In this document: one piece after another, positions 1-64,000 of the stretch
How the letters are laid out: every line of letters begins with the position of its first letter
Position numbering within the stretch: position 1 is the first letter of the stretch
Assembly: GCA_964563535.1 (NCBI GenBank)
Contig: CAZLXP010000001.1
Span: forward strand, 423 to 64,422
Direction: 5' to 3'
Source: an uncultured bacterium
GTDB lineage: Bacteria; RBG-13-66-14; B26-G2; WVWN01
DNA: 64,000 nucleotides
Notes under the pieces: model-generated
Databases searched by the model: none
What the model was told of the DNA's origin: nothing
The model's input: the letters and a program-made list of their open reading frames with translations, nothing else
Translations under genes and position numbers: made by a program

Positions 1-786
1 GGATAAATATTTTAAGCCGTAAAATACGTTTTTCAGTATTTTGGGATTCGCGTACTTCGCCCTTACAGAATTAGGCAACAACGAGCCGAAATACGCTAGT
101 TTCCAATTGAAGTAAACCACCAATGGTATCGCTAAAACCGCGATGAACAGCGCCGTCCGTTTGTAATCTTTTCCGGTGCGATCGAAATAAAAAAGTGTCG
201 TAGCAATTACAAAGCTTACCAACAGACCCTCGGGCCTCGTCAAACACGCCCCGAGTGCGAATAACCCGCCGAAACCGGCCCATTTGAAATTACCATTCAC
301 TACCGACCGATAAGCCAACAAGGTAGCGCCCGTTACCCAAAATGAAAAAAACACGGTCTCCATACCCGACTGCGCATAAAAAGCTAACCCCGCGTTAACG
401 ACGACGACGGCAGCCGCCATAAGGGGCAAAAAAACGTTATCTCCCTTAGGGAAAAACAACGGCAGAGTAACTACCGTAAGAAACATAAATAAAACGCTAG
501 CCAACTTCGATATTTCCAGAGGGTGTAATCCCATTCTTACGAAGGGTACGTGGATCATTAACCATAAGAAATTCGAATAACCCTCTACCGGCGCCTCGCC
601 CTTATTCCAAACCAAACCGTTTCCACCCGATAAATGCTCGGCGTACCTATACGTTATAAACGCATCGTCGACCCCTTCGTATTGTTTGAAAAACCACCCC
701 TGCAATACAACAAGGACGCCGAGCGCCGCTAATAAAAACCAAAACCGACCGCGCCCCGTACCTTTAAAACGTTCCGTCACCGGCAT
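1..786 (-). CDS. Integral membrane glycosyltransferase, GT-C fold (ArnT/PMT-like). Partial: the C-terminus lies beyond the window start. The open frame runs uninterrupted from an ATG at 786 to position 1 and is absent from the ORF track only because it has no in-window stop.
   Basis: Manual translation reads MPVTERFKGTGRGRFWFLLAALGVL...DDAFITYRYAEHLSGGNGLVW... The (D/E)x-RYAE motif after TM1 is characteristic of ArnT/PMT-type GT-C transferases. Multiple hydrophobic helices follow. The gene sits next to an EPS export locus. Confidence 0.5.
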   Translation of the reverse strand, partial: MPVTERFKGTGRGRFWFLLAALGVLVVLQGWFFKQYEGVDDAFITYRYAEHLSGGNGLVWNKGEAPVEGYSNFLWLMIHVPFVRMGLHPLEISKLASVLFMFLTVVTLPLFFPKGDNVFLPLMAAAVVVVNAGLAFYAQSGMETVFFSFWVTGATLLAYRSVVNGNFKWAGFGGLFALGACLTRPEGLLVSFVIATTLFYFDRTGKDYKRTALFIAVLAIPLVVYFNWKLAYFGSLLPNSVRAKYANPKILKNVFYGLKYLS

Positions 787-1162
787 ATTCCTTCTCCGTA
801 ATCCTACGTACACGAACTGGTGAACCGTTGGCCCCTCTCAGCTCGCGCCGCGCCGCTCCTGCCCTTTAAGAACGCGGCCGTAACCGCGGCCAAACCCGCG
901 GCCAAGGCGAGGAAGATAAAACCGGCGGCTACATTTTGGGCGTAGTACGCCGGTATCTGCGACAACGCCCCCCCCTGCGGCAGCCCGCGCGCGACCATCC
1001 TGAACAACGTGGCCAATATCGGAAACCAGGCGAAGGCGCGTGCAGTCGCGACGACCCCGAGCGTTCCCGCCTCTATTACAAACTGCCGATATTGACCTTT
1101 TCACTTTTAACCTCGGTCCTATTTCCGCGAATCCGATTGCAGCTAGTGCCCGGGGCAACCGT

Positions 1163-3361
1163 TCAATCACCAGCCGGCGTATCGGGTTTCTCGACGCGGC
1201 CGTACCCGTAACGGTAATAATAACCGCCATACCCGTATCCGTAACCGTACGTCTCGCCCAACTCGGCGCAGTTCAGGACTACGCCTAAGATCTCGCCTCC
1301 TACCTGTTTGAGGGTGCGCACGGCGGAGTCGAGCTCCTGATAGCCAACTACGCCGGCGCGTATCACCAGCAAGAACTTCTTTATCGTACGGGCCACGAGC
1401 GCGACATCGGCCACCGGGAAAACCGGCGGTACGTCGATTATCGTGACCCCGAACCCCTGGCGCGCCGCCGTGGCTAACGTCTCGAAACGGTACGAGGCAA
1501 GGAGGGCCGGCGGCGCCGATGGGTTGGTGCCGGCGGTCACGATCGCGAGCCCTTCTACCTCGGACCAGTTTACGACGCCGTCCCACGATTCCTCTCCCCG
1601 TAGGAAATTCGCCACCCCCGAACCGCCGGTCAACCCCGCGAACTTAGCTATGGTCGAATGGTCGAGGTCGGCGTCGATGAGCACCGTCCGCGTACCGAGC
1701 TGGGCGAAGTTGACCGCGAGGTTAAAAGCGACCGTCGACTTACCCTCCTGGGCGCGCGAACTCGTAACGCCGAGCACGACGCCCTCGCCGGCCCCGTCGT
1801 TGGCGAACAAATGGGCGAGTTGGGCGTAAAGTCGGCGGAAGGCTTCGGCCGGGGGAGATTTCGGCGCCTCCACGACGATCCGCGCCGGTTGAATCGCTGG
1901 GCGCGTTTTTCCGGTTTTGGGCGAGGGATATTGATATCTCGAGCCGCGGCCGACACGGGGTATAATACCGAGCACGGCTGCACCCACGACCTGTTGCGCG
2001 GCCGCCGGGGACTTCACCGTGCGGTCGAAATACTCCACTATCGCGACCGCCGCCACCCCGAGCAATAAACCGGATAATATCCCCAATAACAAACTCTGTT
2101 TGCGGCGCGGGGCGAACGGCTTGTCCGGTGCCACGGCCCAGCTGAAAACCCGCGCCGTTCCAACTTCCGAGGCCTCCGCTATCCGCGCTTCCTCGCGCTT
2201 CTCCAGAAGCAGCATGTAAATGCTTTCGTCGGCGTCTTTTTCGCGAACCAGCCGGGCGAGGGTGGATTCTTTTTCCGGGAGCGCGGCGAGGTGAGTTTCG
2301 GTAAAGGCGACGGTATCCGCCAGTTCCCGTTCGCGCGTCCGGAGCGCCGCCGCCTCAGCCCGCGCGGCGTCGAGCTCTTGGACGAGCTGTTCCATTTTGG
2401 CGAAGAGGTTAACGTTGTGCTCTTCACCTGCAATTCCCGCCGCGGCCTCGCCCAGCTTTTGTTTAGCCAGGTCGATCTCGGCCGCCAACGCCACCAATTC
2501 CCGGTGACCGGGATCGTACCCTTTAAGGATCAAGTTCGCGTAGCGGTACTCCAAGGTGATTAATTTTTCCTGGAGCTGGCGAGCTACGGGCGACGAAACC
2601 GCTGCCGCCTCCGCCAAAAGCCGCTCCTCCGTCGCGCGTAACTCACGCTCGTAATACGTACGCGTGCTTTCCGCCACCGCCAAATCGACCCTGGTCTTCT
2701 CGAGTTCGCCGACGAACCCGGCCTCAGATTTTATCAATTCCGTGGTCTCGGCCTCTAAAGAAGCGACGCCGGCCGCCCGCTTATAATCTTCCAACTTCTG
2801 TTCACTCGTTTTAAGCCGCCGCTCGTACGAAACTAGCTGTCCCTCGACGAACTCTTTCTCGCGCGCGGCGCTCTTCCGTTTATCGCGAAGGTGGGCGTCG
2901 ATGTAGGCGTCCGCCACCAAGTTGGCTAACGCCGCGGCCCGCTCGCCGCTCCCGGCCTCGGTCGTAATCTCGATAATATCGGTATCCTGAAGCGCCTTCA
3001 CCTTTAGCGCGGCCTTGATCTCGTCGGCGCCCGGCGGGTGGGGGGGGTAAAGTCGCCTCCCGGCGGTCACGGCTTTCGCGACGACCTCGTGGCTTTCCAT
3101 CATCTCGAGTTGGTTTTTGAGTTCGTTGGACCTGGGTATAAACGCCGGTCCGAACTCCAAGGCGCTTTCGTCTCTACCGATGATAACGCGGGCGGTAGCC
3201 TCGTATCGGTCCGGCGCTTTGAGAACGTATATCGCGGTAGCTATTACGGGAACCGCCGCCGCCGTGGCGAAAGGCCACCACCGCCGCTTCAAGATCCGAG
3301 CAAGCGCCGCTAATTCCCGAAGGACCGGCTCGAATGACCAAAGAGTACGTTGCTCCCACAT
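1163..3361 (-). CDS. wzc: Wzc/EpsB-type tyrosine autokinase (BY-kinase), polysaccharide co-polymerase PCP-2a.
   Basis: Domain order is N-terminal Wzz-like region, long coiled coil, then a C-terminal P-loop (TSSRAQEGKSTVAFNLAVNFAQLGTRTVLIDADL, a ParA/MinD-like Walker A). It ends in a Tyr cluster, YGYGYGYGGYYYRYGYGR. The ORF track frame extends to 3454; the likely start is the Met of MWEQRTLW at about 3361, which abuts the Wza stop. Confidence 0.85.
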   Translation of the reverse strand: MWEQRTLWSFEPVLRELAALARILKRRWWPFATAAAVPVIATAIYVLKAPDRYEATARVIIGRDESALEFGPAFIPRSNELKNQLEMMESHEVVAKAVTAGRRLYPPHPPGADEIKAALKVKALQDTDIIEITTEAGSGERAAALANLVADAYIDAHLRDKRKSAAREKEFVEGQLVSYERRLKTSEQKLEDYKRAAGVASLEAETTELIKSEAGFVGELEKTRVDLAVAESTRTYYERELRATEERLLAEAAAVSSPVARQLQEKLITLEYRYANLILKGYDPGHRELVALAAEIDLAKQKLGEAAAGIAGEEHNVNLFAKMEQLVQELDAARAEAAALRTRERELADTVAFTETHLAALPEKESTLARLVREKDADESIYMLLLEKREEARIAEASEVGTARVFSWAVAPDKPFAPRRKQSLLLGILSGLLLGVAAVAIVEYFDRTVKSPAAAQQVVGAAVLGIIPRVGRGSRYQYPSPKTGKTRPAIQPARIVVEAPKSPPAEAFRRLYAQLAHLFANDGAGEGVVLGVTSSRAQEGKSTVAFNLAVNFAQLGTRTVLIDADLDHSTIAKFAGLTGGSGVANFLRGEESWDGVVNWSEVEGLAIVTAGTNPSAPPALLASYRFETLATAARQGFGVTIIDVPPVFPVADVALVARTIKKFLLVIRAGVVGYQELDSAVRTLKQVGGEILGVVLNCAELGETYGYGYGYGGYYYRYGYGRVEKPDTPAGD

Positions 3362-3366
3362 AAGCT

Positions 3367-3876
3367 TTATTTTCTCCCCGCGACCTCTATATAAAGGAGT
3401 ACCGTACCCGCGATAACGGCTAGTTCCGAAACCAGCGTGACGAACTCCCGCCAAGCGTATTTCGTGTTTTTTCGAACGTATACCGTATCCCCGGGTTTTA
3501 AAACCGGCACGGCCCCGACATCGCCCGAATCAAGATAGTGCCCGATGTCGATCGCCTCCGCCCCGCTGTCCGGCCGGGTAAGTTCCATATTCGTAAGGTT
3601 CGCGAACTCCGTCGGCCCGCCTGCGTACGATATCAGACGTACGACGTCGGCCCCGTCGGGTACATTGTAGTAACCGGGATTCTTCACCTCTCCCCAGATG
3701 CTCACCGGCACCAACAATTCCTCGTCGAGGGGCTGAGTCGTCCCGTACGGTGCCCGGTAGCCGATCGCCGCGTCCCCGCCGCCCCATGCGTACCACCCGT
3801 CACCGTGGGCGGCGGCTACCCACAACGTCGAAGCTATGGCGAGCGCGCACGACTTCCTAAGCGCTGGGTTACGCTT
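3367..3876 (-). CDS. Polysaccharide export protein, Wza/OPX family (Poly_export/SLBB).
   Basis: A signal peptide (KRNPALRKSCALAIASTLWVAAAHG) follows a TTG start with an AAGGAG RBS. The SLBB-like core reads SIWGEVKNPGYYNVPDGADVVRLISYAGGP...VLKPGDTVYV. It lies immediately upstream of wzc. Confidence 0.7.
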   Translation of the reverse strand, partial: KRNPALRKSCALAIASTLWVAAAHGDGWYAWGGGDAAIGYRAPYGTTQPLDEELLVPVSIWGEVKNPGYYNVPDGADVVRLISYAGGPTEFANLTNMELTRPDSGAEAIDIGHYLDSGDVGAVPVLKPGDTVYVRKNTKYAWREFVTLVSELAVIAGTVLLYIEVAGRK

Positions 3877-3934
3877 CAACTCGCTCCTTTCACTCCGCGC
3901 CGGCAACGAGAACCCGGCGCGAAGCCGTAGTCCC

Positions 3935-4528
3935 CTACCGCGTCGGGACCTGCAGGCGTTGGCCGACGAAGATCCAATGAGGATCCTTGATCTGGTAAGC
4001 GTTCGCCTCGTATATGACAGGCCAACGGCCCGGGTCGCCGTAATACTGGTCATAACCGGCTATCTTGTAGAGGCATTCGCCTTTCTTCACGATGTGAATG
4101 GTGTGGGGGCCGGTGTACCGGCCGCTCGGGCGAGGCGGCGACTCAACCTCCGGCCGGGACCCTCCACCGGACTCCCCCCCCGAAGCGGCGACGGCGACCT
4201 CACGCCTCGTTTGCCCGCCGGCGACGCCGGCCACGGCCGCGTACGCCTCGGCGTCGGTCGGCGCATACCCTTGGGCCTCGAGTTCGGCCCGCAGTTCGTC
4301 GCGCCGGGCCAACGCCAGCCGGGCTTCCTCGTAAACGGTCCGCGTACGCTCGAGCTCGACTTCAAGGTCCTGCCGCTCCTCCGCCGTCCGGTCGTATTCC
4401 GTCTCTAAATCAAGTACCTCTTTCTTGAGCCGGGCCAGCTCGTCGGTCATATCCGCCCCGGACCTGCCGGTCTTACACGCCAAAGGCATCAGCGCCGTTA
4501 GAATCCCGATCAACCAAAGCTTTCTCAT
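3935..4528 (-). CDS. LysM-domain lipoprotein with a coiled-coil region.
   Basis: GGAGG RBS, then MRKLWLIGILTALMPLAC (lipobox LAC). The C-terminal LysM region reads HTIHIVKKGECLYKIAGYDQYYGDPGRWPVIYEAN...IFVGQRLQVP. Confidence 0.65.
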   Translation of the reverse strand: MRKLWLIGILTALMPLACKTGRSGADMTDELARLKKEVLDLETEYDRTAEERQDLEVELERTRTVYEEARLALARRDELRAELEAQGYAPTDAEAYAAVAGVAGGQTRREVAVAASGGESGGGSRPEVESPPRPSGRYTGPHTIHIVKKGECLYKIAGYDQYYGDPGRWPVIYEANAYQIKDPHWIFVGQRLQVPTR

Positions 4529-4577
4529 AACGTCCTCCACGGCGGCATCCCCCGCCGCGCTTGCGAGGGGCCTGGCG

Positions 4578-5621
4578 TTAAATGCCGCCGTCGCCGGTTG
4601 TCTTTTCGACGGGGACGCTCTCCTCGGCCGTCTTCAGGCTTTTCTCCAAATCGTCGATTTCGGCATATACCCGGTCCAAGTTTTCAGGAGATATCCCCTG
4701 GCCCTCGTATTCTTCCGAGAGATCGTAAATCCGCTGCCGGATACCCGCGATCATCTCCTCTTCGCCGCCGACCCGCTGCTTGAGGAAGTCCGCCCGGTCT
4801 TCGAGCTCCCTGATATCCCGGCGGACCTCGAGACGTTCCCGCCCGGTGTGGAGCAGCCGCGGGCTGAACTCCAACGTGAGCGAATAGAACGGATGAAAAG
4901 ACGGCGAGCCCAGCTGTTCCACTTTCTCGATCCCGGTCCCGACCGTTAACCACGGCAGCGTGTGGCGCACGCCGACGTTTATATCCCGGCCGTCTTCCTC
5001 CACCAGAATCTCAAACGTTCTCCAGACCCGCCGGTTGAACCCCATAAAAACGCCGTGAAAGTGGTAGCTCTTAGGACCGGCGCCGGCGAACCTCCCGTAT
5101 CCCCACCCAAGGTGGAACGTGCCGAACGGGTCGACCGTTTTACTCGTAACGACGAACGGCGAAATATTGTCGCGGAAGTCCATATCGTAAGCCGCGGTAT
5201 CGCTCGGGAAGCGGTCCCCGGCGTGAGAAATTACGCCGTCCCCGATCGTAAGCTCGTCCATGCCTACCGAGAGCGACGGCTGGTATCGGTTGTAGTGTTC
5301 CTCGTCGATCAACTCGACTTTGAAATGGGCGCCGAGGGCGGGCCGGTTCCATACCGAATAAACCGCCAACCCCACTTCCGACATGCCGGCGACGCCGAGG
5401 TTTAAATTAACGTCCCCGTAATTAGTCACGGCTGGATCGGCGGAAACGGCCAAAACTAAATCGACCTCGTACTGCATATGATCGAGGTACTCGCTGGCCG
5501 GGATGTCGATCAGACTCGTCGACGAATATCCGCCCACCGCCGGCCCGGCGGCCATAAAGGCCGTGACGGCTAACGCTCGGAAGCACACGCGCCGGGACCC
5601 GTAGTTCGATTTATACTTCAT
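4578..5621 (-). CDS. Secreted/outer-membrane-associated protein of the EPS locus; function unknown.
   Basis: GGAGG RBS. N-terminal signal peptide MKYKSNYGSRRVCFRALAVTAFMAAGPAVG, then a beta-rich middle and a C-terminal coiled coil. Confidence 0.45.
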   Translation of the reverse strand: MKYKSNYGSRRVCFRALAVTAFMAAGPAVGGYSSTSLIDIPASEYLDHMQYEVDLVLAVSADPAVTNYGDVNLNLGVAGMSEVGLAVYSVWNRPALGAHFKVELIDEEHYNRYQPSLSVGMDELTIGDGVISHAGDRFPSDTAAYDMDFRDNISPFVVTSKTVDPFGTFHLGWGYGRFAGAGPKSYHFHGVFMGFNRRVWRTFEILVEEDGRDINVGVRHTLPWLTVGTGIEKVEQLGSPSFHPFYSLTLEFSPRLLHTGRERLEVRRDIRELEDRADFLKQRVGGEEEMIAGIRQRIYDLSEEYEGQGISPENLDRVYAEIDDLEKSLKTAEESVPVEKTTGDGGI

Positions 5622-5637
5622 AGGAAACCTCCTGCCA

Positions 5638-6852
5638 TCACTCGCTCAAAGCCGGTTCCACGTCAACCGGCGGGGTGTCGACCGCCGCGGCCGGGGGCAA
5701 GGCCTCGGTTCGTTCCGCCACCGCAGGTAGGTTGCGCCGGTACCTCTCGTAACAACCGGCGACGAAATCCCCGAACCGCGACTTGAATCGGCTAGTATCG
5801 TAACGGACCGCCCGGTTCCGAATGACGCCGGCGTCGAAACACCTGGGGTCGAAGGCCAGGATAGCTTCTCGTAAAGCCTCCGCCGTCTGAGGGGTGAAGA
5901 ATCGCCCCGTAATGCCGTCGACGACGGTATCCAAGGCGCCGCCGCGCCGGTAAGCGATAACCGGTTTACCGCAAGCCATCGCTTCCACGGGAGCGATCCC
6001 GAAATCCTCGTAGGCCGGCATGACGAAAGCCACCGCGTGGCGGTAGTACTCCCTTACCGTATCGTCGTCCGCCTCTGGAACGAAGGTTACGTTCGGCCCC
6101 GCCCTTTTCATCAATTCCTTCCGCTCCGGACCGTCGCCTACGACCACCAGCCGTCGCGGTAAATTCCGAAACGCATCTACCGCTATGTCCACCCTCTTAT
6201 ACCCCTTTAATCGGCAGACGACCAAGAAATACGGCTCGTAGAACGGCCGCCCCGGCCAAGAGCCGTCGCCATCCGGCGAAGGCGTGAAAAAGGCGGTGTC
6301 CACGGGAGGCGGGATAACCTCGGCGCGGCGGCCGTAATATTTCCGGATCCGTTCCTGCACTGTGCGCGAGTTGCACGCCAAAAAGTCCACCCGTTGGGTC
6401 GCCACTACGTCCCACATCCGCAAGTACAACATGGCGCACCGCAACACGCCGCGGTAGGCCCACGACATGCCCGCTACCGTCTTGTGATAATAGTCCCAAG
6501 CGAACCGCATCGGCGTATGCAGGTAGGAAACGTGGCACGTCGGCGGGAACGTCAAAACCCCTTTGGCCCACGCGCTGGAATCACTTACGACGAGGTCATA
6601 ATCGGATAAGTCCATCTGCTCGATAAACAACGGATACAGAAGAAGGTATTTATCGTACCACCGCCTCGCGAAGGGCATCCGTTGCAACCACGACGTCCGG
6701 ATGTCGCGGCCGTTTACAAGATCTCCAGACAATTCCGCATCCTTGATCAACGTATATATCGGTGCCCGAGGGAACAACTCGGTAATAGCCTGGAGCACTT
6801 TTTCGGCGCCGCCCCGCTGGTTCAGATAATCGTGAACGACCGCAACTCTCAT
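5638..6852 (-). CDS. GT4-family glycosyltransferase (retaining, GT-B fold).
   Basis: N-terminal MRVAVVHDYLNQRGGAEKV. The C-terminal EX7E-type motif reads FVMPAYEDFGIAPVEAMACGKPVIAYRRGGALDTVVDGITG. Confidence 0.8.
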   Translation of the reverse strand: MRVAVVHDYLNQRGGAEKVLQAITELFPRAPIYTLIKDAELSGDLVNGRDIRTSWLQRMPFARRWYDKYLLLYPLFIEQMDLSDYDLVVSDSSAWAKGVLTFPPTCHVSYLHTPMRFAWDYYHKTVAGMSWAYRGVLRCAMLYLRMWDVVATQRVDFLACNSRTVQERIRKYYGRRAEVIPPPVDTAFFTPSPDGDGSWPGRPFYEPYFLVVCRLKGYKRVDIAVDAFRNLPRRLVVVGDGPERKELMKRAGPNVTFVPEADDDTVREYYRHAVAFVMPAYEDFGIAPVEAMACGKPVIAYRRGGALDTVVDGITGRFFTPQTAEALREAILAFDPRCFDAGVIRNRAVRYDTSRFKSRFGDFVAGCYERYRRNLPAVAERTEALPPAAAVDTPPVDVEPALSE

Positions 6853-7285
6853 ACGCTAACTCCCCTTGACTCGTTCCCGCGCTCTGCATCCCCGTACCCC
6901 TCGCCCCGGATCACGCCGGCTTGCCGCTCACAAGTATAAAAACCACATTCTCCAGCGAGGGCGTCTTAACCACTATCCCGTACGGATTGACGAAACCCAC
7001 CTCGAGCGGCCGGGGCGCGGCCAAGGCCGCCGTCGACGTCGCGATCACGAAGTACGGCGCACGCCCGGCCCAACTTCCCCGGCCGTAATTGCCGGCCGTA
7101 CCTCCGCTTGGCGACAAGCGGCCTCTATTCCACTCCGATTCCGATTTCCGATCCGCCGCCACGTCGATACCTCCTTCAATTGCCGCACCAACTTAAACCC
7201 GCCCTATGTCAGAAAACGTCAGCCTGATCGGCAACCTGCGGTAAGTTTTTCGCGCTCGCGGAGGTTAACGCTCCGCCCATATAAT

Positions 7286-8677
7286 CTAGGGGTCACCCGA
7301 AACCGGGTATCCCACCCCGGCTCCGTCCCGAGCGCCGTAATCTTTAAGCTTCGCCCACAACGTCGTCCGGCTTATACCCAACAACTTCGCCGCCCTCGAC
7401 TTATTGCCTTTGGCGATCGCCAAGACGTCTAACGTATGGCGCCGTTCTAGTTCGTGGAGCGACAAGTCGTGCGAACGGTTCGCTTCCCGGACGCGCCCCC
7501 CGCCGTTTAAACCGGGCGGGCCGATAGTTATGGCCGACGGTAGGATCGTTTCTCCTTCCGTCAAAATAACTGCGCGCTCGATTACTCCCCGCAGCTCGCG
7601 GACGTTACCGGGCCACCGGTATCCGCGGAGGATCTCCTCCGCCTCCGCCGTCAAACCTATAACGTTCTTCTTGAACTCGGCGTTGAAGGTCTCGACGAAG
7701 TATTTACTGAGAGCGAAGATATCTTCGGGCCGTTCGCGGAGCGGCGGGACGTAGATCGTGAAGACATCCAGCCGGTAATAAAGGTCCTCGCGGAAAAGGG
7801 CCTCGCTCACCATCGCGCGTAGGTCTCTGTTCGTAGCGGCGATGATCCGCACGTCTACGGGGATATCTTCGAGCCCGCCGACGCGGCGTACCGCCTTTTC
7901 TTCCACCGCGCGTAAGATCTTGGGCTGCAGCGCAAGCTGCAAGTCGCCGATCTCGTCGAGGAAAAGTGTTCCGCCGTCGGCGTACTCGAAAAGGCCGCGT
8001 TTCTCCTTGTGGGCGTCGGTAAACGCCCCCTTGGTATGGCCGAAAAGTTCTGACTCCAACAAACTCTCCGACAGCGCGCCGCAGTTCACGGCCACGAATT
8101 GTTTCGAGGCTCGTTCGCTCCGGGCGTGAATCTCGCGGGCGATAACTTCTTTCCCGGTACCGGTCTCCCCCACGATCAGGACCTGGGTATGGGGGGTTCT
8201 GCTGAGCCGGTCCACAAGTGCTAACGTCCGCCGCATGCGGGGGCTTTCGGACACGATGTACTTGTACCGCCGCGATTGGCCGTCCCGCAGGAGCGACAGC
8301 TCGCGCCGAAGGAAAAACGCGCGGAGGCCGTTTTCCAACAACCGCAACATATCGTCCGGCTCGAAAGGCTTTTTAACGTAGTCGTACGCGCCCCGTTTGA
8401 TCGCTTCGACCGCGGGCCCGATGTCGCCGAAAGCGGTCATCATAATCACGACCGTCGCGGGTTCGCGCACCCTGACCTCCTTCAGGACGGCCAAGCCGTC
8501 GACCCCCGGGAGCTTCAAGTCCAGCAGGACCGCGTCCACCGCCCGCTCTTCGAACAACCGCACCGCCGTCTCGCCGTCTTCTGCCTCCAGCGCCCCGTAC
8601 CCCGCCCTCCGTAAATACTTGCTTAGGGACCGCCGCAAGACCGGCTCGTCCTCCACGACCATAACCGTAGCCTTCAT
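7286..8677 (-). CDS. Sigma-54-dependent response regulator, NtrC family (REC + AAA+ sigma-54 interaction domain + Fis-type HTH).
   Basis: REC domain (VMVVEDEP...LLDLKLPGVDG), Walker A GETGTGKEVIAREIH, the GAFTDA motif, ESELFGH, and a C-terminal HTH (RAAKLLGISRTTLWAKLK). Confidence 0.9.
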   Translation of the reverse strand: MKATVMVVEDEPVLRRSLSKYLRRAGYGALEAEDGETAVRLFEERAVDAVLLDLKLPGVDGLAVLKEVRVREPATVVIMMTAFGDIGPAVEAIKRGAYDYVKKPFEPDDMLRLLENGLRAFFLRRELSLLRDGQSRRYKYIVSESPRMRRTLALVDRLSRTPHTQVLIVGETGTGKEVIAREIHARSERASKQFVAVNCGALSESLLESELFGHTKGAFTDAHKEKRGLFEYADGGTLFLDEIGDLQLALQPKILRAVEEKAVRRVGGLEDIPVDVRIIAATNRDLRAMVSEALFREDLYYRLDVFTIYVPPLRERPEDIFALSKYFVETFNAEFKKNVIGLTAEAEEILRGYRWPGNVRELRGVIERAVILTEGETILPSAITIGPPGLNGGGRVREANRSHDLSLHELERRHTLDVLAIAKGNKSRAAKLLGISRTTLWAKLKDYGARDGAGVGYPVSGDP

Positions 8678-8678
8678 A

Positions 8679-10136
8679 TCACGACCCCGCGACGGGAAAC
8701 GTTACCGTCACCACAAGGCCCACGTCGCGGCCCGCGAGACTGAAGTCCCCGCCGTGGGCTTTTACGATCTTCAAACACAACGGCAAACCGAGGCCTACCC
8801 CGTCAGCTTTCGTTGTGAAAAAGGGCTCTAACGCCCGCCTCGCATCCTCCTCCGAAACGCCCGGGCCGTTATCGGCGAAAGTTATCGCGACCGCCGCACC
8901 GTCGGCATCCAGCTGCGAGCGTACCGTCAAATCCCCGCCGCCCGCCATCGCCTGGCGCGCGTTTACGACTACATTCGTAAAAACCGATTTCACCAGCCGC
9001 CGGTCGAGGTTAAGGGCCGGCAACTGCCCTCCAAGCCCGAGCTCGACGGCCACGTGAGCATTTTCCAAGTTCGCGCGTTCCTCCTCGATTACTTCTCGGA
9101 CTAAGGCGTTCACGTTGCTCGGCCGCGGTTCGAGCGTGAGCGGTTTCGCGAAATCGAAAAACCTCTTGAGCAACCCGTCGATTTTACGAACTCCCTCCAG
9201 TATCCAATCCGCGCTCTCCGTATCAAGGCCCGCGGCCGCGAGCTCCTCCCGTACCACGGTCGCCGAGGTCGTGATCGCCGCCAACGGGTTCCGGACCTCG
9301 TGTGCGATCCCCGCGGTCATTTCTCCGACGGCCGCGAGGCGGTCCAACCTGGCGACTTCCCCCTCCAACCGCCTTCTCTCCGTAACGTCGCGTATGACGG
9401 CCGTAAACGCAACCCCGTCGTCGGCGCCCGGGTCGGAAAACGAGACTTCGGCCGGGAACTCCTCGCCCCCCTTTCGGGTTAACGTGGTGACCAGAATCGC
9501 CCCGGGTTTCCGGCGGTCGTCCGGGGACCGGCGGGCGAAGGATTCCCGGATCGCCCCGCAGCCCAAGGCCGCTAACAGCACGCCCACGGCTTCCTCGGCC
9601 GCGTAGCCGAACATACGTTCCGCCCCGCGGCTGAAGAATATTACACGCCCATCGCCGTCGACGTTAACCACCGCCTCTTTGGCCGTCTCTACCAACGAGC
9701 GGTACTTCTCCTCCGACGCGCGTAGCGCCTCCCCGAGCGCTTGGCGCTCCCGCGCGAGCGCGACCCGCTCCAGCGCGGCGGCAACGGTAGAGGGTAACTT
9801 TTTGATGTGCTTAACGGATTTTACGACGTAATCGGCCGCCCCTTGTTTCAGAGCCGCGACGGCGATCTCCTCGCTCCCCGTTCCCGTCAAAAGTATTACC
9901 GGCGTCTCCGGCCGAAGGTCGCGCACCAATCTTAAAATGTCGAAGCCGGTTAGACCGAGGAAGTCGTAGTCGGAAATGACGACGTCGAATTCGCCCCCGG
10001 CGAGTTTCTCCTCGAGGTCGGCGCGCGACCGCGCCTCTACCACCTCGTAGCGTTCCTCCGCCCCGCACAGCGCTCGTTTGACAAGCGCGCGGTCGGACTC
10101 GCCGTCGTCGATCACCAGCGTTTTAATAACCGGCAC
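8679..10136 (-). CDS. Hybrid sensor histidine kinase (N-terminal REC, PAS, HisKA, HATPase_c).
   Basis: REC (IKTLVIDDGESD...DYDFLGLTGFD), PAS (VVNVDGDGRVIFFSRGAERMFGY), H-box (AHEVRNPLAAI), and G1/G2 boxes (DNGPGV, GLGLPLC). Confidence 0.85.
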   Translation of the reverse strand: MPVIKTLVIDDGESDRALVKRALCGAEERYEVVEARSRADLEEKLAGGEFDVVISDYDFLGLTGFDILRLVRDLRPETPVILLTGTGSEEIAVAALKQGAADYVVKSVKHIKKLPSTVAAALERVALARERQALGEALRASEEKYRSLVETAKEAVVNVDGDGRVIFFSRGAERMFGYAAEEAVGVLLAALGCGAIRESFARRSPDDRRKPGAILVTTLTRKGGEEFPAEVSFSDPGADDGVAFTAVIRDVTERRRLEGEVARLDRLAAVGEMTAGIAHEVRNPLAAITTSATVVREELAAAGLDTESADWILEGVRKIDGLLKRFFDFAKPLTLEPRPSNVNALVREVIEEERANLENAHVAVELGLGGQLPALNLDRRLVKSVFTNVVVNARQAMAGGGDLTVRSQLDADGAAVAITFADNGPGVSEEDARRALEPFFTTKADGVGLGLPLCLKIVKAHGGDFSLAGRDVGLVVTVTFPVAGS

Positions 10137-10590
10137 CTACGCGTACCTCGACGGCCGGCGACGTATTGAGCGCCAACCAGTATTTCTCGATCTCCGCGAC
10201 GAGGCGGGTAAATTCGTGAAATGCTACCGGCTTTACTAAATAACTGTTCGCGCCCAAGTCGTAACTGCGTTTGATATCCGCCGGCTCGCTCGATGAAGTA
10301 AGGACTACGACGGGTATCCATTTCGTTCGGGCGGCGCCCTTGATTACTTCGAGGACCTCGAACCCGCCTACGCGCGGCATCTTCAAATCGAGGAGGACCA
10401 AATGGGGCAACGGATACCGCACGCGGTCGTTAAATGGCGTAGCGCCCAGAAGGTACTTCGCGGCCTCCGTACCGTCGCGAGCCACCTCTACCCGCTTGGG
10501 CAAACGCGTCTTCGCGAACGCACGGCGGATCAACGCGACGTCGTCTTCGTTGTCGTCGACGACGAGTATTATGGCTCCGTTCTCGTTCAT
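10123..10590 (-). CDS. Single-domain response-regulator receiver (CheY-like).
   Basis: ILVVDDNEDDVALIRRAF...LLDLKMPRVGGFEVLEVIK...VVVLTSS...YLVKP. Confidence 0.8.
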   Translation of the reverse strand: MNENGAIILVVDDNEDDVALIRRAFAKTRLPKRVEVARDGTEAAKYLLGATPFNDRVRYPLPHLVLLDLKMPRVGGFEVLEVIKGAARTKWIPVVVLTSSSEPADIKRSYDLGANSYLVKPVAFHEFTRLVAEIEKYWLALNTSPAVEVRVGAGY

Positions 10591-10660
10591 ACTCTGGACC
10601 TCGCGCCCCCCGCGTATTGCCCCGCGGCCGACGGCACCGTCGCGGTAAACGACGCGCCCG

Positions 10661-11104
10661 TTATTCCTCCCCCTCCCCCTGGCTCGCCAGCCAATAGTTC
10701 TCGATCTCCCGCACGACCTCCGCGAAACCGCGGCCCGCGGCCGGCTTCACGAAATACACGCTCGCGCCCAGCTCGTACGTGCGGCTGACGCTGAAGGCGT
10801 CGCGCACCGCCGTCAAAACCACCACCGGTACGTCGTGTAGTGCCCTGCCGGCCCGTATCATCTTCAGCACCTCGTACCCGTCGACGCCGGGCATCTTCAA
10901 ATCGAGGATGACGAGCACCGGCAACGGGAAGCGGGCCCGGTTATCGAAAGGGGGCGCGCCGCATATATAAGCTACCGCTTCCCCGCCCGAGCGCGCCACC
11001 TCTACCCGCGGCGGGAGCGTCGTCTTTTTTAAAGCCCGCGTTATCAGCTTCGCGTCGTCGGCGTCATCCTCGACGAGAAGCACGACCGCCTCGTTAGCGT
11101 CCAA
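10661..11104 (-). CDS. Single-domain response-regulator receiver (CheY-like).
   Basis: VLLVEDDADDAKLITRAL...ILDLKMPGVDGYEVLKMIR...VVVLTAV...YFVKP. It is a paralogue of the receiver at 10123-10590. Confidence 0.8.
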   Translation of the reverse strand: MDANEAVVLLVEDDADDAKLITRALKKTTLPPRVEVARSGGEAVAYICGAPPFDNRARFPLPVLVILDLKMPGVDGYEVLKMIRAGRALHDVPVVVLTAVRDAFSVSRTYELGASVYFVKPAAGRGFAEVVREIENYWLASQGEGEE

Positions 11105-11106
11105 AA

Positions 11107-13872
11107 TTAACCTCCGCCATCGTCGCCCTCCACGCGTTTCCGGGGCAACTCGAAATAAAACGTCGCCCCCTTGCCCGGCTCGGACTCGTACCAGATCCGG
11201 CCGCCGTGGGCCTCGACGACCTTCTTAGCGCTGGCAAGGCCGATCCCCGTTCCCGGGTATTCGTCCTCCGGGTGTAACCGTTGAAAGATGTCGAAGACTT
11301 TATTTTGATATTTCATATCGAGGCCGATGCCGTTATCCGCTACGGAGAAAACGACTTTATCGGGTTCCTCGCTCCATGTGATTTTCACCTCGGGCGGCAC
11401 CTCGCAACGCCGATACTTTATAGCGTTACCCAGGAGGTTGCGCAGAACCACCGACAACAGCGAACGGTCACCCTCCACTACCGGTAACGGCCGGGCTACC
11501 TCCACATAGGCGCCCTGGGCCTTTATGCTTTCGGCCAATTCCTCGACCGCGGCCGCCGCTAATTCGTTCATATCCACGACCTCGTACGCGACGCCGCCCC
11601 GTCCTAACCGCGAGTACGTCAACAGGTCATTGATTAACCGGTCCATACGTACGGCGCCGTTGACGATGCGGCCCAGAAAATCCCGGCCCTCGGCGTCAAA
11701 CCGATCGCCGTAATCATCCAATAAAGCTCGCGAGAACCCCTCAATCGAGCGGAGCGGCGCGCGCAGGTCGTGCGAAACCGAATACGCAAACGACTCCAAC
11801 TCGCGGTTCTTGCCTTGGAGAGCCGCGGTCCGTTCCCTAACCGTCCGGTTGAGCGCGCGGTTGTGCGCAACTATCTCTTCCTCTAACTCCTTACTTTCCG
11901 AGATATCGGTAGCGACGGCGCAGCAAACCTGGGCCCCGTCGAGCCACGGCACGGCCTTCGCATTGACCCGCAACCACCGGCCGGACTTTTCATTAAACGC
12001 TTCCCTGGTATACGTGTCGCGCTCGCCCGTGAAGATCCTTTCCAACTCGCACGCGTGACACGGCGCCTCTAAACCCCAGATCGCCCGGTAACAGGGTTGA
12101 CCCGCCAGTTCCGGCCCCAAAGCCTCGGCCGCCGTCTCGTTGGTGAAGAGGACCTCGTACGTATCCGGGTCGACGATATATACGAGCTCGCTCATATTGT
12201 TTAAGACGTTTTCTAATATCCAACGTTGCTCGCGTACGATCTTCTCTTGCTCGCGCCGCTCGGTCAAGTCGCGGACGACGGCAAGCGCCGCCGGATAACC
12301 TTCGTATTGGACCGTCGCGACGCCGATTTCGACCGGTACCTCGTGGCCGTCACACCTCAACAATAAGGATTCGTAGACCGAAGGCCCATCCTCGCCCGCC
12401 ATACGCCTCCGATGGCGATCCGCTAACTCCTGCCGTGCCGAGGGCGCCACAAAATCGGTAAAATCCCGCCCTTCCATATCGGCGGGCCCGCAACCCAACC
12501 TTTGGGCGAAGGGTCGGTTGATAAACTTGACTGAGCCGTCTTGGATAATTACTATCCCGTCCTGGGTTTGCTCGACGACGCTACGGTATTTCGCCTCCGA
12601 TTCGCCAAGCTTCATCAGGGTGGCGGTGAGCTCGGCCGTCCGCTCCTTAACGCGCTCCTCGAGTTCGTCGCGGGTGACGCGGAGCTCTTCCTCCGTGCGT
12701 TTGCGCTCGGTTATGTCCCGGGCTATCCCTTGTATAGCGTACGGCTCGCCGTCGTGGCATATGACGGACGCCTTGGTCTCGACGTATATGAAAGTGCCGT
12801 CCTTACGACGCAAGCGATACTCCGTTACCCCCTTTTGGAAACCGGTCTCCCTAATCTCTTTGGCCGTCTCCAATGCCAGCGGGATCTTGTCGTCGGTCAA
12901 CAACGAAGTGAAGTTGAGCGAGGAGAGCTCGCTTTTCTCGTAGCCGAGCGCGTCCGACGCGGCGGCGTTGGCGTCGATAAAATTACCCTCGAAATCGTGG
13001 ACATAAACCCAATCGAGCGAACGGTCGAACAAAGCCCGATACCGCTCCTCGCTCTCACACAACTCCGCCTCGACGCGCTTACGTTCGGTGATGTCGCGCA
13101 CCGCGCCGTCTAAAAAAGCCAACTCGCCGTCGGCGCCGCATATGGCCCTGGCCGAAATCGACCCCCAGAACGCGTAGCCATCGCGGTGCTTGAGCCTCAA
13201 CTCGTAGTTATTGACCTCGCCCTCGGCTTTAACCTTTTCTATAAATAAAGTACGGTCTTCGGGTTCGACGTAATAATCGACCACGGGTTCGTCGGCTAGC
13301 TCCCCCACGCCGTCATACCCGAACATCTTCGCAAACGCCTGGTTAGCTGAGATGACACGGCCGCCGCCGGCGATAGAGGTCCGGTAAAGACCTACCGGGA
13401 TATTCTCCGTTAACGTGCGGTACCTCTCCTCGCTCGCGCGGAGCTCTTCCTCCGCCCGCCGCTTCTCTTCGACGAGGCGCGCTTGCGAAAGGACCTGGTC
13501 GACGACCAAAGGCAAGAGCTCAAGGAAACCCCCCTCCGCGTCCTTAACTACGTAGTCCGCGGCCCCCAGCTTCATCGCTTTTACGGCGACCTTCTCGTTG
13601 CCGCCCCCGGTAACCATAATCGTGGGCGGCAGGCGGCCGTGCCACCCCAGGATCCGTATCACTTCCAAACCGTTGTGTACGGGCATCTTGTGGTCGACAA
13701 GGAGGACGTCGTACGAGCTATCCTCGACCATCTCAAGGCCCTGGCGGCCGTCGGCCGCGACGTCGACCACGTACCCTTCCCGCTCCAGTTTTTTCTTCAG
13801 GAGGCGGGCCAGGCCGGCGTCGTCCTCCATGTAAAGGACGCGAATCGCCTCGGACTTTGACGTTGCACTCAC
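11107..13872 (-). CDS. Hybrid histidine kinase with an N-terminal REC, multiple PAS domains, HisKA and HATPase_c.
   Basis: REC (IRVLYMEDDAGLARLL...LLVDHKMPVHNG), at least four PAS-like segments, H-box (SHDLRAPLRSIEGF), G boxes (DNGIGLD, GTGIGLA). Likely GTG start at 13872 with a GGAGG RBS; the ORF track frame extends to 13989. Confidence 0.85.
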   Translation of the reverse strand: MSATSKSEAIRVLYMEDDAGLARLLKKKLEREGYVVDVAADGRQGLEMVEDSSYDVLLVDHKMPVHNGLEVIRILGWHGRLPPTIMVTGGGNEKVAVKAMKLGAADYVVKDAEGGFLELLPLVVDQVLSQARLVEEKRRAEEELRASEERYRTLTENIPVGLYRTSIAGGGRVISANQAFAKMFGYDGVGELADEPVVDYYVEPEDRTLFIEKVKAEGEVNNYELRLKHRDGYAFWGSISARAICGADGELAFLDGAVRDITERKRVEAELCESEERYRALFDRSLDWVYVHDFEGNFIDANAAASDALGYEKSELSSLNFTSLLTDDKIPLALETAKEIRETGFQKGVTEYRLRRKDGTFIYVETKASVICHDGEPYAIQGIARDITERKRTEEELRVTRDELEERVKERTAELTATLMKLGESEAKYRSVVEQTQDGIVIIQDGSVKFINRPFAQRLGCGPADMEGRDFTDFVAPSARQELADRHRRRMAGEDGPSVYESLLLRCDGHEVPVEIGVATVQYEGYPAALAVVRDLTERREQEKIVREQRWILENVLNNMSELVYIVDPDTYEVLFTNETAAEALGPELAGQPCYRAIWGLEAPCHACELERIFTGERDTYTREAFNEKSGRWLRVNAKAVPWLDGAQVCCAVATDISESKELEEEIVAHNRALNRTVRERTAALQGKNRELESFAYSVSHDLRAPLRSIEGFSRALLDDYGDRFDAEGRDFLGRIVNGAVRMDRLINDLLTYSRLGRGGVAYEVVDMNELAAAAVEELAESIKAQGAYVEVARPLPVVEGDRSLLSVVLRNLLGNAIKYRRCEVPPEVKITWSEEPDKVVFSVADNGIGLDMKYQNKVFDIFQRLHPEDEYPGTGIGLASAKKVVEAHGGRIWYESEPGKGATFYFELPRKRVEGDDGGG

Positions 13873-14312
13873 GCTTCCTCCGGAATCGTAACGACTGCGA
13901 GGAACAGGCCGAGGTTGCGGACCGCCTCGGCGAACCGGTCGTAGTTCACCGGCTTGGTAATGTAGACGTTGCACCCGAGGTCGTAACACCTCTGCACCTC
14001 GCGGGCGTCGTCGGTGGTCGTGAGTACCACTACGGGGATCCGCCGCGTCCGCTCGTCGGCCTTCATCCGCTCGAGCACCTCGTAGCCGTCGACCTTCGGG
14101 AGTTTCAAATCGAGCAGAATCAACAACGGCGACCGGTATCTACGACCGGAATCCGGGCGGTCGCCGAAGAGGTAATCGAGAGCCAGTTGGCCATCTTCGA
14201 GAATTCGTATGTCGTTGGAAATTTTAGACCGGCGCAAATTCTTCTCGATCAGGCGGGCGTGGCCGGCGTCGTCTTCCACTAAGAGGATCGTAACCTCGCG
14301 GGTGTTAGACAC
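13869..14312 (-). CDS. Single-domain response-regulator receiver.
   Basis: ILLVEDDAGHARLIEKNL...ILLDLKLPKVDGYEVLERMK...VVVLTTT...YITKP. Its stop overlaps the start of the downstream kinase (GTGA). Confidence 0.8.
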   Translation of the reverse strand: MSNTREVTILLVEDDAGHARLIEKNLRRSKISNDIRILEDGQLALDYLFGDRPDSGRRYRSPLLILLDLKLPKVDGYEVLERMKADERTRRIPVVVLTTTDDAREVQRCYDLGCNVYITKPVNYDRFAEAVRNLGLFLAVVTIPEEA

Positions 14313-16653
14313 GATCTTCTCCTTTCTTTGGGGTCACGGGCACGGTGAAACCAAACGTCGTCCCGACGCCCGGCTCGGACTCGCACCAGATCCGTCCGCC
14401 GTGGCGCCGCACGAGCGTTTGTACGTAAGCCAGGCCCATACCCTCGCCGGGGACGGATGGTTCGCCGACGCGGACGAAGGGCTCGAAAATTTTCTTCAAA
14501 TCCCGGGCCGCGATCCCCGTCCCGTTGTCGCGCACCCGGAATACCGCCTCGCCGTCGTCGACCTCCCCGCTAACGTCGATCTCTCCCGGGCGAACGGGGT
14601 CCAGATACAGGACGGCGTTGGTTAAAAGGTTGCCCACGATCTGTTCCATGGACGTCCGGTCCCCCACGACCTCGGGCAACGGCCCAACGGTAAATTTCGC
14701 GCGGCCTTGCTCCAGCTGGTGGCGCAACGTATCCATCGTTTCACGGACGAGGCTCCCCATATTCAAAGGCTCGAGCTCGAGATCGCGGCGGCCTAGCCGA
14801 GACAATTTCAAAACGCCGTTTACGAACTTGTCCATCCGCTCCACAGAGGCGTCGATGAAACCGAGGGCCTCGGGCACGTCCTTCCGCAGCGTCGTCGTCA
14901 ACGCCTCTCTCTGATCTTCTTCCAAGCAGGGTAACGCCGCCTCGGCCGCGTCGCGAACTACGTCCAGCGAGGCGCGGAGTTCGCCGGCGAAACCTCGAAG
15001 GTTGACCAGCGGCGCGCGCATATCGTGCGAAACGATGTAGGTGAACGCGCGGAGCTCCTCGTTGCTACGTTCCAATTCTGCGGTGCGCTCCCTAACTCGC
15101 TCCTCCAATTCGTCGCGGGCCCGGCGCAGCGCTTCCTCGGCCCGTTTCCGCCCGGTGATATCCCTCGTCGTCGCCACGAACGCCATCGGTTTACCGTCGG
15201 CGTCCCTGACCAACGACGCGCTCAAATCGCCGGCGAAGCGGCTGCCGTCTTTACGGAGGAACGTGAACTCCAAGTTCTTTACGACTTCTTCTCGTACCGC
15301 CCTTTGGAATTCCGCCGCGGCCCGCGGGCGGTCCTCGGGCACCAAAAACTCGAAAGCGTACCGACCTACTAAATCTGAACCGCCGTCATAGCCGTGCAAC
15401 GCCCCGGCTTGGGGCGAGGCGTAAGTAATCCTCCCTTCGAGGTCCGTCGTGCTGACCCCGTCGGGCGCGGTCTCGACGAGTTTGCGGTACTTCTCCTCCG
15501 ACTCAGCCTGTTTTTTCAGGGCCTCCGTCAGTTCGGCGGTCCGTTCCTTAACCCGCTCTTCTAACTCGTCGCGCGCCTTAAGCAACGCCCCCTGAGCGCG
15601 CGTACGTAGGAGGGCCGCGGCTACAATGTTCGCGAAGTTCTCAAGTATTTCGAAGGAACAAGGGGCCCGCTCCTTGGAACCTAGGACCGCCACTCGCCCC
15701 AAGATCTCGCCGCCCTGGCGCAAGGCAACGGCGTAGATGCAACCGATTCCGAGGGCTTCTTTTAAAGCGGCCGCAACGTCCCTTGGCATACCGCCGTTCG
15801 TCAGTTCGTGGAATCCCTCGAAAGTCTTTACCCGGGGAACCGACAACATATTCTGGAGCACGTAATCGTCTACCGAAGCCCGAAATGCTCCCGCGAGCCC
15901 CGCGGCAAGCATTTTCGCCTTGGTGAAAACACCTCGCGCCGCGGACACGTAACGCAACTCGAGTACCTTCGCCTCCGTTTCGTAAGTCGTAGCGGCAACG
16001 GCCTTGGCGGCGGTGATCTCCCGCAATAGATCGCACGCGGTCCCGTACACGTCTTCGACGGATTTCGCTCCGGCCAGACTTATAGCCATTTCGTTGAGAG
16101 CCGATAGGTTCTCCGCCCGGCGCCGGAGTTCTTCCTCCGCGCGCTCCTGTGCCGCGACTTCTAGTACGAGCCCCCGGAACGCGATCGTCTTACGCCCATC
16201 TTGCATCAAGCTTATCCGGGCTTCGCCGCGCCGGGCAGTTCCGTCGGCGCCGACGTACGAATAACCGACGGGTTCGCGGACCTCTCCCCAAACGGCGGAA
16301 TTAAAAACCTCGACGTATCCAGACATATTCCGCGCGTGCAGCGCATGTAATTCCGAGAAGTGTTTACCCATAAGATCGCGTTTAGGAACGCCGACCATAT
16401 CGGCGAAAGCCGTATTGCAAGACGCAATAAATCCTCCGGCATCCAAAGTTACTATGCCGCTCGGAACCGACCCGATGACATTTCCATACCTTCCTTCGGA
16501 TCCTCTAAATTCCTCCTCGGCCCGCTCGCGCGCCGCGGTCTCCCGGCGAAGCCTTTCCCGCGCCGCCGCTAATTCGGCTTTCAATTCTTCGATGTCGGAC
16601 AGCAGCGTGGCCAACTGTTTTTTCCCCGCCCCGTCGCGCTTTACTTTATACAT
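14305..16653 (-). CDS. Sensor histidine kinase (coiled coil, PAS/GAF, HisKA, HATPase_c).
   Basis: PAS regions, H-box (SHDMRAPLVNLRGF), N/G boxes (DNGTGIA, GMGLAYV). Likely ATG at 16653 (MYKVKRDG) after a GGAGG RBS; the ORF track frame extends to 16752. Confidence 0.8.
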   Translation of the reverse strand: MYKVKRDGAGKKQLATLLSDIEELKAELAAARERLRRETAARERAEEEFRGSEGRYGNVIGSVPSGIVTLDAGGFIASCNTAFADMVGVPKRDLMGKHFSELHALHARNMSGYVEVFNSAVWGEVREPVGYSYVGADGTARRGEARISLMQDGRKTIAFRGLVLEVAAQERAEEELRRRAENLSALNEMAISLAGAKSVEDVYGTACDLLREITAAKAVAATTYETEAKVLELRYVSAARGVFTKAKMLAAGLAGAFRASVDDYVLQNMLSVPRVKTFEGFHELTNGGMPRDVAAALKEALGIGCIYAVALRQGGEILGRVAVLGSKERAPCSFEILENFANIVAAALLRTRAQGALLKARDELEERVKERTAELTEALKKQAESEEKYRKLVETAPDGVSTTDLEGRITYASPQAGALHGYDGGSDLVGRYAFEFLVPEDRPRAAAEFQRAVREEVVKNLEFTFLRKDGSRFAGDLSASLVRDADGKPMAFVATTRDITGRKRAEEALRRARDELEERVRERTAELERSNEELRAFTYIVSHDMRAPLVNLRGFAGELRASLDVVRDAAEAALPCLEEDQREALTTTLRKDVPEALGFIDASVERMDKFVNGVLKLSRLGRRDLELEPLNMGSLVRETMDTLRHQLEQGRAKFTVGPLPEVVGDRTSMEQIVGNLLTNAVLYLDPVRPGEIDVSGEVDDGEAVFRVRDNGTGIAARDLKKIFEPFVRVGEPSVPGEGMGLAYVQTLVRRHGGRIWCESEPGVGTTFGFTVPVTPKKGEDRV

Positions 16654-17090
16654 CTTTCCAAACCTCCGTGCGTTGCCCTGGATTAATCCGCCGGGCCGCG
16701 GCCACGAACGTTCCCTCACGCGGCCCGTTATCCTATTTTTTCCCCCTGCCAATTCTTGTCAGTCGCCTCTCAAGAAAAACCTTCTCCCCGCCCGGCAGGA
16801 ACCGAGTACCTCCAACCTGCACACCTTCCCTGCTACCGACGTCCGTCCCATCTTCGTGGCGATAGTTTGTCTAGGAAATGGACAGCGCCGTTTAGTTTTC
16901 GGACCGTCGGCGGCTAAGGAACGGGCGTTCCCCAACGTCCGGTCCCTTAGCGTTTACCACCAATTCTTTCATTATCAATAACTTAGGGCTTGTGCGCCGG
17001 CCCGGGCGTCTCTGGCACCGGGGTTGCTTTTAAGAAGTGAGAACCTGGAGCGATAACGGAAAGTGCGTTCAAAACGAAAGGAAGCGCGAA

Positions 17091-17822
17091 ATGAAATCCC
17101 TTATGACGATCGCCATTTTGTCCGCCGCCGCGGCCGGGACGTGGGCCGAGGAAACGCCCGGCTTCGACGCCGTAGGGTTGGTTCACCTCGACGAGGCAAA
17201 CGTCGATACCTACTACAACTACTTAGCCGCGGTCCCGGTTTTTCGGTATTGGAACGACGTCCGGTTCAACAAGGCGCCGCTCTTCACGGACGAACCCGGC
17301 GCTGCGTACGCGATAGGCGAGGAAAACCCGACGGCCTTGCGGCTCATCGTAATCGGCGACGCGGACCCGGCCGAGATTACGGCGGTGCGGGAGGCGTTCG
17401 ACGTCGCGCCCAACGCCGTGGTCACGGTTCAGGGCGACGCGGCGGTAGTCGCGGCCACGTTGGCCACCAATTGGGCCCAGGCCCGCGACGTCGTCGTCGC
17501 GCCGTACGCCCCGGGGGGCGACAAGGCGACCGTCGCCTCCGCCTCCTACGCCGCGGCCCTGGCCAGCGTGCTCAACGCGCCGCTCGTATACACGTACACC
17601 AAGTACTTGCCCTACGAAACTTCGGCCGCCCTTCGCAGCCTCGGCGCGAAGAACGTCTACCTTGTCGACCTTGGCGCGAGTTGCAGCGGCTACGTCCTCG
17701 AGAAGCTCACCGCCGATGGACGGTACTTACGCGCGGCGTTTGGCCGCGCCGGCGACGTCACCGCTTTCGTCGAAAAATATCTTCACGGCCAACAGATGAA
17801 GAGCCTCCCGCGGCTGGCTTAA
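17091..17822 (+). CDS. Secreted protein with cell-wall-binding-repeat-2-like (CW_binding_2) modules.
   Basis: Signal peptide MKSLMTIAILSAAAAGTWA. The repeat resembles the CWB2 consensus: DVVVAPYAPGGDKATVASASYAAALASVLNAPLVYTY...SAALRSLGAKNVYLVDLGASCSGYVLEKL. Confidence 0.45.
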   Translation: MKSLMTIAILSAAAAGTWAEETPGFDAVGLVHLDEANVDTYYNYLAAVPVFRYWNDVRFNKAPLFTDEPGAAYAIGEENPTALRLIVIGDADPAEITAVREAFDVAPNAVVTVQGDAAVVAATLATNWAQARDVVVAPYAPGGDKATVASASYAAALASVLNAPLVYTYTKYLPYETSAALRSLGAKNVYLVDLGASCSGYVLEKLTADGRYLRAAFGRAGDVTAFVEKYLHGQQMKSLPRLA

Positions 17823-18999
17823 AACGCCCCCCGGGAGGACACCCTTACGGCAGATGCCAAAGCTAAAAGGAGAAACGTCGTGGTTAATAGAGAATGCGGG
17901 TTCGATTGCGCGGGCGAGTGCGCCGACCGGGAATGCCACTACTTGCGCGAACTCTCGGGCGCCGCGTTCGGGGCTGTCTCGTGCTACGGTACCTGCAGCG
18001 GCCGATGCGCAGGCCGTTTAGAGGTCGACGCTACACCGCTCGAGCTTCCCCCCTCTCCGCGGGACGTGAAACCAGACCACCATACGCGCGCGACGGTCCG
18101 GTCGCGCGAACTCTTCTTCGAGCGGAGCGAAGAGCGACGCGCCGGCTCCGAAACGTACGAGGTTTCGTGTGCCGTAGGATGTTTCGTAAGCCACGGCGCG
18201 GAGACGACAGGCGGTCCAGCGGACTGTTACGGCTCGTGCTTGGGTATATGCTACGGTGCCGCGACGTACCAGGACGTAGAGGCGCCGACTTCGCACGGCT
18301 ATAAATAGCGAAATCCCGCCAACAATCCACGCCAGCCGCGGCCGCATAACGAGACAAAACGGTGGCTCGGCCGCGAACCGGGATGACACGTTTTGACATA
18401 GCGGGACTGTAATAATGGCCCCGCGGTCGGGCAGCCTATTGGTTTACGGCGCGGAAAAGTCGCCGCCGTGGGCGAAGGCACGGCGATACCGGAAAGAGAC
18501 GGCCTTGGCGGGATTCGACGTGAATATTCTCGTAGTAACCGAGACGCGAGAGGTGGTCGAATTCGTCGAAGCGTCGCCACGAGAGAAATGGCGGCCTTCG
18601 TTCAACGTTGCGTGGACACGAGAGGTTTCCCGAAGGCCTAACACGGCCTCGACGAAACGGTGTCCGCTTCGCGCCAACGGACCTTTCACTTTCGGAAACC
18701 AACCGCTCGGGGCAGCGGCAGCGTTCTGGCTCCTCGCCCCGGACGTCGCCGTACTCTCACTGACGCCGCCCGAGCGGGAGGAAGTCACCCGCCCGTGTCT
18801 CTCCCGCGGCGCCCGGGAACGCGTCGTCGCGGGGCGGATTACGGAAGAGCGGTTACGCCGGGCGATAGTCTATGCTATCGCCGGGAATGGGTCGCCCGTA
18901 CATACGATGAACTAACGCGGCAGTCGAAGTAAACCGGCCTACGCGGCGTAGCGTGCGGCGCCCGACACGCCGGAAATAGTCGGCAAAGGAGGTGCAATC

Positions 19000-19416
19000 G
19001 TGAAACGGGACGAATTCAACGTCTTGGTATTTGAAGATGATGGCGCGGTCGCGTTACTTGTCCAAACGTTGCTAGGGAACGCGGCGCGCCCTCGGTTTCG
19101 TGTAAAATACGCGGCCGAGATCGGTGCGGGCCTTAAACACCTTAGGGAAGAAAGATTCGACGTCGTCTTAGTCGATATCTCTTGGACGTGGAACGCCGAT
19201 CCCGCGGTTTTAAAGAAGATACGTATCTTCGCGCCGGAGGCGGCCGTCGTTTTACTGGCCGACCGGAACGCCGTAACGTCACGGGCCCACGACTCTGATT
19301 ACGCGGCCGAAGGCTTGCTCGTAAATGGGGAATTCGACGCCGAGCTACTAAAGAGCACACTAGGGCGCGCCGTCGCGCGGCGCCGGGTCCGGGAGTTACC
19401 CCATATTTACAGTTAA
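19000..19416 (+). CDS. Degenerate receiver (REC-like) domain protein.
   Basis: AAGGAGG RBS followed by GTG. Sequence VLVFEDDGAVALL...FDVVLVDISW...AVVLLADRN. The acidic pocket and phospho-Asp position are present, but the conserved Thr/Lys are not obvious. Confidence 0.45.
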   Translation: MKRDEFNVLVFEDDGAVALLVQTLLGNAARPRFRVKYAAEIGAGLKHLREERFDVVLVDISWTWNADPAVLKKIRIFAPEAAVVLLADRNAVTSRAHDSDYAAEGLLVNGEFDAELLKSTLGRAVARRRVRELPHIYS

Positions 19417-19531
19417 CGTCTTTCCCATATTGTTATCTTCACTTTCCCTTCCGGAGCGCCTAGGCGCTCGGGGGCTCGCCCCAACCGGATCCGAAGCGGT
19501 TTAGATCTTAGTACGTAACCCGCCGGCGCTA

Positions 19532-20110
19532 CTAGTTGAGGTTGATCAAAACGCGCCAAGACGGGTGGACGCCGCGGAAGTACGGCGGCGAGCCAAAGGG
19601 GATCTCGTCCCACCGCCATTCCGGAAGGATCATAAAAGCGGGGGAAATTTGAAACGCGGGGCCGACGAAGTAGGATTTGCCCACGTTGCGCTTTCTCAGC
19701 GTCATACGGCCGCCGGCCTCGCCGCCGCCGATCAACGTTAGGCCGGCGCCGCCTTGGACGTAGAAGGGCGCCCAGACCCAGAAGTAGGCCCGTACGTCCG
19801 CGTACCCGGAGGCGAGGTAATACGTCGCGCCCCCCCGCACTTCGCCGGCGTCGAGCCCCGCGGCGAAGTCGAATGCGGCGAGGTCCTCGCGGATCGGCGT
19901 ACAAACCAACCGCAAGCCGAAAACAGGGCCTTGGGCATACGTCCCGACCTCTTCTTCCAGGTAATACTGACCGTACGCGTTGACCGCCCAGCCGAACGCG
20001 CTGTGCCGATGCCATCGGTCGTCCTTGGCGGCGTACGCCGGACATGCCAGCGCCCCGGCAAGTACCAGAACTGTCCAATTATTTAACACTCGTTTTTGAC
20101 TCTTTGTCAT
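19532..20110 (-). CDS. Outer-membrane beta-barrel-like protein (OmpA/OmpW-like), secreted.
   Basis: Signal peptide MTKSQKRVLNNWTVLVLAGALACPAYA. Alternating hydrophobic, Gly/Tyr/Phe-rich strands. C-terminal aromatic residues. Confidence 0.45.
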   Translation of the reverse strand: MTKSQKRVLNNWTVLVLAGALACPAYAAKDDRWHRHSAFGWAVNAYGQYYLEEEVGTYAQGPVFGLRLVCTPIREDLAAFDFAAGLDAGEVRGGATYYLASGYADVRAYFWVWAPFYVQGGAGLTLIGGGEAGGRMTLRKRNVGKSYFVGPAFQISPAFMILPEWRWDEIPFGSPPYFRGVHPSWRVLINLN

Positions 20111-20349
20111 AACATATTATAACCGAGAAAGGAGCCGATGTCAAACGGGGACAGCAAAAAACCTCGGGCCACCTATTAACTACCTCATTTAACGCCACGC
20201 CACGGGAAATCGTTCGAACCGGGGTCGCTCTCCCGGAACAGTTTCAAAAGGGCGTCGGCAGTGGATATGGCCTCGAGGGTGCGACGGCATTCGTGGAGGT
20301 GAGTATAGGGATCGTTAACCCGGCGCGGCGTTAAAACGCTTCACCTACC

Positions 20350-20399
20350 GGCACCGTATCCCCCGTGCCCTCGGCCGTGTGAAGGCCGTTTTTAAATAA
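20350..20399 (+). pseudogene. Orphan 3' fragment of an NHL-family gene (last ~11 codons ...ALGRVKAVFK plus stop). It is followed by the family 3' UTR and terminator.
   Basis: gcc ctc ggc cgt gtg aag gcc gtt ttt aaa taa matches the conserved family C-terminus. The downstream 100 bp (20400-20495) is about 85% identical to the sequence after the NHL gene at 38050-39009, including a stem-loop with a T-tract. Confidence 0.6.
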
Positions 20400-20588
20400 C
20401 GGCATAACGCAAACGAAACGCCGCCCTACCGGGGCGGCCTTTTTTATTTCAACTCGGCTCATCAGTAATACCCCGATATCTTCAACTGCTCCGCGCCGCG
20501 CTCGCGGCGGAACTTCACGTTGAGGATAAGCCCCACCGCCCGGGACGAAGGCCGTCACCGCGCCGCCTTTGTATCGTAGGCCAGGAAT

Positions 20589-20704
20589 TTTTGCATCGCG
20601 GCCCTGAACCTGCTATATTTTATATATATACCGAAATTCGTGAATTAAATCACAAATTACCGAAATTAACTATACGATTTCAATTAACCGAGAGGAGAGG
20701 CCCT
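20589..20704 (+). promoter_or_regulatory. Conserved AT-rich promoter/operator region of the NHL gene family (copy 1). It contains a near-palindrome, GTGAATTAAATCAC, at 20640-20653.
   Basis: About 115 bp are near-identical to 37932-38049, which lies upstream of the paralogue at 38050. The sequence is ...cctgctatattttatatatataccgaaattcGTGAATTAAATCAC... followed by a GAGGAG RBS and the ATG. Confidence 0.6.
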
Positions 20705-21676
20705 ATGAGAAACGTTTCTTGGATGGCGCTCGCGGCGGCGCTCGTCGCCGCGCCGGCCTTCGGCGATTGGGTCTACGAGGGCCAGTGGGGGTCGCGCGGG
20801 TCGGGTAACGGCCAGTTCAACACCCCGACGGGTGTAAGCGCCGCCGCGAGCGGTAACGTCTACGTCGCCGATTACAACAACTACCGCATACAATACTTCA
20901 CCGCCACCGGCTCCTACGTCGGCAAGTGGGGTTCGAAAGGTTCCGGTAATGGCCAGTTCGATGGCCCGTGGGGCGTCGCCGTCGCCCCCTCGAGCGGCAA
21001 CGTCTACGTCACGGATATCGGTAACAACCGCGTCCAATACTTCACCGCTACCGGCTCTTACCTCGGCCTGTGGGGCTCGTACGGCTCGGGAGACGGCCAG
21101 TTCAGATCCCCCTGCGGCGTCGCCGTCGCCCCCGGCGGCGACGTCTACGTCGCGGACCAGTCCAACAACCGAGTACAGTACTTTACCGCCACGGGTTCCT
21201 ACCTCGGCAAGTGGGGCTCGAACGGCTCCGGTAACGGGCAGTTCTATTGGCCTGCCGGCGTCGCCGTAACCCCCGATAACAAAGTATACGTCGCAGATAC
21301 GATGAACCACCGTGTCCAATACTTCACCGCGACGGGTTCCTACCTCGGCAAGTAGGGCTCTTTCGGCTCAGGCAACGGCCAGTTCGATTACCCGTACGGC
21401 GTCGCCGTAGCCCCCTCGAGCGGCGACGTCTACGTCGCCGAACAGGTCAACAACCGCGTCCAATACTTCACCTCTACCGGTTCCTACCTGGGTAAGTGGG
21501 GCTCGGGCGGCACGGGCAACGGCCAATTTGATTGGCCTTGCGGAGTATGTCTCAACGTCGGCGGCTCGCGTGTCTACGTCCCCGACCAAAGGAACCACCG
21601 CATCCAATATTTCAAGTGGGTCAATACGGCCGTAGCCCCCGCTTCCCTCGGCCGCGTGAAGGCGTTGTTTAAGTAA
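20705..21676 (+). pseudogene. NHL-repeat six-bladed beta-propeller protein (copy A). It is interrupted by an in-frame TAG at 21353-21355; the same frame continues to a TAA at 21674-21676.
   Basis: Signal peptide MRNVSWMALAAALVAAPAFG. Repeats of GSYLGKWGSxGSGNGQFxxPxGVAVAPxGNVYVADxxNHRIQYFT. At the stop, paralogues read YLGKWGS (TGG) where this copy reads YLGK*GS (TAG). The segment after the stop ends with the family tail WVNTAVAPASLGRVKALFK. Confidence 0.7.
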
Positions 21677-21747
21677 CGTGGGTGGCGCCGGGGAGAACCC
21701 TGCACCGCTCCGCTTTTTACGGCCGCGTAGGCCGTAGAGGAGGAACC

Positions 21748-22713
21748 ATGAGGAATTATATTTCAGCAACAGCGATCGTGATAACGCTCGCGTTGACCGC
21801 GCCCGCCGTCGGCGACTGGGTCTACGAGGGCAAGTGGGGCTCGCTGGGCTCGGGTAACAGCCAGTTTAACCAACCGGCCGGCGTCGCCGTCGCCCCCGCT
21901 AGCAATAACGTCTACGTAGCCGACCAGTATAACCACCGCATCCAATACTTCACCGCCACCGGCTCCTACCTCGGCCAGTGGGGTTCGTACGGCACGGGTA
22001 ACGGCCTGTTAAATCGCCCGTACGGCTTAGTCGTCGCCCCCGCGAGCGGCAACGTCTACGTCGCTGATTTCTACAACCACCGCGTCCAATACTTCACCGC
22101 CACCGGCTCCTACCTCGGCCAGTGGGGTTCGCGCGGCTCGGGTAACGGCCAGTTTAATTGGCCGATGGGCGTCGCGGTCGCCCCCGCGAGTGGCAACGTC
22201 TACGTCACCGATGGCGGCAACAACCGCATACAATATTTCACCGCCACCGGCTCCTACCTCGGGCAGTGGGGTAGTTCCCTTTTACCGGAATTAGGCGTCG
22301 TCGTCGCCCCCGCGAGCGGTAACGTCTACGTAGCGGATTTCCGGAACAACCGCGTCCAATACTTCACCGCCACCGGCTCCTACCTCGGCCAATGGGGCTC
22401 CGTCGGCACGGGTAACGGCCAGTTCAACGGCCCGGACGACGTAGACGTCGCCCCGGGGGGCGACGTCTACATCAGCGATTACGGCAACGACCGCATCCAA
22501 TACTTCACGGCGAGCGGCTCCTACCTCGGCAAGTGGGGCTCAAGCGGGTCGGGCAACGGCCAGTTCAACCGCCCCGTCGGAGTATGTTTCAACGTCGGCG
22601 GCACGCGCTTCTACGTCGCCGAAATGTCGGGCGCACGCATCCAATATTTCAAATGGGTCAACACAACCATTGCCCCCGCCTCCCTCGGCCGTGTGAAGGC
22701 ATTATTTAAATAA
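21748..22713 (+). CDS. Secreted NHL-repeat beta-propeller protein (copy B).
   Basis: GAGGAGGAA RBS. MRNYISATAIVITLALTAPAVGDWVYEGKWGS..., six NHL blades, C-terminus ...WVNTTIAPASLGRVKALFK. Confidence 0.8.
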   Translation: MRNYISATAIVITLALTAPAVGDWVYEGKWGSLGSGNSQFNQPAGVAVAPASNNVYVADQYNHRIQYFTATGSYLGQWGSYGTGNGLLNRPYGLVVAPASGNVYVADFYNHRVQYFTATGSYLGQWGSRGSGNGQFNWPMGVAVAPASGNVYVTDGGNNRIQYFTATGSYLGQWGSSLLPELGVVVAPASGNVYVADFRNNRVQYFTATGSYLGQWGSVGTGNGQFNGPDDVDVAPGGDVYISDYGNDRIQYFTASGSYLGKWGSSGSGNGQFNRPVGVCFNVGGTRFYVAEMSGARIQYFKWVNTTIAPASLGRVKALFK

Positions 22714-22732
22714 GGGCTACGCTGGAATTATT

Positions 22733-22759
22733 AAGGCGGCCGTCGGGCCGCCTTTTTTT
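22733..22759 (+). terminator. Rho-independent terminator after NHL copy B.
   Basis: The sequence aaGGCGGCCGtcggGCCGCCttttttt forms a GC stem with a T7 tract. Confidence 0.7.
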
Positions 22760-22862
22760 GGGTTAATTTTGTGTCACCCCCACCGCGAGTTGCGCTTAAC
22801 TGCCGGCAATAGCCCGTAACGTCCGGAGGGGCTTAACTCGTATAAAACACAGGCAGTTGCGC
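22760..22862 (+). repeat. About 100-bp repeat element, copy 1. It is the inverted partner of 24949-25042.
   Basis: gttaattttgtgtcacccccaccgcgagttgcgcttaactgccggcaatagcccgtaacgtccggaggggcttaactcgtataaaacacaggcagttgcgcg is about 85% identical to the reverse complement of 24949-25042. Both copies sit immediately 3' of a terminator. Confidence 0.65.
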
Positions 22863-23485
22863 GATTTTAGTTGCGGTTATTAGATTCGTCAAAAACGGCC
22901 GGTTTAAAATTTAATCTCCGCGCAACGTAGGGCATTCTCGCAAGCCTTTTTTTCTTGTATTCATTAGGCCCGGTTAAAAAGCCTCGGCTATTCCGTTTTT
23001 AACGCCCCTTTGGGGCCACCACGGGCCCCGCCCCCGGCGCGCGTCCTGGCCACACGCCCTCGTGCGTCCTGTGCCGTCCCGGGGCCGCCCGCCGCTCCGC
23101 CTCGGCCTCGTAGCTCCGGCCGTATTTTACCGTCTTATTCGGCGGGGGGCCCCCGCAACATCGCCGCCAGTAGTTGCGCCTCGCGCGTACCGGCCCGCGC
23201 CGCGATGACGTCTACCAGCAAGCTCCGTTTCACCTTCAACTGCGGCTGGCGTTCAACCACGCTATACGGTGGGCCGCCGCAACATTCGCCGGCTATGTCG
23301 TTTAGAAGTTTCTGCAGCCATAGGACGTCCCAAAACAGAAACCCGGCGACCTCGGATAGCGTATATTCGTCTCGCACCTCAACCTCCGCTGTAGTTTGCT
23401 CCCTGTCATTTTAGTCTACGATAATGTCCTTTAAGTTAGACAACGGTCGCGGCCACCTTCCGGGCGCCGGCGAGGTCGTTAAGGT

Positions 23486-24457
23486 TTATTTAAACAACGC
23501 CTTCACCCGGCCGAGGGAGGCGGGCGCAACGGCGTACTCCGTATCCTTGAAATATTGGACGCGGTCGTTAAGCTCGTCCGCTATATAAGCCCGGGGGCCC
23601 TTTACAGTTATACCCCCAGGTTTATTGAATTCGCCGTTACCCGTCCCGGACTTCCCCCACTTCCCGAGGAAGGACCCGGTAGCCGTGAAATACTGGACGC
23701 GGTGGTTGTTCAGGTCGGTCACGAGGACCGTTCCGTTCGGCAAAAAGGCCACGTCGCAGGGGCAATCGAACTCGCCGTCGCCGGTACCCTTCGAACCCCA
23801 CTTGCCCAGGAAGCTGCCCGCCCCCGTGAAGTATTGGACGCGGTGGTTCATAGAATCGGCTACGTAGACCTTACCGTCTAGTGAGAAACCTACGCCGTCG
23901 GGGTTATAGAATTCGCCGTCGCCGGAACCCAACGAGCCCCACTTGCCGAGGAAGGTTGCTTTCGAACCGCTCACCTTGAAGTATTGAATGCGATGGTTGC
24001 CGGTATCCGCTACGTAAATGTTACCGCCGGGCGCGACAGCTATACCCCGAGGGCCGTTGAATTCACCGTCGCCCGAACCCTGCGAGCCCCACCCGCCGAC
24101 GTACGAGCCGGTCTGGGTAAAGAACTGGACGCGATGGTTGCCCCGTTCGGTTACGTAGAGGTCGCCCCTAGACCCAGGGGCAACGCCCACCGGTTCGATA
24201 AACTGGCCGCTGCCGGTCCCAGGCGTACCCCATTTGCCCCTAAAGGACCCGTTTTCGCTGAAGTATTGGACGCGATGGTTAGTGGAATCGACGACGTAAA
24301 TTAAGCCGTTGGCGCCGACGGCGACGTCGGTGGGGATTTGGAATTCGCCATTACCCGTACCGCGCTTGCCCCATTGGCCTTCGTAGACCCAAGCTCCGTA
24401 GACCGCGGCGGCCGCCAGCGCCAAAACCGCAACCGTTAAAAATGCCCTGCGTTTCAT
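23486..24457 (-). CDS. Secreted NHL-repeat beta-propeller protein (copy C, the most divergent).
   Basis: MKRRAFLTVAVLALAAAAVYGAWVYEGQWGKRGTGNGEFQ...; six NHL blades; C-terminus ...YAVAPASLGRVKALFK. Confidence 0.8.
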   Translation of the reverse strand: MKRRAFLTVAVLALAAAAVYGAWVYEGQWGKRGTGNGEFQIPTDVAVGANGLIYVVDSTNHRVQYFSENGSFRGKWGTPGTGSGQFIEPVGVAPGSRGDLYVTERGNHRVQFFTQTGSYVGGWGSQGSGDGEFNGPRGIAVAPGGNIYVADTGNHRIQYFKVSGSKATFLGKWGSLGSGDGEFYNPDGVGFSLDGKVYVADSMNHRVQYFTGAGSFLGKWGSKGTGDGEFDCPCDVAFLPNGTVLVTDLNNHRVQYFTATGSFLGKWGKSGTGNGEFNKPGGITVKGPRAYIADELNDRVQYFKDTEYAVAPASLGRVKALFK

Positions 24458-24709
24458 TTCCCTCTCCTTTGACGTTAATGGTTACCCAGTATGATTCAAC
24501 CTTGTACCGCTTCTCAGGCGCCGCCTCGAAGCCGCTCTTCACCGAGCAGTACGGCCGGTTGTAGCGCCTCAAAAAAACTTTCCCGTCCCGGCGCCTGAGC
24601 GACGCGATGGTATTATACAACACGTCGTTCATTGGGACAACTCTTGTTTCGTTGTTCTTCGAGTCGACGACGCGGAGCTGGCGGCGCGTATAATATTTAA
24701 AGTGGTCTT

Positions 24710-24889
24710 ATGAAAATAACGGTTAAGTTGGTCCCGGCGGAGGAAGGCGGGTATACGGTGTATATCCCGGCGTTGCCCGGATGCATTAGCGAGGGCGATA
24801 CGCGCGAGGAGGCGCTGGCCAACATCAAGGAGGCGTTAGCGTTATACCTCGAGCCGGGGTGGCGGAACAGGCAGACGCAGCGGACTTAA
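24710..24889 (+). CDS. hicB: HicB-like (UPF0150) type II antitoxin, 59 aa. It is absent from the ORF track because it is under 60 aa.
   Basis: Manual translation: MKITVKLVPAEEGGYTVYIPALPGCISEGDTREEALANIKEALALYLEPGWRNRQTQRT. This matches the HicB/UPF0150 signature (YxAxxPxLPGCxxxGxTxEEAxxNxxEAxxL). A TATAAT-like -10 element lies at 24688-24693. No hicA partner was identified nearby. Confidence 0.7.
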   Translation: MKITVKLVPAEEGGYTVYIPALPGCISEGDTREEALANIKEALALYLEPGWRNRQTQRT

Positions 24890-24948
24890 AATCTTAAACG
24901 AGCCGTTTTCGACGAATCGAATAGGGGTAACGAAAATCGCGTAAAGAC

Positions 24949-25042
24949 CTGTGTTTTATGAGAGTTAAAGCGCTCCGGACATTACCGACTATTACTGGCA
25001 GTTCAGGGCAATTCGCGGTGGGTGTGACACAAAATTAACACA
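24949..25042 (-). repeat. About 100-bp repeat element, copy 2 (inverted relative to 22760-22862). A minus-strand terminator at 25043-25075 (AAAAAAGGCACGCTCGTCGGGCGCCTTTTTT) ends the 25094-25522 gene.
   Basis: See 22760-22862. The two copies bracket a 2.1-kb segment carrying ORF 23135-23377, NHL copy C and hicB. Confidence 0.65.
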
Positions 25043-25093
25043 AAAAAGGCGCCCGACGAGCGTGCCTTTTTTATTAAACTTCAACGACTACGA

Positions 25094-25522
25094 TCAGCTA
25101 CTAGGGGCCACGTGTCTTTCCGAAAAAGATTTAACCGCTCTAAGATCCGCCCTTATTTTTCTCCGATCGTCCCGGCGGGGAATCCAAGTCGGGTCGTACC
25201 TAGCGCCGCGGCCGTATTGGTATAACCTATCGTAAGCGATATAAACATCTTCCCCGTAATTCGCGTTGACTACCTCAAGCATTTTTCCATGCTTACCGTA
25301 CTTTAAACTCATAATACCCTCAATTAAACCATCTTTACAGAGACAAGCGTTAACGTAATGAAGGGCCGAATAGAAATATGATATGAATGCCCAGATTAAA
25401 TTACCCGCCCCTTCACATGTGTTTTCGCCAAATAGCCGGTCAGACTCGGCTCGGCGGTAATAATCATCGACTGAATATTTATTGGTTTCCGGCGACATAT
25501 AATTCCCGCCAAGCCGGACCAA
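25094..25522 (-). CDS. Hypothetical protein (142 aa). Last gene of a three-gene low-GC operon.
   Basis: The ORF is intact and its stop is followed by a strong terminator. GC is lower than the flanking DNA. No motif recognised. Confidence 0.4.
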   Translation of the reverse strand: MVRLGGNYMSPETNKYSVDDYYRRAESDRLFGENTCEGAGNLIWAFISYFYSALHYVNACLCKDGLIEGIMSLKYGKHGKMLEVVNANYGEDVYIAYDRLYQYGRGARYDPTWIPRRDDRRKIRADLRAVKSFSERHVAPSS

Positions 25523-25985
25523 TTAGCGAATAAGGATCCGCGTCTTCGTTTGGGTGGTATATAAAATCGTATTGGTAACGTAACTCGCCCCGTAATACTC
25601 TGAAAGCTCTTAAAATAGCGTCCTCATCATCGGGGTCCCAGTATTTAATAAATACCCAGATTTCGTTGTTAGCACCGCCTAATTTAAAAGCTTCAAATAC
25701 TTTATCTACGGATTTAATCGGGGCAAAATAATCCCGCGCGATTGCCGTTAAATCCGAGGCGAAAAGTTCGGGGCGGGTTTCTTTGATATCGACTATAACG
25801 GGTGTTCTAGTCTCGGGGGATATCGTAGCCAAACCCCAAAGCATTTGATCGTCGGGGCCGAGTAAGAAATAACCTCGCTTTAACATCCCTAATTGTGTAA
25901 GAACCGCCGATAACCGGTCCGCCGTTGGAGGATGCCTCGTATCTCCGGAAGGCGCTAGGATAACTTTTTGGATATTATTTTCCAT
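25479..25985 (-). CDS. Hypothetical protein (168 aa). Middle gene of the low-GC operon.
   Basis: Overlaps its neighbours by a few codons, suggesting translational coupling. No motif recognised. Confidence 0.4.
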   Translation of the reverse strand: MENNIQKVILAPSGDTRHPPTADRLSAVLTQLGMLKRGYFLLGPDDQMLWGLATISPETRTPVIVDIKETRPELFASDLTAIARDYFAPIKSVDKVFEAFKLGGANNEIWVFIKYWDPDDEDAILRAFRVLRGELRYQYDFIYHPNEDADPYSLIGPAWRELYVAGNQ

Positions 25986-26298
25986 TTTCCCTCTTTACTT
26001 GTTTTTCCTTATACTTACGATAATTCTCCGCTAAAGCGAAGATGAATTTTTCCATAAAAGCTGGGGTGCAAGCTATGCGGTATTTTATCCGAGCTTCGAT
26101 CGCACCTGCTTGTAATACGCGTTGTAAATCTTCGTCGTAAGGTTGAGGAATATCGCAAAAATCAACCGTAAATTCGTTTGGGCCATGGTTGACACGCGCG
26201 TAGTTAACATATTCCCGAGTTCGACCGTCCGGGTTTATCACCTTGATCGTAACGTCGGTTTCCTCAGGATCAGTCGGCTTGGCTGTTTCAGACACCAT
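25975..26298 (-). CDS. DUF3467-like small protein (107 aa). First gene of the low-GC operon.
   Basis: YVNYARVNHGPNEFTVDFCDIP...AIEARIKYRIACTPAFMEKFIFALAENYRKYKEK resembles the DUF3467 core (yaN.a.v.hs..EF.ldFg ... ak.L...L.e.l..YE). Confidence 0.45.
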   Translation of the reverse strand: MVSETAKPTDPEETDVTIKVINPDGRTREYVNYARVNHGPNEFTVDFCDIPQPYDEDLQRVLQAGAIEARIKYRIACTPAFMEKFIFALAENYRKYKEKQVKRENGK

Positions 26299-27155
26299 TA
26301 CTCCACCTCGGCGTTAAGACGCGAGGGTTAGCCCGGCTAACGTTTAATCGTGTATAGAATTCGGGGGAGAATACGCCCTTATTTTACTTAAATAGCCTTC
26401 GATTTTCAAGTATTTTTTTAGATGTAGAACCCCAACATCGCTACCCATTATAATAGGGTTATTCAATCGCGACACTCACCCCCGCAAACGCCGTCGCGCC
26501 TTCGATGCCGTAACCGCCCTTCATAATTTACCACATTACCAACCCTTGTGCAAGGTTTTTTGCCGTTTTTCAACCGTCAGGAAAACCTTTCGGCCCAAGG
26601 GCTTAATGCGCGTCTACGATCGCGTCGACGGCGCGCCACAGCTTTCCGAGGTCGGCGAGCGGTAACTCTGCGGCGTTGGCAAGATCACGGATCCTATACC
26701 CGAGGGCCTGTTCGCTCGAAAAGGCGAGGGTCTCGGCACGCTTTTCACGGGCGTAAAGCGTGCCGTCCGGAAAAAGGGCCCGAAGCTTAGCTCTTATGTT
26801 TTCAAGGAGCTCGTCGCGCTTCGGGCCTTCGTTATCCGCCATATTGCCACCGCCTTACTAATAACACGGTAACATGACCCGAGGCGCTAAGCTACTAAAA
26901 ATAGTACTAAGTCTTCCCCGCCATATACGTCTCGCCGGCGCGATCATGCTGTACGGACGCGTTCCAGGCGCCCCACCCGGCGTGGCCCTTGACGGTAAAG
27001 CCTTCGCCGTAGCCTCCCGCGACGCCCGGGCGCCGATGTTATAGCGTTTTTCGCGGCCCGGGTTAAGGCGCGGCGTCATTATTCTCCGGGGCGGCCATTT
27101 AAAAGTTGACACCGTTCCGCGGTTAAGTATATTATAGCGGCGAGGAGGAGGAGAT

Positions 27156-30035
27156 ATGGCGATACCCGAGATAGTCGAAACCCTTGTCGCGCGGTTCGCG
27201 AGGAACCGCGACCTCTATTGCGGGAGCGGTTACAAAGAGACCCAACTCCGCCGGGAGTTCCTCGACCCGTTCTTCGAGGCGCTGGGGTGGGACGTCGATA
27301 ACAAGCGCGGCGCGTCGCCGCTGTATCAGGACGTCGTTCACGAGTACGGCACAGACGTCGAGGGTTCTCAAAAGACCGCCGACTACGCCTTCCGCGTCGG
27401 CGAGAAAGTAAAGTTTTTCGCGGAGGCCAAAAAGCCCGGTACGCGCCTCAAAGACGACCCCACGCCGGCGCTTCAACTACGGCGCTATGCCTATTCCGCA
27501 AGTTTACCCCTTTCCATTTTAACGGACTTCGAAGAGTTCGCGGTGTACGACGGCCGCGTTCCGCCGAAGAAGGCCGACGCCGCCTCCCACGCCCGGGTCT
27601 TGTATTTTACCTACGACGAGTACCCGGAACGTTGGGAGGAGATCGCGGCCGTATTCTCGCGCGACGCCGTATGGCGCGGCGACTTCGACAAGTACGCCGA
27701 AAAAGCCGTCGGGGGAAAACACGAGCCGGTAGACAAGGCGTTCTTAAAACTCCTCGAGCGCTGGCGCGACGAGCTCGCCCGCAACGTCGCGAACCGGAAC
27801 CGCGAGAAGGAGCTGGACAAGTACGAACTGAGCGGGGCGGTACAGGCCATACTCGACCGGGTAATTTTCCTGCGGGTGGCGGAGGACCGGGGCATCGAGG
27901 GCCGCAGCCGCTTAGAGGCGCTGATGACCGGGGAGAACGTTTACGGCCGCCTGGTCGAGTTGTTCCTCGAGGCGGACGACGTTTACAACTCGGGGCTCTT
28001 TCACTTCCGCGAGGAGAAAGGGCGCGCCACCGCGCGCGACGAGCTCACGCTGACGCTGCACGTAGATGACGCCGTGTTGCGGAAAATCCTCCGGGAGCTA
28101 GCCGAAAGCCCCTACGAGTTCGGCGTCGTCCCGGTGGAAATACTCGGCCAGGTTTACGAGCAGTTCCTCGGCAAGACGATATGGCTCGACGGCCGCGGCG
28201 TCCACATCGACTACAAGGCGGAGGTCCGCAAGGCCAAGGGCGTTTATTACACGCCCCAATATATAGTGGAGTACATCGTCAAAAATACGGTGGGGGAGTT
28301 GTTGAAGGGATGCAAGACGCCGACGGAGGCCGCCAAGCTGAAAGTCCTCGACCCGGCCTGCGGCTCGGGCTCGTTCCTGCTGGGCGCGTATCAGCATCTA
28401 ATTAACTGGCACCTCGAGTGGTACGTCAACGACGGCCCGGCTAAGCACGAGGGCCGCCTCGTCGCGACCGCGGGGCCCGGGCCGGCTAGCTGGCGGCTCA
28501 CCGCCGCGGCTAAGAAAGACATACTCCTTAACAACATCTACGGCGTGGACATCGACCCGCAGGCGGTGGAGGTTACGAAGCTCTCGCTTCTCCTCAAGGC
28601 TTTGGAGGGCGAGAGCCGCGAGTCCGTCGGCGCGCAGACGAAGTTCCTGCGCGAGCGGATACTACCGGATTTGGGGGACAATATCAAGTGCGGCAACTCG
28701 CTCATAGGGTCCGACTATTTTGAGGGGGGACAGACATTAATGTCTGTCCCACCGGACGAAGAAGAACGCCGCCGCGTCAACCCGTTCGACTGGGAGGTGG
28801 AGTTCGAGGAGATAATGAAGGCGGGCGGCTTCGACGCGGTGATAGGCAACCCGCCGTGGGGTAGTACTTTTTCTGAAACCGAATTAGTTTACTTCCGGAA
28901 CGCTTTTAAAACGGCAACGGGTAAGGTAATAGATTCTTACGCGGTATTTATAGAAAAAGGGTTTTTAGTAACTAGCCATTCCGGCTTCATAAGCTACATT
29001 ACACCCGATACTTTTTTACAGAAGGACGATTATTACGTCCTTCGCGATTGGTTAACAGCAGAAGCTACAGTTTTAGATTTAATAGAAGCAGGGCCGTTAT
29101 TCCGTCAAGTACGGGATACGTGGGCCGCAGTTTGGGTTATTAAAAAAGACCGGCCTACTAAAAAACATATGATAAGTCGAAAACAAATTAGTAGGTTTAT
29201 TAAATCTGTCGAGGACCGCGGGGCGGAGTTCGAAAATGCGGATTTCGATACAATTGGGAATTTTTCGCAATATAAATGGCGAGAAGACCCAGATTTAATA
29301 TTAGGGTATTTACCTACGGGTGGGGCGCAAAATATTATTAAAAGAATGTGGCCCTATCCTAGGTTAGGCGAATTAGGTGATATGTATTCTATATCACGTG
29401 GCGAAGAAGGTAGTAAGTATCGGTTAAAAACGCATAAGAAGGGTAGCTATTTTATGGTGATACCGGAGAACGTCGAAAGATATTCCCTCGAACCCGGTAT
29501 AAGCGTAGTTAGTAATACTCTAACCCCTAATAAGATAAGTTCGGTTTATTCGAAACCCAAAATTTGGATTATTAGAATACAAAAAATGAGATGGTTGCAG
29601 AGATTGGTATGTACGTTAGATACCCGGGATAATTCGGCGGGCATGAAAACTCTACAATCGATAGTATCTAACGAGGGTGATACTAAGCGATTATTATATT
29701 TATTGGGCCTCATGAATTCGAAATTATTTAATTATTGGTGCGTTAATTATTTAAGCGATGATATGAACCAGGCGTATCTTTCAAAGTTACCGATCGCCGG
29801 ATTAGATCGTTCTAACCCCGCCGATGTCGCCCGGCACGACAAGATGGTGGCGTTGGTGGAGGAGATGCTCGCGTTGCACAAACGCGTCGCCGCCGCCAAA
29901 TCGGACGCCGACAAGCAACGCCTCCAGCGCGCCATCGACGTTACGGATAAGAAGATCGATACGTTGGTTTACGAGCTCTACGGTTTGACGGATGAGGAGG
30001 TCGAAGTAGTCGAGGGAACGCAAACGAAGGTATAA
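27156..30035 (+). CDS. Type IIG restriction-modification enzyme (fused PD-(D/E)xK endonuclease + gamma-class N6-adenine methyltransferase, Eco57I/MmeI-like).
   Basis: GGAGGAGGAG RBS. N-terminus YKETQLRREFLDPFFEALGWDVDNK with a D...EAK nuclease motif (TADYAF...FFAEAKKPG). Methyltransferase motif I LDPACGSGSFLLGA, then motif IV VIGNPPWGS. The C-terminal ~65 aa (DKMVALVEEMLALHKRVAAAKSDADKQRLQRAIDVTDKKIDTLVYELYGLTDEEVEVVEG) is the unit repeated downstream. Confidence 0.85.
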   Translation: MAIPEIVETLVARFARNRDLYCGSGYKETQLRREFLDPFFEALGWDVDNKRGASPLYQDVVHEYGTDVEGSQKTADYAFRVGEKVKFFAEAKKPGTRLKDDPTPALQLRRYAYSASLPLSILTDFEEFAVYDGRVPPKKADAASHARVLYFTYDEYPERWEEIAAVFSRDAVWRGDFDKYAEKAVGGKHEPVDKAFLKLLERWRDELARNVANRNREKELDKYELSGAVQAILDRVIFLRVAEDRGIEGRSRLEALMTGENVYGRLVELFLEADDVYNSGLFHFREEKGRATARDELTLTLHVDDAVLRKILRELAESPYEFGVVPVEILGQVYEQFLGKTIWLDGRGVHIDYKAEVRKAKGVYYTPQYIVEYIVKNTVGELLKGCKTPTEAAKLKVLDPACGSGSFLLGAYQHLINWHLEWYVNDGPAKHEGRLVATAGPGPASWRLTAAAKKDILLNNIYGVDIDPQAVEVTKLSLLLKALEGESRESVGAQTKFLRERILPDLGDNIKCGNSLIGSDYFEGGQTLMSVPPDEEERRRVNPFDWEVEFEEIMKAGGFDAVIGNPPWGSTFSETELVYFRNAFKTATGKVIDSYAVFIEKGFLVTSHSGFISYITPDTFLQKDDYYVLRDWLTAEATVLDLIEAGPLFRQVRDTWAAVWVIKKDRPTKKHMISRKQISRFIKSVEDRGAEFENADFDTIGNFSQYKWREDPDLILGYLPTGGAQNIIKRMWPYPRLGELGDMYSISRGEEGSKYRLKTHKKGSYFMVIPENVERYSLEPGISVVSNTLTPNKISSVYSKPKIWIIRIQKMRWLQRLVCTLDTRDNSAGMKTLQSIVSNEGDTKRLLYLLGLMNSKLFNYWCVNYLSDDMNQAYLSKLPIAGLDRSNPADVARHDKMVALVEEMLALHKRVAAAKSDADKQRLQRAIDVTDKKIDTLVYELYGLTDEEVEVVEGTQTKV

Positions 30036-30084
30036 AGACCGTACCGGTAAATAATAAACTGGAAATAACGAAACGAGGTATGAG

Positions 30085-30918
30085 GTGGAAAACCTACCGT
30101 TAACGTTAAAGGAATATTTTAAAACCAAGGCGGTTAAAGGCATAACTATACTAAATGACGGCGCAGGGGAAACGTTCCCTCTATCCGGTGTTATTACCTA
30201 CGGCGCTATATTATTCGCCGACCTTCCGGGTTTTTCTAAACGGTTAGCCGAATACCCGGAACCCGGATACGGTTTATTCCTAGCTAACTTATTTTTCGCT
30301 TGGTTTAAAGGGGAACACGTTTATAAATTCGGCGGGTTATTAGATAAGTACATCGGGGATGAAATTATGATGGTTTTCCCTGCCGATACTTGCGACGGAT
30401 TACCCCTAAAAGCGGCTTTGTCTGCGGCGCGACGTTTTATTGATTATGACGTTTGGGATTTTAGGCCTCGCGTAGGCGTAGCGGTTGGGGATTTCGTAAT
30501 CGGTATAGTAGGACCTTTGGAAAAGGATTATGACGATAATTTTCGCTTGACCGATATAACAGCAGTCGGGAATACCGTTAATATAGCCGCTAGGTGCGTA
30601 CAAACGTTGGGGAACAATAAAACGGTTCGAGTCGCGACTTCTGATATCGAGTTAGTCCGAACCGTTTTCCCTTCACGGCCGAGTAGCAATGGAGGACACA
30701 TAAGAAGGGACGTTTGGAATATAGATGGGCCTAAAGAGGTAGAAGCGAAAAATGTTGGTTGCATTACGGTCATAGATATCGAAAACCCTTCCATTTGGGG
30801 CCCATTGATGGGATTTTCTAACGGCAAGGCCAAGGACCGGGAAACTGAATTACACGAACAATATACCCAAGGGATTAATTACGCTTTAGATAAAGGGACC
30901 GTCGTTAACGATAAATAA
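30085..30918 (+). CDS. Stand-alone class III nucleotidyl cyclase (adenylate/guanylate-cyclase catalytic-domain family), 277 aa.
   Basis: Cyclase motifs: ILFADLPGFSK, GDEIMMVF, VGVAVGDFVIGIVGP, TAVGNTVNIAARC. It has no sensor or TM domains. It sits 50 bp after the RM gene stop. Confidence 0.7.
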   Translation: MENLPLTLKEYFKTKAVKGITILNDGAGETFPLSGVITYGAILFADLPGFSKRLAEYPEPGYGLFLANLFFAWFKGEHVYKFGGLLDKYIGDEIMMVFPADTCDGLPLKAALSAARRFIDYDVWDFRPRVGVAVGDFVIGIVGPLEKDYDDNFRLTDITAVGNTVNIAARCVQTLGNNKTVRVATSDIELVRTVFPSRPSSNGGHIRRDVWNIDGPKEVEAKNVGCITVIDIENPSIWGPLMGFSNGKAKDRETELHEQYTQGINYALDKGTVVNDK

Positions 30919-30930
30919 AATTAGAGTCCC

Positions 30931-31135
30931 CTACGCCGCCCGGCACGACAAGATCGTGGCGTTGGTGGAGGAGATGCTCGAGCTGCACAAACGCGTCGTC
31001 GCCGCCAAATCCGATACGGACAAAAAACGCCTCGAGCGCGCGATAAACGCCACCGACGGCAAAATAGACGCGCTGGTCTACGAGCTATACGGTTTGAGCG
31101 AGGAAAATATAAAGACCGTAGTAAGTAAATTATAA
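30931..31135 (+). repeat. R1: direct copy of the RM-gene 3' end (about 205 bp; encodes ...RHDKIVALVEEMLELHKRVVAAKSDTDKKRLERAINATDGKIDALVYELYGLSEENIKTVVSKL plus stop). A GC hairpin follows at 31136-31158.
   Basis: Direct nucleotide alignment to 29830-30035, about 80% identity. Same orientation as the RM gene. Confidence 0.85.
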
Positions 31136-31167
31136 GGGCGGCTTTCGCCGCCCCCCATTTTTAGACC

Positions 31168-31335
31168 TTACCCGGGTTTACATTCTTCGCACGGTTTATA
31201 CCCTTGGCCTTTTGCATACGACCTTTTTACCGTACGACGGTTAATAGGTTTTATATTATCTACCCATTTACAACCGGGTTTGTGGTACCGGCTATCCTCT
31301 TGTTTATCTGTAGAGATTATTACGTCGGGGTCCAT
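31168..31335 (-). CDS. Small Ada-type zinc-ribbon domain protein (55 aa). Not in the ORF track.
   Basis: AAGGAGGTG RBS. Manual translation MDPDVIISTDKQEDSRYHKPGCKWVDNIKPINRRTVKRSYAKGQGYKPCEECKPG matches the Ada_Zn_binding pattern YH.p.C...(n)...A...GyrPC..C.P. Confidence 0.5.
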   Translation of the reverse strand: MDPDVIISTDKQEDSRYHKPGCKWVDNIKPINRRTVKRSYAKGQGYKPCEECKPG

Positions 31336-31416
31336 AAAATCACCTCCTTTATCTTTATGGTTTTTGGTTGTCGGCGTTTCCTCTTACGGAAGCTTTTTAA
31401 AATTCCGACCGGAAAA

Positions 31417-31548
31417 TCATTTCTTTTTAGGGGTCTGGGATAAAGCGCTTCCGGCTGCCGTTTTACTTGGCTTAGAGGTCCGCCCGTCCCGTAGAACTTT
31501 CGAAGCCGCGGATGCCGCTTTCGGGCTTGTTACCTTTCCTTTCGTCAT
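31417..31548 (-). CDS. Small Lys/Ser/Ala-rich protein (43 aa). Not in the ORF track.
   Basis: AGGAGGTG RBS. MTKGKVTSPKAASAASKVLRDGRTSKPSKTAAGSALSQTPKKK. It lies upstream of, and is co-oriented with, the Ada-like mini-gene. Confidence 0.35.
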   Translation of the reverse strand: MTKGKVTSPKAASAASKVLRDGRTSKPSKTAAGSALSQTPKKK

Positions 31549-31657
31549 AATAACACCTCCTTCTTTTAGGTTTTTAATTACATTATAGTATTATAAAAAA
31601 AATCCGTCTAATACGCAATACATATTTCGGCATCCACCGAAGTCGTACCAACGAACG

Positions 31658-31857
31658 ACGTCGCCCGGTACGACAAGATGGTCGCGTTGGTGGAGGAGAT
31701 GCTCGCTCTCCACAAGCGCCTAAGTGTCGCCAACGCCGACGCGGATAAGAAAATGCTCCAACGCGCCATCGACGTTACGGATAAAAAGATCAACGCGCTG
31801 GTGTACGAATTATACGGTTTGACGGCTGAGGATATAAAAATTATGGAGTCGTCGTAG
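31658..31857 (+). repeat. R2: direct copy of the RM-gene 3' end (about 200 bp; ...VARYDKMVALVEEMLALHKRLSVANADADKKMLQRAIDVTDKKINALVYELYGLTAEDIKIMESS plus stop). A palindromic hairpin, GGTCTTAAGACC, follows at 31858-31884.
   Basis: Alignment to 29826-30035. Confidence 0.85.
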
Positions 31858-31946
31858 GGGACGGTCTTAAGACCGGCCCGCCTTGGGTTTTTAAGATATG
31901 TCGGGTTTGGTGGCACGGCCTAAAGGCCGCGCCCTACGAAAACCCC

Positions 31947-32037
31947 CGCCGCCACCGACCGCAAGATCGACGCGCTGGTCTACGAGCTATACGGCTTGAC
32001 CGATGAGGAGATAAAAATAGTAGAGGGTTCTATTTAA
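31947..32037 (+). repeat. R2b: short direct copy of the RM-gene 3' end (about 90 bp; AATDRKIDALVYELYGLTDEEIKIVEGSI plus stop).
   Basis: Alignment to 29940-30035. Its stop lies 4 nt before the ATG of the 32042 gene. Confidence 0.85.
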
Positions 32038-32041
32038 AACG

Positions 32042-32707
32042 ATGTTCTATGAATTAATACACTTTAAAATTAGCCCTATATTACTATTAACTCTGGGCTT
32101 ATCTTCCGAGTTTTTAGGCACCTTTTTAATTGCCGTGGACGCCGTCGCAATAAAAGAGTTCCTTTTAAAATTCCGATCCGATGTTTTTTATGAAAAACGC
32201 AGGGCCGATTTAGCGATTACTAAGTTTATTAATAGGTCTATTGCTTTTATTGTTTTCGGAACCGTTTTCGCCATAGTAACTACCGCGATTGGTTTAGATC
32301 TAGTACTTGCCTTGTTGCTCGCCCCATTAGGTTTTATTATACACCGTTTAATATCACGCATTCTTGGCCGGTTTTATTCACTAGTCCGTGTTCATCCGCC
32401 TAAATTGCGGGGGGGATGTATCTTAAAACCCTTATCGATTTTTATATGGCTATTATGGTTTATAGGCCTTTTGCTAACGTTTACCATATATATAGGTTTC
32501 GACATTGGTTTTGTTGTTGTGGTGTATGGGCTTAGCGAAAAATATTTAAAGCCTTTGGTGATAAAATTTTTCGATTATTTCAGCGAAAAGTGCATTAAGA
32601 AAGGCGAATCGTGGTTTCTTAAGTCATATATCATTACGGGGATTCTATTAATATTATTTGGGTTCTTATATCAAATTACGGGCACTATTCTAATTGCTTT
32701 ATATTAA
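32042..32707 (+). CDS. Polytopic membrane protein (about 5-6 TM helices), low GC, 221 aa.
   Basis: Hydrophobic helices ILLLTLGLSSEFLGTFLIAV, IAFIVFGTVFAIVTTAIGLDLVLALLLAPLGFII, IFIWLLWFIGLLLTFTIYIGFDIGFVVVVYG, IITGILLILFGFLYQITGTILIALY. No soluble domain recognised. Confidence 0.5.
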   Translation: MFYELIHFKISPILLLTLGLSSEFLGTFLIAVDAVAIKEFLLKFRSDVFYEKRRADLAITKFINRSIAFIVFGTVFAIVTTAIGLDLVLALLLAPLGFIIHRLISRILGRFYSLVRVHPPKLRGGCILKPLSIFIWLLWFIGLLLTFTIYIGFDIGFVVVVYGLSEKYLKPLVIKFFDYFSEKCIKKGESWFLKSYIITGILLILFGFLYQITGTILIALY

Positions 32708-32764
32708 TACCTGGTCCTATAGAAAATACGCGCTACGCGTGCCCCTCGGTCGTAACGCCGCGGC

Positions 32765-32855
32765 TGTCGCCGCGGCCCCCGATATCGACGCGCTGGTCTA
32801 TGAGCTGTACGGCCTGACCGATGAGGAGATAAGGATCGTGGAGGGGGCGAAGTAA
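32765..32855 (+). repeat. R3: short direct copy of the RM-gene 3' end (...DIDALVYELYGLTDEEIRIVEGAK plus stop).
   Basis: Alignment to 29950-30035. Confidence 0.8.
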
Positions 32856-32869
32856 AAGGAAACGGCTTT

Positions 32870-33364
32870 ATGTGGGATTGGTTACTAAAACACGTTCCCG
32901 AGTTAACCGCTTTGTCTACGGTTATTATGGCCGCGGCTACTACTATCGTAGCAGCCGCTACCGCGGTTTACGCGTTTTTAACTAATAAGTCATTAGCGCA
33001 GTCGAGGAAGGCCGTCACGGCTACCACCTTACCTTTACTCGCACTGCAGGAAGATACCTTTGGCGCTAATTACCCGCAATTAATATTCGTGAACCTGAAG
33101 AATAATGGATTTGGGCCGGCTTTAGAAATTCGACCTGAAATACAGGGGAATCCGGTCGGGTTTCATGTTTTAATTAAAAAACGTAGTTTGGGCCCGGGCG
33201 ATAGTTTAACGTTAGAAATAATAGGAGACCCCCATAAAGTAATCGATTATTCGGGAGTTTTGCGAGTTCGCGTATATTACCGGGCGATATTTGGCGTCGT
33301 ATACGAGTTATTGTTTGGTTTTTCCATTGATTCTCGCATCGTGGCTTTAATTCGCGTAGATTGA
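32870..33364 (+). CDS. Hypothetical protein with one N-terminal TM helix and a beta-rich C-terminal domain (164 aa).
   Basis: AAGGAAA RBS. N-terminal hydrophobic segment LTALSTVIMAAATTIVAAATAVYAFL. No motif recognised. Confidence 0.4.
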   Translation: MWDWLLKHVPELTALSTVIMAAATTIVAAATAVYAFLTNKSLAQSRKAVTATTLPLLALQEDTFGANYPQLIFVNLKNNGFGPALEIRPEIQGNPVGFHVLIKKRSLGPGDSLTLEIIGDPHKVIDYSGVLRVRVYYRAIFGVVYELLFGFSIDSRIVALIRVD

Positions 33365-33378
33365 AATAACGCAATATA

Positions 33379-33558
33379 GTGGCGTTGGTGGAGGAGATGC
33401 TCGCTCTCCACAAGCGCCTCGCCGCCGCCAAATCGGACGCCGACAAGAAAACGACCTAGCGCGCCATCGCCGCCACCGACCGTAAGATCGATGCCCTGGT
33501 CTACGAGCTGTACGGTTTGACGGATGAGGAGATAAGGATCTTGGAGGAATCTAGTTGA
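33379..33558 (+). repeat. R4: direct copy of the RM-gene 3' end (about 180 bp) carrying an internal TAG at 33457-33459 (...DADKKTT*RAIAATDRKIDALVYELYGLTDEEIRILEESS plus stop).
   Basis: Alignment to 29850-30035. The terminal TGA overlaps the ATG of the DUF3800 gene (ttgATGccg). Confidence 0.85.
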
Positions 33559-34277
33559 TGCCGTTATACCGGATTTATATCGACGAAGTCGGGAACCACG
33601 ACTTAAGGCACGCCGAGGATATTAATGAACGTTTCCTCTCTCTGACGGGGGTAATTATCGCCTCCGCTACTATAAGGAACGTCGTAGCCCCGGAGATGGT
33701 GCGATTAAAAGAGGAAGTGTTCGAGCCCGACCCTGACGAACCGGTAATATTTCACCGAAGGGACATCGTAAAAAGACGGGGTCCTTTTAAAATATTAGAC
33801 GAACCTGATAAACGCCGCGCTTTCGATGAAGCGTTGATAGCCGCTTTGACTCGGTGGGAATACAACGTCGTTACCGTAGTGATCGATAAACTAGCGCACC
33901 GCGACCAGTATAAAGTATGGATAGCGCACCCGTACCATTATTGCTTGCAGGTTTTGCTCGAAAGGTTTTTATTGTTTCTACAAGACCACGACGGCCATGG
34001 AGACGTCATGGTCGAAAGTCGGGGCGGTAAAGAGGATAAAAAACTAAAGGATTCCTTTCGAAGGCTATATAACCAAGGTACCGTTTGTATCGGGGCCGGT
34101 GATTTTCACCGTAGGTTTACTTCGGCCGAGTTGAAAGTAAAACCCAAAGCGGCTAACGTAGCGGGCCTTCAAATTTCAGATTTGGTTGCGTACCCCTCGC
34201 GCCGGGAAATCCTCCACGAACGGGTTTTTAAACGCCCGGAATTTCGACATTTAGCGACCGCGTGGTACGGATATTGA
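33555..34277 (+). CDS. DUF3800-family protein (240 aa).
   Basis: N-terminal LYRIYIDEVGNHDL matches the DUF3800 signature (YxIYIDESG...). The rest is a mixed alpha/beta soluble protein. Confidence 0.55.
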   Translation: MMPLYRIYIDEVGNHDLRHAEDINERFLSLTGVIIASATIRNVVAPEMVRLKEEVFEPDPDEPVIFHRRDIVKRRGPFKILDEPDKRRAFDEALIAALTRWEYNVVTVVIDKLAHRDQYKVWIAHPYHYCLQVLLERFLLFLQDHDGHGDVMVESRGGKEDKKLKDSFRRLYNQGTVCIGAGDFHRRFTSAELKVKPKAANVAGLQISDLVAYPSRREILHERVFKRPEFRHLATAWYGY

Positions 34278-34460
34278 TCGGCGGCAAATATTTACGTAGC
34301 CCGAGAACCGGGGATATATGGGGTTACGGAAAAAAGATGTTGCCGTAGAAAAAGGCCCCTTTCGGGGCCCCCGATGGACTTACCGCCCATCCACCTCCGC
34401 TAAACGGATTACTTATATAATACCCTATTACCACGAAATGTCAAGGGGTTTTTTAGCGTT

Positions 34461-34652
34461 CCCTGCCACGACACGATGGTGGCGTTGGTGGAGGATATGC
34501 TCGAGTTGCACAAGCGCCTCGCCGCCAAATCCGACGCCGACAAGCAGCGCCTCCAGCGCGCCATAAACGCCACCGACCGCAAGATCGACGCGCTGGTCTA
34601 CGAGCTGTACGGTTTGACAGATGAAGAGATAAGGATCGTGGAGGGTTCATAA
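34461..34652 (+). repeat. R5: direct copy of the RM-gene 3' end (about 190 bp; ...HDTMVALVEDMLELHKRLAAKSDADKQRLQRAINATDRKIDALVYELYGLTDEEIRIVEGS plus stop).
   Basis: Alignment to 29840-30035. The next gene's ATG lies 4 nt after a double TAA. Confidence 0.85.
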
Positions 34653-34655
34653 TAA

Positions 34656-35273
34656 ATGTTCGGGTTTATCTATTCTATAATTAAAGACGCGATCCGTTTA
34701 TTCCAATCGTTAGCCCCGGGTATTTCTATAACCTATAATGGTACAAGGTATTTCGCAAACCCGGGCCGTCTAATTTTTATGTTCAACGTAATGAATACCA
34801 AAAGAGATGACTTAAACCAATGCGCGCCTTGGTCATTAGTTATTAGTGATAAAAAGCCCGAACCGCTCGAAGCCGCGATGGCTAACTGGAATCTTAGGGA
34901 ATCACCTGATTATAATTATGAAGGCGGCGGCGGCCGTTATATTACTTTGAAAGGGAAATCCATACAAGAAGCGTGGTTCGAAATGTTTATTGACCCGGCG
35001 CCGTCGGTACAACATGGTGGTACGGAGCATTTTTTATTCCCGTTCGATGAAGATCCGGGGGATTACTTGCTTGCGTTGGTCATCTCATCCGGAAACAGCA
35101 AGTATTCTAAAGTAGTACGTTTTAAAATAAACGAGCGTATCGAACCTTACGACGATTTCGAATCGGTTATGTTTAAAACCGCGATTTCCGAAAATTTTAA
35201 GTCGAGCCTAAGGCAGCGCGCCCGGAATATTATTAAAAAAGTAGATTATTACGAATTAGTCAGGCCTTATTAA
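34656..35273 (+). CDS. Hypothetical soluble protein (205 aa).
   Basis: Intact ORF immediately 3' of R5. No motif recognised. Confidence 0.4.
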   Translation: MFGFIYSIIKDAIRLFQSLAPGISITYNGTRYFANPGRLIFMFNVMNTKRDDLNQCAPWSLVISDKKPEPLEAAMANWNLRESPDYNYEGGGGRYITLKGKSIQEAWFEMFIDPAPSVQHGGTEHFLFPFDEDPGDYLLALVISSGNSKYSKVVRFKINERIEPYDDFESVMFKTAISENFKSSLRQRARNIIKKVDYYELVRPY

Positions 35274-35321
35274 ACTTTTTTCAACGATAACGACTACCGG
35301 GCCGTTTTTTATCCGGTTTCC

Positions 35322-35369
35322 CGCCTGACCGACGAGGAGATAAAGATCGTGGAGGGGGCGGGGTCGTAG
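35322..35369 (+). repeat. R6: very short direct copy of the RM-gene 3' end (LTDEEIKIVEGAGS plus stop). A GGCCTTCAGGCC hairpin follows at 35370-35392.
   Basis: Alignment to the last ~45 nt of the RM gene. The stop-plus-hairpin is near-identical to that of R2 (tcgtaggggacggYctt..agRccggccc). Confidence 0.75.
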
Positions 35370-35422
35370 GGGACGGCCTTCAGGCCGGCCCAAAGTATCG
35401 TAATTATATAAAGGAGGAAAAA

Positions 35423-35824
35423 ATGCAGTTTCCCGACCGAACCGAGGCGATTATTATCCACGCGCGTTTGGCACGGGAAGCCGAAACGAAAGGCGATTTC
35501 GCCCTCGCGCGGTTATCTTATTTCAAATGGGTCGAATCGCTCCGGCAACAGAACGTTAACACCGGGGGCGCGTTAGAAAAGGATCTAGCTGCCGCTCAAA
35601 GGGCTTATTCCGCATTTGCGGGCCGAGACCCCCTTTACCTTAAAATATGTGGCGACGTCCTTTCCTATATCGCGAGTCATCCAGGCGTATTACAAACAGA
35701 CCTCTATAAAGAATTCCCCGCGTTTTCGCAGGAGGATTTACGGTATGCCCTCTATTTCGCGGGCGACCACGGTAAAATTAAACGCGAGAAGAAAGGTCGG
35801 ACGTATACCTTAACTGCGGCGTAA
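35423..35824 (+). CDS. Hypothetical protein (133 aa).
   Basis: AAAGGAGGAAAAAATG RBS. Co-oriented with the phosphatase-like gene 20 bp downstream. Confidence 0.4.
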   Translation: MQFPDRTEAIIIHARLAREAETKGDFALARLSYFKWVESLRQQNVNTGGALEKDLAAAQRAYSAFAGRDPLYLKICGDVLSYIASHPGVLQTDLYKEFPAFSQEDLRYALYFAGDHGKIKREKKGRTYTLTAA

Positions 35825-35843
35825 CCCGGATTCGGAGGTATTT

Positions 35844-36317
35844 ATGTTATCCGTTTGGGGAAACCTTTACGTTGGCGACGATGCCGATTGCTTTAGCGAC
35901 GAAAGGCCGGGATGGGCGGTAGTACACGCGTGCAAGAATCCCTGTCACGCGGCGGCCGTAGGTTATAGCGGTTCCCTATCATTCTCACATCCTAATTACT
36001 TACAATTGCGCTGCGGTTCACACCTTTATTTAAACCTTATAGACCCTCCGACGCCGCTATTTATACCCGCGTCGTTTAAATACGCGCTCGACTTTATTGA
36101 TGAATACATCGGCTCGCGTAAAGTCCTTATCCACTGCAACGAGGCGTTCTCCCGGGCGCCCTCCATCGCCCTTCTGTATTTAGCGAACCGCGCTAAAGTT
36201 ATAAGGGAAACTTCCTACGCGGCAGCGTGCGAGGATTTCCTTAGATTGTGCCCGGCTTATACCCCTGGGGAAGGCATACAAACTTTTCTTATTACGAATT
36301 GGGAATCCTTACGGTAA
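35844..36317 (+). CDS. Dual-specificity/tyrosine-phosphatase-like protein (CX5R P-loop).
   Basis: VLIHCNEAFSRAPSIALLYL fits the HCxxxxxR(S/T) phosphatase signature (C-N-E-A-F-S-R). Confidence 0.5.
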   Translation: MLSVWGNLYVGDDADCFSDERPGWAVVHACKNPCHAAAVGYSGSLSFSHPNYLQLRCGSHLYLNLIDPPTPLFIPASFKYALDFIDEYIGSRKVLIHCNEAFSRAPSIALLYLANRAKVIRETSYAAACEDFLRLCPAYTPGEGIQTFLITNWESLR

Positions 36318-36365
36318 TGCACCGCGAACGGTTCCGCCAGGGATAACGACTGCCTCGAGCGGGGC

Positions 36366-36461
36366 GTCGCCGCCGCCGCCACCGACCGCAAAATATACGC
36401 GCTGGTCTACGAGTTGTACGGCTTGACGGTTGAGGAGATTAAAACCGTGGAGGGGGTGTAG
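36366..36461 (+). repeat. R7: short direct copy of the RM-gene 3' end (AATDRKIYALVYELYGLTVEEIKTVEGV plus stop). A perfect palindrome, GGGCGAATGGCCATTCGCCC, follows.
   Basis: Alignment to 29940-30035. Confidence 0.8.
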
Positions 36462-36490
36462 GGGCGAATGGCCATTCGCCCCTAGCCGGG

Positions 36491-36525
36491 TTAACGCCTG
36501 AGGAGATAACGATAATAGAAATTAG
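36491..36525 (+). repeat. R8: remnant of the RM-gene 3' end (LTPEEITIIEIS).
   Basis: Matches the GLTDEEI..VEG segment. It is followed at 36531-36563 by a hairpin plus T8 terminator (GGCCTATTCATAGGCCAGTTTTTTTTATTT). Confidence 0.5.
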
Positions 36526-36577
36526 TCGATGCCGGCCTATTCATAGGCCAGTTTTTTTTATTTAAATTCGGCTCGAG

Positions 36578-37417
36578 CTACTTGAACAACGCCTTGACGC
36601 GGCCGAGGGAGGCGGGGGCAATGGCTGTATTGACCCATTTGAAATATTGGATGCGGTGGTTGTAGGTATCCGCGACGTAGACGCGGGAGCCGCCGGCGTT
36701 GAGACACAATCCGCACGGGCCGTTGAATTGGCCGTTACCGGAGCCGCTCGAGCCCCACTTACCCACGTAGGACCCACTCGCGGTGAAGTATTGGATGCGG
36801 TTGTTACCCGAATCGGCGACGTAGACGTTACCGTCGGGGGCGACGGCGACTCCGTACGGGTAACGGAATTGGCCGTCGCCCGTGCCGTACGAGCCCCACT
36901 GGCCGATGTAGGAACCGGCCGCGTTGAAGTATTGGATGCGGTTATTTTCGCGATCGGCGACGTATACGTTGCCGCCCGGGGCGACGGCGACGCCCCACGG
37001 GTAATAGAACTGGCCGTTGCCCGTGCCGGGCGTGCCCCGCTGGCCTACGTAGGAGCCGGTGGCGGTGAAGTATTGGACGCGTTGGTTACCCCAATCGGGG
37101 ACGTAGACGTTGCCCCTGAAGGCGACGGCGATGTCCTGTGGCCAATCGAACTGGCCGTTGCCCGTGCCGTACGAGCCCCACTGGCCGAGGTAGGACCCGG
37201 TGGCCGTAAAGTATTGGATGCGGTTGTTCCACCAATCGGCGACGTAGACGTCCCCGCACGGGGCGGCGACGACGCCCGTCGGGTATTGGAACTGGCCGTT
37301 GCCCGAGCCGCCCGAGCCCCACTGCGCTTCGTAGACCCAGGCGGCGAAGGCCGCGGCCGCCAGCGTTGCCGCCGCCGCCAGCGTTGCCGCCGCTGCGATA
37401 ATTAAAACCGTTTTCAT
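36578..37417 (-). CDS. Secreted NHL-repeat beta-propeller protein (copy D, 279 aa, 5 blades).
   Basis: MKTVLIIAAAATLAAAATLAAAAFAAWVYEAQWGSGGSGNGQ...; C-terminus ...WVNTAIAPASLGRVKALFK. Confidence 0.8.
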   Translation of the reverse strand: MKTVLIIAAAATLAAAATLAAAAFAAWVYEAQWGSGGSGNGQFQYPTGVVAAPCGDVYVADWWNNRIQYFTATGSYLGQWGSYGTGNGQFDWPQDIAVAFRGNVYVPDWGNQRVQYFTATGSYVGQRGTPGTGNGQFYYPWGVAVAPGGNVYVADRENNRIQYFNAAGSYIGQWGSYGTGDGQFRYPYGVAVAPDGNVYVADSGNNRIQYFTASGSYVGKWGSSGSGNGQFNGPCGLCLNAGGSRVYVADTYNHRIQYFKWVNTAIAPASLGRVKALFK

Positions 37418-37837
37418 CGACTAACCTCCTGTTTGGTAATTACCGTTCCCCAAAACGCTGCTTCGGGTTAAATAGAAATAAAAACCCCAGGCCGGCCTTT
37501 AGCCGAACCTGGGTAGTATTCAACTTCACACGGCGCGCGTAGCGCCACGCCCCTTAATTATGTTTCCTCCAACCCGGCCATTCCCTACCCCCTTCCGAAG
37601 GCCGCCGGGTTACTTATACCTTTGCCGGCGATTTTTAAATAACCCAAGATTTTTGTCAAGCATAATTTATCGTATTCATAACTATATTAGTAAGGTAAAG
37701 CCATTGCGGGCCGCCACATAACAAAGGGGCCACGGAGGCCCCTTTCATTTAATTACGACCCGGCGGCCTAGGCGAAAGCGCCCCGCCCCTTGACAACCCC
37801 CCCTAAGCGGTTAAACTATGCGTCGCTCAAGGCCGGG

Positions 37838-37870
37838 GTGGCAGAACTGGCAGACGCAGCGGACTTAAAA
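37838..37870 (+). pseudogene. Fragment of a hicB-like 3' end (...GWQNWQTQRT plus stop).
   Basis: ggggtggcagaactggcagacgcagcggacttaa matches 24856-24889 (gccggggtggcggaacaggcagacgcagcggacttaa). Confidence 0.55.
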
Positions 37871-37931
37871 AACGGCTACGCTGGGATTATTAAGGCGGCC
37901 GCAAGGGGCGCTTTTGTTTCGTGGGCGAGAA

Positions 37932-38049
37932 ATATTTGCATCCCGGCCCTAAGCCTGCTATACTTTTATATATATACCGAAATACGTGAATTAATTCACT
38001 AGTTACCGTAATAAATTAATAATTTCAACCAACCGGAAGGAGACGTTCT
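37932..38049 (+). promoter_or_regulatory. Conserved AT-rich promoter/operator region of the NHL family (copy 2). It contains a perfect 14-bp palindrome, GTGAATTAATTCAC, at 37986-37999.
   Basis: Near-identical to 20589-20704. GGAAGGAG RBS precedes the ATG at 38050. Confidence 0.6.
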
Positions 38050-39009
38050 ATGAGAAACGTTCTTTTGATGGCGCTGGCGACGGCGCTCGTTGCCGCGCCC
38101 GCCTTCGCCGACTGGGTCTACGAGGGCAAGTGGGGCTCGAGCGGCTCGGGTAACGGCCAGTTTAATCAGCCGGCCGGCGTCGACGTCGCCCCCTCGAGCG
38201 ACAACATCTACGTAGCCGACCAGTATAACCACCGCATCCAATACTTCACCGCGAGTGGGTCCTACCTGGGCCAGTGGGGCTCGAGCGGCTCGGGTAACGG
38301 CCAGTTCAATCGCCCGTACGACGTAACCGTCGCCCCTGGCGGCGACGTCTACGTCGCTGACTTCTACAACCACCGCATCCAATACTTCACCTCGACCGGC
38401 TCCTACCTCGGCAAGTGGGGCTCGAACGGCTCGGGTAACGGCCTGTTCAATTACCCGATGGGCGTCACCGTCGCCCCCGCGAGCGGTAACGTCTACGTTA
38501 ATGATAGCGGCAACGGCCGCGTACAATATTTCACCGCCATCGGCTCCTACCTCGGCCAGTGGGGTAGTTCCTTATTAACGGAATGTGGCATCGCCGTCGT
38601 CCCCGCTAACGGTAACGTCTATATCGCGGATTTCAGGAACGACCGCATCCGGTACTTTACCTATAGCGGCTCCGTCCTCGGCTCGTGGGGCTCTACCGGC
38701 TCCGGGAACGGCCAGTTCGGCGGCCCGGATGACGTCGACGTCGCCCCCGGGAGCGGCGACGCATACGTCAGCGATTGGGGTAACGCCCGCATCCAATACT
38801 TCACCTCGACCGGCTCCTACCTCGGCAAGTGGGGCTCGTTCGGCTCGGGCAACGGCCAGTTCAACCGCCCATGCGGAGTATGTTTCAACGTCGGCGGCTC
38901 GCGCTTCTACGTCACCGATTTCTACAACCACCGCATCCAATATTTCAAGTGGGAAAATACGGCCATTACCCCTGCCTCTCTCGGCCGCGTGAAAGCGATT
39001 TTTAAGTAA
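38050..39009 (+). CDS. Secreted NHL-repeat beta-propeller protein (copy E; closest paralogue of copy A).
   Basis: MRNVLLMALATALVAAPAFADWVYEGKWGS...; six blades; C-terminus ...WENTAITPASLGRVKAIFK. Confidence 0.8.
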   Translation: MRNVLLMALATALVAAPAFADWVYEGKWGSSGSGNGQFNQPAGVDVAPSSDNIYVADQYNHRIQYFTASGSYLGQWGSSGSGNGQFNRPYDVTVAPGGDVYVADFYNHRIQYFTSTGSYLGKWGSNGSGNGLFNYPMGVTVAPASGNVYVNDSGNGRVQYFTAIGSYLGQWGSSLLTECGIAVVPANGNVYIADFRNDRIRYFTYSGSVLGSWGSTGSGNGQFGGPDDVDVAPGSGDAYVSDWGNARIQYFTSTGSYLGKWGSFGSGNGQFNRPCGVCFNVGGSRFYVTDFYNHRIQYFKWENTAITPASLGRVKAIFK

Positions 39010-39025
39010 CGGCATCATACAAACA

Positions 39026-39058
39026 AAACGCCGCCCCTCCGGGCGGCCTTTTTTATTT
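39026..39058 (+). terminator. Rho-independent terminator after NHL copy E.
   Basis: aaaaCGCCGCCCctccGGGCGGCCttttttattt. It is followed by about 50 bp conserved with 20447-20495. Confidence 0.7.
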
Positions 39059-39282
39059 CAACTCGGCTCGTCAGTAATACGCCGCCATCTTCAGCTGGTC
39101 CGCGACGCGCCCGCGGCACCCAAAATAAGCTAACGTATAGGGGCGGGCATTCATGTCCGGAGCACCCTAACGCGCCGTCGCGGAGCTCATGTTTATTGGT
39201 GGTGTGGTTAAGGGCAAGCGGTAACGGTCCCCGGGGGAGCCCAAAACGAAGGCCGTAGCCGCGCGGCCCATCCTACTTCCAA

Positions 39283-39705
39283 CTATAACGTCCTCCGGAC
39301 CCTTTCAGCTATTAGCTTAGGTTCTCCCCTAACCGCCGCTGTGTTTACAAACGGCTGTGGGTGCTCACCTTCCTCGATTAAAAACCCACGCATCCACGCT
39401 TGCCTGCGCTGCATTAAATGAATAGTATCCAATAGATTAGGGTTGGGTTGTGTAGTACCTTTATCGCCCAAAGTACGAAAGAGGGGTATTGGCATACGTT
39501 CTTCGGGTGGGTCTTTAAGGAAGAAGAAACCTAACGGCGTAAACGTAGCCTTCGCCAGCATATTGAGTCGCCGCACCGTCGGTTGGCTCTCGCCCGTAAT
39601 CCACTGGCGGATTCGTGGGAATTTACCCCGTAGGGCGTCTACCGTGAGTCCGGAGCGGTCTAACGCCCAGCGCAAAACACCTTCGTTGATAACCGCCTTA
39701 CCCAT
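39283..39705 (-). pseudogene. Truncated gene retaining the N-terminal XRE-type HTH region of an HTH + ImmA/IrrE-like (COG2856) metallopeptidase protein. The peptidase domain is missing.
   Basis: MGKAVINEGVLRWALDRSGLTVDALRGKFPRIRQWITGESQPTVRRLNMLAKATFTPLGFFFLKDPPEERMPIPLFRT matches the typical N-terminus of this family (NpelLrWAReRaGls...LA.kfPkl..We.G...PTlkQLe.fAkat..PlGylFL.ePP.E..PIPDFRT). The ORF stops after 140 aa. Confidence 0.55.
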
Positions 39706-40029
39706 TCACCAACTTCCTTCATCACGTCTTTTATCCGCCAACGTTGCAGGATAAGTAACGCTGGCACCATAATCTTTTTTACCACAATAATCGGGCGAGC
39801 GCAACCAATTCCGGCCTGGGCGTCGAGTCTTTTGCGCTTCGATATCGTAGCCGTCTTCGATACCCAATTATGTACTCCTTAAAAAGGTAGCTATTCCCTA
39901 ACCCACTCACATATGGAGGAAATTAAGCATAATATGCTAAATCCTATAATTATTATATCAAGCGATAATTTACCGCATCCCTCAACCGCAGCCTTTTCAC
40001 TACGAGTTAAAAACCCAAACGGCGAAACC

Positions 40030-40443
40030 ATAATTGACTTGCCCCCATTCTTAGTACCACAGTTAAAGTTATTCTCTTAGCTTATTTATCCCATCATTAG
40101 CACTAATTCAAGGAACCGGCATTGTCCCGACCTCCTGATTATATTACCCTGGTTCGGGTCCAGCTACTAACATAGTAACACACTAACCGGACCAGTTTTT
40201 GGGGGTCAGGTCAGAGTTCCTGAACCGCGAGCTGCTGGATACGTTCTTGGAGGCAAAAGTCTTGACGGATCGTTGGCGGCGGGAGTATAATGAGGTGCGT
40301 CCCCACAGCGCGTCGAACTACCGGCCGCCGGCGCCGGAGGCGTTCGAACCGCTGCTTGCCGGTTCCTTGAATTAGCGCTGATCCGGGGACTAATAGGCTA
40401 CGCGAGTAACTTTAACTGTGGTACTAAGAATGGGGGCAAGTCA
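40030..40443 (+). mobile_element. Internally deleted IS3-family insertion-sequence remnant: IRL (TGACTTGCCCCCATTCTTAGTACCACAG), about 160 bp of leader, the last ~58 codons of OrfB (40203-40377), and IRR (CTGTGGTACTAAGAATGGGGGCAAGTCA). Further end-copies lie at 40520-40548 and, inverted with leader, at 41425-41556.
   Basis: The 40203-40377 frame translates to ...FLNRELLDTFLEAKVLTDRWRREYNEVRPHSASNYRPPAPEAFEP, the conserved C-terminus of IS3 transposase OrfB (rve/DDE). The terminal 28-bp inverted repeats begin TGA and end TCA. Confidence 0.6.
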
Positions 40444-41925
40444 TAAACGCTTCTGCTTGTCTGGCAGACGGTCAAAACCCCGAATACCCTCGCGCCCACG
40501 TGTTCGTAACATCAACAACGGTACTAAGAACGGGGGCAAGTCAAAGGGGAAAGCGTGGTCATCGCTTCCCGAGGAGTTACCAAGCTCGCCGGTTCGGTTG
40601 CGGCCTCGGCCTCTTCGGGAATTGACCTCGCGGAACTACCACTCGCGGACAGGGACGGCTCGTAGCGTCGATTCTGAGTTCTAATTTATAATAAATAACA
40701 ATGTTTAGGGACCTGAGACGGCCCGCCCTACCCCCCCTACCTACCCTTTTTCATCGGTTACTAAAATTCTCTTATTTTTAAAGTACCGACCGGGGGTTTA
40801 TGGTTCCATTACATCGAAAACCCGAACAAATTTTTCTTAATATTATTTTTGATTTACGCCCGGGAGTAAATCTCGCGCAACTGCCACAGTTTATCAGCCA
40901 CGTACTCCTAGCTTAACAAGCGCTTCCGATTACAATAACCCCGCCTACAGCAGAGGCCACCTTCCGCCAGCGGCCGAGCGGCTATACGCACCGCGCCGAT
41001 TAGCGCCGCGAGATCCTCAACGGTCCCCACCAAACGTTTCGGCATATCCAACTCGTTGATAAGCGAATCGAATACGCGCCTAAGTAAAGGATTCGTCGCG
41101 GGGAGAGCGCGGCCGGCCGGGTAGCGATTGAACTCGCCTCCCCCTGGCTCGCTCGCGTGTAAGACCCACGCAGTAAAGAGACCGTAGGCGATGGTCTACG
41201 CGTACATATCCGCGAACTCGTCCGCTCCGCCTTGAAACCGTGGATTAATTCTTTCCGGAAAACGTTATGGAGGCTTCTTAGGAACTCGTTACCTTCGTCG
41301 AACGCCCGGCGCGTGTCGGCTTCGAGGACCTTCGTAAAGCGGGCCATTCAAGAGCGAGCCCCTTCGCGGTGTTGTGAGATTCGGGCCTGGCCGCGAGAAA
41401 CGCGCCGATAAGATTTTCGAACGCCTCCCGCCTCTGACCTGACCCCCAAAAACTAGTCCAAGTAGTATGTTACTACCGCAGACGGTCGGAGGTTCGAATA
41501 CTCTCGGGCATACGCGGGAATAATTATACCTGTGGTCCAAAAATGGGGGCAAGTCAGAAGCCGATGTCCTTCGCGCCGCGGATCCCGTGCACACGTTTCA
41601 GGACCTTACGGACGCGCTCCTTCGCAATCTCCTCGGCCTCCTTCTTCGACGTCGTCCGCAAAGACGAGTCACGCTTGCTCCGCTTGCCTTCACCTACCCT
41701 CCCGAAAAACCTAATAACAGCAAGGGCTTTCCTAGTGGGGTGGGACACCTTATTTTAGGCGGAAAGGGGAGTGCGGGGCAGGGAGAACGATATAATATGG
41801 AAGAAATTAGGAGATGGATTGGGAATGCTGGGGTTATGGTTAAGCGGCGGCGTTATAGCGTAATGTTGAAAGAAAGGAGGAAAGCGCCGAGGGGCGACAC
41901 GAAATAAACACGAGGAACGAATCGG

Positions 41926-43467
41926 TCACGTCAATTGCTCAAGGAAATCGCGGGCTACAATAGCGGCGTTTTGAGCTGCAATTTCTTGAAACCGGTCGTT
42001 TTTTTGCTCGTCGCCGAAATCGCTGATACCACGGATAACCAAGAACCGAGCATTACAACGGGAGCACACGGTAGCGACCCCCGCAGCTTCTATCTCTATG
42101 ACTTCGATCTTACCGTGAAGGGAATGTCTGATAGTCCGGAACTTACCAGGGTCCCGGAGGAGCTTTTCGCCGCTCGCGAATGTCGCGAGTCGTGGAACGA
42201 ATTCTTGATCAACCAATGCCTCGTCGACGTTAGGGGGAATAACGATACCCGCGGCTTTCCGAGCAATCACTAGGCGTCCTTTTACGGCCGCCGGGTTAGC
42301 CAAGTACGAGATTACGTCTTGTTTTGTCGCGTGCGGGGTCCGAAATGATTCTGGGCGAGGTACTTCGCGTGGACCGTCCGGCCCCGTCACTAACGCAGCA
42401 CCTTCGTAAGCTATAACACGTTCCGAAAACACAACTTCTCCCAAAAGGCACTTGCCACGCATCCCAGCTGCAATCCCAACCATGACTACGATCTTCGGTT
42501 TAAACTTGGTTAATAACATAGCCGTTTCCGCTGCCGCATCCACATTACCCGCGTTGCCGAAACAAGCGATTGCTACCCTCAGACTTTTTTTCGCCGCATT
42601 AACGGTAAATAAGGCTTTAAACCAGTAGTTGGTGCCAGATTCGGTTTTTTCTGGTTTCTGGTCAATCGCATCGAATACCAATAGAACCGCGCCAAGTTCG
42701 ACAGGTAATGCAGTCAATACTAACGCGTCGACCGGAGCGTTTCGCGAAGCCGCATCGAACTCGTCACCAAGCGCATCGACGGCGCCCTGGACGACGTCCG
42801 CGATACTCATTACGGGAGCCTCTAAAGAGAGACTAAGAATACGGTCGATAATACTTTGCGCTGAGTAAGGGAAGAAACGTTGGGGTTGTTCGAGCATAGC
42901 TTTGTGGAGTCCGACCGCCCCGTCGCCGTCGTTGTTATAAGAACCGATCTGGATATCCATCGGAAGAATGACTGCTCCGCCACGCCGTTGCAACTTCCAA
43001 GCCCTATCGGCGACGCCTTTCCCACCACCAATCGCGACCATCGCATCGGCACGCCGGGTCTGTTCGTCCCCTATATTCCCGCCTGTGTGCACGTTATCCG
43101 GGATTATAACTAACTCTGCCATACCATGCGCACATAAGCGACCGAGAAGCGCCCGATGCTCGTCGCTCATTTTGTGTAGGCGCGCTTTATTCGACGTCAC
43201 GACCACAACGCGGCCGGTGACCGGCTTAGACGAGTCGGAAGCAAACGCTTCGGCTACCCGTAAGATGTTCCAGTCGAATATAAGGGGTACGCCTTCCCGG
43301 TTCACGGGTTCGTTACCGCCGTAAACTACGATTCCGGCGCCTTGTTCAAGCAATGTTCTGGTTATCTTGCTGACGAAGTCGTGCGCTACAGCAAGTTTAC
43401 CCGGCTCAACCGAAAAAGACGCACTTCCGGTTAGTAAAACCGACTTGTCTTTTAGCCTACCTACCAT
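41926..43467 (-). CDS. Two-domain effector: N-terminal SLOG (Smf/DprA-LOG-like) predicted nucleotide-sensor domain fused to a C-terminal PNP/UDP-family nucleosidase (MTA/SAH-nucleosidase-like).
   Basis: N-terminal Rossmann-like Gly-rich motifs VLLTGSASFS, GIVVYGGNEP, AMVAIGGGKGVADRAW. C-terminal PNP_UDP_1 motifs DALVLTALPVELGAV, IVVMVGIAAGM, EIEAAGVATVCSRCNARFLVIRGISDFGDE. Confidence 0.6.
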   Translation of the reverse strand: MVGRLKDKSVLLTGSASFSVEPGKLAVAHDFVSKITRTLLEQGAGIVVYGGNEPVNREGVPLIFDWNILRVAEAFASDSSKPVTGRVVVVTSNKARLHKMSDEHRALLGRLCAHGMAELVIIPDNVHTGGNIGDEQTRRADAMVAIGGGKGVADRAWKLQRRGGAVILPMDIQIGSYNNDGDGAVGLHKAMLEQPQRFFPYSAQSIIDRILSLSLEAPVMSIADVVQGAVDALGDEFDAASRNAPVDALVLTALPVELGAVLLVFDAIDQKPEKTESGTNYWFKALFTVNAAKKSLRVAIACFGNAGNVDAAAETAMLLTKFKPKIVVMVGIAAGMRGKCLLGEVVFSERVIAYEGAALVTGPDGPREVPRPESFRTPHATKQDVISYLANPAAVKGRLVIARKAAGIVIPPNVDEALVDQEFVPRLATFASGEKLLRDPGKFRTIRHSLHGKIEVIEIEAAGVATVCSRCNARFLVIRGISDFGDEQKNDRFQEIAAQNAAIVARDFLEQLT

Positions 43468-43482
43468 CGAGAACGCCTTCCT

Positions 43483-44415
43483 TTATTCGCCAAAAATCAA
43501 CTTTAAGTCGTCGATTGACGATCGGTCTTCTGCAGCTTGAAGCCGCCTCGCTAAACGGTCCAATGAACCCGAGACTCGCACGCGTGTAGCACTACCCGTA
43601 ACCCCGAGATAATCATCTACATGTAAGGACTGCCCTGTCGTGTCAAGTATAGGGGTTCGTACGCGTCCTGCCGCATGCTGTACTAAATGTTGCAACATAT
43701 TCTCGTAAGTGACCCGTCCCTTGTAATCTCGAAAAGCGTCTATTGCCAAAGACTCGATATGATAACCGGTTAAGCGGCTGGTCGCGGGTAGCTGCTCTTG
43801 CGCGGCCTTGAAAAGTTTGATAACCGGGACGACCTTTCTACCTAACGATTGGTTGACACTCGTTAATTTCGTCGCGAACTCTTGGGGCCTAACAACGTTG
43901 CTCCACCCCGAGCCGTCGGGCTTAGCGATTCGGACGCCGGTTGGCGTACGCAACGCCGGGAGTATTTGGACTTCGGTTCTGTCGGCGTATACCACGGTGA
44001 TTGCCAAAGCGCCAACCCGAACCCTAACGCCGAGGCCCGCGAGACGGTCTGCTATCCGCTTTTCGAAGTAAGCTAGAACCTGTTGTGGGCTCGCATTAAC
44101 AAGCGATGAATCGTTAACGACTGTTAAGATATCGATGTCGCTTAAGCCGTCGACGTAGGTGTGCTTTCTCACCGAACCACCAAATAAAAGGGTCGTTTCC
44201 CCTTCAATGTCTTTTTCGATTGCCTGTTTAAGAGTGTCAACGTGCCTTTGAATCGCGGCGACATCTCGCCGATTAAGGTCGCCGAGTACATCTTGGAGAT
44301 AAGCATTCGCGTCGGCATCGTAACTCGAAGCCGCCGCAGCATCGTCGACAGACTTGTCGACGCGAGGCCCTCCCACAGCGTAATTAAACCATCCCCTACC
44401 CCCGCGGCCAGTCAT
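43483..44415 (-). CDS. SMODS/CD-NTase-like minimal nucleotidyltransferase (predicted cyclic oligonucleotide/second-messenger synthase).
   Basis: hG[GS]...DxD motif: TLLFGGSVRKHTYVDGLSDIDILTVV. Likely start is MTGRGGRG at 44415 after an AGGAGGGG RBS; the ORF track frame extends to 44538. The gene is 15 bp upstream of, and co-oriented with, the SLOG-PNP gene. Confidence 0.6.
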   Translation of the reverse strand: MTGRGGRGWFNYAVGGPRVDKSVDDAAAASSYDADANAYLQDVLGDLNRRDVAAIQRHVDTLKQAIEKDIEGETTLLFGGSVRKHTYVDGLSDIDILTVVNDSSLVNASPQQVLAYFEKRIADRLAGLGVRVRVGALAITVVYADRTEVQILPALRTPTGVRIAKPDGSGWSNVVRPQEFATKLTSVNQSLGRKVVPVIKLFKAAQEQLPATSRLTGYHIESLAIDAFRDYKGRVTYENMLQHLVQHAAGRVRTPILDTTGQSLHVDDYLGVTGSATRVRVSGSLDRLARRLQAAEDRSSIDDLKLIFGE

Positions 44416-44713
44416 CTTTACCCCTCCTAGGAGACGCGGCACGGGCCGCCGCAGACTCGGCAACGCGTATCGCGTTGTACGCGAACGGAAAAGCCCCGCA
44501 AAACGCTTCCCGGTCACCGTCTGTTGCGTATCGCCCAAGTGCGGTTTGTAGCCGTCTTAAATAGCGCAAGTTACTACGCCAAACCTTGAGGCATACGTTC
44601 GCATCGTCGATAGTAACGCAACCGGCCACAACCGCGAACTCGTTCGGCGACCCTATACCGATAGGATCGAAACTCATACGGAGCCAAGAGAGGCCGTCGA
44701 AAATATCCGCACC

Positions 44714-45469
44714 TCATAGGAAGTAGGAAGTAACGGCCGCCGGGGTGATTGCACCGAACACGTGGATAGGAAGAAAGAAACCCGCATCATTTAACGCTCG
44801 ACGGATGTTACAGATGGATTTACACCGCTCCACTGCTGAACGTCCAAGCTCGCGTTCTGTTACTCCCAAAACATCGAAGTTACCCAACCGTATGTCGGTA
44901 CCACGGAAAGGTTCAAGGAATTCCCCTGACCCTGTCGGTTTAAGTAAAAAATCAAAAGCAGCGTCGGGGATACAAGAGAAATCTTCGAGTGCGGCGTCTA
45001 CCTGTTTTTCCAACGCATCGTACGTGTCGAAGCTAACTACTATAGTATTCGTTTTCGAAGCTCGGGTATTCGCCTCGCGAAGGTAAGAGCGGTAGTGGTT
45101 TCTTGTCCATGGGGCGGCGGCCGGTAGGGGATAGTAGAAATCGACGGACACGGTAGCCGGTGCCGTCTCGTAGACGCCGCTATCGAGGAGGACGAGATCA
45201 GCTAATTCGTTAAAAGGAACGTCAATGTTCCCGTACTTAAGGTCGAATGCACTTAGTAAGCAAGCGGTGCTAATATCCAGCCTTAGCGCGTCCATAACCA
45301 AACGAATATTAGGGAAACCCCTACTAGAGAATGACGGTACCAGAACCGGCGTAGCCACGCCAAAACGCGCGATACATCGCACTTGAGCGAGATCGTCAAT
45401 CGACACGGCACTCTTTCCTGTCCTGGCAAGAAAAGCACTTCCCACAGGGCGTCTCGTTCCTCCGCTCAC
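44714..45469 (-). CDS. tRNA-guanine-transglycosylase-superfamily protein, short DpdA-like form (candidate 7-deazaguanine DNA transglycosylase).
   Basis: VATPVLVPSFSSRGFPN resembles the TGT motif TPaFmPVgT.g. VLLDSGVYE resembles TGT vDSGGFQ. About 250 aa is compatible with a minimal TIM barrel. The true start is probably downstream of 45396, since the 5' end overlaps the queC-like gene. Confidence 0.4.
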   Translation of the reverse strand: MSGGTRRPVGSAFLARTGKSAVSIDDLAQVRCIARFGVATPVLVPSFSSRGFPNIRLVMDALRLDISTACLLSAFDLKYGNIDVPFNELADLVLLDSGVYETAPATVSVDFYYPLPAAAPWTRNHYRSYLREANTRASKTNTIVVSFDTYDALEKQVDAALEDFSCIPDAAFDFLLKPTGSGEFLEPFRGTDIRLGNFDVLGVTERELGRSAVERCKSICNIRRALNDAGFFLPIHVFGAITPAAVTSYFL

Positions 45470-45998
45470 AACTATAAGTCAACGACAGTGGTACACGATG
45501 CCGACGGGCGTATTTGACGATAGTCCCCTTCGTCATCGAAAGGAAGGGCGCGGAGAAGGTGACGGTGCCTCCTGCGTACCCGTCTAGTAGACGTTGGACA
45601 TCCTCTACGAACGCTGGTGTAGTGTCGTAATAAGGCGACGAAACATGAAGCCCGGTTGCAATGACAAGGGGCCTTTCACGCGAAAGAGCGGCCGCTATAA
45701 GCACTAACAACGCGTTACGGCTAAAATACTCGCCGTCCGCTTGTGGCAGGCGGACTCCTAGCCGAACGCGGCGCAGAGCACAGCTGTAATGGTCGGCGAT
45801 TGCCTGGGCAGCTTCCCACTCACTCCTCCGAGCGGCCTGACCATAGTCTACGAATAAACCATCAACGGAGTCGCCACGTTGGCGGACAAAGGTCGAGAGC
45901 GTTGTGGCAGAGTCAATACCGCCACTAAGCAATACTACGACCTTCGCGACATACTTCGGTGGTTTTCGTCCAAAACGGCGCGGTGGAGTTATTAGCAT
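45396..45998 (-). CDS. queC: QueC-like 7-cyano-7-deazaguanine (preQ0) synthase, PP-loop ATPase.
   Basis: PP-loop SGGxDS in VVLLSGGIDSATTLS. C-terminal Cys cluster (SCERRNETPCGKCFSCQDR) resembles the QueC zinc site. Confidence 0.65.
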   Translation of the reverse strand: MLITPPRRFGRKPPKYVAKVVVLLSGGIDSATTLSTFVRQRGDSVDGLFVDYGQAARRSEWEAAQAIADHYSCALRRVRLGVRLPQADGEYFSRNALLVLIAAALSRERPLVIATGLHVSSPYYDTTPAFVEDVQRLLDGYAGGTVTFSAPFLSMTKGTIVKYARRHRVPLSLTYSCERRNETPCGKCFSCQDRKECRVD

Positions 45999-46486
45999 AT
46001 CCTTTTCTCGCTTTCGATAACGCCTAACGCGCGGCAGTAGGCCACGCCCACGTTACCTATTACTCCTTCCAAGGCCGCCAGGCCTTTCTCGCGCGCGGTG
46101 ACCTCTTGCCGCGCGCGGCGCCGCTACCTCGCGTCCATAACGACGCAATATTCACTGCAAACGTCGACGCACAGGCCGCAGCCGTAGCACTTTTCGGCGA
46201 GCACCTGGCGTTTCCCGCCCGCCATGACGCGCGCCGATTTTAGGAAACCCTCGACGCTGTTAAAACCCATATTTTTCTTTCAGCGCGGCGGCGAACCAAG
46301 ACATCGCCGCGTCGCTACTGAACCGCCTTGTTACCTCTTACCAAGTATACCGCTGAAGGAGACCTTTGTGCTTAGCCTTAAGCCCTTCTTTGACCGCGGC
46401 ATACGCGTCCCATTCGTCACCGTCTTTTTGGGACGCCGGGTTACGCTTTTATTCCTTACCGGTTAAGACCGCCGTCCGCCATTCGT

Positions 46487-49273
46487 TCATTTGCTCCCTA
46501 ATATCCGCGCCAACCCCGCGGGGTCCCTGCTTATTACGAACTTCCAACGGCCAAACCCGCCGTGATGGTTAATGGCACGTTCCCAGCGTCTAGCGCCCGT
46601 TTCCTTCGCGCGGTCCTGTTCGGTCTCGAAGCCTTTTACCTCTAGGACGACGTTTATCTCCTCGTCGCCGTGGCGATATTGGATTAAGAAATCAGGCTTA
46701 TAATTATGGGTTACACCCTGGTACTCGTACGGGATGTAGAAGTCGAGCCCTTCGTTCTTGACGTACGAAGTGACCTCCGGCATACGTTCGAGTTTGAAGG
46801 CAGCGGAACGTTCCCACTTCACGTTATCCAGGACGACGTGGCTTACGTGACTCTTGGCGGTTTCAGCACAGGGCCGGACGGTCCGGAACAGGACCTCCGT
46901 CGTAGAGCCGCGCGGCCGGAACCGCTCGATCCGCGGCAATAGCGGCGTCTCGCCAGCCTCCTCATCCGGCTCGATGGCTGCGCATAGCCGGTCTATTATA
47001 TCCTGCGAGTAACGCCGTAACGCGAGCTCCTCAAGCGGCACGTCGCCTTTAACACGGACCTTCTTGGCAACGTATTCCTCCACGATGCGGAGGACTTGCG
47101 GAAATAAAAACCGGCGTGCTCCCTCGCTTAAGCTTCCGGTAATGGTCGCCGCGATCTCGAATAACGTCCGCTGGAGCCGTTGCGCCTCGTGGAATTCATC
47201 GCGGTCGTGGTCCGCCGACGTTCCCGGGCTCATTAAACCCGCAGAGCCTTCGCGCGTACCGGCGACGCCGGTTACGATTACCTCGGTCGGTTCCCGGCTC
47301 GGCTCGACGACGAGCTCGGGCAGCGCGTCGACGTCGGCCTTAACGTATCGGCGAACGTCGTAAATGTAACCCTCGACGCGCGGGAACTCGATCGCCAAGT
47401 CCGCTCTCTCGGGCAGCGCGCGTACCAACGTCGAGGGGGGCGGCGGTTTGACGTCGCCGCGTCTCCCGGCGACGGGGATAACCTGGAACGGGATACCGTA
47501 TACGTCCACGTACTCGACCGCCTCCGGGTCGCCGACTTCGTCGTAATTAGTACGGCGGAGCCCGCGCCCCACGACCTGCTCGCATAGAAGCTGTGAAGCG
47601 AAGGCGCGAATGCCTAGGATATGGGTAACGTTGTGGGCGTCCCAACCTTCGTTCAACATCCCCACCGATACGACGCACCGGACCTGTTCGCCGGGCTCTC
47701 CTACCTTGCCGACCGTCGAGACTACTTTCCGGAGGCGCTCCGCACGACCCTCTCGCGTCTCGCCCTCGACTACTTTTTCTGCCTCGTCGAGGAGCCGGGT
47801 ATCGATGCGGACCGTGGGTTGGTAGCCGTCCTCGTCCGCTAGTTCAGCGAGGATCTTACCAGACTTAATGTGTTCGGCGATTGCCTCCGACAGCTTCGTA
47901 TTGTCGCAAACAACGATGAGGGCGGGGGGCACCGGGAATTCGTCTTGGCGCCACTTCTCGAACAGCTCCTTCCACGACGACGCCAGCGTCGCGAGCGCGC
48001 CCTCGACCTCGCGCAGGACCGCCTCCGGTTTGGCGCCCCGGGCCCGGGTGCGCCGTTCGGAGGCGTGCAGCCGTTCCATTATCCAGGGCCAGATGTGGAA
48101 GTAGCGCGGGATGGGGTCGCCGGAGTCGTCGGCCACGGGGATGCGGGGGATTTTTACCAGGCCGGATTCGATAGCGTCAACCAAACCGAAGTCCGATACC
48201 ACCCACGGGAAAGGCCTCCCCTCGCGCCGGTCACCTTTGAGGTAGTACGGCGTCGCCGAGAAGTCTAAACAGTGGTTGATCCCGCGTTCGGCGTTTATCG
48301 CGTCAAGACCGCCCACCCACACCGTCGCCGTGCGCTCCTCCTGCTCGACCTCTTTGCGCTCCGCCGCGGTCATCTGGAGGAGCTTCTCTTGTTTGTCCTC
48401 CGGCCGCGGCGCTGGCCGGTAGGCGTGGTGGGCTTCGTCGTTAACGACGAGGATATTCTCTTTTCGGCCGAGGCCCTTGAGGACGCGGTTCACAAACGCC
48501 CGGTCGCTCTCCCGGCCGCGCTTCACGACGCCGCGCTTGTCGGTATCGTCGTCGCGGAGGAAGAGATGCCAGTTCGTCACGAGGTAGCGGCCTTTGCCCA
48601 ACACCTCCAGGTACGAACGGGGGACTAAGTCGAAATGCTCGTAGTAGTTGCTGTCGTCGGAGGGGAGGAGAACTTGAAGCCGCTCCTTGATCGTGAGGTT
48701 GGGGCAGACGACGAGGACGGCGTCGGAGAAGCGGCGGTCCTGGCGGTTGAAGACCTTGTTCAACACGGACCAGGCGACGAGCATCGCCATTACGACGGTC
48801 TTGCCGGAGCCCGTAGCCATCTTGCAGGCGTAGCGCGTAAGCGCGCGGTATCCTTCCTCGAGCGGCACGTCCGGCGGGATGCCGAGCGTCCTGCCCCGGT
48901 CCCCGGCGACCTCTACGAGCCAGATGACCGTCTCCGCGGCCTCGCGCTGGCAGAAGAACAGGCGGCGCTCGCGTTCCGTCGGCGGCCGGTTCCAATATTC
49001 CAACAGCTCCCGCGTTACGCGCGTGACGCCCGGGTAGCCGGCGGCGCGCCACTCGCCCACGAGCGTGCGGACGTGGTTGGCGAGGTCGAGGCCGACGAAC
49101 TCCTCCGCGGCCAAAGCGCCCGCCCGAGCGGCCGTTCGGGGGTTGTAGTAGTAGCCGGCGGGCCGCCGGCCCTTGACCAACTCCGGGCCGCCCTCGCCGA
49201 AGACGTAGTGTTGCCTCGGCTCCTCGAACGGGTCGTTGATAATCGGCTTATCGACGACGTTTCTCATTTGCAA
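46487..49273 (-). CDS. res: Type III restriction-enzyme Res-like subunit (SF2 DEAH helicase + C-terminal nuclease region), 928 aa.
   Basis: Walker A in CKMATGSGKTVVMAMLVAW; DEAH box in VVNDEAHHAY; helicase C motifs (VGMLNEGWDAHNVTHILGIRAF). It lies in the same operon direction as a beta-class methyltransferase upstream. Confidence 0.6.
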   Translation of the reverse strand: MQMRNVVDKPIINDPFEEPRQHYVFGEGGPELVKGRRPAGYYYNPRTAARAGALAAEEFVGLDLANHVRTLVGEWRAAGYPGVTRVTRELLEYWNRPPTERERRLFFCQREAAETVIWLVEVAGDRGRTLGIPPDVPLEEGYRALTRYACKMATGSGKTVVMAMLVAWSVLNKVFNRQDRRFSDAVLVVCPNLTIKERLQVLLPSDDSNYYEHFDLVPRSYLEVLGKGRYLVTNWHLFLRDDDTDKRGVVKRGRESDRAFVNRVLKGLGRKENILVVNDEAHHAYRPAPRPEDKQEKLLQMTAAERKEVEQEERTATVWVGGLDAINAERGINHCLDFSATPYYLKGDRREGRPFPWVVSDFGLVDAIESGLVKIPRIPVADDSGDPIPRYFHIWPWIMERLHASERRTRARGAKPEAVLREVEGALATLASSWKELFEKWRQDEFPVPPALIVVCDNTKLSEAIAEHIKSGKILAELADEDGYQPTVRIDTRLLDEAEKVVEGETREGRAERLRKVVSTVGKVGEPGEQVRCVVSVGMLNEGWDAHNVTHILGIRAFASQLLCEQVVGRGLRRTNYDEVGDPEAVEYVDVYGIPFQVIPVAGRRGDVKPPPPSTLVRALPERADLAIEFPRVEGYIYDVRRYVKADVDALPELVVEPSREPTEVIVTGVAGTREGSAGLMSPGTSADHDRDEFHEAQRLQRTLFEIAATITGSLSEGARRFLFPQVLRIVEEYVAKKVRVKGDVPLEELALRRYSQDIIDRLCAAIEPDEEAGETPLLPRIERFRPRGSTTEVLFRTVRPCAETAKSHVSHVVLDNVKWERSAAFKLERMPEVTSYVKNEGLDFYIPYEYQGVTHNYKPDFLIQYRHGDEEINVVLEVKGFETEQDRAKETGARRWERAINHHGGFGRWKFVISRDPAGLARILGSK

Positions 49274-49321
49274 CTAGTAAGGGGTTTACCGGTATTTGTT
49301 CTTGGGCCTATTAAGCCGTTC

Positions 49322-49360
49322 GTGAGCCCATTATGAGCCCATTGAGCCCATTATGAGCCC
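49322..49360. repeat. Short tandem repeat (GAGCCCATT[AT] x about 3.5) in the res upstream region.
   Basis: gtgagcccattatgagcccattgagcccattatgagccc. It lies 50-90 nt 5' of the res start on the minus strand and overlaps the last 3 codons of the AlbA_2 gene. Confidence 0.7.
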
Positions 49361-50745
49361 TTTAAGGAATATTTAGTCCCGCGGCCGGTCGTACCTTCTT
49401 TCTTTAAAACGCCCTTTGCGACGAGGTCTTCCAAATCCCTTGTAGCCGTTGCTTTAGCTACACCGTACTTCGTTTGGTAGGTTTTATTGTCGATACTGCC
49501 TTCGGTTTTGACGAACGCCACGCATTTAATCTGTCGTTCTTTAAGCCCCAGAGATTTTAAGTGGTCGGCCGTGAACGGGTCTTGTGAAAAGAGGGCATTA
49601 AAACCGCCGTTGTCCTCGGAAAAAAGAGGTTCCGGGAGGCCAACCGAACGACACGCTTCAATCATCCTGGTCGTCCCGGTGCCCCACCGTTCAATAAAAC
49701 CCGCGAAATGGAACGCCTGCGCGAGCAAAGGGTTGCGGGGCATAGAAGGGTGACCGGGACGCCGTAGGTCATCGATTGTAATACCGGCAGGCAAGAAGCC
49801 GGGGTTCCAAATCTCCAAGCGGTCTTCGTAAAGGCGGATTTGTATATCGCCAGCGGCGGCGTAATCTCGGTGAGCCAGGGCGTTCAAAACCGCTTCTCTT
49901 AATGCTGGGAGCGGGTATTCCCAAACTTCGTCACGGCGAAATGCTTCCGCGGATAATTCAGACGTGTTTACTGCGCTTACGTTTTTAAGGTTTGCGTGGA
50001 ACCATTCGGTTACCCGTTCGATTTGCACCCAGAGGTTTCCCGTTATCGTCTCGTCGTTTTGTACGCCTCCCGCGACGAACCGGCCGATATGGACCGTCGC
50101 ACCAGGGATATAAATTTGGGGGTTATCGGTAAAGAGAAGGACTCCTGCGTGGTTCAACTGCCCATCTCTAATTAGCGTAAGGTTCCCCAGAATTGTATCG
50201 GTTTCCACCACCGCCGCGGCCGGCATACGGTCCCAGGCGTACCTTCGAAACGAGTCTATGGCAACGGCACTTATACGGTCCGGGTTAATCCCAGACGGTA
50301 AGCTATCCCACGTCGGGCCGTAAAGAGAAAGTAATTTCGCGGCGATTTCTTCGGTCGTCATCAACCGCGTCGTGTTACCTACCCTTTTATAATACCTCCC
50401 CTGGTAGGAGATTAAAACTGAAGACGCCGCGACCTCGATTTTGAATACTACCGAGTCCCCATAAAATAGGCGTTCTACACTCGGATTTAAACCCAAAGCG
50501 CTTATCTGGTCCATCATAGCCGAGAAATCGCGGTCCGATAAGGTAATACCCTTAATAACACCTCGGACGTCAACCCCTAAATACAAAGCGCCGCCGCGGG
50601 TGTTCGCGAAAGCCGCGATCGTTTCTAATCCCGCATCGTTCCACGATTCCTTGAATTCGGTAGTCTCGTCTTCGGTTAACCCGATATTAACCATTGATTC
50701 CCTTACCAATCCGTACCCTCTCGCGTACCGAAGCAGAAGTGCCAC
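49351..50745 (-). CDS. AlbA_2/Schlafen-like DNA-binding domain protein with a C-terminal HATPase_c_4-like and winged-helix region (COG2865-type, often labelled RecG-like transcriptional regulator).
   Basis: N-terminal TEDETTEFKESWNDAGLETIAAFANTRGGALYLGVD is the AlbA_2 signature. It is 464 aa and inserted between mod and res. Confidence 0.6.
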   Translation of the reverse strand: MALLLRYARGYGLVRESMVNIGLTEDETTEFKESWNDAGLETIAAFANTRGGALYLGVDVRGVIKGITLSDRDFSAMMDQISALGLNPSVERLFYGDSVVFKIEVAASSVLISYQGRYYKRVGNTTRLMTTEEIAAKLLSLYGPTWDSLPSGINPDRISAVAIDSFRRYAWDRMPAAAVVETDTILGNLTLIRDGQLNHAGVLLFTDNPQIYIPGATVHIGRFVAGGVQNDETITGNLWVQIERVTEWFHANLKNVSAVNTSELSAEAFRRDEVWEYPLPALREAVLNALAHRDYAAAGDIQIRLYEDRLEIWNPGFLPAGITIDDLRRPGHPSMPRNPLLAQAFHFAGFIERWGTGTTRMIEACRSVGLPEPLFSEDNGGFNALFSQDPFTADHLKSLGLKERQIKCVAFVKTEGSIDNKTYQTKYGVAKATATRDLEDLVAKGVLKKEGTTGRGTKYSLKGS

Positions 50746-50814
50746 GCCGGCTCCTCGAAGGGCGAGTTAATGATGGGTTTATCGACGCCGTTGCGCATCG
50801 CGATATCCGCGTTA

Positions 50815-51714
50815 TTAGTCTCTAAGCCACGTTTCAAATACGGCGGAAAGAGTTTCGACGTGCTCATCAACCATCTGTTTCGCTTCGTCTTTCTCGCCGG
50901 ATTTTAATCGGTCCAATATTTCGTAAAACCATATCTTAGAACGCGCTATTTGAGCAGCGAAATACCAAGCCCCTTGGTTAAAAGATTCGGGCAAAACCCC
51001 GTATTCCAAGGATTTGGTGACGATATTTCTTCTTGCTTCCGCATCTTTTTTAGGTTTAGGCACGCTCGATATTTCGCTTATACGTCCGATCCAAATATCC
51101 ACCGGTTGAAGGAGTTCTCTATTAAGGACGTTTTCGCACTGACCGACTTCTTCGAATAGCCCGTAATAACTGGCAACATCTCTTAAAAAAAACGAAGCGA
51201 TTTTCTCGCCGACGCCGTTCACACCAATAATCCGCTGAAACGCGTCTTTTATTCTACGTTGTTCTATCTGCGTTTTCGCATAACCTATTATTGTCTCTTT
51301 GCCCTCTGGGCCGAAGCGTTCGATTACCGAATCTTGGATCGTTTTATATTCACCTTTCTTAGTTACGTACTTCGTATTCTTTGGGGCGAGCGGATTGGCT
51401 TTAACATTCGCCCGCGGTTCTTCAGTTCCTGGTTCCTGGAAACGCGCCAACTTTTTAATATATTCCCGCCAGATCGCATCCGTCGTTAAATCCGGCGCCC
51501 TTAATACCGTTTCCGCCGCAGCGTAAGCGTAGTCACGAGCCGCCCCTTGTCGTTCGTACGCGTAACCCCATAAGAAAATGGCTAGAGCCTTCCTCTTATC
51601 TTGGAGCGGTTCATCTTTGTTAGTAACGTAACGTCCCCACGTAGGAAACAGGTACCTCGCCCGGTATAACCGCCCTACATCTGCGAAAAACTCGAATAAA
51701 TCCCTTTCGCTCAT
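50815..51714 (-). CDS. Hypothetical protein with a helix-hairpin-helix-like motif (299 aa).
   Basis: IIGVNGVGEKIASFFLRDV resembles an HhH (L..I.GVG...A) element. The rest is unassigned. Confidence 0.35.
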   Translation of the reverse strand: MSERDLFEFFADVGRLYRARYLFPTWGRYVTNKDEPLQDKRKALAIFLWGYAYERQGAARDYAYAAAETVLRAPDLTTDAIWREYIKKLARFQEPGTEEPRANVKANPLAPKNTKYVTKKGEYKTIQDSVIERFGPEGKETIIGYAKTQIEQRRIKDAFQRIIGVNGVGEKIASFFLRDVASYYGLFEEVGQCENVLNRELLQPVDIWIGRISEISSVPKPKKDAEARRNIVTKSLEYGVLPESFNQGAWYFAAQIARSKIWFYEILDRLKSGEKDEAKQMVDEHVETLSAVFETWLRD

Positions 51715-51812
51715 ATCACCTCCGCTAACTCCACAACCTTAATAACCTCGTTACCGCGGAAGTCGATGACCTTCACGGCGACGCGGCTGTGCTCGCCCGG
51801 GTGGAAGGGCGC

Positions 51813-54425
51813 CTACTTCGTGCCGCGCATCCGGGCGAAGGCCTCCTCGTCGATGACGCCGCGCAGCGCCCGGCTGAGCTTGGCCCACGGGTTCTCGCCG
51901 CCCGGGAAGAACGCCTGGCAGACGCAGAAGGTCCGGCCGTCGTAGTCGTGGTCCAGGAACCAGGCGGCGACGTCCCGGCCGCGCGAGGACTTGACCTCGC
52001 CGGTCGTCGGGTCGTAGGTATCGACGCCGCGGAGCTCGGCGACCCAGGTCTTGCCGTGGCTGGCGTGCACGGCCACGTCGGGCTGGCCGAAGACGGTGAA
52101 GAGCTGGCTGCCGCGCGTCGTCTTCAACAGGTCGCCGACGAGGACGTCCGGGCAGACGTTCGCGAGCTCGAGGCGGAGGCCCGGTCGCGGCCGGCTCTCG
52201 ACGAAGGTCGTCACCTCGGCCTCGAAGCCGAAGCCCGCGAAGACGAGCAGGCCGTAGCCGCCGGCCGCCGCCTCGCGAATCGCCTCCTCCACCTGCTTGA
52301 ACGTCACCGGGCCGTAGCGCGGGCCGAAGGAGAACGCGACGAGCTGTTTGTCGCCGTTCACCGCCACCTCGGCCCCGGCGTGCAGGAAGCCCCCCGACTT
52401 CACCGCCCTTATCCCCGGAACGTCGAGCTTCTTGCCGCCGGGGAAGGTGACGCCGTCGCGGCGCAGCAGCTCGACGAGGGTGGCGACGTGGTCGCCGGCG
52501 GGGTCGGCGACGCGGCCTTCACCGCGGCCGCGCCGGCTCAGGTCGTCGTCGCGCTCACCCGGCGCCAGCGCCCCCTCGGGCACTTCCGCGCCGGCGGGAA
52601 CGGGGATGCCCTCGACGGTGAAGGGGCCGGCGACGCGGACGACGTTCCTCTCAACGTCGGGTTGGTCGTAGAGGGTCTCCTGCGGCGCGGCTCGAGCGAT
52701 CTCGTCGTCGATGGCCTGCTGGCGTTTGCGCCGGCCGGCCCACCACTTCTTATGGAGTTCTTTGGCCTCCGCGGGCCAATCCGCCGCGGCCTCGCGTGGG
52801 ACCTCCCACTCCTCCCACTTTTGCCCGAGGGCTTTATTCAACTCGAGGCGGAGGGGCTCGAGATCGAGCTGGTGCTCCTCGTAGAGCTCGTCTATCCGGG
52901 GGTTCTGCGCGATGGACTTGAGCGTGACGTGGGGTACGGCCTTATAGACGAAGCCGCCGCGCGGGCCCTGGTCCGCGTTCGCGAGCTTGTAGTAGTCGTA
53001 GCGGGCGGTGAGGAGGCGCTGGCGCGCGAGGTTGAGGGCGACGTGGGAGGTGTCGCAGGTTATCCAGCGGCGGCCCCACTTCTCGGCGCACCAGGCCGTG
53101 GTGCCGGAGCCGCACGTCGGGTCGAGGACCAAGTCGCCGGGGTCCGTGGTCATCAGGATGCAGCGTTCGATAACTTTAGGAGCTGTCTCTACGACGTACA
53201 ATTTCTGGGCTACGTAGGTACTTACGACTGTATCGGCCCAGTAATTTGTAAAACTTACTAGCGGGAAATCGCTCAAATAACTTTTATAAGCAAGCGTATT
53301 ACCGGCGACGTAGAGCCTATTAGCAAGGCCTAACCGGTCTAGGCCTTCTTTTGTAGTTTTCCAATGGGCTTTCGTAGGGCAATTGAATTCCATTTTTAAA
53401 AAACGATAGGGCTTAGAGCCTTCCGTTGTCGCGCCAGATGAAAAAAGGCTATCCGCGTTAAAACGTTTCAACTCGGTCTCTTTATCATCAGACTTATCTT
53501 CTTTCGTTAATCTCCTAGCGATCCCCGGCGCTTCTTCTACCCAAGTATAAGCGCTCTCAACGGTCCTAACAGCTTTAACCGAAAACAATTCGCGATATTT
53601 GAGAGAACTCATATCCCTAGAATACCAAAGAAGGAAATCAAAAACCGTATCGAGGGTCCGAGACCCTTTCCCGGTAGTTGTTATAAACGATATAATGCAA
53701 ACGAAGTTGGCTCTTCCGAAAACCTCGTCCATTAGCTCCTTAACGTAATGGATATTTTCGTCGCTAATCTGCACGAAGATGGAGCCGGATTCGGCGAGGA
53801 GGTCGCGGGCGAGGAGGAGGCGGTCGCGGAGGTAAGTGAGGTAGGAGTGGATGCCGAGGGTCCAGGTGTCGCGGTAGGCCTTGATCTGCTCGGGCTCGCG
53901 CGTGAGCGAGGCGTCGTCGCCGTCGCGGACGTCGCGCGAGGCCAGCGACGGCTGGAAGTTGGAGTTGTAGCCGACGCCGTAGGGCGGGTCGACGTAGATC
54001 ATCTGGACCTTGCCGGCTATCAGCTCGCGCTCCAACAGCGAGTTCATCACCACCAGCGAGTCGCCCAGGACGAGGCGGTTGGCCCAGTCGACGTCGTGCT
54101 GGTAGAACTTTACGGCGTCGCCCAGCGCCAGCTCCTCCGCGGCGAAGAGGTCGCGCTGGACGTCCTCGCGCGCCGCCGCCCGGAGTATCGCCTTCGAGCT
54201 GACGCGCTCGTGGATGTGCAGCGGGACCGTGTCCACCGCGAACGAGAGGTGCTCGGCCTTCCCGGCCCACACGAGCTGGGGGTCGAGGTGCGGGTCGTAC
54301 GCGTACGTCTTGCGCTCCGGCGCGTACGCGTCGTAGCCGGCCAGGCCGGCCTCCGGGTTGTTGGGCCGCTTCTCGTCGTGGCGGTAGTCGTCTATTTCGA
54401 CGTCTTTCTTCTTGCGGCGGGGCAT
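51813..54425 (-). CDS. mod: Beta-class N6-adenine/N4-cytosine DNA methyltransferase, Type III Mod-like, with an extended C-terminal domain (870 aa).
   Basis: Motif IV IYVDPPYGVGYN precedes motif I LVLDPTCGSGTTAWCA, which is beta-class order as in Mod proteins. It is upstream of, and co-oriented with, res. Confidence 0.65.
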   Translation of the reverse strand: MPRRKKKDVEIDDYRHDEKRPNNPEAGLAGYDAYAPERKTYAYDPHLDPQLVWAGKAEHLSFAVDTVPLHIHERVSSKAILRAAAREDVQRDLFAAEELALGDAVKFYQHDVDWANRLVLGDSLVVMNSLLERELIAGKVQMIYVDPPYGVGYNSNFQPSLASRDVRDGDDASLTREPEQIKAYRDTWTLGIHSYLTYLRDRLLLARDLLAESGSIFVQISDENIHYVKELMDEVFGRANFVCIISFITTTGKGSRTLDTVFDFLLWYSRDMSSLKYRELFSVKAVRTVESAYTWVEEAPGIARRLTKEDKSDDKETELKRFNADSLFSSGATTEGSKPYRFLKMEFNCPTKAHWKTTKEGLDRLGLANRLYVAGNTLAYKSYLSDFPLVSFTNYWADTVVSTYVAQKLYVVETAPKVIERCILMTTDPGDLVLDPTCGSGTTAWCAEKWGRRWITCDTSHVALNLARQRLLTARYDYYKLANADQGPRGGFVYKAVPHVTLKSIAQNPRIDELYEEHQLDLEPLRLELNKALGQKWEEWEVPREAAADWPAEAKELHKKWWAGRRKRQQAIDDEIARAAPQETLYDQPDVERNVVRVAGPFTVEGIPVPAGAEVPEGALAPGERDDDLSRRGRGEGRVADPAGDHVATLVELLRRDGVTFPGGKKLDVPGIRAVKSGGFLHAGAEVAVNGDKQLVAFSFGPRYGPVTFKQVEEAIREAAAGGYGLLVFAGFGFEAEVTTFVESRPRPGLRLELANVCPDVLVGDLLKTTRGSQLFTVFGQPDVAVHASHGKTWVAELRGVDTYDPTTGEVKSSRGRDVAAWFLDHDYDGRTFCVCQAFFPGGENPWAKLSRALRGVIDEEAFARMRGTK

Positions 54426-54465
54426 AGGGGGACCTCTTTTATTCGGACCGCTACTAGAAAGGGTT

Positions 54466-55296
54466 TTACGTTCCGGTAGACGAAGTAGATTCCGCTAAAT
54501 ACGCCCTAGTAGTCAGTAAAAAATCTACTATGGAATTAGTGATCATAAGTATAACGCAAACGGGTATTAATCCTAATTGGTAAAATATGAAAATAAATAA
54601 GGCGTGTATTCCATTATTCCATATCCACACGGTGTAATGGATTGCTTTAGAACGTATATCGACTATAAATAACCATATGGAATTGAATATTAGAAGGGTT
54701 ATTACTAACCTTAAAAAAACCGCGAAATCGCCGAAAGCCGAGCCGCAGATATTGAAAAAAATAAAACCGTGCAACATAAGGAACAAAACATCAACCCAAA
54801 TCGAAAGTTCTTTTAAGCCCTGTTTCGAGAAAATCCTCGGAGTACTTTTAGGCTTAGTGTTACCTAACGAGTCAACTAAAGGTTTTATATTGCAAACCGG
54901 AGCGAATGCGAACCTAACGAGAAATAAAGTACACACTATTAACGGCCACAAATTAAAAACTACGTTAGATAAATAACCCAAGACTGCTGTTAAGGTAACC
55001 GAAAGCGCCTCTTTGGGGGAGTACAACCTTAATTCTAAAATTTCGTAAAAACCCCCTTCTTTATTAGCATCTTCGATTACTGTTTTAAAACCATAAACTA
55101 GGAATATCGAATATAGTATTTCCAGTACTCGAATACACGAATTATAATTCGGCGGGGATGTCCGTTCTTTTAACCCCATAATCGCTATTAATATTGCCCG
55201 TATCCCGTGTCCTGGTCCCGTAGCCGGTGGATTATTGTTACTAGCTTTCCTTCGAGATCGAGCGCCGGTTTTTTTATCTTCCCCTTTTTTCTTCAT
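54466..55296 (-). CDS. Low-GC polytopic membrane protein of unknown function (276 aa).
   Basis: Lys-rich N-terminus, then at least 6 hydrophobic helices (IRAILIAIMGL, LEILYSIFLVYGF, VTLTAVLGYLSNVVFNLWPLIVCTLFLV, IWVDVLFLMLHGFIFFNICG, FAVFLRLVITLLIFNSIWLFIV, HALFIFIFYQLGLIPVCVILMI). Confidence 0.45.
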   Translation of the reverse strand: MKKKGEDKKTGARSRRKASNNNPPATGPGHGIRAILIAIMGLKERTSPPNYNSCIRVLEILYSIFLVYGFKTVIEDANKEGGFYEILELRLYSPKEALSVTLTAVLGYLSNVVFNLWPLIVCTLFLVRFAFAPVCNIKPLVDSLGNTKPKSTPRIFSKQGLKELSIWVDVLFLMLHGFIFFNICGSAFGDFAVFLRLVITLLIFNSIWLFIVDIRSKAIHYTVWIWNNGIHALFIFIFYQLGLIPVCVILMITNSIVDFLLTTRAYLAESTSSTGT

Positions 55297-55480
55297 ATTT
55301 ATTACCTTCCCGAAAAACCCATTAACTCGAGGTGATAAAAGCTAGATCTGTAGGGATAATATAAATGACCCATTCTAAACGCGAACTCCTCTCCGTTTAA
55401 TACTCCGGTTCAACGCTGAACAGCGGGAGGAGGTCGCCGATGAGCTTGTGCTCCAAGTAGAACCCCGTAAATAAACCGAC

Positions 55481-55603
55481 CGCCCCCGGCCTGCGCCGGC
55501 GGGCGGCATAGCGGAGTTGCCTCCGGTCTTTTTCGCGTTCTCGCTCTCGAGCCTCCCTGATTCCATATCCTCATTTTAATCGCCGCGGCGGCCTAAGTCA
55601 AGG
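55481..55603. repeat. Direct repeat, left copy (about 123 bp). Its partner is at 62200-62327.
   Basis: cgcccccggcctgcgccggcgggcggcatagcggagttgcctccggtctttttcgcgttctcgctctcgagcctccctgattccatatcctcattttaatcgccgcggcggcctaagtcaagg is about 85% identical to 62200-62327 in the same orientation. Confidence 0.7.
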
Positions 55604-55653
55604 TATTACGGCAGGAGGTCGGGAATACTATGTTTACGATAATTGGCAAAGTA

Positions 55654-58600
55654 TTAATTACGCGCATTTAGAAGTGGTATTCTAAATACGTCTTTATACG
55701 TGCGCCAGTCCATCTGGCACTCAGGTTTGTACCTATCAATACTGCGTCGTATTGATATATATGCCCATACCTCCATCCTCCGATTATCTGCAATTCGTTC
55801 TAAAATATCTCTTTTGATCTCGAGTAGGAATCCTTCCGATTTCGGCTTATGACGCCGACGGCCCTGATCGAAAGCTTCCTGCCACTCTATTGATCTAACG
55901 GCTTTATGCCCGTTCATATTATATCCAAACTCGTCGCCAGCCGCCGGTAGGAAGCCAACCTCCTCCGCTATTGAATGATTTAATGCGGCGAGGTCCAGAG
56001 TACGCGTTCCCCGAAATGCCCGTCGAGTGATAACTACGAGCGGGAAGAAGCCAGCGACGGAAGGTGGTGCGTTACTTCTCGCTAATTCGTACCTATAAAG
56101 ATTCCGAAAACGCGATAATGAGCCTTCCCGGATTTCGTCGTAAGCTTCGTCAACTGTCGGGACCGTTCCACCCCGAGGTATGCCGAACGTGATAACCCAG
56201 GTAAGGTTGGCGCGTTGCGTATCCGGGCTTAACCGCTCGCCCGTTCTTTGTTCGGTATTTTCGAATAACGTGATCCACTCTGGATCTCGCGAATCGTAGT
56301 GGGCTTGTAGTCCTCCAACATCGGCGAATTCCAAGAATTCATCATCGGTAAGTCCATCGTTAATCCATGAAATCCGGTCGGGGCGAATAACCCGTTTTAC
56401 TAAATTATCAGTTGGATCCGAAAGCCTTAATATATCCTCGTTATATTGGAGGAAATCGAATTCTATCTGACCTGTTTCTACTAACGATTGTATAGCGCGG
56501 TTTAATGCCGACCGCGTTTCCCGTCCGAATTCGCCTTCTATCTCGATTAAATCGAAATTCGTATTAATGTTATATTCTTGATAGACAGCGTATTCGTCCT
56601 TAAGACCTTCTTCTAGCCGCGGATAAAGCCGTGAAAGTTCCGTAAGGAAACGTTTTTTGAGTTCCTCTCCTGGGGCTCCTTTGCCTAATACGTTCATCAT
56701 CCACTCTATGTACTTCGGGAATTGAACCTTTTCTCCCGCTTTCATTTCCAATTGCGGAAGTCGTCGCGAGATAATACGCGGCGACTCGACTAAACCGCGA
56801 GAACACGCGAGTGTCTTGGTCGGAATATCCGCTCCTCGTTGGGCCGCGACCTCTATAGATTTATCAATAGTAATCCTTAGATTACGATGGTTTTCGTGCT
56901 GGCCGAGTTTTACAAGTCGGGATGCGAAACGTTCAGCTACTCCCGTGTTATAGATGAAGACCGAAAACATTAAAGTCGTAACATACTCCTTCTGTCCGTC
57001 CGTTAAACTTCCCCAAGTATCCAGGATTACTTCTATCAACTCTACCCGTTCTGTTAATAATCGGAAAAGGGCATCCTGGGCTAATAGGCGGAGACCTACG
57101 ACAGGGTAATCGAATAACTCGATTAAATAACTCAGGCACGCGTTTTCGAAGGTACTCGATCGCCCGTTAGTCAACCACCCTAAGTCCGAAGGTTTTTCTA
57201 TTATACCGGCTACGAGGCGTTTATTATACTCCGACCAAATATCGTAAAGTTTTAACGCGTCGAAACTCGAGGTTTTGGCGACGAATTTCAACAAATTATC
57301 GAGTTGGTAAATTATCGACTCGGGGTACTTTTGGTACTCCCGCCGGAAACCTTCGAATAAAACCTCTATTGACTTTTCTTTGTCGAACTCCAGGAGTTTA
57401 GTGAAAATAATATGGCCAAGCTCCCCGTAAGATTCGAGGTATTTACCTAGAGCCTCCCAAGCTTCGACTAAATCCGTAACGGCACGGTCCGGATCGGATG
57501 CTTCCCAACGACAAGCCACTTCGTACAAACCTACAGCTTTAGTCCCGGATCTACACCGTTGGCGATAGAACGCCTCCCATTCTTCCAACGCCGCTGAAGG
57601 TGCCGATTTCACCCATCCCGGCAATCGACTCCGTACTTCTTCATCAAGCGACAACGGGATATCTACGGTTCGAACTAAACTGTCAAGCCACCCTTCGACA
57701 TCGAAGTACCCTTCAAAGTCTTCGGCCGTAACGGCGACTGGTAAAATATCTGATATCGCGACGACGAACTCGTTAAAGGCTTGGCGAAGGATTTCCCTTG
57801 TTCGTAGTCCTCCCTCTAGAGGTGCGTCCATTGCTTTATCGGTTAATTCTCCGAAATATACGTCGATGTGTTTGTCTTCGATATCCTCCTCTTCTCGGCA
57901 GGCGGCTTTCGCCAGAGCCATTTTTATATCTGGGCGGGTACTATCTAATTCCCGGAGGCGTCCTTTTCGGGTTTCTTCACGACACGCTTCATCAAATATC
58001 GTTTCTAGTTCACTCAAAACGTCGCCCGAAAAACCTTCGAGCTCTTCCGCCCATCTTTCCCTTTCGGAGGATGCCCCAGGGTATAATCTGGTATCCGCGC
58101 CTTCTTCGCTTTTAGGCGGGTACTTCGCGTAATCACTACTTACTTCTAAGGGCGCATTTCCAAGCGAGATCCACAATTCCGCCCAACGTCCTAACTCCTC
58201 AGGCATATCTTTCTCAACAAGGAGTACGTAGCGCCAGAATTCGTAAGCGTTTATAGCAGTACCAATATCGTCGTTTTTAAGGGCCGCTGAATAAACGGAG
58301 AACATAGCTGGCTTCGTTTGGTCGTTGAACCACCGGTAATCCTCCCATCGGTCTAAAGTTTCTGCAAGAGCTAGAACGAAGCGGCGGTCCACGTCGGTGT
58401 TCTCCGCGAGTACGCGTACGATATCACTTAGAGTAACATCTCGGAAAACCAGTTCCTCTTCGCGACTAAGAGCCTTTAAAGCTACCCTTGGGTCGATTTT
58501 CGAAATGAATTCGATTAGGCCCCCGATAGCTGTAGCTACTGTTTTCGCTTGCGTAACGCCGTCGAGTTTATGAGCGAGTGTTAATTGTTCTCGAACCCTA

Positions 58601-61600
58601 TTAATCGAACCTTCGGGGTCTTGGTTGTGGGCGAATTCGAGTGCCGTAATAATATAATTAAACTGGTAATCCTTCCGCCAATATACTCCACAGCCGATAT
58701 TTAATAAATCCGCCCAGACCCTATCCGCTTCATCAGAGAATCCGCACCGGCCCCACGCCGAAGCGCAGGCCACTAACCAATTCGTAGCCGATGAAGCTTC
58801 TTCATTTTCCCTTACGCTTACTTCCACTATCTCGATTAGGTTACGGATCAACCCCTTCGAAACGTCGTCGTCCCCCATATTATAAACGGCTTCCGCTAAA
58901 GCTAATGTAGCCTTCGGATATAAGACAGCCCTCTTTCCATCCCGGCCTCGAAGCCATAACCGGGTAATTAGCGCGACGTCCGCTTCTGTTAGAATTGAAG
59001 TTATACACGACCAAACTTGTTCGAATAAAACATAGGCGCTTCGCCTGTAGAGTCCCTCGGTAAAATCGAACCGGCGGTCCAAACCTTCGAATAAATACGT
59101 TGGAGGATCTAACCCTTCCAATATACCTTCTATAATCGCGACAGCGGAATCTCCGTCAACTAATTCGCGAGTGTTGCGAACCCACAACCACGCAAGTCGC
59201 CCGATGGCGGAAACAACCGTTTTTACGGGTTCGGTTAATCCGGTCGTGGTCGCTTCGAACCACGGAAATCCGGTATCTTCTTGGAGGAAATAAATCCTCA
59301 ATTGATCGTAAAGGGCGTAGATGTCGTCATTAAATTCAACCCCCGACCTCTCGGAACCCGAAAGGCTAGTTGGTAGCCGGGGTCGTGGGGCGGGGGCTGT
59401 TCGCGGTACGTCGTTTAGTACTAACTCCGGTAACTCAAGATATAACGCGTTCCGGAAGTCATCCGGGATTTCCGATAGGTTTAGTTCTCCTAACTCCGCC
59501 TTGGCTTCGTTTCCTACTCCCCTAAGCGTTAATATTAAACAGATTGCGGCGCTAGCTGTAGCCCTTACTATCGACCCCACCCTATCAGAATCGCGGATAC
59601 TCTCTAATGCGTCAATTATACCGCGTTCGGCATACTCACGTACGACTGCCATTTGGATTTTGGTATTTATCTTGGCGCCCTCAATATCCGTGACGGTTTC
59701 TCTCGTATAACGGCCGTGCAAAGGTTTGGTCTGCCAAACCGTATCTTCTATGCGCCGGAGTAATTCGACCGGGTTTCCTACGTGACTTTTCGCGCAGTAC
59801 CATTTTATATTTGCTTGGACGTCGGACCCGGGATCGGGCGCTTCCCCTAACCCAGCTTCTATAATACGTCGTGGTAGTATCTTACCTCTCGATTTACGAT
59901 ACGAGAGAGCGAATTCAGCGAACTCGGTCGGACTACACTTCCTACGTTCACCGTCCCAGACTCTCCTCGTCGCTTCTTCATCGCGCCCCATATCCAAGAG
60001 TAATACCGCTAACTCGTTTTCCGACAATCCAATATTATGGTCTACAAGTGCGACCGTCTGTTTTAGAAGCGATATTCTAACGAACTCCAACACATCGTGG
60101 GTGAATGACGCGGCTTGCCATGCATAATCAAGGTTCCTCTGTATCTCGTAGATAGGCCTAAAGTTTTTCCACGCCCTTTCTAACCAATTACCGTCGCATA
60201 TTTCCAGAACCTTAGTATATTCGCCGGCTTCAACCGCGTGTCGAAATTGGTGACGCCAAGTCTCATCCCTATTAGGGTGTTGTTCGTACCAACTCGTCAT
60301 CGCTACAGCGATTTCTTTTTGTATGTCACTCGTACGTTCGTTTACGAAATCGGCGAAACTATTATGCTTAATCGCCCAGCTTTTGGCGTCAGAAACTCGT
60401 AGGAGATGTTTCGTACGCCTCAGCGTCTGGTGGACTTCTAGGAGTGTGGTTTCAGGTCTTACGAAAGTTAATACGTCCTTTAAAGTTTCGGGCGTAATAA
60501 ACTCGTTAAGCGCTGCCAAGAACGCTAGGATATGAACCGTTAGGGGATCGGATTCTAAATCAGCCCAAAGGTAACGGAAGTAGTGATCAATCTTCTCACC
60601 TCGTAGCGTTGGCGCCGATTCGAGATACGTTTTTTGATCGAGCTTACTCATCCCTTGTAATTGGCTAGCTAGGATATCCAGTATAAGGGGGACTCCTCGA
60701 GTTATTTCGCAGACCAACCTTAGGAATTCGCCAGAAAGATTAACGCCGCGGCGCCGGAAAAACTCGAACACTTGATCTTGAGTAAATCCGGGGACCTGGA
60801 TATGACGCTTCGGATCACTTTCTATATGTTCGCGGACCGCCGAAGGTAAAACATCCGGATATTGCGAACTTAAAACGATCAATACGTTCTTCGGTAGTGT
60901 CGCGTCTAGTACATTCGTTAATGGTTGTTCGAGTGTTTCCCGGCTTTTACGATGTACGTGGTCCAAACCATCGACGACGAAGATAACCCGGAGGCCACTT
61001 TTCGAGAGTCTCGATAACCAATTATTAAGCTGTTCTTGATTTAATTCGCCCCAGGGGTTCGGGAATTCGAAATGAGGGAAGGCGTTTCGTAAACTAATAC
61101 AAATCGATTGCGTAAATATATCGCCCCGGAGCCGGTCGTTTCCTAAACTCTCGTCGTTAGGGACGAAGCAATAGTACCCGAAAAGGATGCCCGGGTTTTC
61201 TCTCCGGTACATAGAAAGTGCCGTCGATTTCCCACTGCCGGGCTCCCCCTCAAGGAATACGAACCCTCTATCTAGCGTCTTAAGTGATTCGCTTATTTTG
61301 TCGAAAAGTGCCGGTGTAGGAACCCATAACTCCTCGTCAACAGGGAACTCCTGACTAACATGAATAGCGAAATGCCTATCTAATCCTAATTCTTTGAGGA
61401 CAACTTTCTTATCTACCTCTTGACGGGAGATAGACCAATTTACTATCGCGTCCGTTAATTTATAGAATTGCGTTTTATCTAGACCTAGCGTTGCAAGTTG
61501 GGCGAGTACTCTATATCTCATCGTTTCGCGGTCGGGTTGACCGAACTCGAAACGCAAACATTTAAGGAAACGCGACAATTCTTCGGGATCACGGAGGTCG

Positions 61601-62094
61601 GTCTGTTCAAGAATACAGTCTAGGATCTCCGCGTATTCATCGTATAACTCAGCCTGTTCGATATCGGTGACATCGGGGTTCTCGTTAAAAGGTTTTTGGA
61701 ATTCGCTGATAAAATCCCTGAGGCTTTTCTTATATTTACCCAGTCTAGTCCCGGCCCTCCGGTTAGAAAAAAGAACAACTTCTACAGGGTGATCGCCTTC
61801 GGCGATTTGCTTAAAACCGCGCACTAGTTTCCCTAGTAACGAAATCGAATCCCCGGCGCTCGTTAAAAGGTTAATTAGGGTAAAAGAGAATGAGTCATCC
61901 TCAGAATATTTAACTTGGATGAAAGAATCTTTGTCGTCGGCTTTTACAATAATATCGTCGATATATTTGGCCAGTTGGGGGTTTTCTAAAATAATCGAGT
62001 TATATCTACTACCGGTTTCTATTAACGTCAGGACGTACGACGCTGCCACAATATTCTGGTAGTAGAATCCACCTTGCGCGTCAGCTCCTGCCAT
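55654..62094 (-). CDS. Giant STAND/NACHT NTPase (2146 aa) with an N-terminal Cap4/DUF4297-like nuclease-type domain and a very long C-terminal helical-repeat region. Avs/NLR-like candidate antiviral sensor.
   Basis: N-terminus MAGADAQGGFYYQNIVAASYVLTLI...DDIIVKADDKDSFIQVKYS (GGxxYQ start and D...xK, reminiscent of DUF4297). Walker A FLEGEPGSGKSTALSMY; Walker B/NACHT VIFVVDGLDHVHRK. About 1600 aa of helical repeats follow. Confidence 0.65.
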   Translation of the reverse strand: MAGADAQGGFYYQNIVAASYVLTLIETGSRYNSIILENPQLAKYIDDIIVKADDKDSFIQVKYSEDDSFSFTLINLLTSAGDSISLLGKLVRGFKQIAEGDHPVEVVLFSNRRAGTRLGKYKKSLRDFISEFQKPFNENPDVTDIEQAELYDEYAEILDCILEQTDLRDPEELSRFLKCLRFEFGQPDRETMRYRVLAQLATLGLDKTQFYKLTDAIVNWSISRQEVDKKVVLKELGLDRHFAIHVSQEFPVDEELWVPTPALFDKISESLKTLDRGFVFLEGEPGSGKSTALSMYRRENPGILFGYYCFVPNDESLGNDRLRGDIFTQSICISLRNAFPHFEFPNPWGELNQEQLNNWLSRLSKSGLRVIFVVDGLDHVHRKSRETLEQPLTNVLDATLPKNVLIVLSSQYPDVLPSAVREHIESDPKRHIQVPGFTQDQVFEFFRRRGVNLSGEFLRLVCEITRGVPLILDILASQLQGMSKLDQKTYLESAPTLRGEKIDHYFRYLWADLESDPLTVHILAFLAALNEFITPETLKDVLTFVRPETTLLEVHQTLRRTKHLLRVSDAKSWAIKHNSFADFVNERTSDIQKEIAVAMTSWYEQHPNRDETWRHQFRHAVEAGEYTKVLEICDGNWLERAWKNFRPIYEIQRNLDYAWQAASFTHDVLEFVRISLLKQTVALVDHNIGLSENELAVLLLDMGRDEEATRRVWDGERRKCSPTEFAEFALSYRKSRGKILPRRIIEAGLGEAPDPGSDVQANIKWYCAKSHVGNPVELLRRIEDTVWQTKPLHGRYTRETVTDIEGAKINTKIQMAVVREYAERGIIDALESIRDSDRVGSIVRATASAAICLILTLRGVGNEAKAELGELNLSEIPDDFRNALYLELPELVLNDVPRTAPAPRPRLPTSLSGSERSGVEFNDDIYALYDQLRIYFLQEDTGFPWFEATTTGLTEPVKTVVSAIGRLAWLWVRNTRELVDGDSAVAIIEGILEGLDPPTYLFEGLDRRFDFTEGLYRRSAYVLFEQVWSCITSILTEADVALITRLWLRGRDGKRAVLYPKATLALAEAVYNMGDDDVSKGLIRNLIEIVEVSVRENEEASSATNWLVACASAWGRCGFSDEADRVWADLLNIGCGVYWRKDYQFNYIITALEFAHNQDPEGSINRVREQLTLAHKLDGVTQAKTVATAIGGLIEFISKIDPRVALKALSREEELVFRDVTLSDIVRVLAENTDVDRRFVLALAETLDRWEDYRWFNDQTKPAMFSVYSAALKNDDIGTAINAYEFWRYVLLVEKDMPEELGRWAELWISLGNAPLEVSSDYAKYPPKSEEGADTRLYPGASSERERWAEELEGFSGDVLSELETIFDEACREETRKGRLRELDSTRPDIKMALAKAACREEEDIEDKHIDVYFGELTDKAMDAPLEGGLRTREILRQAFNEFVVAISDILPVAVTAEDFEGYFDVEGWLDSLVRTVDIPLSLDEEVRSRLPGWVKSAPSAALEEWEAFYRQRCRSGTKAVGLYEVACRWEASDPDRAVTDLVEAWEALGKYLESYGELGHIIFTKLLEFDKEKSIEVLFEGFRREYQKYPESIIYQLDNLLKFVAKTSSFDALKLYDIWSEYNKRLVAGIIEKPSDLGWLTNGRSSTFENACLSYLIELFDYPVVGLRLLAQDALFRLLTERVELIEVILDTWGSLTDGQKEYVTTLMFSVFIYNTGVAERFASRLVKLGQHENHRNLRITIDKSIEVAAQRGADIPTKTLACSRGLVESPRIISRRLPQLEMKAGEKVQFPKYIEWMMNVLGKGAPGEELKKRFLTELSRLYPRLEEGLKDEYAVYQEYNINTNFDLIEIEGEFGRETRSALNRAIQSLVETGQIEFDFLQYNEDILRLSDPTDNLVKRVIRPDRISWINDGLTDDEFLEFADVGGLQAHYDSRDPEWITLFENTEQRTGERLSPDTQRANLTWVITFGIPRGGTVPTVDEAYDEIREGSLSRFRNLYRYELARSNAPPSVAGFFPLVVITRRAFRGTRTLDLAALNHSIAEEVGFLPAAGDEFGYNMNGHKAVRSIEWQEAFDQGRRRHKPKSEGFLLEIKRDILERIADNRRMEVWAYISIRRSIDRYKPECQMDWRTYKDVFRIPLLNARN

Positions 62095-62199
62095 AAATCA
62101 ACGCAACCTCTTTCCTTAGTTCGATCCTACCGGTTTGATCGCAGCGGTCCTGTTTGATAACAACGTATTTTGCTGATACCCGCCCGCAAAGTTGACGAA

Positions 62200-62327
62200 A
62201 CGCCGCCCCCAGCCTGAGCCGGCGGGCGGCTTAGTGGAGTTGCCTCCGATCCTTTTCGCGTTCCTGTTCTCGAGCCTCCGTGAGTCCATACCGTCATTTT
62301 AATCGTCACTACGGCCTAAGTCAAGCG
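62200..62327. repeat. Direct repeat, right copy (about 128 bp). Its partner is at 55481-55603.
   Basis: See 55481-55603. This copy lies about 105 bp upstream of the STAND gene start on the minus strand. Confidence 0.7.
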
Positions 62328-62488
62328 GAAGCGTCCTGTGTGCCGCCCATCACGGGAAGCCCCCTGGCCCACTTTGGCCCACCGCTAGAATCGACGCAAA
62401 ACGCGTTTGGGTACCGAGATACCCCTGACGTACAGAGCGCTTTAGACGGCGCGAAGTCGCCGCTGACGTTTTCTGAGCAAGCCGGCCT

Positions 62489-64000
62489 TTACGCGCCGAA
62501 GACCTCCTTGATCAAGTCGTAGGCGGCGTTGATGCCGCCCTCCGCGGTCTCGTCGGTGGTGAGGAGGACGCCGCCCGGGCCGCCCTCTTCGTTTTCCTCG
62601 TAGGGGATGATGCCGTTCTCGCGGTACCACTTCTCCTTGCGTTCCCACTTCCTGCGATATTCGCGGTCGTGGAGGAGACCGCAATGCTCCCAGTAGTACG
62701 TGAAGCCGGTCTCGGCGTCGGCGACGGTGAAATCCGGCCACACGGTCCGGCCGTCTTTCCCGGTGAACGGCTTCTCGTAGCTGTATTCCACGCCGGCGTG
62801 TTTCAGGGCGTTAGCGATGATGACCTCCGACTTGGAGGCGACGAGCTCGCCGTTCTCGGTGAGATAAACTCGGTTGCGGTCGAGGGTTCGCGGCCGCCCT
62901 GGCTTCACCTCCACTACGCACGGGTCGGGGGCGTCGAAGAGGTTAGTCAGGCGTTCGGCAACGACGCTTTCGCCGGCGGAGGCATAGCTTTTAAGTTGGT
63001 AGACGTCGCCCTGGTAGAGAACGACGACGCGGTCCTTTTGGCGGGTGAGGGCGGTGTAGAGAAGTTCGCGCGACAGGAGCCAGCACGGCTCCGGGAGGAC
63101 GAGGATGACGACGTCGAAATCGCTCCCCTGCGCCTTGTGAACGGTGAGGGCGTAAGCGAGTTCAAGGTACGTATCGCCGTCTTCGGCGAAGTGCTTCCCC
63201 GAATACTTATAGAGGATTCCCGGTTGGGAGGAGAACTCGACTTCGAGTTGATACGGCGCCCGTTTTAATTTCTTCCGCTTAGCCTCGTTAACGCACTCGC
63301 CCACGACGACGCCGATTTCGCCGTTAGCGACGTACTCGAGGGGTTCGTCCACCTGCGGCGCCCATAGTTGGTAATGGCCGTGGTTGATGACGTTTATGAC
63401 CTTCTCGCCGTAGACGATGCCCTCCGGGCCGATTGGCCGCGGTATATCGCGGCGCCAACCCTCTTTAACCTGCGCGCGGGCAATCGTATTCGCTTGGAAA
63501 CGACGGTGGATCATCCGGTTGATTTCCGCGACGCCGTGCGCCAGGCCGCGGACCGGCGAGAGGATTTGCCAGTCGTCGGCGCGCGCGCCGGCGCCGGCGT
63601 TGAAGTAAACGCGGTCGCTATCCTTCCAGGGTTCGCCGCCGAGAGCGCGCGCGAAACCGACCTGGTCGTCGGGGCCATCGAGTTGTAGCTCCTCTACGAT
63701 AACGTTCAGCAACCGCTCGCGCAGCTCATCCGGAGTGGACCATTTTTCGAAACGTACGTGCCGCGCTTTGCCGGTCGCGACGCGCGCGAAAATGTCGTCC
63801 GCGCCCGGGTCGAGCGCTCCGCCGCCGAACCAGTCGGCGAGGGCGAGGTCGTCGCGGCGGTCTTCCTCGTGCGCCGGTTGCTGGCGGCATAACACCGTGA
63901 GCTCGGCGTAACCGCGTCCGACGCGCGGCGGCGCCATCGTTTCGGCGTCGGCGGGCCGCAACTGCTCGACGATATCGACGAAGGGCCGCCCCGCGCCGAT
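62489..64000 (-). CDS. C-terminal part of an SF1 helicase (RecD/UvrD-like) with a C-terminal restriction-endonuclease-fold/DUF559-like domain. Partial: the frame is open past the window end.
   Basis: Helicase motif VI-like LAYALTVHKAQGSDFDVVILVL. The C-terminal segment reads SEVIIANALKHAGVEYSYEKPF...RTVWPDFTV...YYWEHCG. The track's apparent start is a TTG in a frame that stays open to position 64000. Confidence 0.5.
   Translation of the reverse strand: MGAGRPFVDIVEQLRPADAETMAPPRVGRGYAELTVLCRQQPAHEEDRRDDLALADWFGGGALDPGADDIFARVATGKARHVRFEKWSTPDELRERLLNVIVEELQLDGPDDQVGFARALGGEPWKDSDRVYFNAGAGARADDWQILSPVRGLAHGVAEINRMIHRRFQANTIARAQVKEGWRRDIPRPIGPEGIVYGEKVINVINHGHYQLWAPQVDEPLEYVANGEIGVVVGECVNEAKRKKLKRAPYQLEVEFSSQPGILYKYSGKHFAEDGDTYLELAYALTVHKAQGSDFDVVILVLPEPCWLLSRELLYTALTRQKDRVVVLYQGDVYQLKSYASAGESVVAERLTNLFDAPDPCVVEVKPGRPRTLDRNRVYLTENGELVASKSEVIIANALKHAGVEYSYEKPFTGKDGRTVWPDFTVADAETGFTYYWEHCGLLHDREYRRKWERKEKWYRENGIIPYEENEEGGPGGVLLTTDETAEGGINAAYDLIKEVFGA

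Follow-up and report, generated by a model that had tools for sequence, protein, structure and literature searches.

Five NHL-repeat genes with a common C-terminal tail

The stretch of DNA analyzed here (the window, 64 kb) harbors five NHL-repeat genes, designated A to E, of which B, C and E are intact. The Pfam NHL model PF01436 was matched with E-values of 1e-38 to 5e-43, and all five open reading frames end in APASLGRVKA[LI]FK directly followed by the stop codon. This agrees, also in the coordinates of the genes, with the first-pass annotation, which had described five paralogues sharing a C-terminal tail, one of them interrupted by a nonsense mutation. The tail motif occurs six times in the window. 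The array is located inside a defence island and comprises the following features:

20367-20399, + strand: orphan tail ALGRVKAVFK and stop codon, without a gene body upstream; homologous to the 3' end of E
20420-20448, + strand: terminator-like hairpin and T-run 3' of the orphan tail, overlapping block 20432-20508
20590-20704, + strand: promoter-like site TTTGCA-18-TATATT with TG, and 5' leader of A; a duplicate is present upstream of E
20705-21676, + strand: copy A, NHL gene with six blades and an internal TAG; inferred signal peptide 20705-20764, tail 21629-21673
21748-22713, + strand: copy B, intact, six blades, 6-aa deletion in blade 4; tail 22666-22710
22733-22754, + strand: terminator-like hairpin 3' of B
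22754-22921, unstranded: left arm of a 168-nt inverted repeat bracketing copy C (partner arm 24880-25047)
23486-24457, - strand: copy C, intact, six blades; tail 23489-23533
24880-25047, unstranded: right arm of the inverted repeat around C, 81-82% complementary to the left arm
36578-37417, - strand: copy D, 279 aa, five blades; tail 36581-36625
37865-37918, + strand: B-like 3'-flank remnant upstream of E (last codons, mutated stop, half a terminator stem)
37935-38049, + strand: promoter-like site TTTGCA-18-TATACT with TG, and 5' leader of E
38050-39009, + strand: copy E, intact, six blades; inferred signal peptide 38050-38109, tail 38962-39006; modelled with AlphaFold2
39030-39117, + strand: terminator-like hairpin (39030-39047), T-run and 3' flank of E, common to the orphan at 20420-20508

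Copy A contains a single in-frame TAG at 21353-21355 (codon 217), which replaces the conserved Trp of the blade motif, and is separated from B by a spacer of 71 nt. The 6-aa deletion in blade 4 of B is also present in E. Copy D has lost exactly one 47-aa blade, and in its AlphaFold2 model the propeller is still closed (pLDDT 87, pTM 0.83). Identity among the paralogues ranges from 52 to 75%, with C being the most divergent (52-60% to the remaining copies). The closest NHL match to the window copies had 53% identity in the protein database and 68% among genome loci, and no close relative of the host genome was found in the collections searched.

Upstream of A and E, 72-93% identity over about 190 nt was detected, including the same promoter-like hexamers and a palindrome, which is perfect in the leader region of E (GTGAATTAATTCAC, 37986-37999) and nearly so in that of A (GTGAATTAAATCAC, 20640-20653). 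The two copies had been described as sharing both flanks; this holds upstream but not downstream, where A is followed by the spacer to B while the 3' flank of E matches the orphan. Homology between the orphan and the 3' end of E begins within the tail codons and extends for about 140 nt through the stop codon, the terminator hairpin and past them, with 90% identity between 20432-20508 and 39041-39117. The isolated 3' fragment proposed earlier was recovered as this orphan tail with its E-like 3' flank. A second remnant (37865-37918), a 3' flank of the B type, was found in addition. Each arm of the inverted repeat around C is preceded by a terminator.

Evolution of the array

The array bears the marks of ordinary paralogue turnover: genes duplicated in tandem, a copy short of one blade, the footprint of an inversion, a nonsense codon and remnants left by deletions. 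It probably changes through common duplication, inversion and deletion events together with unequal crossing-over between blades, rather than through a programmed variation system. An earlier suggestion was that the family diversifies as surface-variation systems do, by gene conversion or recombination. In a system of that kind, conserved ends would guide exchange between silent and expressed NHL cassettes. Several paralogues in both orientations, the nonsense copy, the copy lacking one blade, the orphan 3' fragments and the inverted repeat around C are in line with this idea, as are tandem arrays with orphan tails that also occur in other genomes. However, rearrangement is to be expected anyway since the array lies in a defence island, and the conserved ends and variable middles on which the suggestion was based were not observed at the DNA level: identity is roughly uniform along the coding sequences (60-90%), long identical tracts are absent, and the proteins vary mostly at about six loop positions per blade. 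Each copy either has a promoter-like site of its own or belongs to an operon; they are not silent cassettes. Furthermore, the arms of the inverted repeat are only 81-82% alike, the tail DNA is too little conserved to serve as recombination substrate (see below), and the ORFs scanned in the flanks and the island include no recombinase, invertase or reverse transcriptase. Programmed surface variation is thereby weakly refuted and regarded as very improbable.

Fold of the NHL proteins and position of the tail

In the AlphaFold2 model of E (pLDDT 91, pTM 0.88), residues 21-302 form a confident six-bladed propeller. The model has 23 strands for six blades, and strand 21-28 completes blade 6; as modelled, the conserved mature N-terminus (WVYEGxWG) is the closing (velcro) strand of the propeller. 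The tail region (residues 303-319) was modelled as coil with the pLDDT falling from 62 to 47, while residues 272-278 of D were drawn as a short helix of low confidence. Foldseek superposed the E model on the NHL domains of TRIM71 and Thin with an rmsd of 1.2 Å over 282 columns. The alignment to these solved domains stops before the tail, which places the tail outside the fold, and judging from the models it is not part of the propeller. The tail glycine is one of only three invariant columns among 47 NHL homologues.

Occurrence of the tail on unrelated exported proteins

Species genomes were scanned with a DNA pattern that demanded a stop codon, yielding at least 109 genome loci. At least 190 occurrences of the consensus A-V-x-P-[AT]-S-L-G-[RK]-V-K-A-L-[FY]-[RK]-stop were recorded, spread over about 15 MAGs labelled as Coatesbacteria, Zixiibacteriota, Krumholzibacteriia, Gemmatimonadota or unclassified. 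One Coatesbacteria chromosome, complete at 2.35 Mb, carries at least 32 copies, and other MAGs have at least 35, 27 and 25. The conserved unit has 15 residues and not 13 as first noted, as A at -15 and V at -14 are conserved too. Among the matches listed, 59 of the 135 complete carriers are NHL proteins and 76 are not, and together they form at least 20 sequence clusters. The consensus is identical in both groups, including positions -15 and -14, which were outside the selection by the search pattern. In unrelated families from several phyla, the residues P, S, G, K and A show 88-100% invariance, and the final residue is R or K in 79-91%. Ten non-NHL carriers were compared with Pfam; the matches include a PD40 propeller, and six of the ten matched no family. 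Below the gathering score, Ycf48/BNR-like and DUF5050-like propellers and a NosD-like beta-helix were matched. In one non-NHL family the tail is present in 104 of 104 database homologues and another anchor in none, so that in this family it could be an integral functional element.

Almost all instances of a relaxed motif that were listed (196 of 198) end exactly one residue before the stop codon, a figure that is partly ascertained because the carriers were seeded by a stop-requiring pattern, only about 48 of the 198 being independent. The relaxed motif gave no match in reversed-sequence controls of the loci and the window. By a crude rule of our own rather than a trained predictor, signal-peptide-like N-termini were assigned to 117 of the 135 carriers listed (about 87%). 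Remarkably different codons encode the same peptide: 121 identical tails are specified by 117 different DNA sequences, the variation lies mainly in third positions, and Ser, Leu and Arg are each drawn from both of their codon families, which shows that selection acts on the peptide. Synonymous differences are also found among the tail copies of the window. The host lineages encode Omp85, TamB, TonB and LPS-type GT9, indicating that an outer membrane is present.

A putative C-terminal sorting or docking signal

Of the eight attributes by which bioRxiv 10.1101/2023.06.07.544157 characterizes sorting signals of this kind, the tail shows six. It fits the genomic criteria for a C-terminal sorting signal, apart from the transmembrane segment and the basic cluster. 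In NHL homologues of other lineages the same C-terminal position is occupied by T9SS CTDs (PF18962 or FlgD-Ig), or by a hydrophobic segment, followed by basic residues, that looks anchor-like by eye. The tail was not covered by Pfam or NCBIfam models, PDB chains or the searchable literature. The proposal of the first-pass annotation that it is a new sorting, anchoring or partner-binding peptide, unlike known sorting tags, is therefore strengthened by the non-NHL carriers, by its position outside the fold and by the lack of a match to any curated sorting-signal model. Clustering of all ORFs in the 109 loci revealed no recurrent tail-less partner gene, the window flanks contained no sortase- or exosortase-like gene, and the annotated neighbourhoods of three carriers had no receptor or enzyme candidate in common.

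Three other functions of the tail were considered. Its location directly after the third strand of the last blade would suit a structural element of the propeller, either a closing strand or a plug, but blade 6 obtains its fourth strand from the N-terminus, the tail is an unstructured coil that solved NHL domains do not align to, and non-propeller proteins carry it as well; this reading is effectively refuted. It is rather unlikely that the tail forms a short cationic amphipathic helix and tethers exported proteins by adhering to LPS or a membrane leaflet itself, without dedicated machinery. In our reading of a helical wheel, LGRVKALFR has a face made up of L, V, L and F and, opposite to it, one made up of R, K and R, the short helix in D points in this direction, and the low pLDDT fits disorder in solution, which is typical of the membrane-targeting C-terminal helices of MinD and PBP5. 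In such helices, however, amphipathicity is conserved and not the sequence, whereas in the tail five residues are nearly invariant and the spacing to the carboxyl end is constant to one residue; moreover, ten residues make a very short anchor and the tail of E was modelled as coil. The tail might also concern maturation or turnover instead of location, as a propeptide cleaved off by a periplasmic C-terminal processing protease or as a degron or PDZ ligand. C-terminal peptides are recognized by PDZ-domain proteases, and the tail is free, flexible, strictly C-terminal and at a fixed distance to the carboxylate. Yet known PDZ and Tsp-type ligands have hydrophobic end residues, in contrast to the terminal R or K of the tail, one degron on dozens of unrelated exported proteins is hard to explain, and no protease gene recurs beside the carriers in the 109 loci, making a processing or quality-control tag quite improbable.

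Taken together, the tail probably serves as an address or docking tag that has not been described before. The best joint explanation, which we hold with moderate confidence, is a decaying array of Sec-exported NHL propellers that bear a portable C-terminal sorting/docking tag, whose partner and destination are inferred. In each small six-bladed NHL protein, the first strand after the signal peptide would close the last blade, which would be followed by the flexible 15-residue tail ending in a free carboxyl group. Portable and locked to the C-terminus, the tail is present on dozens of exported proteins in a single genome that are otherwise unrelated, NHL repeats not being required, in outer-membrane-bearing uncultured bacteria related to Zixibacteria/Coatesbacteria and in some Krumholzibacteria and Gemmatimonadota. 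After Sec export, a single conserved partner, be it a receptor or an enzyme, may bind the free peptide and might direct or attach the tailed proteins to a common destination, the cell envelope or cell surface. Such a signal would differ in kind from sortase/exosortase signals and T9SS C-terminal domains.

Comparison with known systems

The propellers resemble the six-bladed domains of TRIM-NHL proteins (TRIM71/LIN-41, Thin, Brat), with 36-40% identity and an rmsd of 1.2-1.5 Å between a window copy and TRIM71/Thin, and bacterial ScyF, for which the window proteins reached NCBIfam scores of 188-233 bits. These scores are below the 350-bit cut-off, however, and the window proteins lack the PEP-CTERM of ScyF; unlike both groups, they are secreted stand-alone propellers.

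With the small tripartite signals (LPXTG/sortase, PEP-CTERM/exosortase, GlyGly-CTERM/rhombosortase, MYXO-CTERM/myxosortase, PGF-CTERM/archaeosortase) the tail shares its strictly C-terminal position, its dozens of copies per genome, few near-invariant signature residues, otherwise unrelated carriers with signal peptides, and homologues in other lineages that bear other sorting modules at the same position. It differs in having neither a membrane-spanning hydrophobic segment nor a terminal Arg cluster: the whole tag has 15 residues with interspersed basic ones, matches no NCBIfam model, and had no cognate enzyme in the neighbourhoods scanned.

The T9SS CTD (type A TIGR04183/PF18962, FlgD-Ig-like) is likewise found on Sec-exported proteins in the FCB-related part of the bacterial tree, and in longer NHL homologues elsewhere it takes the place of the tail. 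T9SS CTDs are folded beta-sandwiches of about 70-100 residues, whereas the tail has 15, is unstructured in the models and matches no CTD model. Canonical T9SS CTD proteins are also encoded in the tail-bearing genomes.

Dockerin tags and chaperone-usher-bound C-terminal strands offer an analogy, in that one C-terminal module docks many exported proteins to one partner, although dockerins are folded calcium-binding domains of ~70 residues and no scaffold or chaperone candidate was found for the tail. The penultimate aromatic and the alternating hydrophobic residues of the tail are reminiscent of pilin C-termini. Finally, the C-terminal helices of MinD and PBP5/PBP6 are similarly short, cationic, amphipathic on a wheel and disordered when free, but these are poorly conserved, whereas the tail is near-invariant across families and phyla and is held in a fixed register.

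Five NHL paralogues and their remnants

Five open reading frames of the window had been assigned to one family of secreted NHL proteins in the first-pass annotation. Their coordinates proved right, and each ends in APASLGRVKA[LI]FK followed directly by a stop codon:

20705-21676 (+), paralogue A
21748-22713 (+), paralogue B
23486-24457 (-), paralogue C
36578-37417 (-), paralogue D
38050-39009 (+), paralogue E

B, C, D and E matched the Pfam NHL model (PF01436) at E-values of 1e-38 to 5e-43 (130-143 bits against a cut-off of 20, 4-5 stretches each). A is the copy described as nonsense-mutated, and a single TAG at 21353-21355 indeed stands in place of a blade-motif Trp in an otherwise open frame. 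D lacks exactly one 47-residue blade, and B and E have a 6-residue deletion in blade 4 in common. Identity between the paralogues is 52-75%; it is highest for the pairs B/E and A/D, and C stands apart from the rest. The genes had been portrayed as having conserved ends and variable middles, but DNA identity is about 60-90% along the entire coding sequences, and variation at the protein level falls on about six loop positions per blade.

An orphan 3' fragment had also been reported, and a sixth tail, ALGRVKAVFK-stop, was found without a gene body at 20367-20399. Its homology to the 3' end of E begins within the tail codons and extends for about 140 nt across the stop codon, a terminator hairpin, whose pairing is kept despite sequence changes, and the flank. 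Directly upstream of E, at 37865-37918, there is a further remnant, which corresponds to the 3' flank of B. The proposed upstream similarity of A and E was recovered over about 190 nt (72-93% identity) with the same promoter-like hexamers and the palindrome GTGAATTAATTCAC, whereas the downstream similarity proposed for this pair was not: A and E have no downstream region in common. The palindrome is located at 20640-20653 (A copy, one mismatch) and 37986-37999 (E copy), both on the forward strand, just 3' of the promoter-like -10 hexamers, and is flanked by two TACCGAAAT-like direct repeats. It has three matches in the window at up to two mismatches, against 0.16 expected, and looks like a putative operator for a dimeric regulator. 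Rfam and tRNA scans of the window gave no matches.

The N-terminal end closes the propeller and the C-terminal tail lies outside it

The AlphaFold2 model of E, based on 47 homologues (pLDDT 91, pTM 0.88), is a six-bladed propeller spanning residues 21-302. Each of five blades consists of four consecutive strands, and blade 6 is formed by three C-terminal strands together with the N-terminal strand 21-28 (WVYEGKWG). Because this strand completes blade 6, the invariant signal-peptide junction of the family is explained as the velcro strand, which closes the last blade; its motif is that of the fourth strand of all other blades (SYLGKWGS). Five-bladed D was still modelled as a closed propeller (pLDDT 87, pTM 0.83), with its tail as a short helix of low confidence.

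Residues 303-319 of E were modelled as coil (pLDDT declining from 62 to 47), so that in the model the tail is an unstructured extension and not the closing strand of the propeller. Foldseek aligned E with the NHL domains of TRIM71 and Thin over 282 columns (rmsd 1.2 Å, 40% identity), with the tail outside the alignment. A structural role of the tail, as velcro or plug, was rejected, as it is coil in the E model, lies outside the Foldseek alignment and is present on non-NHL carriers. The six-bladed fold of E with terminal-strand closure is that expected of an NHL-repeat beta-propeller. Scores against the ScyF model (scytonemin PEP-CTERM NHL protein, NF035926) were 188-233 bits versus a curated cut-off of 350, and the C-terminus is the tail and not the PEP-CTERM that ScyF requires. 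The ends of the NHL genes are therefore conserved for different reasons, the fold at the N-terminus and, at the C-terminus, a tag shared across the proteome. Neither end supports the recombination or surface-variation system that had been proposed from them.

The tail is shared by many unrelated exported proteins

Even the best database homologues share only 53% identity with E, yet those with a length of about 310-335 residues mostly terminate in P-[AST]-S-L-G-R-V-K-A-L-F-[RK]. Longer NHL homologues from other lineages carry a T9SS CTD (PF18962 or FlgD-Ig) or a hydrophobic-plus-basic anchor at this position. One genome per species was scanned with a degenerate DNA pattern of the tail and stop codon, which yielded at least 109 loci (L-numbers below) from about 15 MAGs. 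Among the matches listed, these were labelled Coatesbacteria, Zixiibacteriota, Krumholzibacteriia, Gemmatimonadota or plain 'bacterium', and the nearest NHL relatives of the window copies (62-68% identical) came from Zixiibacteriota- and Coatesbacteria-labelled and several unclassified MAGs. A complete 2.35-Mb Coatesbacteria chromosome (CP070633.1) encodes at least 32 tails, and other MAGs at least 35, 27, 25 and 21.

Complete carriers, i.e. tail-ending proteins of 140 aa or longer, numbered 135. Among the matches listed, 59 resembled the NHL proteins of the window and 76 were non-NHL, so that the tail is not confined to the propeller family. Carriers are 145-490 aa long (median 300) and group into at least 20 sequence clusters. 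Pfam scans of ten non-NHL carriers identified one PD40 propeller, gave no match for six and only weak matches below gathering scores for three (Ycf48/BNR-like, DUF5050-like and NosD/DUF1565 beta-helix-like). A signal-peptide-like N-terminus was called in 117 of the 135 by a simple, crude rule, and several of the other 18 look like wrongly chosen start codons.

The 15-residue consensus, A-V-x-P-[AT]-S-L-G-[RK]-V-K-A-L-[FY]-[RK], is identical in NHL and non-NHL carriers, and the agreement extends to positions -15 and -14, both left free in the search pattern. P, S, G, K and A are conserved at 88-100%, several of these positions being fixed by the pattern; G, P and S are invariant in NHL alignments. 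The last residue is R or K in 79-91% of carriers, with H, Q or N in some, and the penultimate residue is aromatic. A relaxed motif without a required stop codon occurred 198 times in the loci and the window and never in reversed-sequence controls; 196 instances lay exactly one residue before the stop codon, about 150 of the 198 having been pre-selected by the pattern itself.

Conservation of the tail is at the level of the peptide and not of the DNA. The same peptide is encoded by 117 DNA versions in 121 tails, with variation at third codon positions and with both codon families in use for each of Ser, Leu and Arg. The tails of the window copies likewise differ from each other by synonymous changes.

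A 49-aa concatemer of three tail variants returned one match among 75 candidates. In a search of 1.84 billion representative proteins the profile spanned 30 columns and with them the NHL strand of its first sequence, which biased the 210 matches towards NHL proteins; it still gave non-NHL carriers and W-variants of the tail (T-W-G-R-[IL]-K-A-L-Y-R). One of the proteins found, P0248 (L110 8001-8819; GCA_964596775.1), is a putative lipoprotein of 272 aa whose end is made up of four tandem W-variant tails with 8-10 linker residues between them (TTWGRIKALYR...TTWSTIKGVYS...GTWGRIKALIA...VTWGGIKAQVL). In no other protein seen was the motif internal and repeated, and these tandem, partly internal copies are left unexplained by a simple C-terminus-only tag model.

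A tailed non-NHL family of 206-214 aa, without a Pfam family and with the motif CHTS...NYGGNTP, was present in two to three tandem copies at L111/L112 and L115, and the tail or a near variant was present in every one of its 104 homologues in the database. Its neighbourhood (PPIase, MazG, BirA, HhH-GPD, GT9, CbiM, cupredoxin and GT2 genes) is kept between an ENA metagenome scaffold and the Coatesbacteria chromosome.

Another tailed secreted family, of about 250 aa, contains a conserved in-frame TGA (...GNYMY[FW]-C-P-G-TGA-G-G-G-[TS]-W...). Its members, from Coatesbacteria, Zixiibacteriota and an unclassified MAG, are:

L088 (reverse-strand 53, 872, 1803), three tandem copies
L098 (4360, 5272), two members
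L017 (545), one member
L007 (5457), one member

Protein conservation continues in frame for 71 codons beyond the TGA in all seven cases. The C-x-x-U-like motif suggests that these may be exported selenoproteins; a Se_S_carrier (PF11823) gene was found in the Coatesbacteria genome.

Evolution of the array

The copies are arranged in the order A and B (+), C (-), an island of about 12 kb, D (-) and E (+). Around C lies an inverted repeat of 168 nt (22754-22921 and 24880-25047, 81-82% complementary) with a terminator before each arm, which looks like the footprint of a possible inversion. In other genomes, too, tailed NHL genes form tandem arrays, among which recent duplicates, truncated copies and orphan tails occur.

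Orphan tails with a perfect tail frame were observed at L035 (reverse-strand 1662, 3752), L069 (1507), L081 (1702) and L094 (4131). Three orphan tails lie exactly 130-133 nt past the stop codon of a tail-bearing gene, and two from different MAGs have a common upstream context. Breakpoints fall just 5' of the tail, and the tail DNA itself is not conserved. TAA, TAG and TGA all occur among the stop codons upstream of the orphan tails of other genomes; these tails are therefore regarded as remnants, and read-through or selenocysteine insertion was rejected.

Surface variation had been put forward for this locus. Programmed variation cassettes combine one expression site with promoterless silent copies and long identical tracts, whereas the copies studied here have their own promoter-like sites, a uniform identity of 60-90% and no identical tracts. 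Neither a recombinase nor an invertase or reverse transcriptase was present among the Pfam-scanned open reading frames of the locus, and the array showed no feature that defines a programmed variation system. It is consistent with paralogues arising and decaying in the ordinary way within a variable region.

This region includes EPS and two-component genes upstream of the array, a type IIG restriction-modification enzyme with a string of small cassettes in the island between C and D, and a defence island downstream of E (41926-55296, reverse strand):

27156-30035 (+), type IIG restriction-modification gene
30085-30918 (+), Pycsar-cyclase-like protein, within the type IIG remnant array
41926-43467 (-), Cap17-like ATP nucleosidase with PNP domain
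43483-44538 (-), SMODS nucleotidyltransferase
within 41926-55296 (-), QueC-like protein
46487-49273 (-), ResIII helicase
49351-50745 (-), Schlafen/AlbA_2 protein
51813-54425 (-), N6/N4 DNA methylase
55654-62094, open reading frame of 2146 aa

The SMODS and Cap17-like nucleosidase genes are CBASS-like. Within two intervals, 24-36 kb and 54-62 kb, the GC content of some parts is as low as 45-53%. The type IIG gene ends in ...HDKMVALVEEMLALHKR...ALVYELYGLTDEEIxIVEG-stop, and its last 20-75 codons are repeated about eight more times downstream (29822-36478, forward strand), finishing near 31155, 31857, 32037, 32855, 33558, 34652, 35369 and 36461. Behind most remnants, at a distance ranging from a few nt to about 60 nt, comes a small open reading frame that differs from case to case; besides the Pycsar-cyclase-like protein these reading frames encode a membrane protein, a DUF3800 protein and several proteins without a family. 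The arrangement looks like a series of cargo genes that may each have brought a copy of the restriction-modification 3' end, and it suggests that the conserved C-terminal coding stretch could be a recombination hot-spot.

Possible function of the tail

The tail is a flexible, strictly C-terminal peptide of exported proteins that is under peptide-level selection and common to many unrelated carriers. We consider it probable, if far from certain, that a single conserved partner would bind the free C-terminal peptide of the exported carriers and would send or attach them to a common envelope or surface destination. The main rival is that the tail acts directly as a membrane-binding amphipathic helix; its sequence is amphipathic on a helical wheel and AlphaFold2 modelled the tail of D as a helix, if at low confidence. 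That P, S, G, K and A hardly vary and that the distance to the carboxylate is fixed, however, favours a protein reader. A role as processing or degron tag would be possible but is poorly motivated.

Clustering of all open reading frames of at least 120 aa in the 109 listed loci revealed no recurrent tail-less partner gene, and a PorV/FadL-like outer-membrane protein was encoded in only three of them. The flanks of the window contain an EPS locus and two-component/sigma-54 regulators, with similarities below curated cut-offs, and a search there for a sortase, an exosortase or a PEP-CTERM system found none. Local searches of the window flanks, the listed loci and annotated carrier neighbourhoods thus gave no candidate for a tail partner or cognate sorting enzyme.

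A bolder proposal, and one we hold to be rather doubtful, is that in Zixibacteria/Coatesbacteria-like and neighbouring FCB-related lineages the tail might be how a so far undescribed pathway of envelope sorting or surface attachment, equipped with machinery of its own, recognises its cargo; this address label would serve dozens of exported proteins per cell, parallel to and distinct from T9SS and distinct from all sortase-like systems. If true, this would be the first bacterial C-terminal sorting signal consisting of a short soluble peptide alone. C-terminal sorting tags have repeatedly opened the way to new envelope machineries, as for sortases, exosortases, rhombosortases, myxosortases and T9SS. 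In several uncultured phyla a large part of all small secreted proteins bears the tail, and as a one-line rule it would predict which proteins share a common envelope destination. It is moreover a ready query for phylogenetic profiling of the missing partner and a possible short, portable tag for surface display.

Comparison with known C-terminal signals

The tail had been described as unlike known sorting tags, which was borne out: curated NCBIfam and Pfam models, those of T9SS CTDs among them, matched the tail neither in full proteins nor in isolated tail peptides. A PDB sequence search with the tail profile returned NHL-strand matches only and no chain with the tail. In the literature searched, no paper contained tail sequences, and neither NHL repeats nor a C-terminal sorting signal had been linked with these phyla.

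Small C-terminal sorting signals are recognised by eight attributes (bioRxiv 10.1101/2023.06.07.544157), of which the tail shows six and lacks two architectural ones. It is C-terminal (196 of 198 instances one residue from the stop codon), occurs in many copies per genome (at least 32, 35, 27, 25 and 21 per MAG) and has invariant signature residues. Most carriers have a signal peptide (117/135 by the crude rule) and are otherwise unrelated (at least 20 clusters, 76 non-NHL carriers, diverse or no Pfam families), and NHL homologues exist with a T9SS CTD, a hydrophobic-plus-basic end or no signal; an exception to this last attribute is the CHTS...NYGGNTP family, with the tail or a near variant in all its homologues. 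A hydrophobic segment of transmembrane length is missing, as the tail has 15 residues with R/K at -7, -5 and -1 and no hydrophobic run, and a single terminal R/K takes the place of the cluster of two to five basic residues.

An outer membrane is present in the host lineages, since Omp85, TamB, TonB and a GT9 heptosyltransferase-type enzyme are encoded. An outer-membrane beta-signal was rejected, the last residue being R/K in 79-91% with the aromatic residue penultimate; such a signal has its aromatic residue at the last position and is part of a beta-barrel, whereas tail carriers are soluble propellers or beta-helix-like proteins. The T9SS CTD is a folded domain of about 70-100 residues (PF18962/TIGR04183), whereas the tail region is an unstructured end of 15-17 residues without such a match, and it is therefore not a T9SS CTD. 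Canonical T9SS CTD proteins are encoded in the same genomes, and both classes of C-terminal ends therefore coexist there.

Follow-up and report, generated by a model that had tools for sequence, protein, structure and literature searches.

Inverted repeats around a gene-bearing segment of a few kilobases are found in invertons (the Hin/Gin-type and fim-type switches and the shufflons), where the repeats are short and nearly identical. MITEs and composite transposons also present short, non-coding repeats in inverted orientation. Integration of elements often leaves fragments of tRNA genes behind, and subsequent inversions may place these on opposite strands (PMC9897764). Bidirectional intrinsic terminators between convergent genes consist of a G+C-rich hairpin set between an A-tract and a T-tract. 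The locus described here shares traits with each of these systems. It lies in a 64,000-nt stretch of DNA, the whole of which is called the window below, from a lineage whose nearest named relative is a Zixibacteria MAG, with 79% identity in one regulator. Comparison of the DNA with itself indicates that the two arms of the repeat are very probably the tails of an old inverted duplication of an NHL gene unit, the right one of which was later cut off by an island. The case is a caution that a short inverted repeat bracketing genes can mimic a switch or a mobile element.

The first-pass annotation had described a 100-bp inverted element at 22760-22862 and 24949-25042, with about 85% identity. The element is real, but these coordinates cover only its outer 60%. 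A repeat search of the window placed the arms at 22754-22921 and 24880-25047, 168 nt that are 81% complementary without gaps. The pair matches at E = 4e-34 by blastn, which found no further full copy of the arm within the 64 kb beyond these two. When the arms are extended into the adjacent hairpins, self-blastn of the window aligns 22741-22921 with 25058-24880 (181 nt, 81%). The left arm (22741..22921, plus strand), delimited by the repeat search, blastn and self-blastn, is the 3' flank of the gene NHL-B. It is made up of the 3' half of a hairpin, a T-run, a 45-nt core (22754-22800), a body of about 108 nt and a scrap of tRNA sequence; this last part, 22907-22921, is the reverse complement of positions 27-41 in the anticodon arm of tRNA-Leu. 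The right arm (24880..25058, minus strand) consists of the same parts in inverted orientation, with its core at 25047-25001.

The arms are non-coding. Their 32 differences are spread 12/8/12 over the codon positions, and stops occur in all six frames. A small ORF of 26 codons in the right arm was considered and rejected, as in-frame stops interrupt it in the left arm and in L011, a related locus in another genome that is described below. The first 35 nt of the core are identical at 33 of 35 positions between the arms, versus about 77% elsewhere. The block GTTAATTTTGTGTCACNCCCACCGCGA is identical at 26 of 27 positions, and the extended arms share perfect runs of 25-33 nt. The internal direct repeat AGTTGCGC that had been attributed to the element is confined to the left arm, where it has two copies (22788 and 22855); the right arm lacks it, and it is therefore not a feature of the element.

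The earlier observation that each copy lies directly after a terminator holds, since both arms begin at the T-run of a terminator-like hairpin. The left hairpin, AAGGCGGCCGTCGGGCCGCCTT (22733..22754, folding z = -4.55), has the form of an intrinsic terminator on both strands and is identical to the hairpin of L011. It probably ends NHL-B on the plus strand, and by its sequence it could also terminate the transcript of NHL-C and ORF80 on the minus strand. The right-arm hairpin (25042..25072, with 25062-25050 on the minus strand; z = -3.86) is likewise bidirectional, preceded by an A-run and followed by a T-run, and would now end the 142-aa operon of the island on the minus strand and hicB' on the plus strand. 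Both are far more stable when folded than shuffled sequence is (z = -4.6 and -3.9). The predicted present role of the arms is transcription termination in both directions, with the hairpins as the putative active part.

The enclosed genes are as first described: an 80-aa ORF, the minus-strand gene NHL-C and a HicB-like ORF. NHL-C (23486..24457, minus strand) is an NHL paralogue that lies in the spacer separating two convergent NHL units. It had been taken for the only minus-strand NHL gene of the cluster, which is incorrect: the minus strand also carries NHL-D, the gene with which the right arm is truly paired. ORF80 (23135..23377, minus strand) encodes a small, nearly orphan protein with one homologue (54% identity) among 1.84 billion representatives, no matching family in family profile searches and a predicted structure whose confidence (pLDDT 59) is too low for a structural search. 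The HicB-like antitoxin ORF, hicB' (24710..24889, plus strand), had been called an orphan. A hicA is indeed missing, but the ORF is more than an orphan: its HicB homology stops at codon 47 (24850), and its last 12 codons are a translated fragment of tRNA-Leu.

The homology of the arms does not stop at the hairpins. The coding part of the left copy is NHL-B (21748..22713, plus strand), a gene for a six-bladed beta-propeller with the tail APASLGRVKALFK at its end; that of the right copy is NHL-D (36578..37417, minus strand), which has the same tail. Self-blastn of the window aligns NHL-B from 21976, where the homology begins, to 22712 with NHL-D at 37324-36579, in inverted orientation and with 77% identity over about 750 nt. 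Between the right-arm hairpin and the stop codon of NHL-D lies an 11.5-kb defence island (25067..36553), which has a GC content of 0.49 versus 0.59 on both flanks and carries, among other genes, a type IIG RM gene, a PycC-like cyclase and a DUF3800 gene. It is bounded by a 16-nt direct repeat on the plus strand, TTTTTTATTAAACTTC at 25067..25082 and TTTTTTATTTAAATTC at 36554..36569; the copies are identical at 14 of 16 positions, and 10 of 2000 shuffles align as well. When the island was deleted in silico, joining 25066 to 36554, blastn returned one collinear alignment of 964 nt (77%, E = 6e-149) that begins in the coding region, crosses the stop codon, the UTR and the hairpin, continues over core and body and ends at the scrap of the anticodon arm. 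This makes the right arm the original 3' flank of NHL-D.

Divergence is comparable along this alignment, with 77% identity in the genes and 81% in the arms. Against a common origin counts the short 3'-UTR piece between stop codon and hairpin, which aligns poorly between NHL-B and the island-less NHL-D. The present outer flank of the right arm has no similarity to the end of a tail-bearing gene, as expected if this flank is the island. We rejected the idea that it holds a decayed end of such a gene (VAPSS and a stop, compared with APASLG...): the alignment was not significant, and the true partner is NHL-D beyond the island. Similar duplications crowd the neighbourhood. NHL-B and NHL-E share 84.5% identity over 932 nt, and a second 3' module is common to 20370-20508 and 38980-39117. 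A simple ancient duplication, which the first-pass annotation had named as what would be left if its own proposals failed, is thus supported by self-blastn and by the island-deletion alignment. Its wording of a repeated 3'-UTR element is also apt as a description, each arm being the terminator and downstream spacer of a paralogous NHL gene.

The history that we infer would run as follows. A complete NHL gene unit would have been duplicated in inverted orientation long ago, and the arms would be its non-coding 3' ends. The unit would have comprised the gene with its C-terminal tail codons, a short 3'-UTR, the bidirectional hairpin, the 45-nt core, the spacer of about 108 nt and the tRNA-Leu(UAA) anticodon-arm scrap; NHL-B plus 22714-22921 would be the left copy and NHL-D plus 25066-24880 the right. 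The 2-kb bracketed segment would then be the spacer between two convergent paralogous genes, filled with debris of rearrangement (NHL-C, the orphan ORF, the truncated hicB and a tRNA fragment). Later, the island may have inserted into the 3'-UTR of NHL-D between stop codon and terminator, duplicating about 16 nt. This insertion would have stranded the right arm behind an island gene and given it its free-standing look. The repeat was open to being mistaken for a switch or a mobile element because the insertion hid the longer homology. The collinear homology, the boundaries of the island, the truncations of tRNA and hicB and the absence of mobile-element features are plain in the DNA. If the arm is indeed a duplication tail cut off by an 11.5-kb island, the locus records an ordinary rearrangement and holds neither a DNA switch nor a jumping element.

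The tRNA remnants add detail to the spacer and its surroundings. A 5' fragment of tRNA-Leu(UAA), positions 1-41, lies at 24853..24893 on the plus strand and is identical to a real tRNA-Leu(UAA) at 39 of 41 positions. The break falls in the 3' strand of the anticodon stem, after the first 2 nt; the fragment is fused to the truncated hicB, and its positions 27-41 are the inner end of the right arm. A further locus (37790..37905, plus strand) has a promoter, TTGACA-16-TAAACT, followed by positions 1-39 of the same tRNA (37832-37870); the anticodon loop marks their junction with a copy of the left-arm 3'-UTR and half-hairpin, and this copy, 37865-37901, is 92% identical to 22706-22742. The two loci thus have almost the same breakpoint in the tRNA, which hints at a site-preferring process and not at random decay. 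ARAGORN found no tRNA gene in the window, and a 3' half of the tRNA was also absent from it. The single T-loop-like site with a matching acceptor end, at 35529, lies inside an ORF and was discarded. A proposed remnant of tRNA positions 1-26 in the left arm was also discarded, as 1625 of 2000 shuffles score as well.

Among species-representative genomes, a 20-nt block of the core occurs in one other genome, at a partially related locus. In this locus, L011 (MAG GCA_964631855.1), the 3'-UTR, hairpin and 45-nt core, a non-coding module of 87 nt, follow an unrelated PD40 gene with about 91% identity, a value to be read against a genome distance that is uncalibrated. The 33/35 identity within the core and the match of about 91% to L011 are not predicted by pure neutral decay, and they count against a view that invokes duplication only. 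A match on a metagenome contig (L002), the single one of that scan, lies inside an ABC permease gene and is due to chance; viral contigs, plasmids and phages gave no match to the core. Nor is the core a general feature of tail-bearing genes, whose homologues in other genomes have unrelated 3' flanks.

The inverted repeats do flank the segment, and the first-pass annotation had proposed that it might be invertible or transposable. Inversion of the 2-kb segment, or of the region from 22.7 to 36.6 kb, could be site-specific at the near-identical 27-nt block or homologous through the arms or the NHL tails, with perfect runs available between the extended arms, and a flipped segment would set NHL-C in tandem with NHL-A and NHL-B. 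However, the ORFs scanned, those of the segment and its surroundings as well as others in the window, gave no recombinase (invertase or tyrosine recombinase), transposase or integrase in searches with Pfam, PHROGs, PADLOC and NCBIfam. Unlike those of invertons, the arms are long and 19% diverged, with no sign of homogenisation through repeated exchange; the segment holds neither a promoter nor a split gene that would gain from switching and give a switchable output; and L011 keeps the same core with no inverted partner within 20 kb. Exact-protein look-ups recovered no independent assembly of the locus. We consider inversion very unlikely. Two similar non-coding copies of about 170 nt around a gene-bearing segment would also suit a MITE pair or the ends of a composite or foldback transposon, but this reading is already contradicted and is scarcely credible. 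Terminal inverted repeats were not detected in the arms (499/1000 and 774/1000 shuffles score as well), target-site duplications are absent from the arms and the whole unit, whose flanking 12-mers are unrelated, and neither a transposase nor a parent IS is present nearby. Moreover, there are just two full copies in the window, the core matches elsewhere amount to one partial relative and one chance match, and the homology runs on into the flanking NHL genes. A genuine decayed IS at 40035-40443 shows what such a relic looks like. Ends of the attC or IS200/IS605 type, looked for by eye, were rejected too, as the unit ends do not pair and have no subterminal hairpin pattern. Another reading is integration into a tRNA gene: the arms would be what remains of the att-site arms of an integrative element, with recombination in the anticodon loop of tRNA-Leu(UAA) and positions 27-41 as the crossover. 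The arm homology begins exactly at the anticodon stem, the two tRNA fragments flank the island and NHL-D in direct orientation with breaks within 2 nt of each other, and TTAAA is found at all junctions. Integrative elements, however, reportedly preserve the 3' part of the tRNA and copy it, and the window holds 5' parts only. No integrase or excisionase family was found, the scanned island genes included, the stem is not restored by the sequence after the loop, and the boundary repeat of the island is a different sequence that lies in a 3'-UTR and not in a tRNA. We regard this origin as decidedly unlikely.

Other readings give the core a function. Each arm might be a paralogous small-RNA gene, transcribed outward from the strand opposite to that of the NHL gene and ending at the hairpin, with the core as its functional 3' domain. 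The inverted repeat would then be no more than a pair of such genes, which is compatible with an origin by duplication; this would agree with the core being the best-conserved part of the arm and common to L011, and with hairpins that are strong both ways. A sigma-70-like promoter, TTGACG-17-TAAAAT (22892..22864), reads into the left-arm core, and in L011 TTGCCG-17-TATATT (11013..10985) does the same, the neighbouring gene there having a separate terminator upstream of this promoter. The right-arm promoter is nevertheless degraded (TCGACG / GAAAAT), the distance from promoter to core differs between the two genomes, the left arm and L011 have a poor U-tail on that strand (UUAAUAAUU), and the 20-nt block is confined to the one other species-representative genome. 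No Rfam family matched the window at its gathering score, matches at E up to 10 being terminator-like and at chance level, and folding energies were no better than those of shuffled sequence (z from -0.3 to +1.7). A 10-bp hairpin with two compensatory pairs (element positions 31-41 / 62-72) was dropped as a candidate, since 36 of 400 random-substitution simulations (9%) gave a clean helix with at least two such pairs. The first-pass suggestion of a small-RNA element is thus left with no structural support from Rfam, folding or covariation, and with promoter hints that are weak; we hold it to be improbable. An outside chance also goes to the proposal that the hairpin and the 45-nt core TTTTTTGNNTTAATTTTGTGTCACNCCCACCGCGARTTGCNCTTAAC form a functional module, acting as an outward-read small RNA or a protein-binding site. 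It would travel between the 3' ends of different secreted beta-propeller genes with a PASLGRVKALF[KR] tail, spread by recombination at the conserved tail codons or at TTAAA, and constitute a lineage-specific 3'-end cassette of a Zixibacteria-like group instead of neutral debris. The anticodon loop of tRNA-Leu(UAA) is repeatedly broken at this TTAAA motif too. A functional core would be a new lineage-specific regulatory element, for which the evidence is thin.

The reading that we prefer, an inverted duplication of an NHL unit later split by an island, makes the locus a record of how variable regions arise in a lineage that has been sampled poorly. Three kinds of change can be seen: duplication, in tandem or inverted, of secreted NHL propeller genes with the terminators attached; entry of a defence island into a 3'-UTR close to a terminator, which duplicated 16 nt; and repeated breakage at the TTAAA that is common to the tRNA-Leu anticodon loop and the gene ends.

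Compared with known systems, the hairpins of both arms and of L011 resemble bidirectional intrinsic terminators in structure and in lying between convergent genes; unlike in such terminators, the 45 nt past the T-tract are also conserved here, which termination alone fails to explain. As in Islander-type islands (PMC4383910, PMC9897764), partial tRNA-Leu copies occur in an island-rich region and two of them in direct orientation bracket an island. The fragments here are 5' parts, whereas those of Islander-type islands are displaced 3' parts; the window has no intact tRNA partner and no integrase, and the boundary repeat of the island lies elsewhere. The closest likeness is to an inverted segmental duplication followed by acquisition of a genomic island. 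Homology is collinear from coding region to flank with similar divergence throughout (77-81%), and the island is compositionally distinct and bounded by short direct repeats. There is no essential difference; the distal tRNA-Leu 5' scrap and the better-conserved core are the oddities.

A repeat search of the window confirmed the inverted repeat reported by the first-pass annotation, and extended it: the arms, at 22754-22921 (left, in the 3' flank of NHL-B) and 24880-25047 (right), are 168 nt long, 81% complementary and 1958 nt apart. The arms align without gaps (arm against arm, blastn E = 4e-34), and self-blastn of the window stretched the match into the adjacent hairpins (22741-22921 against 25058-24880, 181 nt). 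No third copy was found by blastn in the 64 kb. As had also been described, each arm directly follows a terminator, starting at the T-run of a G+C-rich hairpin that in both arms is much more stable than shuffled sequence in either orientation (z = -3.9 to -4.6). An internal direct repeat, AGTTGCGC, had been listed as a feature of the element; it occurs twice in the left arm and not at all in the right arm, and therefore does not characterise the element. The arms do not code for protein: the 32 positions at which they differ split 12/8/12 by codon position, and stops occur in 6/6 frames. Taken in the orientation of its upstream gene, each arm consists of the hairpin 3' half with its T-run, a 45-nt core (first 35 nt 33/35 identical between arms), a body of ~108 nt (about 77% identity) and 15 distal nt that match tRNA-Leu(UAA) positions 27-41 in reverse complement (the anticodon loop with the 5' strand of its stem).

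On the right side the tRNA match extends further. Positions 24853-24893 correspond to tRNA-Leu(UAA) positions 1-41, with 39/41 identity to a real tRNA-Leu(UAA) on a plasmid record (ARAGORN call), and the fragment breaks off after the first 2 nt of the 3' anticodon-stem strand. Nothing else in 22700-25100 matched phage or plasmid collections. ARAGORN made no tRNA call in the window, no tRNA 3' half was present there, and the left arm showed no tRNA resemblance upstream of position 27. The enclosed hicB (24710-24889, + strand) had been called an orphan; hicA is indeed absent, but the gene itself is truncated, its homology with an intact hicB from a hicBA pair stopping at codon 47 (24850), and its final 12 codons are translated from the tRNA fragment. 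A third junction lies at 37790-37905, where a promoter (TTGACA-16-TAAACT) precedes tRNA-Leu(UAA) positions 1-39, 95% identical to the right-arm fragment. Here the anticodon loop abuts GGCTACGCTGGGATTATTAAGGCGGCCG, the 3'-UTR and half hairpin found after NHL-B at the left arm (92% over 37 nt). The tRNA 5' part, UTR-hairpin, core and body thus recur in varied combinations and orientations. TTAAA is present at all junctions and is common to the anticodon loop (CTTAAAA) and the end of the sequence coding for the C-terminal tail of the NHL proteins (TTTAAATAA). The conserved tail codons could be a recombination substrate.

Self-blastn also aligned NHL-B (21976-22712, + strand) with NHL-D (37324-36579, - strand) at 77%, among many other NHL-unit duplications that include flanks, such as NHL-B against NHL-E (84.5%). 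A low-GC island (25067-36553; GC 0.49 against 0.59 on both sides) exactly fills the gap from the NHL-D stop codon (36578) to the right-arm hairpin. It carries genes for a type IIG restriction-modification (RM) protein (PADLOC E = 5e-173), a PycC-like cyclase, DUF3800 and others, and is bordered by TTTTTTATTAAACTTC (25067-25082) and TTTTTTATTTAAATTC (36554-36569), whose mutual alignment was equalled by just 10 of 2000 shuffles. We removed the island in silico, joining 25066 to 36554. The result was a single collinear alignment of 964 nt (77%, E = 6e-149) spanning the NHL-B/NHL-D interior, tail, stop codon, UTR, hairpin, core, body and anticodon-arm scrap. This collinearity argues that the right arm is the original 3' flank of NHL-D, into whose 3'-UTR the island would have inserted later, and that the annotated repeat makes up the distal one-fifth of a ~1.15-kb inverted duplication. 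The present outer flank of the right arm, the end of the island 142-aa gene, shows no similarity to the end of a tail-bearing gene, which the later insertion would also explain. The likely history is unremarkable: a paralogous gene unit was long ago duplicated in inverted orientation, and the later insertion of a defence island made the result mimic a discrete element. A second, unrelated 3' module (20370-20508 and 38980-39117, 86% identity), made up of tail codons, another terminator and some 70 nt of flanking sequence, is common to a tail remnant upstream of NHL-A and the end of NHL-E; NHL units were therefore copied with flanks more than once. NHL-A itself (20591-21673) is apparently frameshifted, its ORF ending at 21355 and its tail (PASLGRVKALFK, then stop) lying at 21650-21673 in another frame; it is a pseudogene, or the assembly is wrong at this point.

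Further copies were sought with an exact pattern of the best-conserved core block. Among 185,579 species (one genome each) it occurred once, on contig CAZWAM010000053.1 (L001) of another MAG, and viral contigs yielded none; a lone metagenome-contig match fell inside an ABC permease gene and was rejected as chance. In that MAG and in a longer assembly of its genome (L011, GCA_964631855.1) the upstream gene is different: it encodes a 290-aa PD40 beta-propeller that also carries the C-terminal tail (VVPASLGQVRALFR). Downstream of it come a matching 3'-UTR (17/19 identical), the 22-nt hairpin without any change and, at 43/45 to the right arm, the 45-nt core. Similarity ends after the core, and genes for a small membrane protein, HSP20 and Lon follow. 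The 3' flanks of tail-bearing homologues in other genomes were unrelated to the arms. The core is more conserved than its surroundings, and the UTR-hairpin-core module lies 3' of genes without mutual homology in the two genomes. Its copies share about 91% identity, as a mosaic: the L011 hairpin equals that of the left arm, and its core is nearer the right-arm core. This pattern could be trivial if the two genomes are close relatives, or it could be a sign of selection or exchange. The lineage of the window has been sampled sparsely; a Zixibacteria MAG, with 79% identity in a sigma-54 regulator, is the closest relative that has a name. The tail is lineage-wide, ending six window genes (20373-20393, 21650-21673, 22687-22713, 23486-23512, 36578-36604 and 38983-39009) and 23 of the 120 listed NHL homologues, and no NCBIfam or Pfam model covers it. 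Its consensus, [IV][AT]P[AS]SLGRVKA[LI]FK before the stop, also ends the unrelated PD40 protein (L011 10826-10873). The tail may be a lineage-specific sorting signal.

An sRNA element had been among the suggestions. No Rfam match reached the gathering score, and relaxing the limit to E = 10 brought up nothing beyond terminator-like matches at chance level; both arms folded no better than shuffled sequence on either strand (z = -0.3 to +1.7). A 10-bp helix suggested by RNAalifold contained two compensatory pairs, with no pair broken. We introduced 32 random substitutions into the left arm in 400 simulations, and 36 of these gave a clean helix with two or more such pairs; a comparison of two sequences therefore provides no real structural support, and the helix was set aside. 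A small RNA read outward through the core from each arm would fit promoter-like sites facing the core in the left arm and L011, but the right arm has a degraded version of the site and the spacing differs between the two genomes, which together with the nil structural support makes a small RNA unlikely. In L011 (10960-11092) the opposite-strand site after the core is TTGCCG-17-TATATT (11013..10985), and beyond it lies a separate strong hairpin terminator of the adjacent 60-aa gene (11063-11081), so the core occupies a discrete interval of about 145 nt between two terminators. Judged from sequence, the arms most likely function as bidirectional intrinsic terminators; any role of the repeat as such is putative. 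At the left hairpin, NHL-B transcripts would end on one strand and those of NHL-C/ORF80 on the opposite one. The right hairpin would formerly have ended NHL-D; today it would end the leftmost island operon and, on the opposite strand, the truncated hicB transcript.

The first-pass annotation had offered an invertible or transposable segment. Perfect identity runs of 25-33 nt between the extended arms keep a rare homologous inversion conceivable, but the arms are 19% diverged, the core is kept in L011 without an inverted partner, and no recombinase of any kind was found by Pfam, PHROGs, PADLOC and NCBIfam among the ORFs of the segment, its neighbours and most large window ORFs; we regard invertibility as extremely unlikely. 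The arms have next to no chance of being a MITE pair or composite transposon, as they lack terminal inverted repeats and target-site duplications, number two in the window, and their homology carries on into the NHL genes. A real decayed IS at 40035-40443, unlike the arms, has 87-nt terminal inverted repeats (87% identical); by our reading it encloses an apparent DDE transposase C-terminus remnant (...WRREYNEVRPHSASNYRPPAPEAF), and a further 44-nt inverted match pairs 40173-40216 with 41475-41432. The tRNA pieces raise another origin, attachment-site remnants of an integrative element targeting tRNA-Leu(UAA). Integrative elements generally displace the tRNA 3' end, but the window fragments are of the 5' end. 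The anticodon-arm scrap common to both arms and the two direct 5' fragments do fit the pattern of tRNA gene fragments left as scars of element integration and later rearrangement (PMC9897764). However, no integrase was found among the ORFs scanned and the island's own boundary repeat is located elsewhere, and this origin is very unlikely.

The inverted duplication of the NHL unit is therefore preferred, and the more interesting material lies beside the repeat, in the island insertion signature and an array of displaced RM-gene 3' ends inside the island. More defence genes are stacked to the right of the NHL cluster, making a defence region of the window's whole right half. They include a CBASS-like pair at 41926-44538 (Cap17-like ATP nucleosidase, 41926-43467; SMODS cyclase, 43483-44538) and QueC-like, ResIII helicase, Schlafen/AlbA_2 and N6/N4 DNA methylase genes (45396-54425). 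A 130-nt direct repeat (55473-55602 and 62198-62325, 85% identical) has one copy directly on each side of a 2146-aa gene (55654-62094). The leftmost island operon (25094-26298), which the former NHL-D terminator would now terminate, encodes proteins of 142 aa (a weak HEPN-like match over the full length, E = 0.16) and 168 aa (no family) as well as a DUF3467 protein; a role in defence, or one like that of a toxin-antitoxin module, is possible. In the array, at 29822-36478, the terminal ~70 codons of the type IIG RM gene (...HDKMVALVEEMLALHKR...YELYGLTDEEI.IVEG, then stop) are repeated at least eight times in direct orientation at 64-94% identity (30931-31155, 31656-31880, 31926-32051, 32744-32869, 33354-33578, 34462-34669, 35310-35380 and 36353-36478). 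The cassette gene ahead of each copy is a different, unrelated one; among them are those for a PycC-like cyclase, membrane proteins and DUF3800. No integrase was seen in this array, and a literature search returned no description of serial cassette insertion into an RM gene 3' end. It looks as if cassettes were inserted serially into the 3' end of the RM gene, each rebuilding the end and displacing the old one, much as tRNA-targeting islands restore the end of their target and displace the old end.

Follow-up and report, generated by a model that had tools for sequence, protein, structure and literature searches.

Layout of the locus

The window, by which we mean the whole 64,000-nucleotide stretch of DNA analyzed, contains an intact type IIG RM gene (27156-30035, plus strand; 959 aa) that anchors an array in which copies of the RM 3' end (R) alternate with cargo genes. 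The protein, for which full-length homologues exist, matches the Pfam domains HSDR_N, N6_Mtase, Eco57I (1e-33), MmeI_Mtase and, weakly, TaqI_C. The features are as follows:

24351..24700, minus: tyrosine recombinase gene remnant, left island edge
27106..27135, plus: sigma-70-like promoter match directly 5' of the RM gene (TTGACA, 16-18 nt spacer, TATATT/TATTAT); a consensus match alone, at 11 of 12 positions
27156..28855, plus: left arm, nuclease and N-terminal methyltransferase to the NPPW motif; GC 0.62, conserved
28856..29821, plus: variable region/target-recognition domain; GC 0.39
29822..30035, plus: R1, native conserved 3' end (..ARHDKMVALVEEML..LVYELYGLTDEEV..), stop 30033-30035
30085..30918, plus: cargo 1, 277 aa, weakly cyclase-like (Pycsar PycC-like; Pfam Guanylate_cyc 3.7e-4, PADLOC PycC 1.8e-7)
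30937..31135, plus: R2, long orphan copy; terminator-like hairpin with T-run behind (31136-31153)
31168..31335, minus: 55-aa Cys-rich ORF, Ada-Zn-like by eye
31417..31548, minus: 43-aa ORF, forming the R2-R3 interval with the 55-aa ORF
31656..31857, plus: R3, long orphan copy; 90% identity with the functional end of the RM gene in sister strain L215
31857..31946, plus: R3-R4 spacer with two short GC-rich hairpins (31857-31880 and ~31912-31933)
31947..32037, plus: R4, short orphan copy
32042..32707, plus: 221-aa cargo, seemingly multi-pass transmembrane (by eye); GC 0.35
32784..32855, plus: R5, short orphan copy
32870..33364, plus: 164-aa cargo, N-terminal hydrophobic stretch (by eye)
33369..33558, plus: R6, long orphan copy; in-frame TAG at 33457-33459, stop overlapping the next cargo start
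33555..34277, plus: 240-aa DUF3800 cargo (7.5e-13)
34467..34652, plus: R7, long orphan copy; 3-nt in-frame deletion
34656..35273, plus: 205-aa cargo, unknown
35310..35369, plus: R8, degenerate stub ending in RLTDEEIKIVEGAGS and a stop (35367-35369); hairpin behind (35369-35391)
35423..36317, plus: two-gene cargo, 133-aa unknown (35423-35824) and 157-aa dual-specificity-phosphatase-like (35844-36317; DSPc-like, Pfam 4.8e-4)
36368..36461, plus: R9, short orphan copy; palindrome TAGGGGCGAATGGCCATTCGCCCCTA behind (~36459-36484)
36482..36519, plus: R10, 38-nt stub (LAGLTPEEITIIE)
36534..36557, plus: terminator-like hairpin and T8, distal array end

Repeat search, local alignment, and an in-frame motif scan recovered ten direct copies of the RM 3' end, all on the plus strand—the native R1 and nine co-oriented copies, R2 to R10, of 38-202 nt, with seven cargo ORFs between them and array units of 0.6-1.8 kb. 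A sequence-only reading of this DNA had noticed at least eight copies in direct orientation between cargo genes; alignment, motif scan, and BLASTN bear out the arrangement, the count being ten with R1 included. As that reading also described, copies with nested 5' extents share one 3' end, and some show decay. Every copy terminates at a stop codon in frame with the RM gene, and the decay marks are the TAG of R6, the deletion in R7, and the stubs R8 and R10. The other copies share 80-87% identity with R1 in local alignments, or 65-79% when fixed extents are compared. Chance resemblance is excluded by BLASTN E-values against related gene ends down to 1e-40 to 1e-57; the R peptide motif has 0 matches in 930 kb of shuffled sequence. 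GC content alternates along the locus (arms 0.52-0.62, specificity domain 0.39, cargo 0.35-0.52).

The repeats had been taken for copies of the native end, whereas for most window orphans the nearer match is an RM gene end from another genome (85-89% identity), not R1 (65-79%). Differences between orphans are distributed over codon positions 1, 2, and 3 as 23:18:60, and those between native ends as 31:15:54. This third-position bias, together with the likeness to functional ends of other genomes, marks the orphans as former or exchanged gene ends rather than decayed local duplicates. Long-class orphans begin 12-40 nt 5' of the ATGGTGGCG anchor, their 5' edges scattering over ~30 nt; cargo stop codons abut this start zone, and remnants of the specificity domain are absent.

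The cargo genes are mostly small and of defence type, and presumably have defence activity. Their earlier annotations stand in part—the cyclase-like, DUF3800, and DSPc-like ORFs do match these families, albeit weakly, whereas the 55-aa "Ada-Zn" ORF has no Pfam match—and a family search gave no match for the 221-aa and 164-aa cargo.

Hairpins, previously placed after almost every repeat and suspected of attC-like structure, follow just R2, R3, R8, R9, and R10 at the array end (5 of 10 repeats); in the wider set, 13% of the native ends have one, as do 18% of the orphans, and hairpin sequences vary. They are short perfect stems, two with T-runs, and are not attC-like. Short-class copies often begin directly 3' of a conserved hairpin, an observation for which a homologous-recombination model does not account. 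No intact recombinase was found among ORFs annotated in the island or on its flanks, and none in or beside any array examined; the tyrosine recombinase remnant has a longer, still truncated 196-aa version in L004.

Recurrence and breakpoints

Every close relative of the RM gene that has sequence behind it carries an array, with cargo that differs (L001/L002, L003, L085-87, L088, and L090); L085-87 has the native end and four orphans. Identity of close relatives to the window RM gene, 73-98%, is restricted to the N-terminal 55-71%, and left-arm homology to all relatives ends at ~28855-28860. Comparisons proposed in the sequence-only reading could be made in part: the same RM gene with different cargo was found in L215/L004, L001, L003, L085, and L088, and while no true empty site was found to set against occupied ones, L121, of an unrelated repeat family, is an RM-and-array deletion variant.

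In an unbiased set of distant RM loci from species-representative genomes, orphans occur in 6 of 54, two of them archaeal, at 76-96% identity to their own gene end. Metagenome contigs matched by the repeat core carry orphan copies in 42 of 80 cases (22 with at least two copies, 20 with single orphans), with the caveat that repeats may cause MAG and metagenome assemblies to collapse or break and several contigs stop right after R. Mixed orientation is seen in none of 46 multi-copy loci, and the full gene is the 5'-most copy in all 17 that have one. R sequences are lineage-specific, and arrays span bacterial phyla and methanogens. Of 54 cargo ORFs across loci, 41 are singletons; Gabija, ThsB-TIR, PIN, HEPN, SIR2, and a Zn-dehydrogenase are all represented among the 54. 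A homologue of the DUF3800 cargo (45% identity) lies immediately 3' of an orphan copy in the Thermotogae locus L053, and a phosphatase-like gene (37% identity) is followed by an orphan copy in the Phycisphaerae locus L032, where the preceding 143-aa gene has no BLASTP similarity to the 133-aa ORF of the window; phosphatase-like homologues are also present in other islands without R. The composite of R3, spacer, and R4 is kept at 81-89% in L112, L140, L176, L205, and L206.

The sister strain (L004 and L215) is 94-98% identical to the window across shared blocks and has the same layout until GGCAACCCGCC (the NPP motif, window 28855), beyond which it has another specificity domain and other proximal cassettes (DUF4145, a 382-aa DUF3800, and a 195-aa ORF)—that is, specificity domain and proximal cassettes have been swapped as a single block between two homology arms. 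The R2-R3 block is common to both at 90.8%, its interval with the 55-aa and 43-aa ORFs being kept in L215. The five units from R4 to the 205-aa cargo are missing from the sister strain, with the junction in the R3/R8 tail and hairpin, at the R8 stub and hairpin of the window (35310..35392); the two-gene p133+p157 cassette follows at 98% identity, and R9 breaks off after ~20 nt. Every breakpoint between the two strains lies at the NPP[WY] motif or within repeats. In a second repeat family, the same cassettes recur in differing combinations and orders, and a one-cassette indel has a hybrid R as its junction (L120 vs L199/L170). Mapped breakpoints fall at differing positions inside R. Terminal orphans of L001 and L003 have a common downstream flank and different cargo and 5' extents. 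The earlier description of a polar array without integrase, its cassettes of single-gene size and its anchor the 3' end of a type IIG RM gene, is thereby supported. Cassettes are gained and lost one at a time, and their genes are largely of defence type.

Origin and turnover of the array

We lean, with moderate confidence, toward a recombinase-free cassette array in which the conserved RM 3' end serves homologous recombination as portable homology. The RM family has two nucleotide-conserved arms—the N-terminal half to NPP[WY] and the last ~200 nt, which is R—with a fast-changing specificity domain between them. General homologous recombination between the arms, probably of RecA type, would exchange specificity domains among strains, and a gene with the RM stop before it and a second R copy behind it would travel along. 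Recombination between any two R copies could lead to gain, loss, or replacement of a cassette, whether within the chromosome, with incoming DNA as the partner, or via a putative circle with one R and one cargo gene. The array would grow in a polar manner 3' of the RM gene because the intact gene has to retain one R, and older copies would drift, lose sequence, and end as inert stubs. Such a layout seems to let genes be gained, lost, and swapped without a dedicated recombinase. Exact-match runs between R pairs reach 20-39 nt (7-18 nt if the pair includes one of the stubs R8-R10), and RecA recombination in E. coli needs at least ~20-30 nt to be efficient. Since the window copies are just 65-90% identical, however, recombination among them should be inefficient, and homologous recombination alone does not account for the first R duplication at a locus. 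The tidy edges of long-class R, unpredicted by simple recombination, may reflect a directed process or selection for a given repeat length.

The orphans might instead be relics of serial displacement, as in Rhs orphan arrays, with later exchange between them incidental, which we think unlikely. An incoming RM allele (specificity domain, 3' end, and downstream gene) would recombine homologously in the N-terminal arm and undergo illegitimate joining close to where the resident 3' end begins, moving the 5'-truncated old end and its cargo downstream. Nested 5' extents with a common 3' end, the distal position of the most degraded copies, cargo starts abutting the preceding R stop as in native RM-plus-downstream-gene operons, the terminal orphans of L001 and L003, the fact that L215 and the window differ jointly in specificity domain and proximal cassettes, and a codon-position signature fitting once-functional ends are all in keeping with this course. 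Illegitimate joins, however, are expected to be scattered over the 950-nt specificity domain and to leave remnants, of which none is seen, and the hybrid-R single-cassette indel, the five-unit internal indel, and the shuffled cassette orders require R-by-R exchange too. Site-specific integration, serial in the earlier account, appears more doubtful still: a recombinase encoded elsewhere (integron-like, Xer-like, or an integrase in trans) would use R or the hairpin as attachment site, which suits the strictly polar and co-oriented array, the tidy 5' edge of long-class R, the conserved hairpin exactly between some R stops and the following short R, and the decayed tyrosine recombinase gene at the island edge. 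Yet most ends lack a hairpin and hairpin sequences vary, R edges differ by ~30 nt, breakpoints lie in differing parts of R, specificity domain and cassettes are exchanged as a block, repeats 40-200 nt long that are 65-90% identical do not look like att cores, and recombinase genes are missing in and beside the arrays; with lineage-specific R in arrays across bacterial phyla and methanogens, any site would need to be recognized via protein-coding constraint.

Repeated insertion with long target duplication, in which the resident 3' end would be duplicated in place at each insertion and then decay neutrally, is disfavoured already and seems very improbable. Such events are documented around RM genes, with direct repeats >30 bp and no mobility genes (PMC2853133), and R copies do repeat the target in direct orientation; against this, orphans have their closer matches among gene ends from other genomes, not in the resident one, R3 matches the functional end of L215, and third positions are biased as in functional ends rather than following a neutral 1:1:1. 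The least credence goes to the cargo being dedicated accessory subunits of the RM enzyme, with the repeats as regulatory or coupling elements of one operon. Tight stop-start spacing, the Shine-Dalgarno-like GGAGG in R, and recurrence of DUF3800 and phosphatase-like genes behind R in distant phyla would fit, but the extreme diversity of the cargo, the phosphatase-like homologues in islands without R, and the terminator and opposite-strand ORFs that break up the array argue otherwise.

Relation to known systems

A literature search found no published description of such an RM-anchored array, in line with the earlier statement that no described system like it was known. In orphan arrays of Rhs/CDI (and of MafB and T6SS effectors), homologous recombination plus displacement is the accepted mechanism. 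Both there and here, one full-length gene heads a row of 5'-truncated, co-oriented copies of some conserved segment, to each of which a variable module is attached; a dedicated recombinase is absent, and the array is a reservoir. The conserved segment of Rhs/CDI, however, is an internal core before an in-frame variable toxin domain, whereas in the window it is the extreme 3' coding end of an RM gene and the modules, unlike toxin tips, are separate, unrelated defence genes past the stop. As in the window, defence or accessory genes turn over like cassettes, with no recombinase carried on the cassette, in P2/P4 hotspots, core defence hotspots, and pdif modules of Acinetobacter plasmids, but hotspots, exchanged by way of conserved genes on their flanks, have two different flanking genes instead of reiterated copies of one gene end, and pdif modules have 28-bp Xer sites in alternating orientation, unlike the co-oriented window repeats.

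Integrons, including sedentary chromosomal ones that store defence genes, resemble the locus in their polar, co-oriented, mostly single-gene cassettes 3' of a platform gene or promoter, repeats between cassettes, and cargo enriched for defence genes; here, by contrast, IntI and attC were not found, most junctions have no hairpin, and the repeats are copies of anchor coding sequence. Tandem accretion at 3' ends of tRNA, tmRNA, or protein genes (tycheposon arrays, CIME/IME) likewise gives polar arrays with the intact gene at one side and units bounded by copies of the target 3' end, but those elements have an integrase, a fixed att core, and usually multi-kilobase size, whereas the window has no integrase, variable repeat extents and breakpoints, and units of 0.6-1.8 kb. 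Furuta, Abe, and Kobayashi (2010; PMC2853133) described both insertion with long target duplication and the substitution of alleles of the specificity domain in type IIG enzymes. Those cases share with the window RM-linked rearrangement without mobility genes, long direct target repeats, and specificity-domain exchange between conserved flanks; there, the RM system is the inserted unit in single events, whereas here the RM gene is the target or anchor, non-RM genes are inserted serially, and the copies are not in-place duplicates.

Spacing and expression of the cargo

Cargo starts were earlier placed 0-15 nt past the repeat stop, which is true after R4, R5, R6, and R7 but not after R1 and R8 (50-57 nt), and the small ORFs behind R2 are on the opposite strand. 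Translational coupling is plausible for four window cassettes and not general, spacers of 242 nt occurring in another repeat family. Cargo may be co-transcribed from the RM promoter. With several cargo starts so near the R stop, the GGAGG in the VEG codons can act as their ribosome-binding site; in R7, a GGAGGG within these codons lies 9 nt 5' of the next ATG.

Repeated ends of a type IIG gene delimit the array

The array is anchored on an intact restriction-modification (RM) gene whose product matches the Pfam domains HSDR_N (nuclease; 1.3e-7), N6_Mtase (3.4e-16), Eco57I (1.1e-33), and MmeI_Mtase (6e-12), with a weak match to TaqI_C (1.1e-3). In type IIG enzymes a single polypeptide starts with a nuclease, ends with a specificity domain, and includes a gamma-class N6-adenine methyltransferase bearing an NPPY/W motif; with a predicted nuclease, N6-adenine methyltransferase, and specificity domain, the protein qualifies as a member of this class (Eco57I / MmeI-like). 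It aligns over its full length with hundreds of homologues of 950-1000 aa, and while an exact database look-up returned no record for it, a 100% identical cluster member does exist. The NPPW motif lies at about 28846-28857. Homology of the gene to every relative ends at ~28855-28860 and restarts at ~29810, such that two nucleotide-conserved arms flank a replaceable middle. GC content is 0.62 in the N-terminal half of the gene, 0.39 in the specificity domain (28856-29821, after NPPW), 0.52-0.60 in the repeats, and 0.35-0.52 in the cargo.

Downstream, the last ~210 nt of the gene (R; the native end is R1) recur in nine further copies, here called orphans, all on the forward strand.

Anchor gene and copies of its 3' end in the window
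27156-30035, forward: type IIG RM gene, intact, 959 aa, with Pfam domains
30937-31135, forward: R2, copy of the RM 3' end
31656-31857, forward: R3, copy of the RM 3' end
31947-32037, forward: R4, copy of the RM 3' end
32784-32855, forward: R5, copy of the RM 3' end
33369-33558, forward: R6, copy of the RM 3' end with an in-frame TAG at 33457-33459
34467-34652, forward: R7, copy of the RM 3' end with a 3-nt in-frame deletion
35310-35369, forward: R8, stub copy of the RM 3' end
36368-36461, forward: R9, copy of the RM 3' end
36482-36519, forward: R10, stub copy of the RM 3' end

The copies have nested 5' extents (38-202 nt) and a shared 3' end, and each closes with a stop codon that is in frame with the RM gene. 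The direct repetition described by the sequence-only reading stands, with its count of at least eight rising to ten when the native end is included. The likeness is far above chance (BLASTN E-values down to 1e-57), and the R peptide motif had no match in 930 kb of shuffled DNA. Exact matches between pairs of copies reach 20-39 nt, and 7-18 nt for pairs including the distal stubs R8-R10. The long repeats do not share one exact 5' boundary, a possibility that we rejected because their edges spread from -12 to -40 nt and so scatter over ~30 nt. The stop codons of cargo genes lie right at the point where the conserved R block begins, and no specificity-domain remnants were seen there. At the other end of the unit, R6 and R7 carry GGAGG inside the conserved ..VEG codons, 9-10 nt upstream of the next start codon; cargo starts 0-15 nt after a repeat stop, initially described as general, were confirmed for four cargo genes only.

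Cargo is diverse and includes defence genes

Across arrays, the cargo pool comprises 54 distinct ORFs of at least 100 aa, most of them (41) BLASTP singletons. In loci pooled together, a typical unit spans 550-1100 nt and holds one ORF of 120-380 aa, whose start often lies at -7 to +66 nt relative to the repeat stop; cargo is absent between some pairs of repeats. Pfam and PADLOC matches include ThsB-type TIR (2), PIN (3), HEPN_LA2681 / PDC-S11, GajA plus GajB, DUF4268, SIR2_2, NYN, DUF3800, DSPc-like (2), Zn-dehydrogenase, and a receiver-domain protein. The remaining ORFs matched no family in Pfam or PADLOC, several of them looking membrane-associated by eye, and a search of the cargo against NCBIfam gave zero matches. 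Some cargo genes are of toxin-antitoxin type, for example PIN, RelE-like, and VapBC. The family assignments first offered for the window cargo are weak, the first gene being only weakly PycC-like.

DUF3800 and a phosphatase-like gene recur behind repeats in distant phyla. Homologues of the latter (53-56% identity) also occur without R in other defence islands and contexts, implying that cargo is taken from a general pool; cargo families specific to R arrays were accordingly rejected. The weakly PycC-like cyclase (30085-30918) lies two repeats apart from a 221-aa protein (32042-32707) that appears by eye to be a multi-pass transmembrane protein, and, speculatively, the two resemble Pycsar halves split across cassettes.

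The same architecture occurs in other bacteria and in archaea

Our comparative data are all MAG and metagenome assemblies, in which repeats may break or collapse contigs. Close relatives of the RM protein (P0002-P0008) are 73-81% identical to it over the N-terminal 65-71% only, and are encoded at a locus that differs from the window's and is syntenic among them, between a ctpB-like peptidase gene and surA-like genes. The search for the same gene with other cargo elsewhere, suggested by the sequence-only reading, found arrays in every one of these relatives that has downstream sequence. Three close-relative contigs break off at an orphan or no more than 160 nt past the RM stop, as repeats would be expected to cause.

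Arrays at loci of close relatives
L001/L002: 125-aa cargo and R
L003: 300-aa cargo and R
L085-87: native end and four orphans, in three independent assemblies
L088, L090: arrays as well

We also gathered an unbiased sample of 80 RM loci (40-56% identical) from species-representative genomes, 54 of which had at least 1.5 kb of downstream sequence. Orphans 76-96% identical to their own gene end were present in 6 of these 54, with a seventh locus on a shorter flank, in hosts that span Phycisphaerae, Thermotogae, Vicinamibacteraceae, Brocadiaceae, a Hydrogenedentes bacterium, and two methanogens. The archaeal locus L038 (Methanomicrobia) has four R copies with Gabija between two of them; there, 15948-19483 holds a complete pair, GajA-like (579 aa) and GajB-like (595 aa), and the genes lying between RM-end copies also include TIR-like and HicA/HicB-like ones. 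In the Brocadiaceae locus L070, a set made up of RM end, 148-aa cargo, and orphan repeat is present twice (2541-3475 and 13061-13995), 10.5 kb apart and 100% identical over the aligned 230-nt gene ends; the cause is either recent duplication of a large segment or faulty assembly.

In metagenomes, sampled with a GC-rich codon pattern, 80 contigs with the repeat core among the matches listed included 22 with at least two copies and 20 with a single orphan; the motif ended a long ORF in only 28 of these 80. Orientation was never mixed among the 46 multi-copy loci, and the full gene was 5'-most in all 17 that have one. Annotated plasmids gave four weak matches to the R peptide, including a Halovenus plasmid with two places. 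The repeat core was nearly absent from viral contigs (3 matches in 2.9 million), and we rejected virus-borne cassettes on this ground.

Specificity domains and cassettes turn over between strains

Contigs of a sister strain (L004 and L215/L216, from one sample, JGI 3300012964) are 94-98% identical to the window in shared blocks. The two strains agree up to GGCAACCCGCC (NPP motif, window 28855), past which L215 encodes an unrelated specificity domain and a gene end of its own that is 90% identical to the window orphan R3. Next come three cassettes missing from the window—DUF4145, a 382-aa DUF3800 protein, and a 195-aa ORF—before L215 4264-5206 corresponds to window 30937-31879 (R2 to the R3 hairpin) at 90.8%, and 5155-6189 to window 35334-36374 (R8 tail, hairpin, and genes of 133 and 157 aa) at 98%. 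The specificity domain and proximal cassettes were swapped together, as a single block whose limits are the N-terminal arm and a repeat. L215 lacks five units of the window (R4 to the 205-aa cargo), the junction falling where R3-type and R8-type tails overlap for 52 nt; the third breakpoint is in R9, of which L215 retains only the first ~20 nt.

A second, separate repeat family (..EHERTLLARRIEATDRQIDRLVYELYGL..) holds the same cassettes in different combinations.

Cassette orders in the second repeat family (P2, P9, P9', T3, T3', and S14 are cassettes)
L199+L170: RM-P2-R-P9'-R-S14
L120: RM-P2-R*-S14
L094+L109: RM-T3-R-P9-R-P2-R-VapBC(-)
L114: R-T3'-R-VapBC(-)
L179: RM-VapBC(-)-R

In L120, R* is a hybrid repeat that resembles the post-P2 repeat in its 5' part and the terminal repeat in its 3' part. 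L121 has the same flanks (98.5% identical) and is missing everything from RM gene nt 34 to the last ~27 nt of the terminal repeat. These two remnants are joined at about 9187-9210, and in L176 (3618-4031) ~90 N-terminal RM residues are fused in frame to R; as these two loci show, the RM gene itself can be lost while repeats and cargo remain.

Orphan copies resemble functional gene ends

Differences between orphans fall on codon positions 1:2:3 in a ratio of 23:18:60, indistinguishable from the ratios for native versus native (31:15:54) and native versus orphan (29:15:56) ends. The window copies R4-R9 match functional ends from other genomes at 85-89% identity, against 65-79% for the resident R1. 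Together with the match of R3 to the sister's functional end, these patterns indicate that orphans are not neutrally decaying local duplicates; they appear to have been functional gene ends recently, or to have been exchanged with such ends. GC3-driven mutation bias could lie behind part of their third-position excess. In an insertion with long target duplication (PMC2853133), both flanking direct repeats would be copies of the one sequence found at the empty site of that lineage. A search for such a site yielded no true empty site, L121 being a deletion derivative. The orphans' closeness to foreign ends and their apparent purifying-selection signature argue against in-place duplication.

Hairpins are a minority feature

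Hairpins, reported by the sequence-only reading after almost every repeat and proposed for testing as attC-like folds, follow only R2, R3, R8, R9, and R10/the array end (5 of 10 window junctions). Their stems are perfect or near-perfect and 7-11 bp long, fold z-scores range from -1.1 to -3.7, and two have T-runs and are terminator-like. Across loci, hairpins follow 15 of 115 native ends (13%) and 23 of 125 orphans (18%), most junctions having none, and the R3/R8 hairpin motif occurs at those two places only within the window. We rejected attC-like or REP-like elements given these short stems and this sparse distribution. The hairpins look like terminators that belong to individual RM alleles and have travelled with R; as an example, the R3-spacer-R4 composite is kept in five other contigs. 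A terminator-like hairpin after R2 and small ORFs on the opposite strand in the R2-R3 interval indicate that the window array is not one simple operon. Tandem cargo-less units, each a short repeat, a stop, and a GGGGCGAnnGGCCnnTCGCCCC hairpin, occur with a period of 132-346 nt in L089/L090 (13000-13140), L130, and the window (36459-36519); this hairpin fills exactly the gap from a stop codon to the short repeat that follows, and the hairpin-plus-short-repeat unit is recurrent.

Probable homologous recombination through two conserved arms

Sequence comparisons best support homologous recombination via the two conserved RM arms as the process behind the arrays. It is documented that type IIG genes exchange their specificity domains between conserved flanks (PMC2853133). 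During such exchange, DNA between the N-terminal arm and a distal repeat would be co-transferred. Recombination between repeats would then yield deletions, reorderings, and insertions, the last by way of a circle with one repeat or of homology in the flanks. In E. coli, RecA needs ~20-30 nt for efficient exchange, and the exact-match lengths in the window fit a proximal part that is still exchangeable and a distal part that is frozen.

Displacement of the Rhs-orphan type could also have built the array; it accounts for the proximal events but fails on the internal indels, and we consider it unlikely. Serial site-specific integration, as originally proposed, was not upheld: there is no integrase, repeat extents range over 38-202 nt, 5' edges scatter, and breakpoints vary between events. 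The accompanying observation that no integrase lies inside the array held for all units, the only trace nearby being a decayed tyrosine recombinase fragment. A site-specific recombinase that moves cassettes in trans has zero positive support and seems to us quite improbable, with no intact recombinase seen in an ORF scan of 24-40 kb or in Pfam scans of the window array and flanks, and none beside related arrays. A tRNA or tmRNA target was rejected, as neither occurs in the window. A structured RNA was rejected too, since no Rfam family reached its gathering threshold at any position of the window.

Beyond homologous recombination at this locus, we tentatively propose, at somewhat short of even confidence, that the conserved 3' end of Eco57I-family type IIG RM genes is a widespread recombinase-free gene-capture platform in bacteria and archaea, its ~200-nt segment serving as attachment/homology sequence, ribosome-binding-site donor, and expression context for promoter-less cassettes. 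If so, the platform would be a homology-based analogue of the integron, and the genes trapped between repeats would amount to an extensive list of new defence genes that is easy to mine.

Relation to known systems

Integrons have an adjacent IntI tyrosine recombinase gene and an attC site (an imperfect palindrome of 57-141 nt with extrahelical bases) ending every cassette. The window array resembles an integron in function, but no IntI adjoins it—the only recombinase trace in the window is the decayed fragment at 24351-24700—and in place of an attC at every cassette 3' end there are hairpins at 5 of 10 junctions. Integrase-mediated accretion at gene 3' ends involves an element-encoded integrase and a fixed-length att core at all junctions, whereas here units lack an integrase, R spans 38-202 nt, and edges and breakpoints vary. 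Closest in architecture are tandem islands at gene 3' ends and Rhs/CDI orphan arrays. With the latter the window array shares a full gene followed by co-oriented, nested, 5'-truncated copies with variable modules; it has no in-frame C-terminal toxin domain with an immunity gene, however, as cargo starts after the R stop, and its cargo is mostly of unrelated families or none, so the likeness is architectural only and the array is not a member.

Diversity-generating retroelements encode a reverse transcriptase, and their template and variable repeats differ only at adenines. We rejected these and mutagenic homing, since mismatches with A in the native copy (19%) or the orphan (29%) show no adenine specificity; no reverse transcriptase was seen among annotated ORFs. 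A phase-variable shufflon of the hsdS-like kind, with inverted repeats, silent specificity-domain cassettes, and a nearby invertase, was likewise rejected: the repeats are all direct, no cargo matches a specificity-domain family, and there is no invertase.

As a class of rearrangement, the closest is the RM-linked 'long target duplication' with specificity-domain substitution, as set out in Furuta et al. 2010 (PMC2853133). The initial view that the system was undescribed survives insofar as full-text literature searches, of incomplete coverage such that an earlier description is possible, gave no account of cargo flanked by repeated RM 3' ends; it does not extend to homology-driven accretion, already a known kind. 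We rate the array as a form of homology-driven orphan-array or island accretion, notable for its breadth and for defence-gene finding.

Such accretion would let small defence genes be stacked and traded across species in a simple, general way, with no mobility function encoded, riding on homology arms of an RM gene that is itself constantly exchanged, and would link RM specificity diversification and acquisition of other defences in one recombination event. This bears on the long-standing question of how defence islands form. Co-oriented orphan ..LVYELYGLTxEEI.. ends provide a cheap signature for finding arrays, whose contents are enriched in known defence modules (Gabija, ThsB-TIR, PIN, HEPN, SIR2, Pycsar-like cyclase, and DUF3800) alongside many unknown genes, and mining them would amount to guilt-by-embedding discovery.

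Surroundings of the island

The island (~24.5-36.6 kb) lies between NHL-repeat paralogues at 20.7-24.5 kb, 36578-37417 (reverse), and 38050-39009 (forward). These genes have a 141-nt internal period, are 65-83% identical to one another, and form long direct and inverted repeats around the island; they could themselves mediate rearrangement of the whole island. At its left edge, the decayed tyrosine recombinase fragment (24351-24700) adjoins a HicB-like antitoxin ORF (24710-24889), and a longer version of the fragment (196 aa) is found in L004 at 3259-3849. In place of window 24687-27016, L004 has unrelated sequence. A second defence cluster occupies 41926-50745 on the reverse strand.

Genes of the second defence cluster
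41926-43467, reverse: Cap17-like ATP nucleosidase
43483-44538, reverse: SMODS cyclase, a CBASS-like pair with the Cap17-like nucleosidase
45396-45998, reverse: QueC-like PP-loop protein
46487-49273, reverse: 928-aa ResIII helicase with a weak TnsA-like endonuclease C-terminus
49351-50745, reverse: Schlafen AlbA_2 / HATPase_c_4 protein

Farther along the window, 55654-62094 on the reverse strand is a single ORF of 2146 aa.
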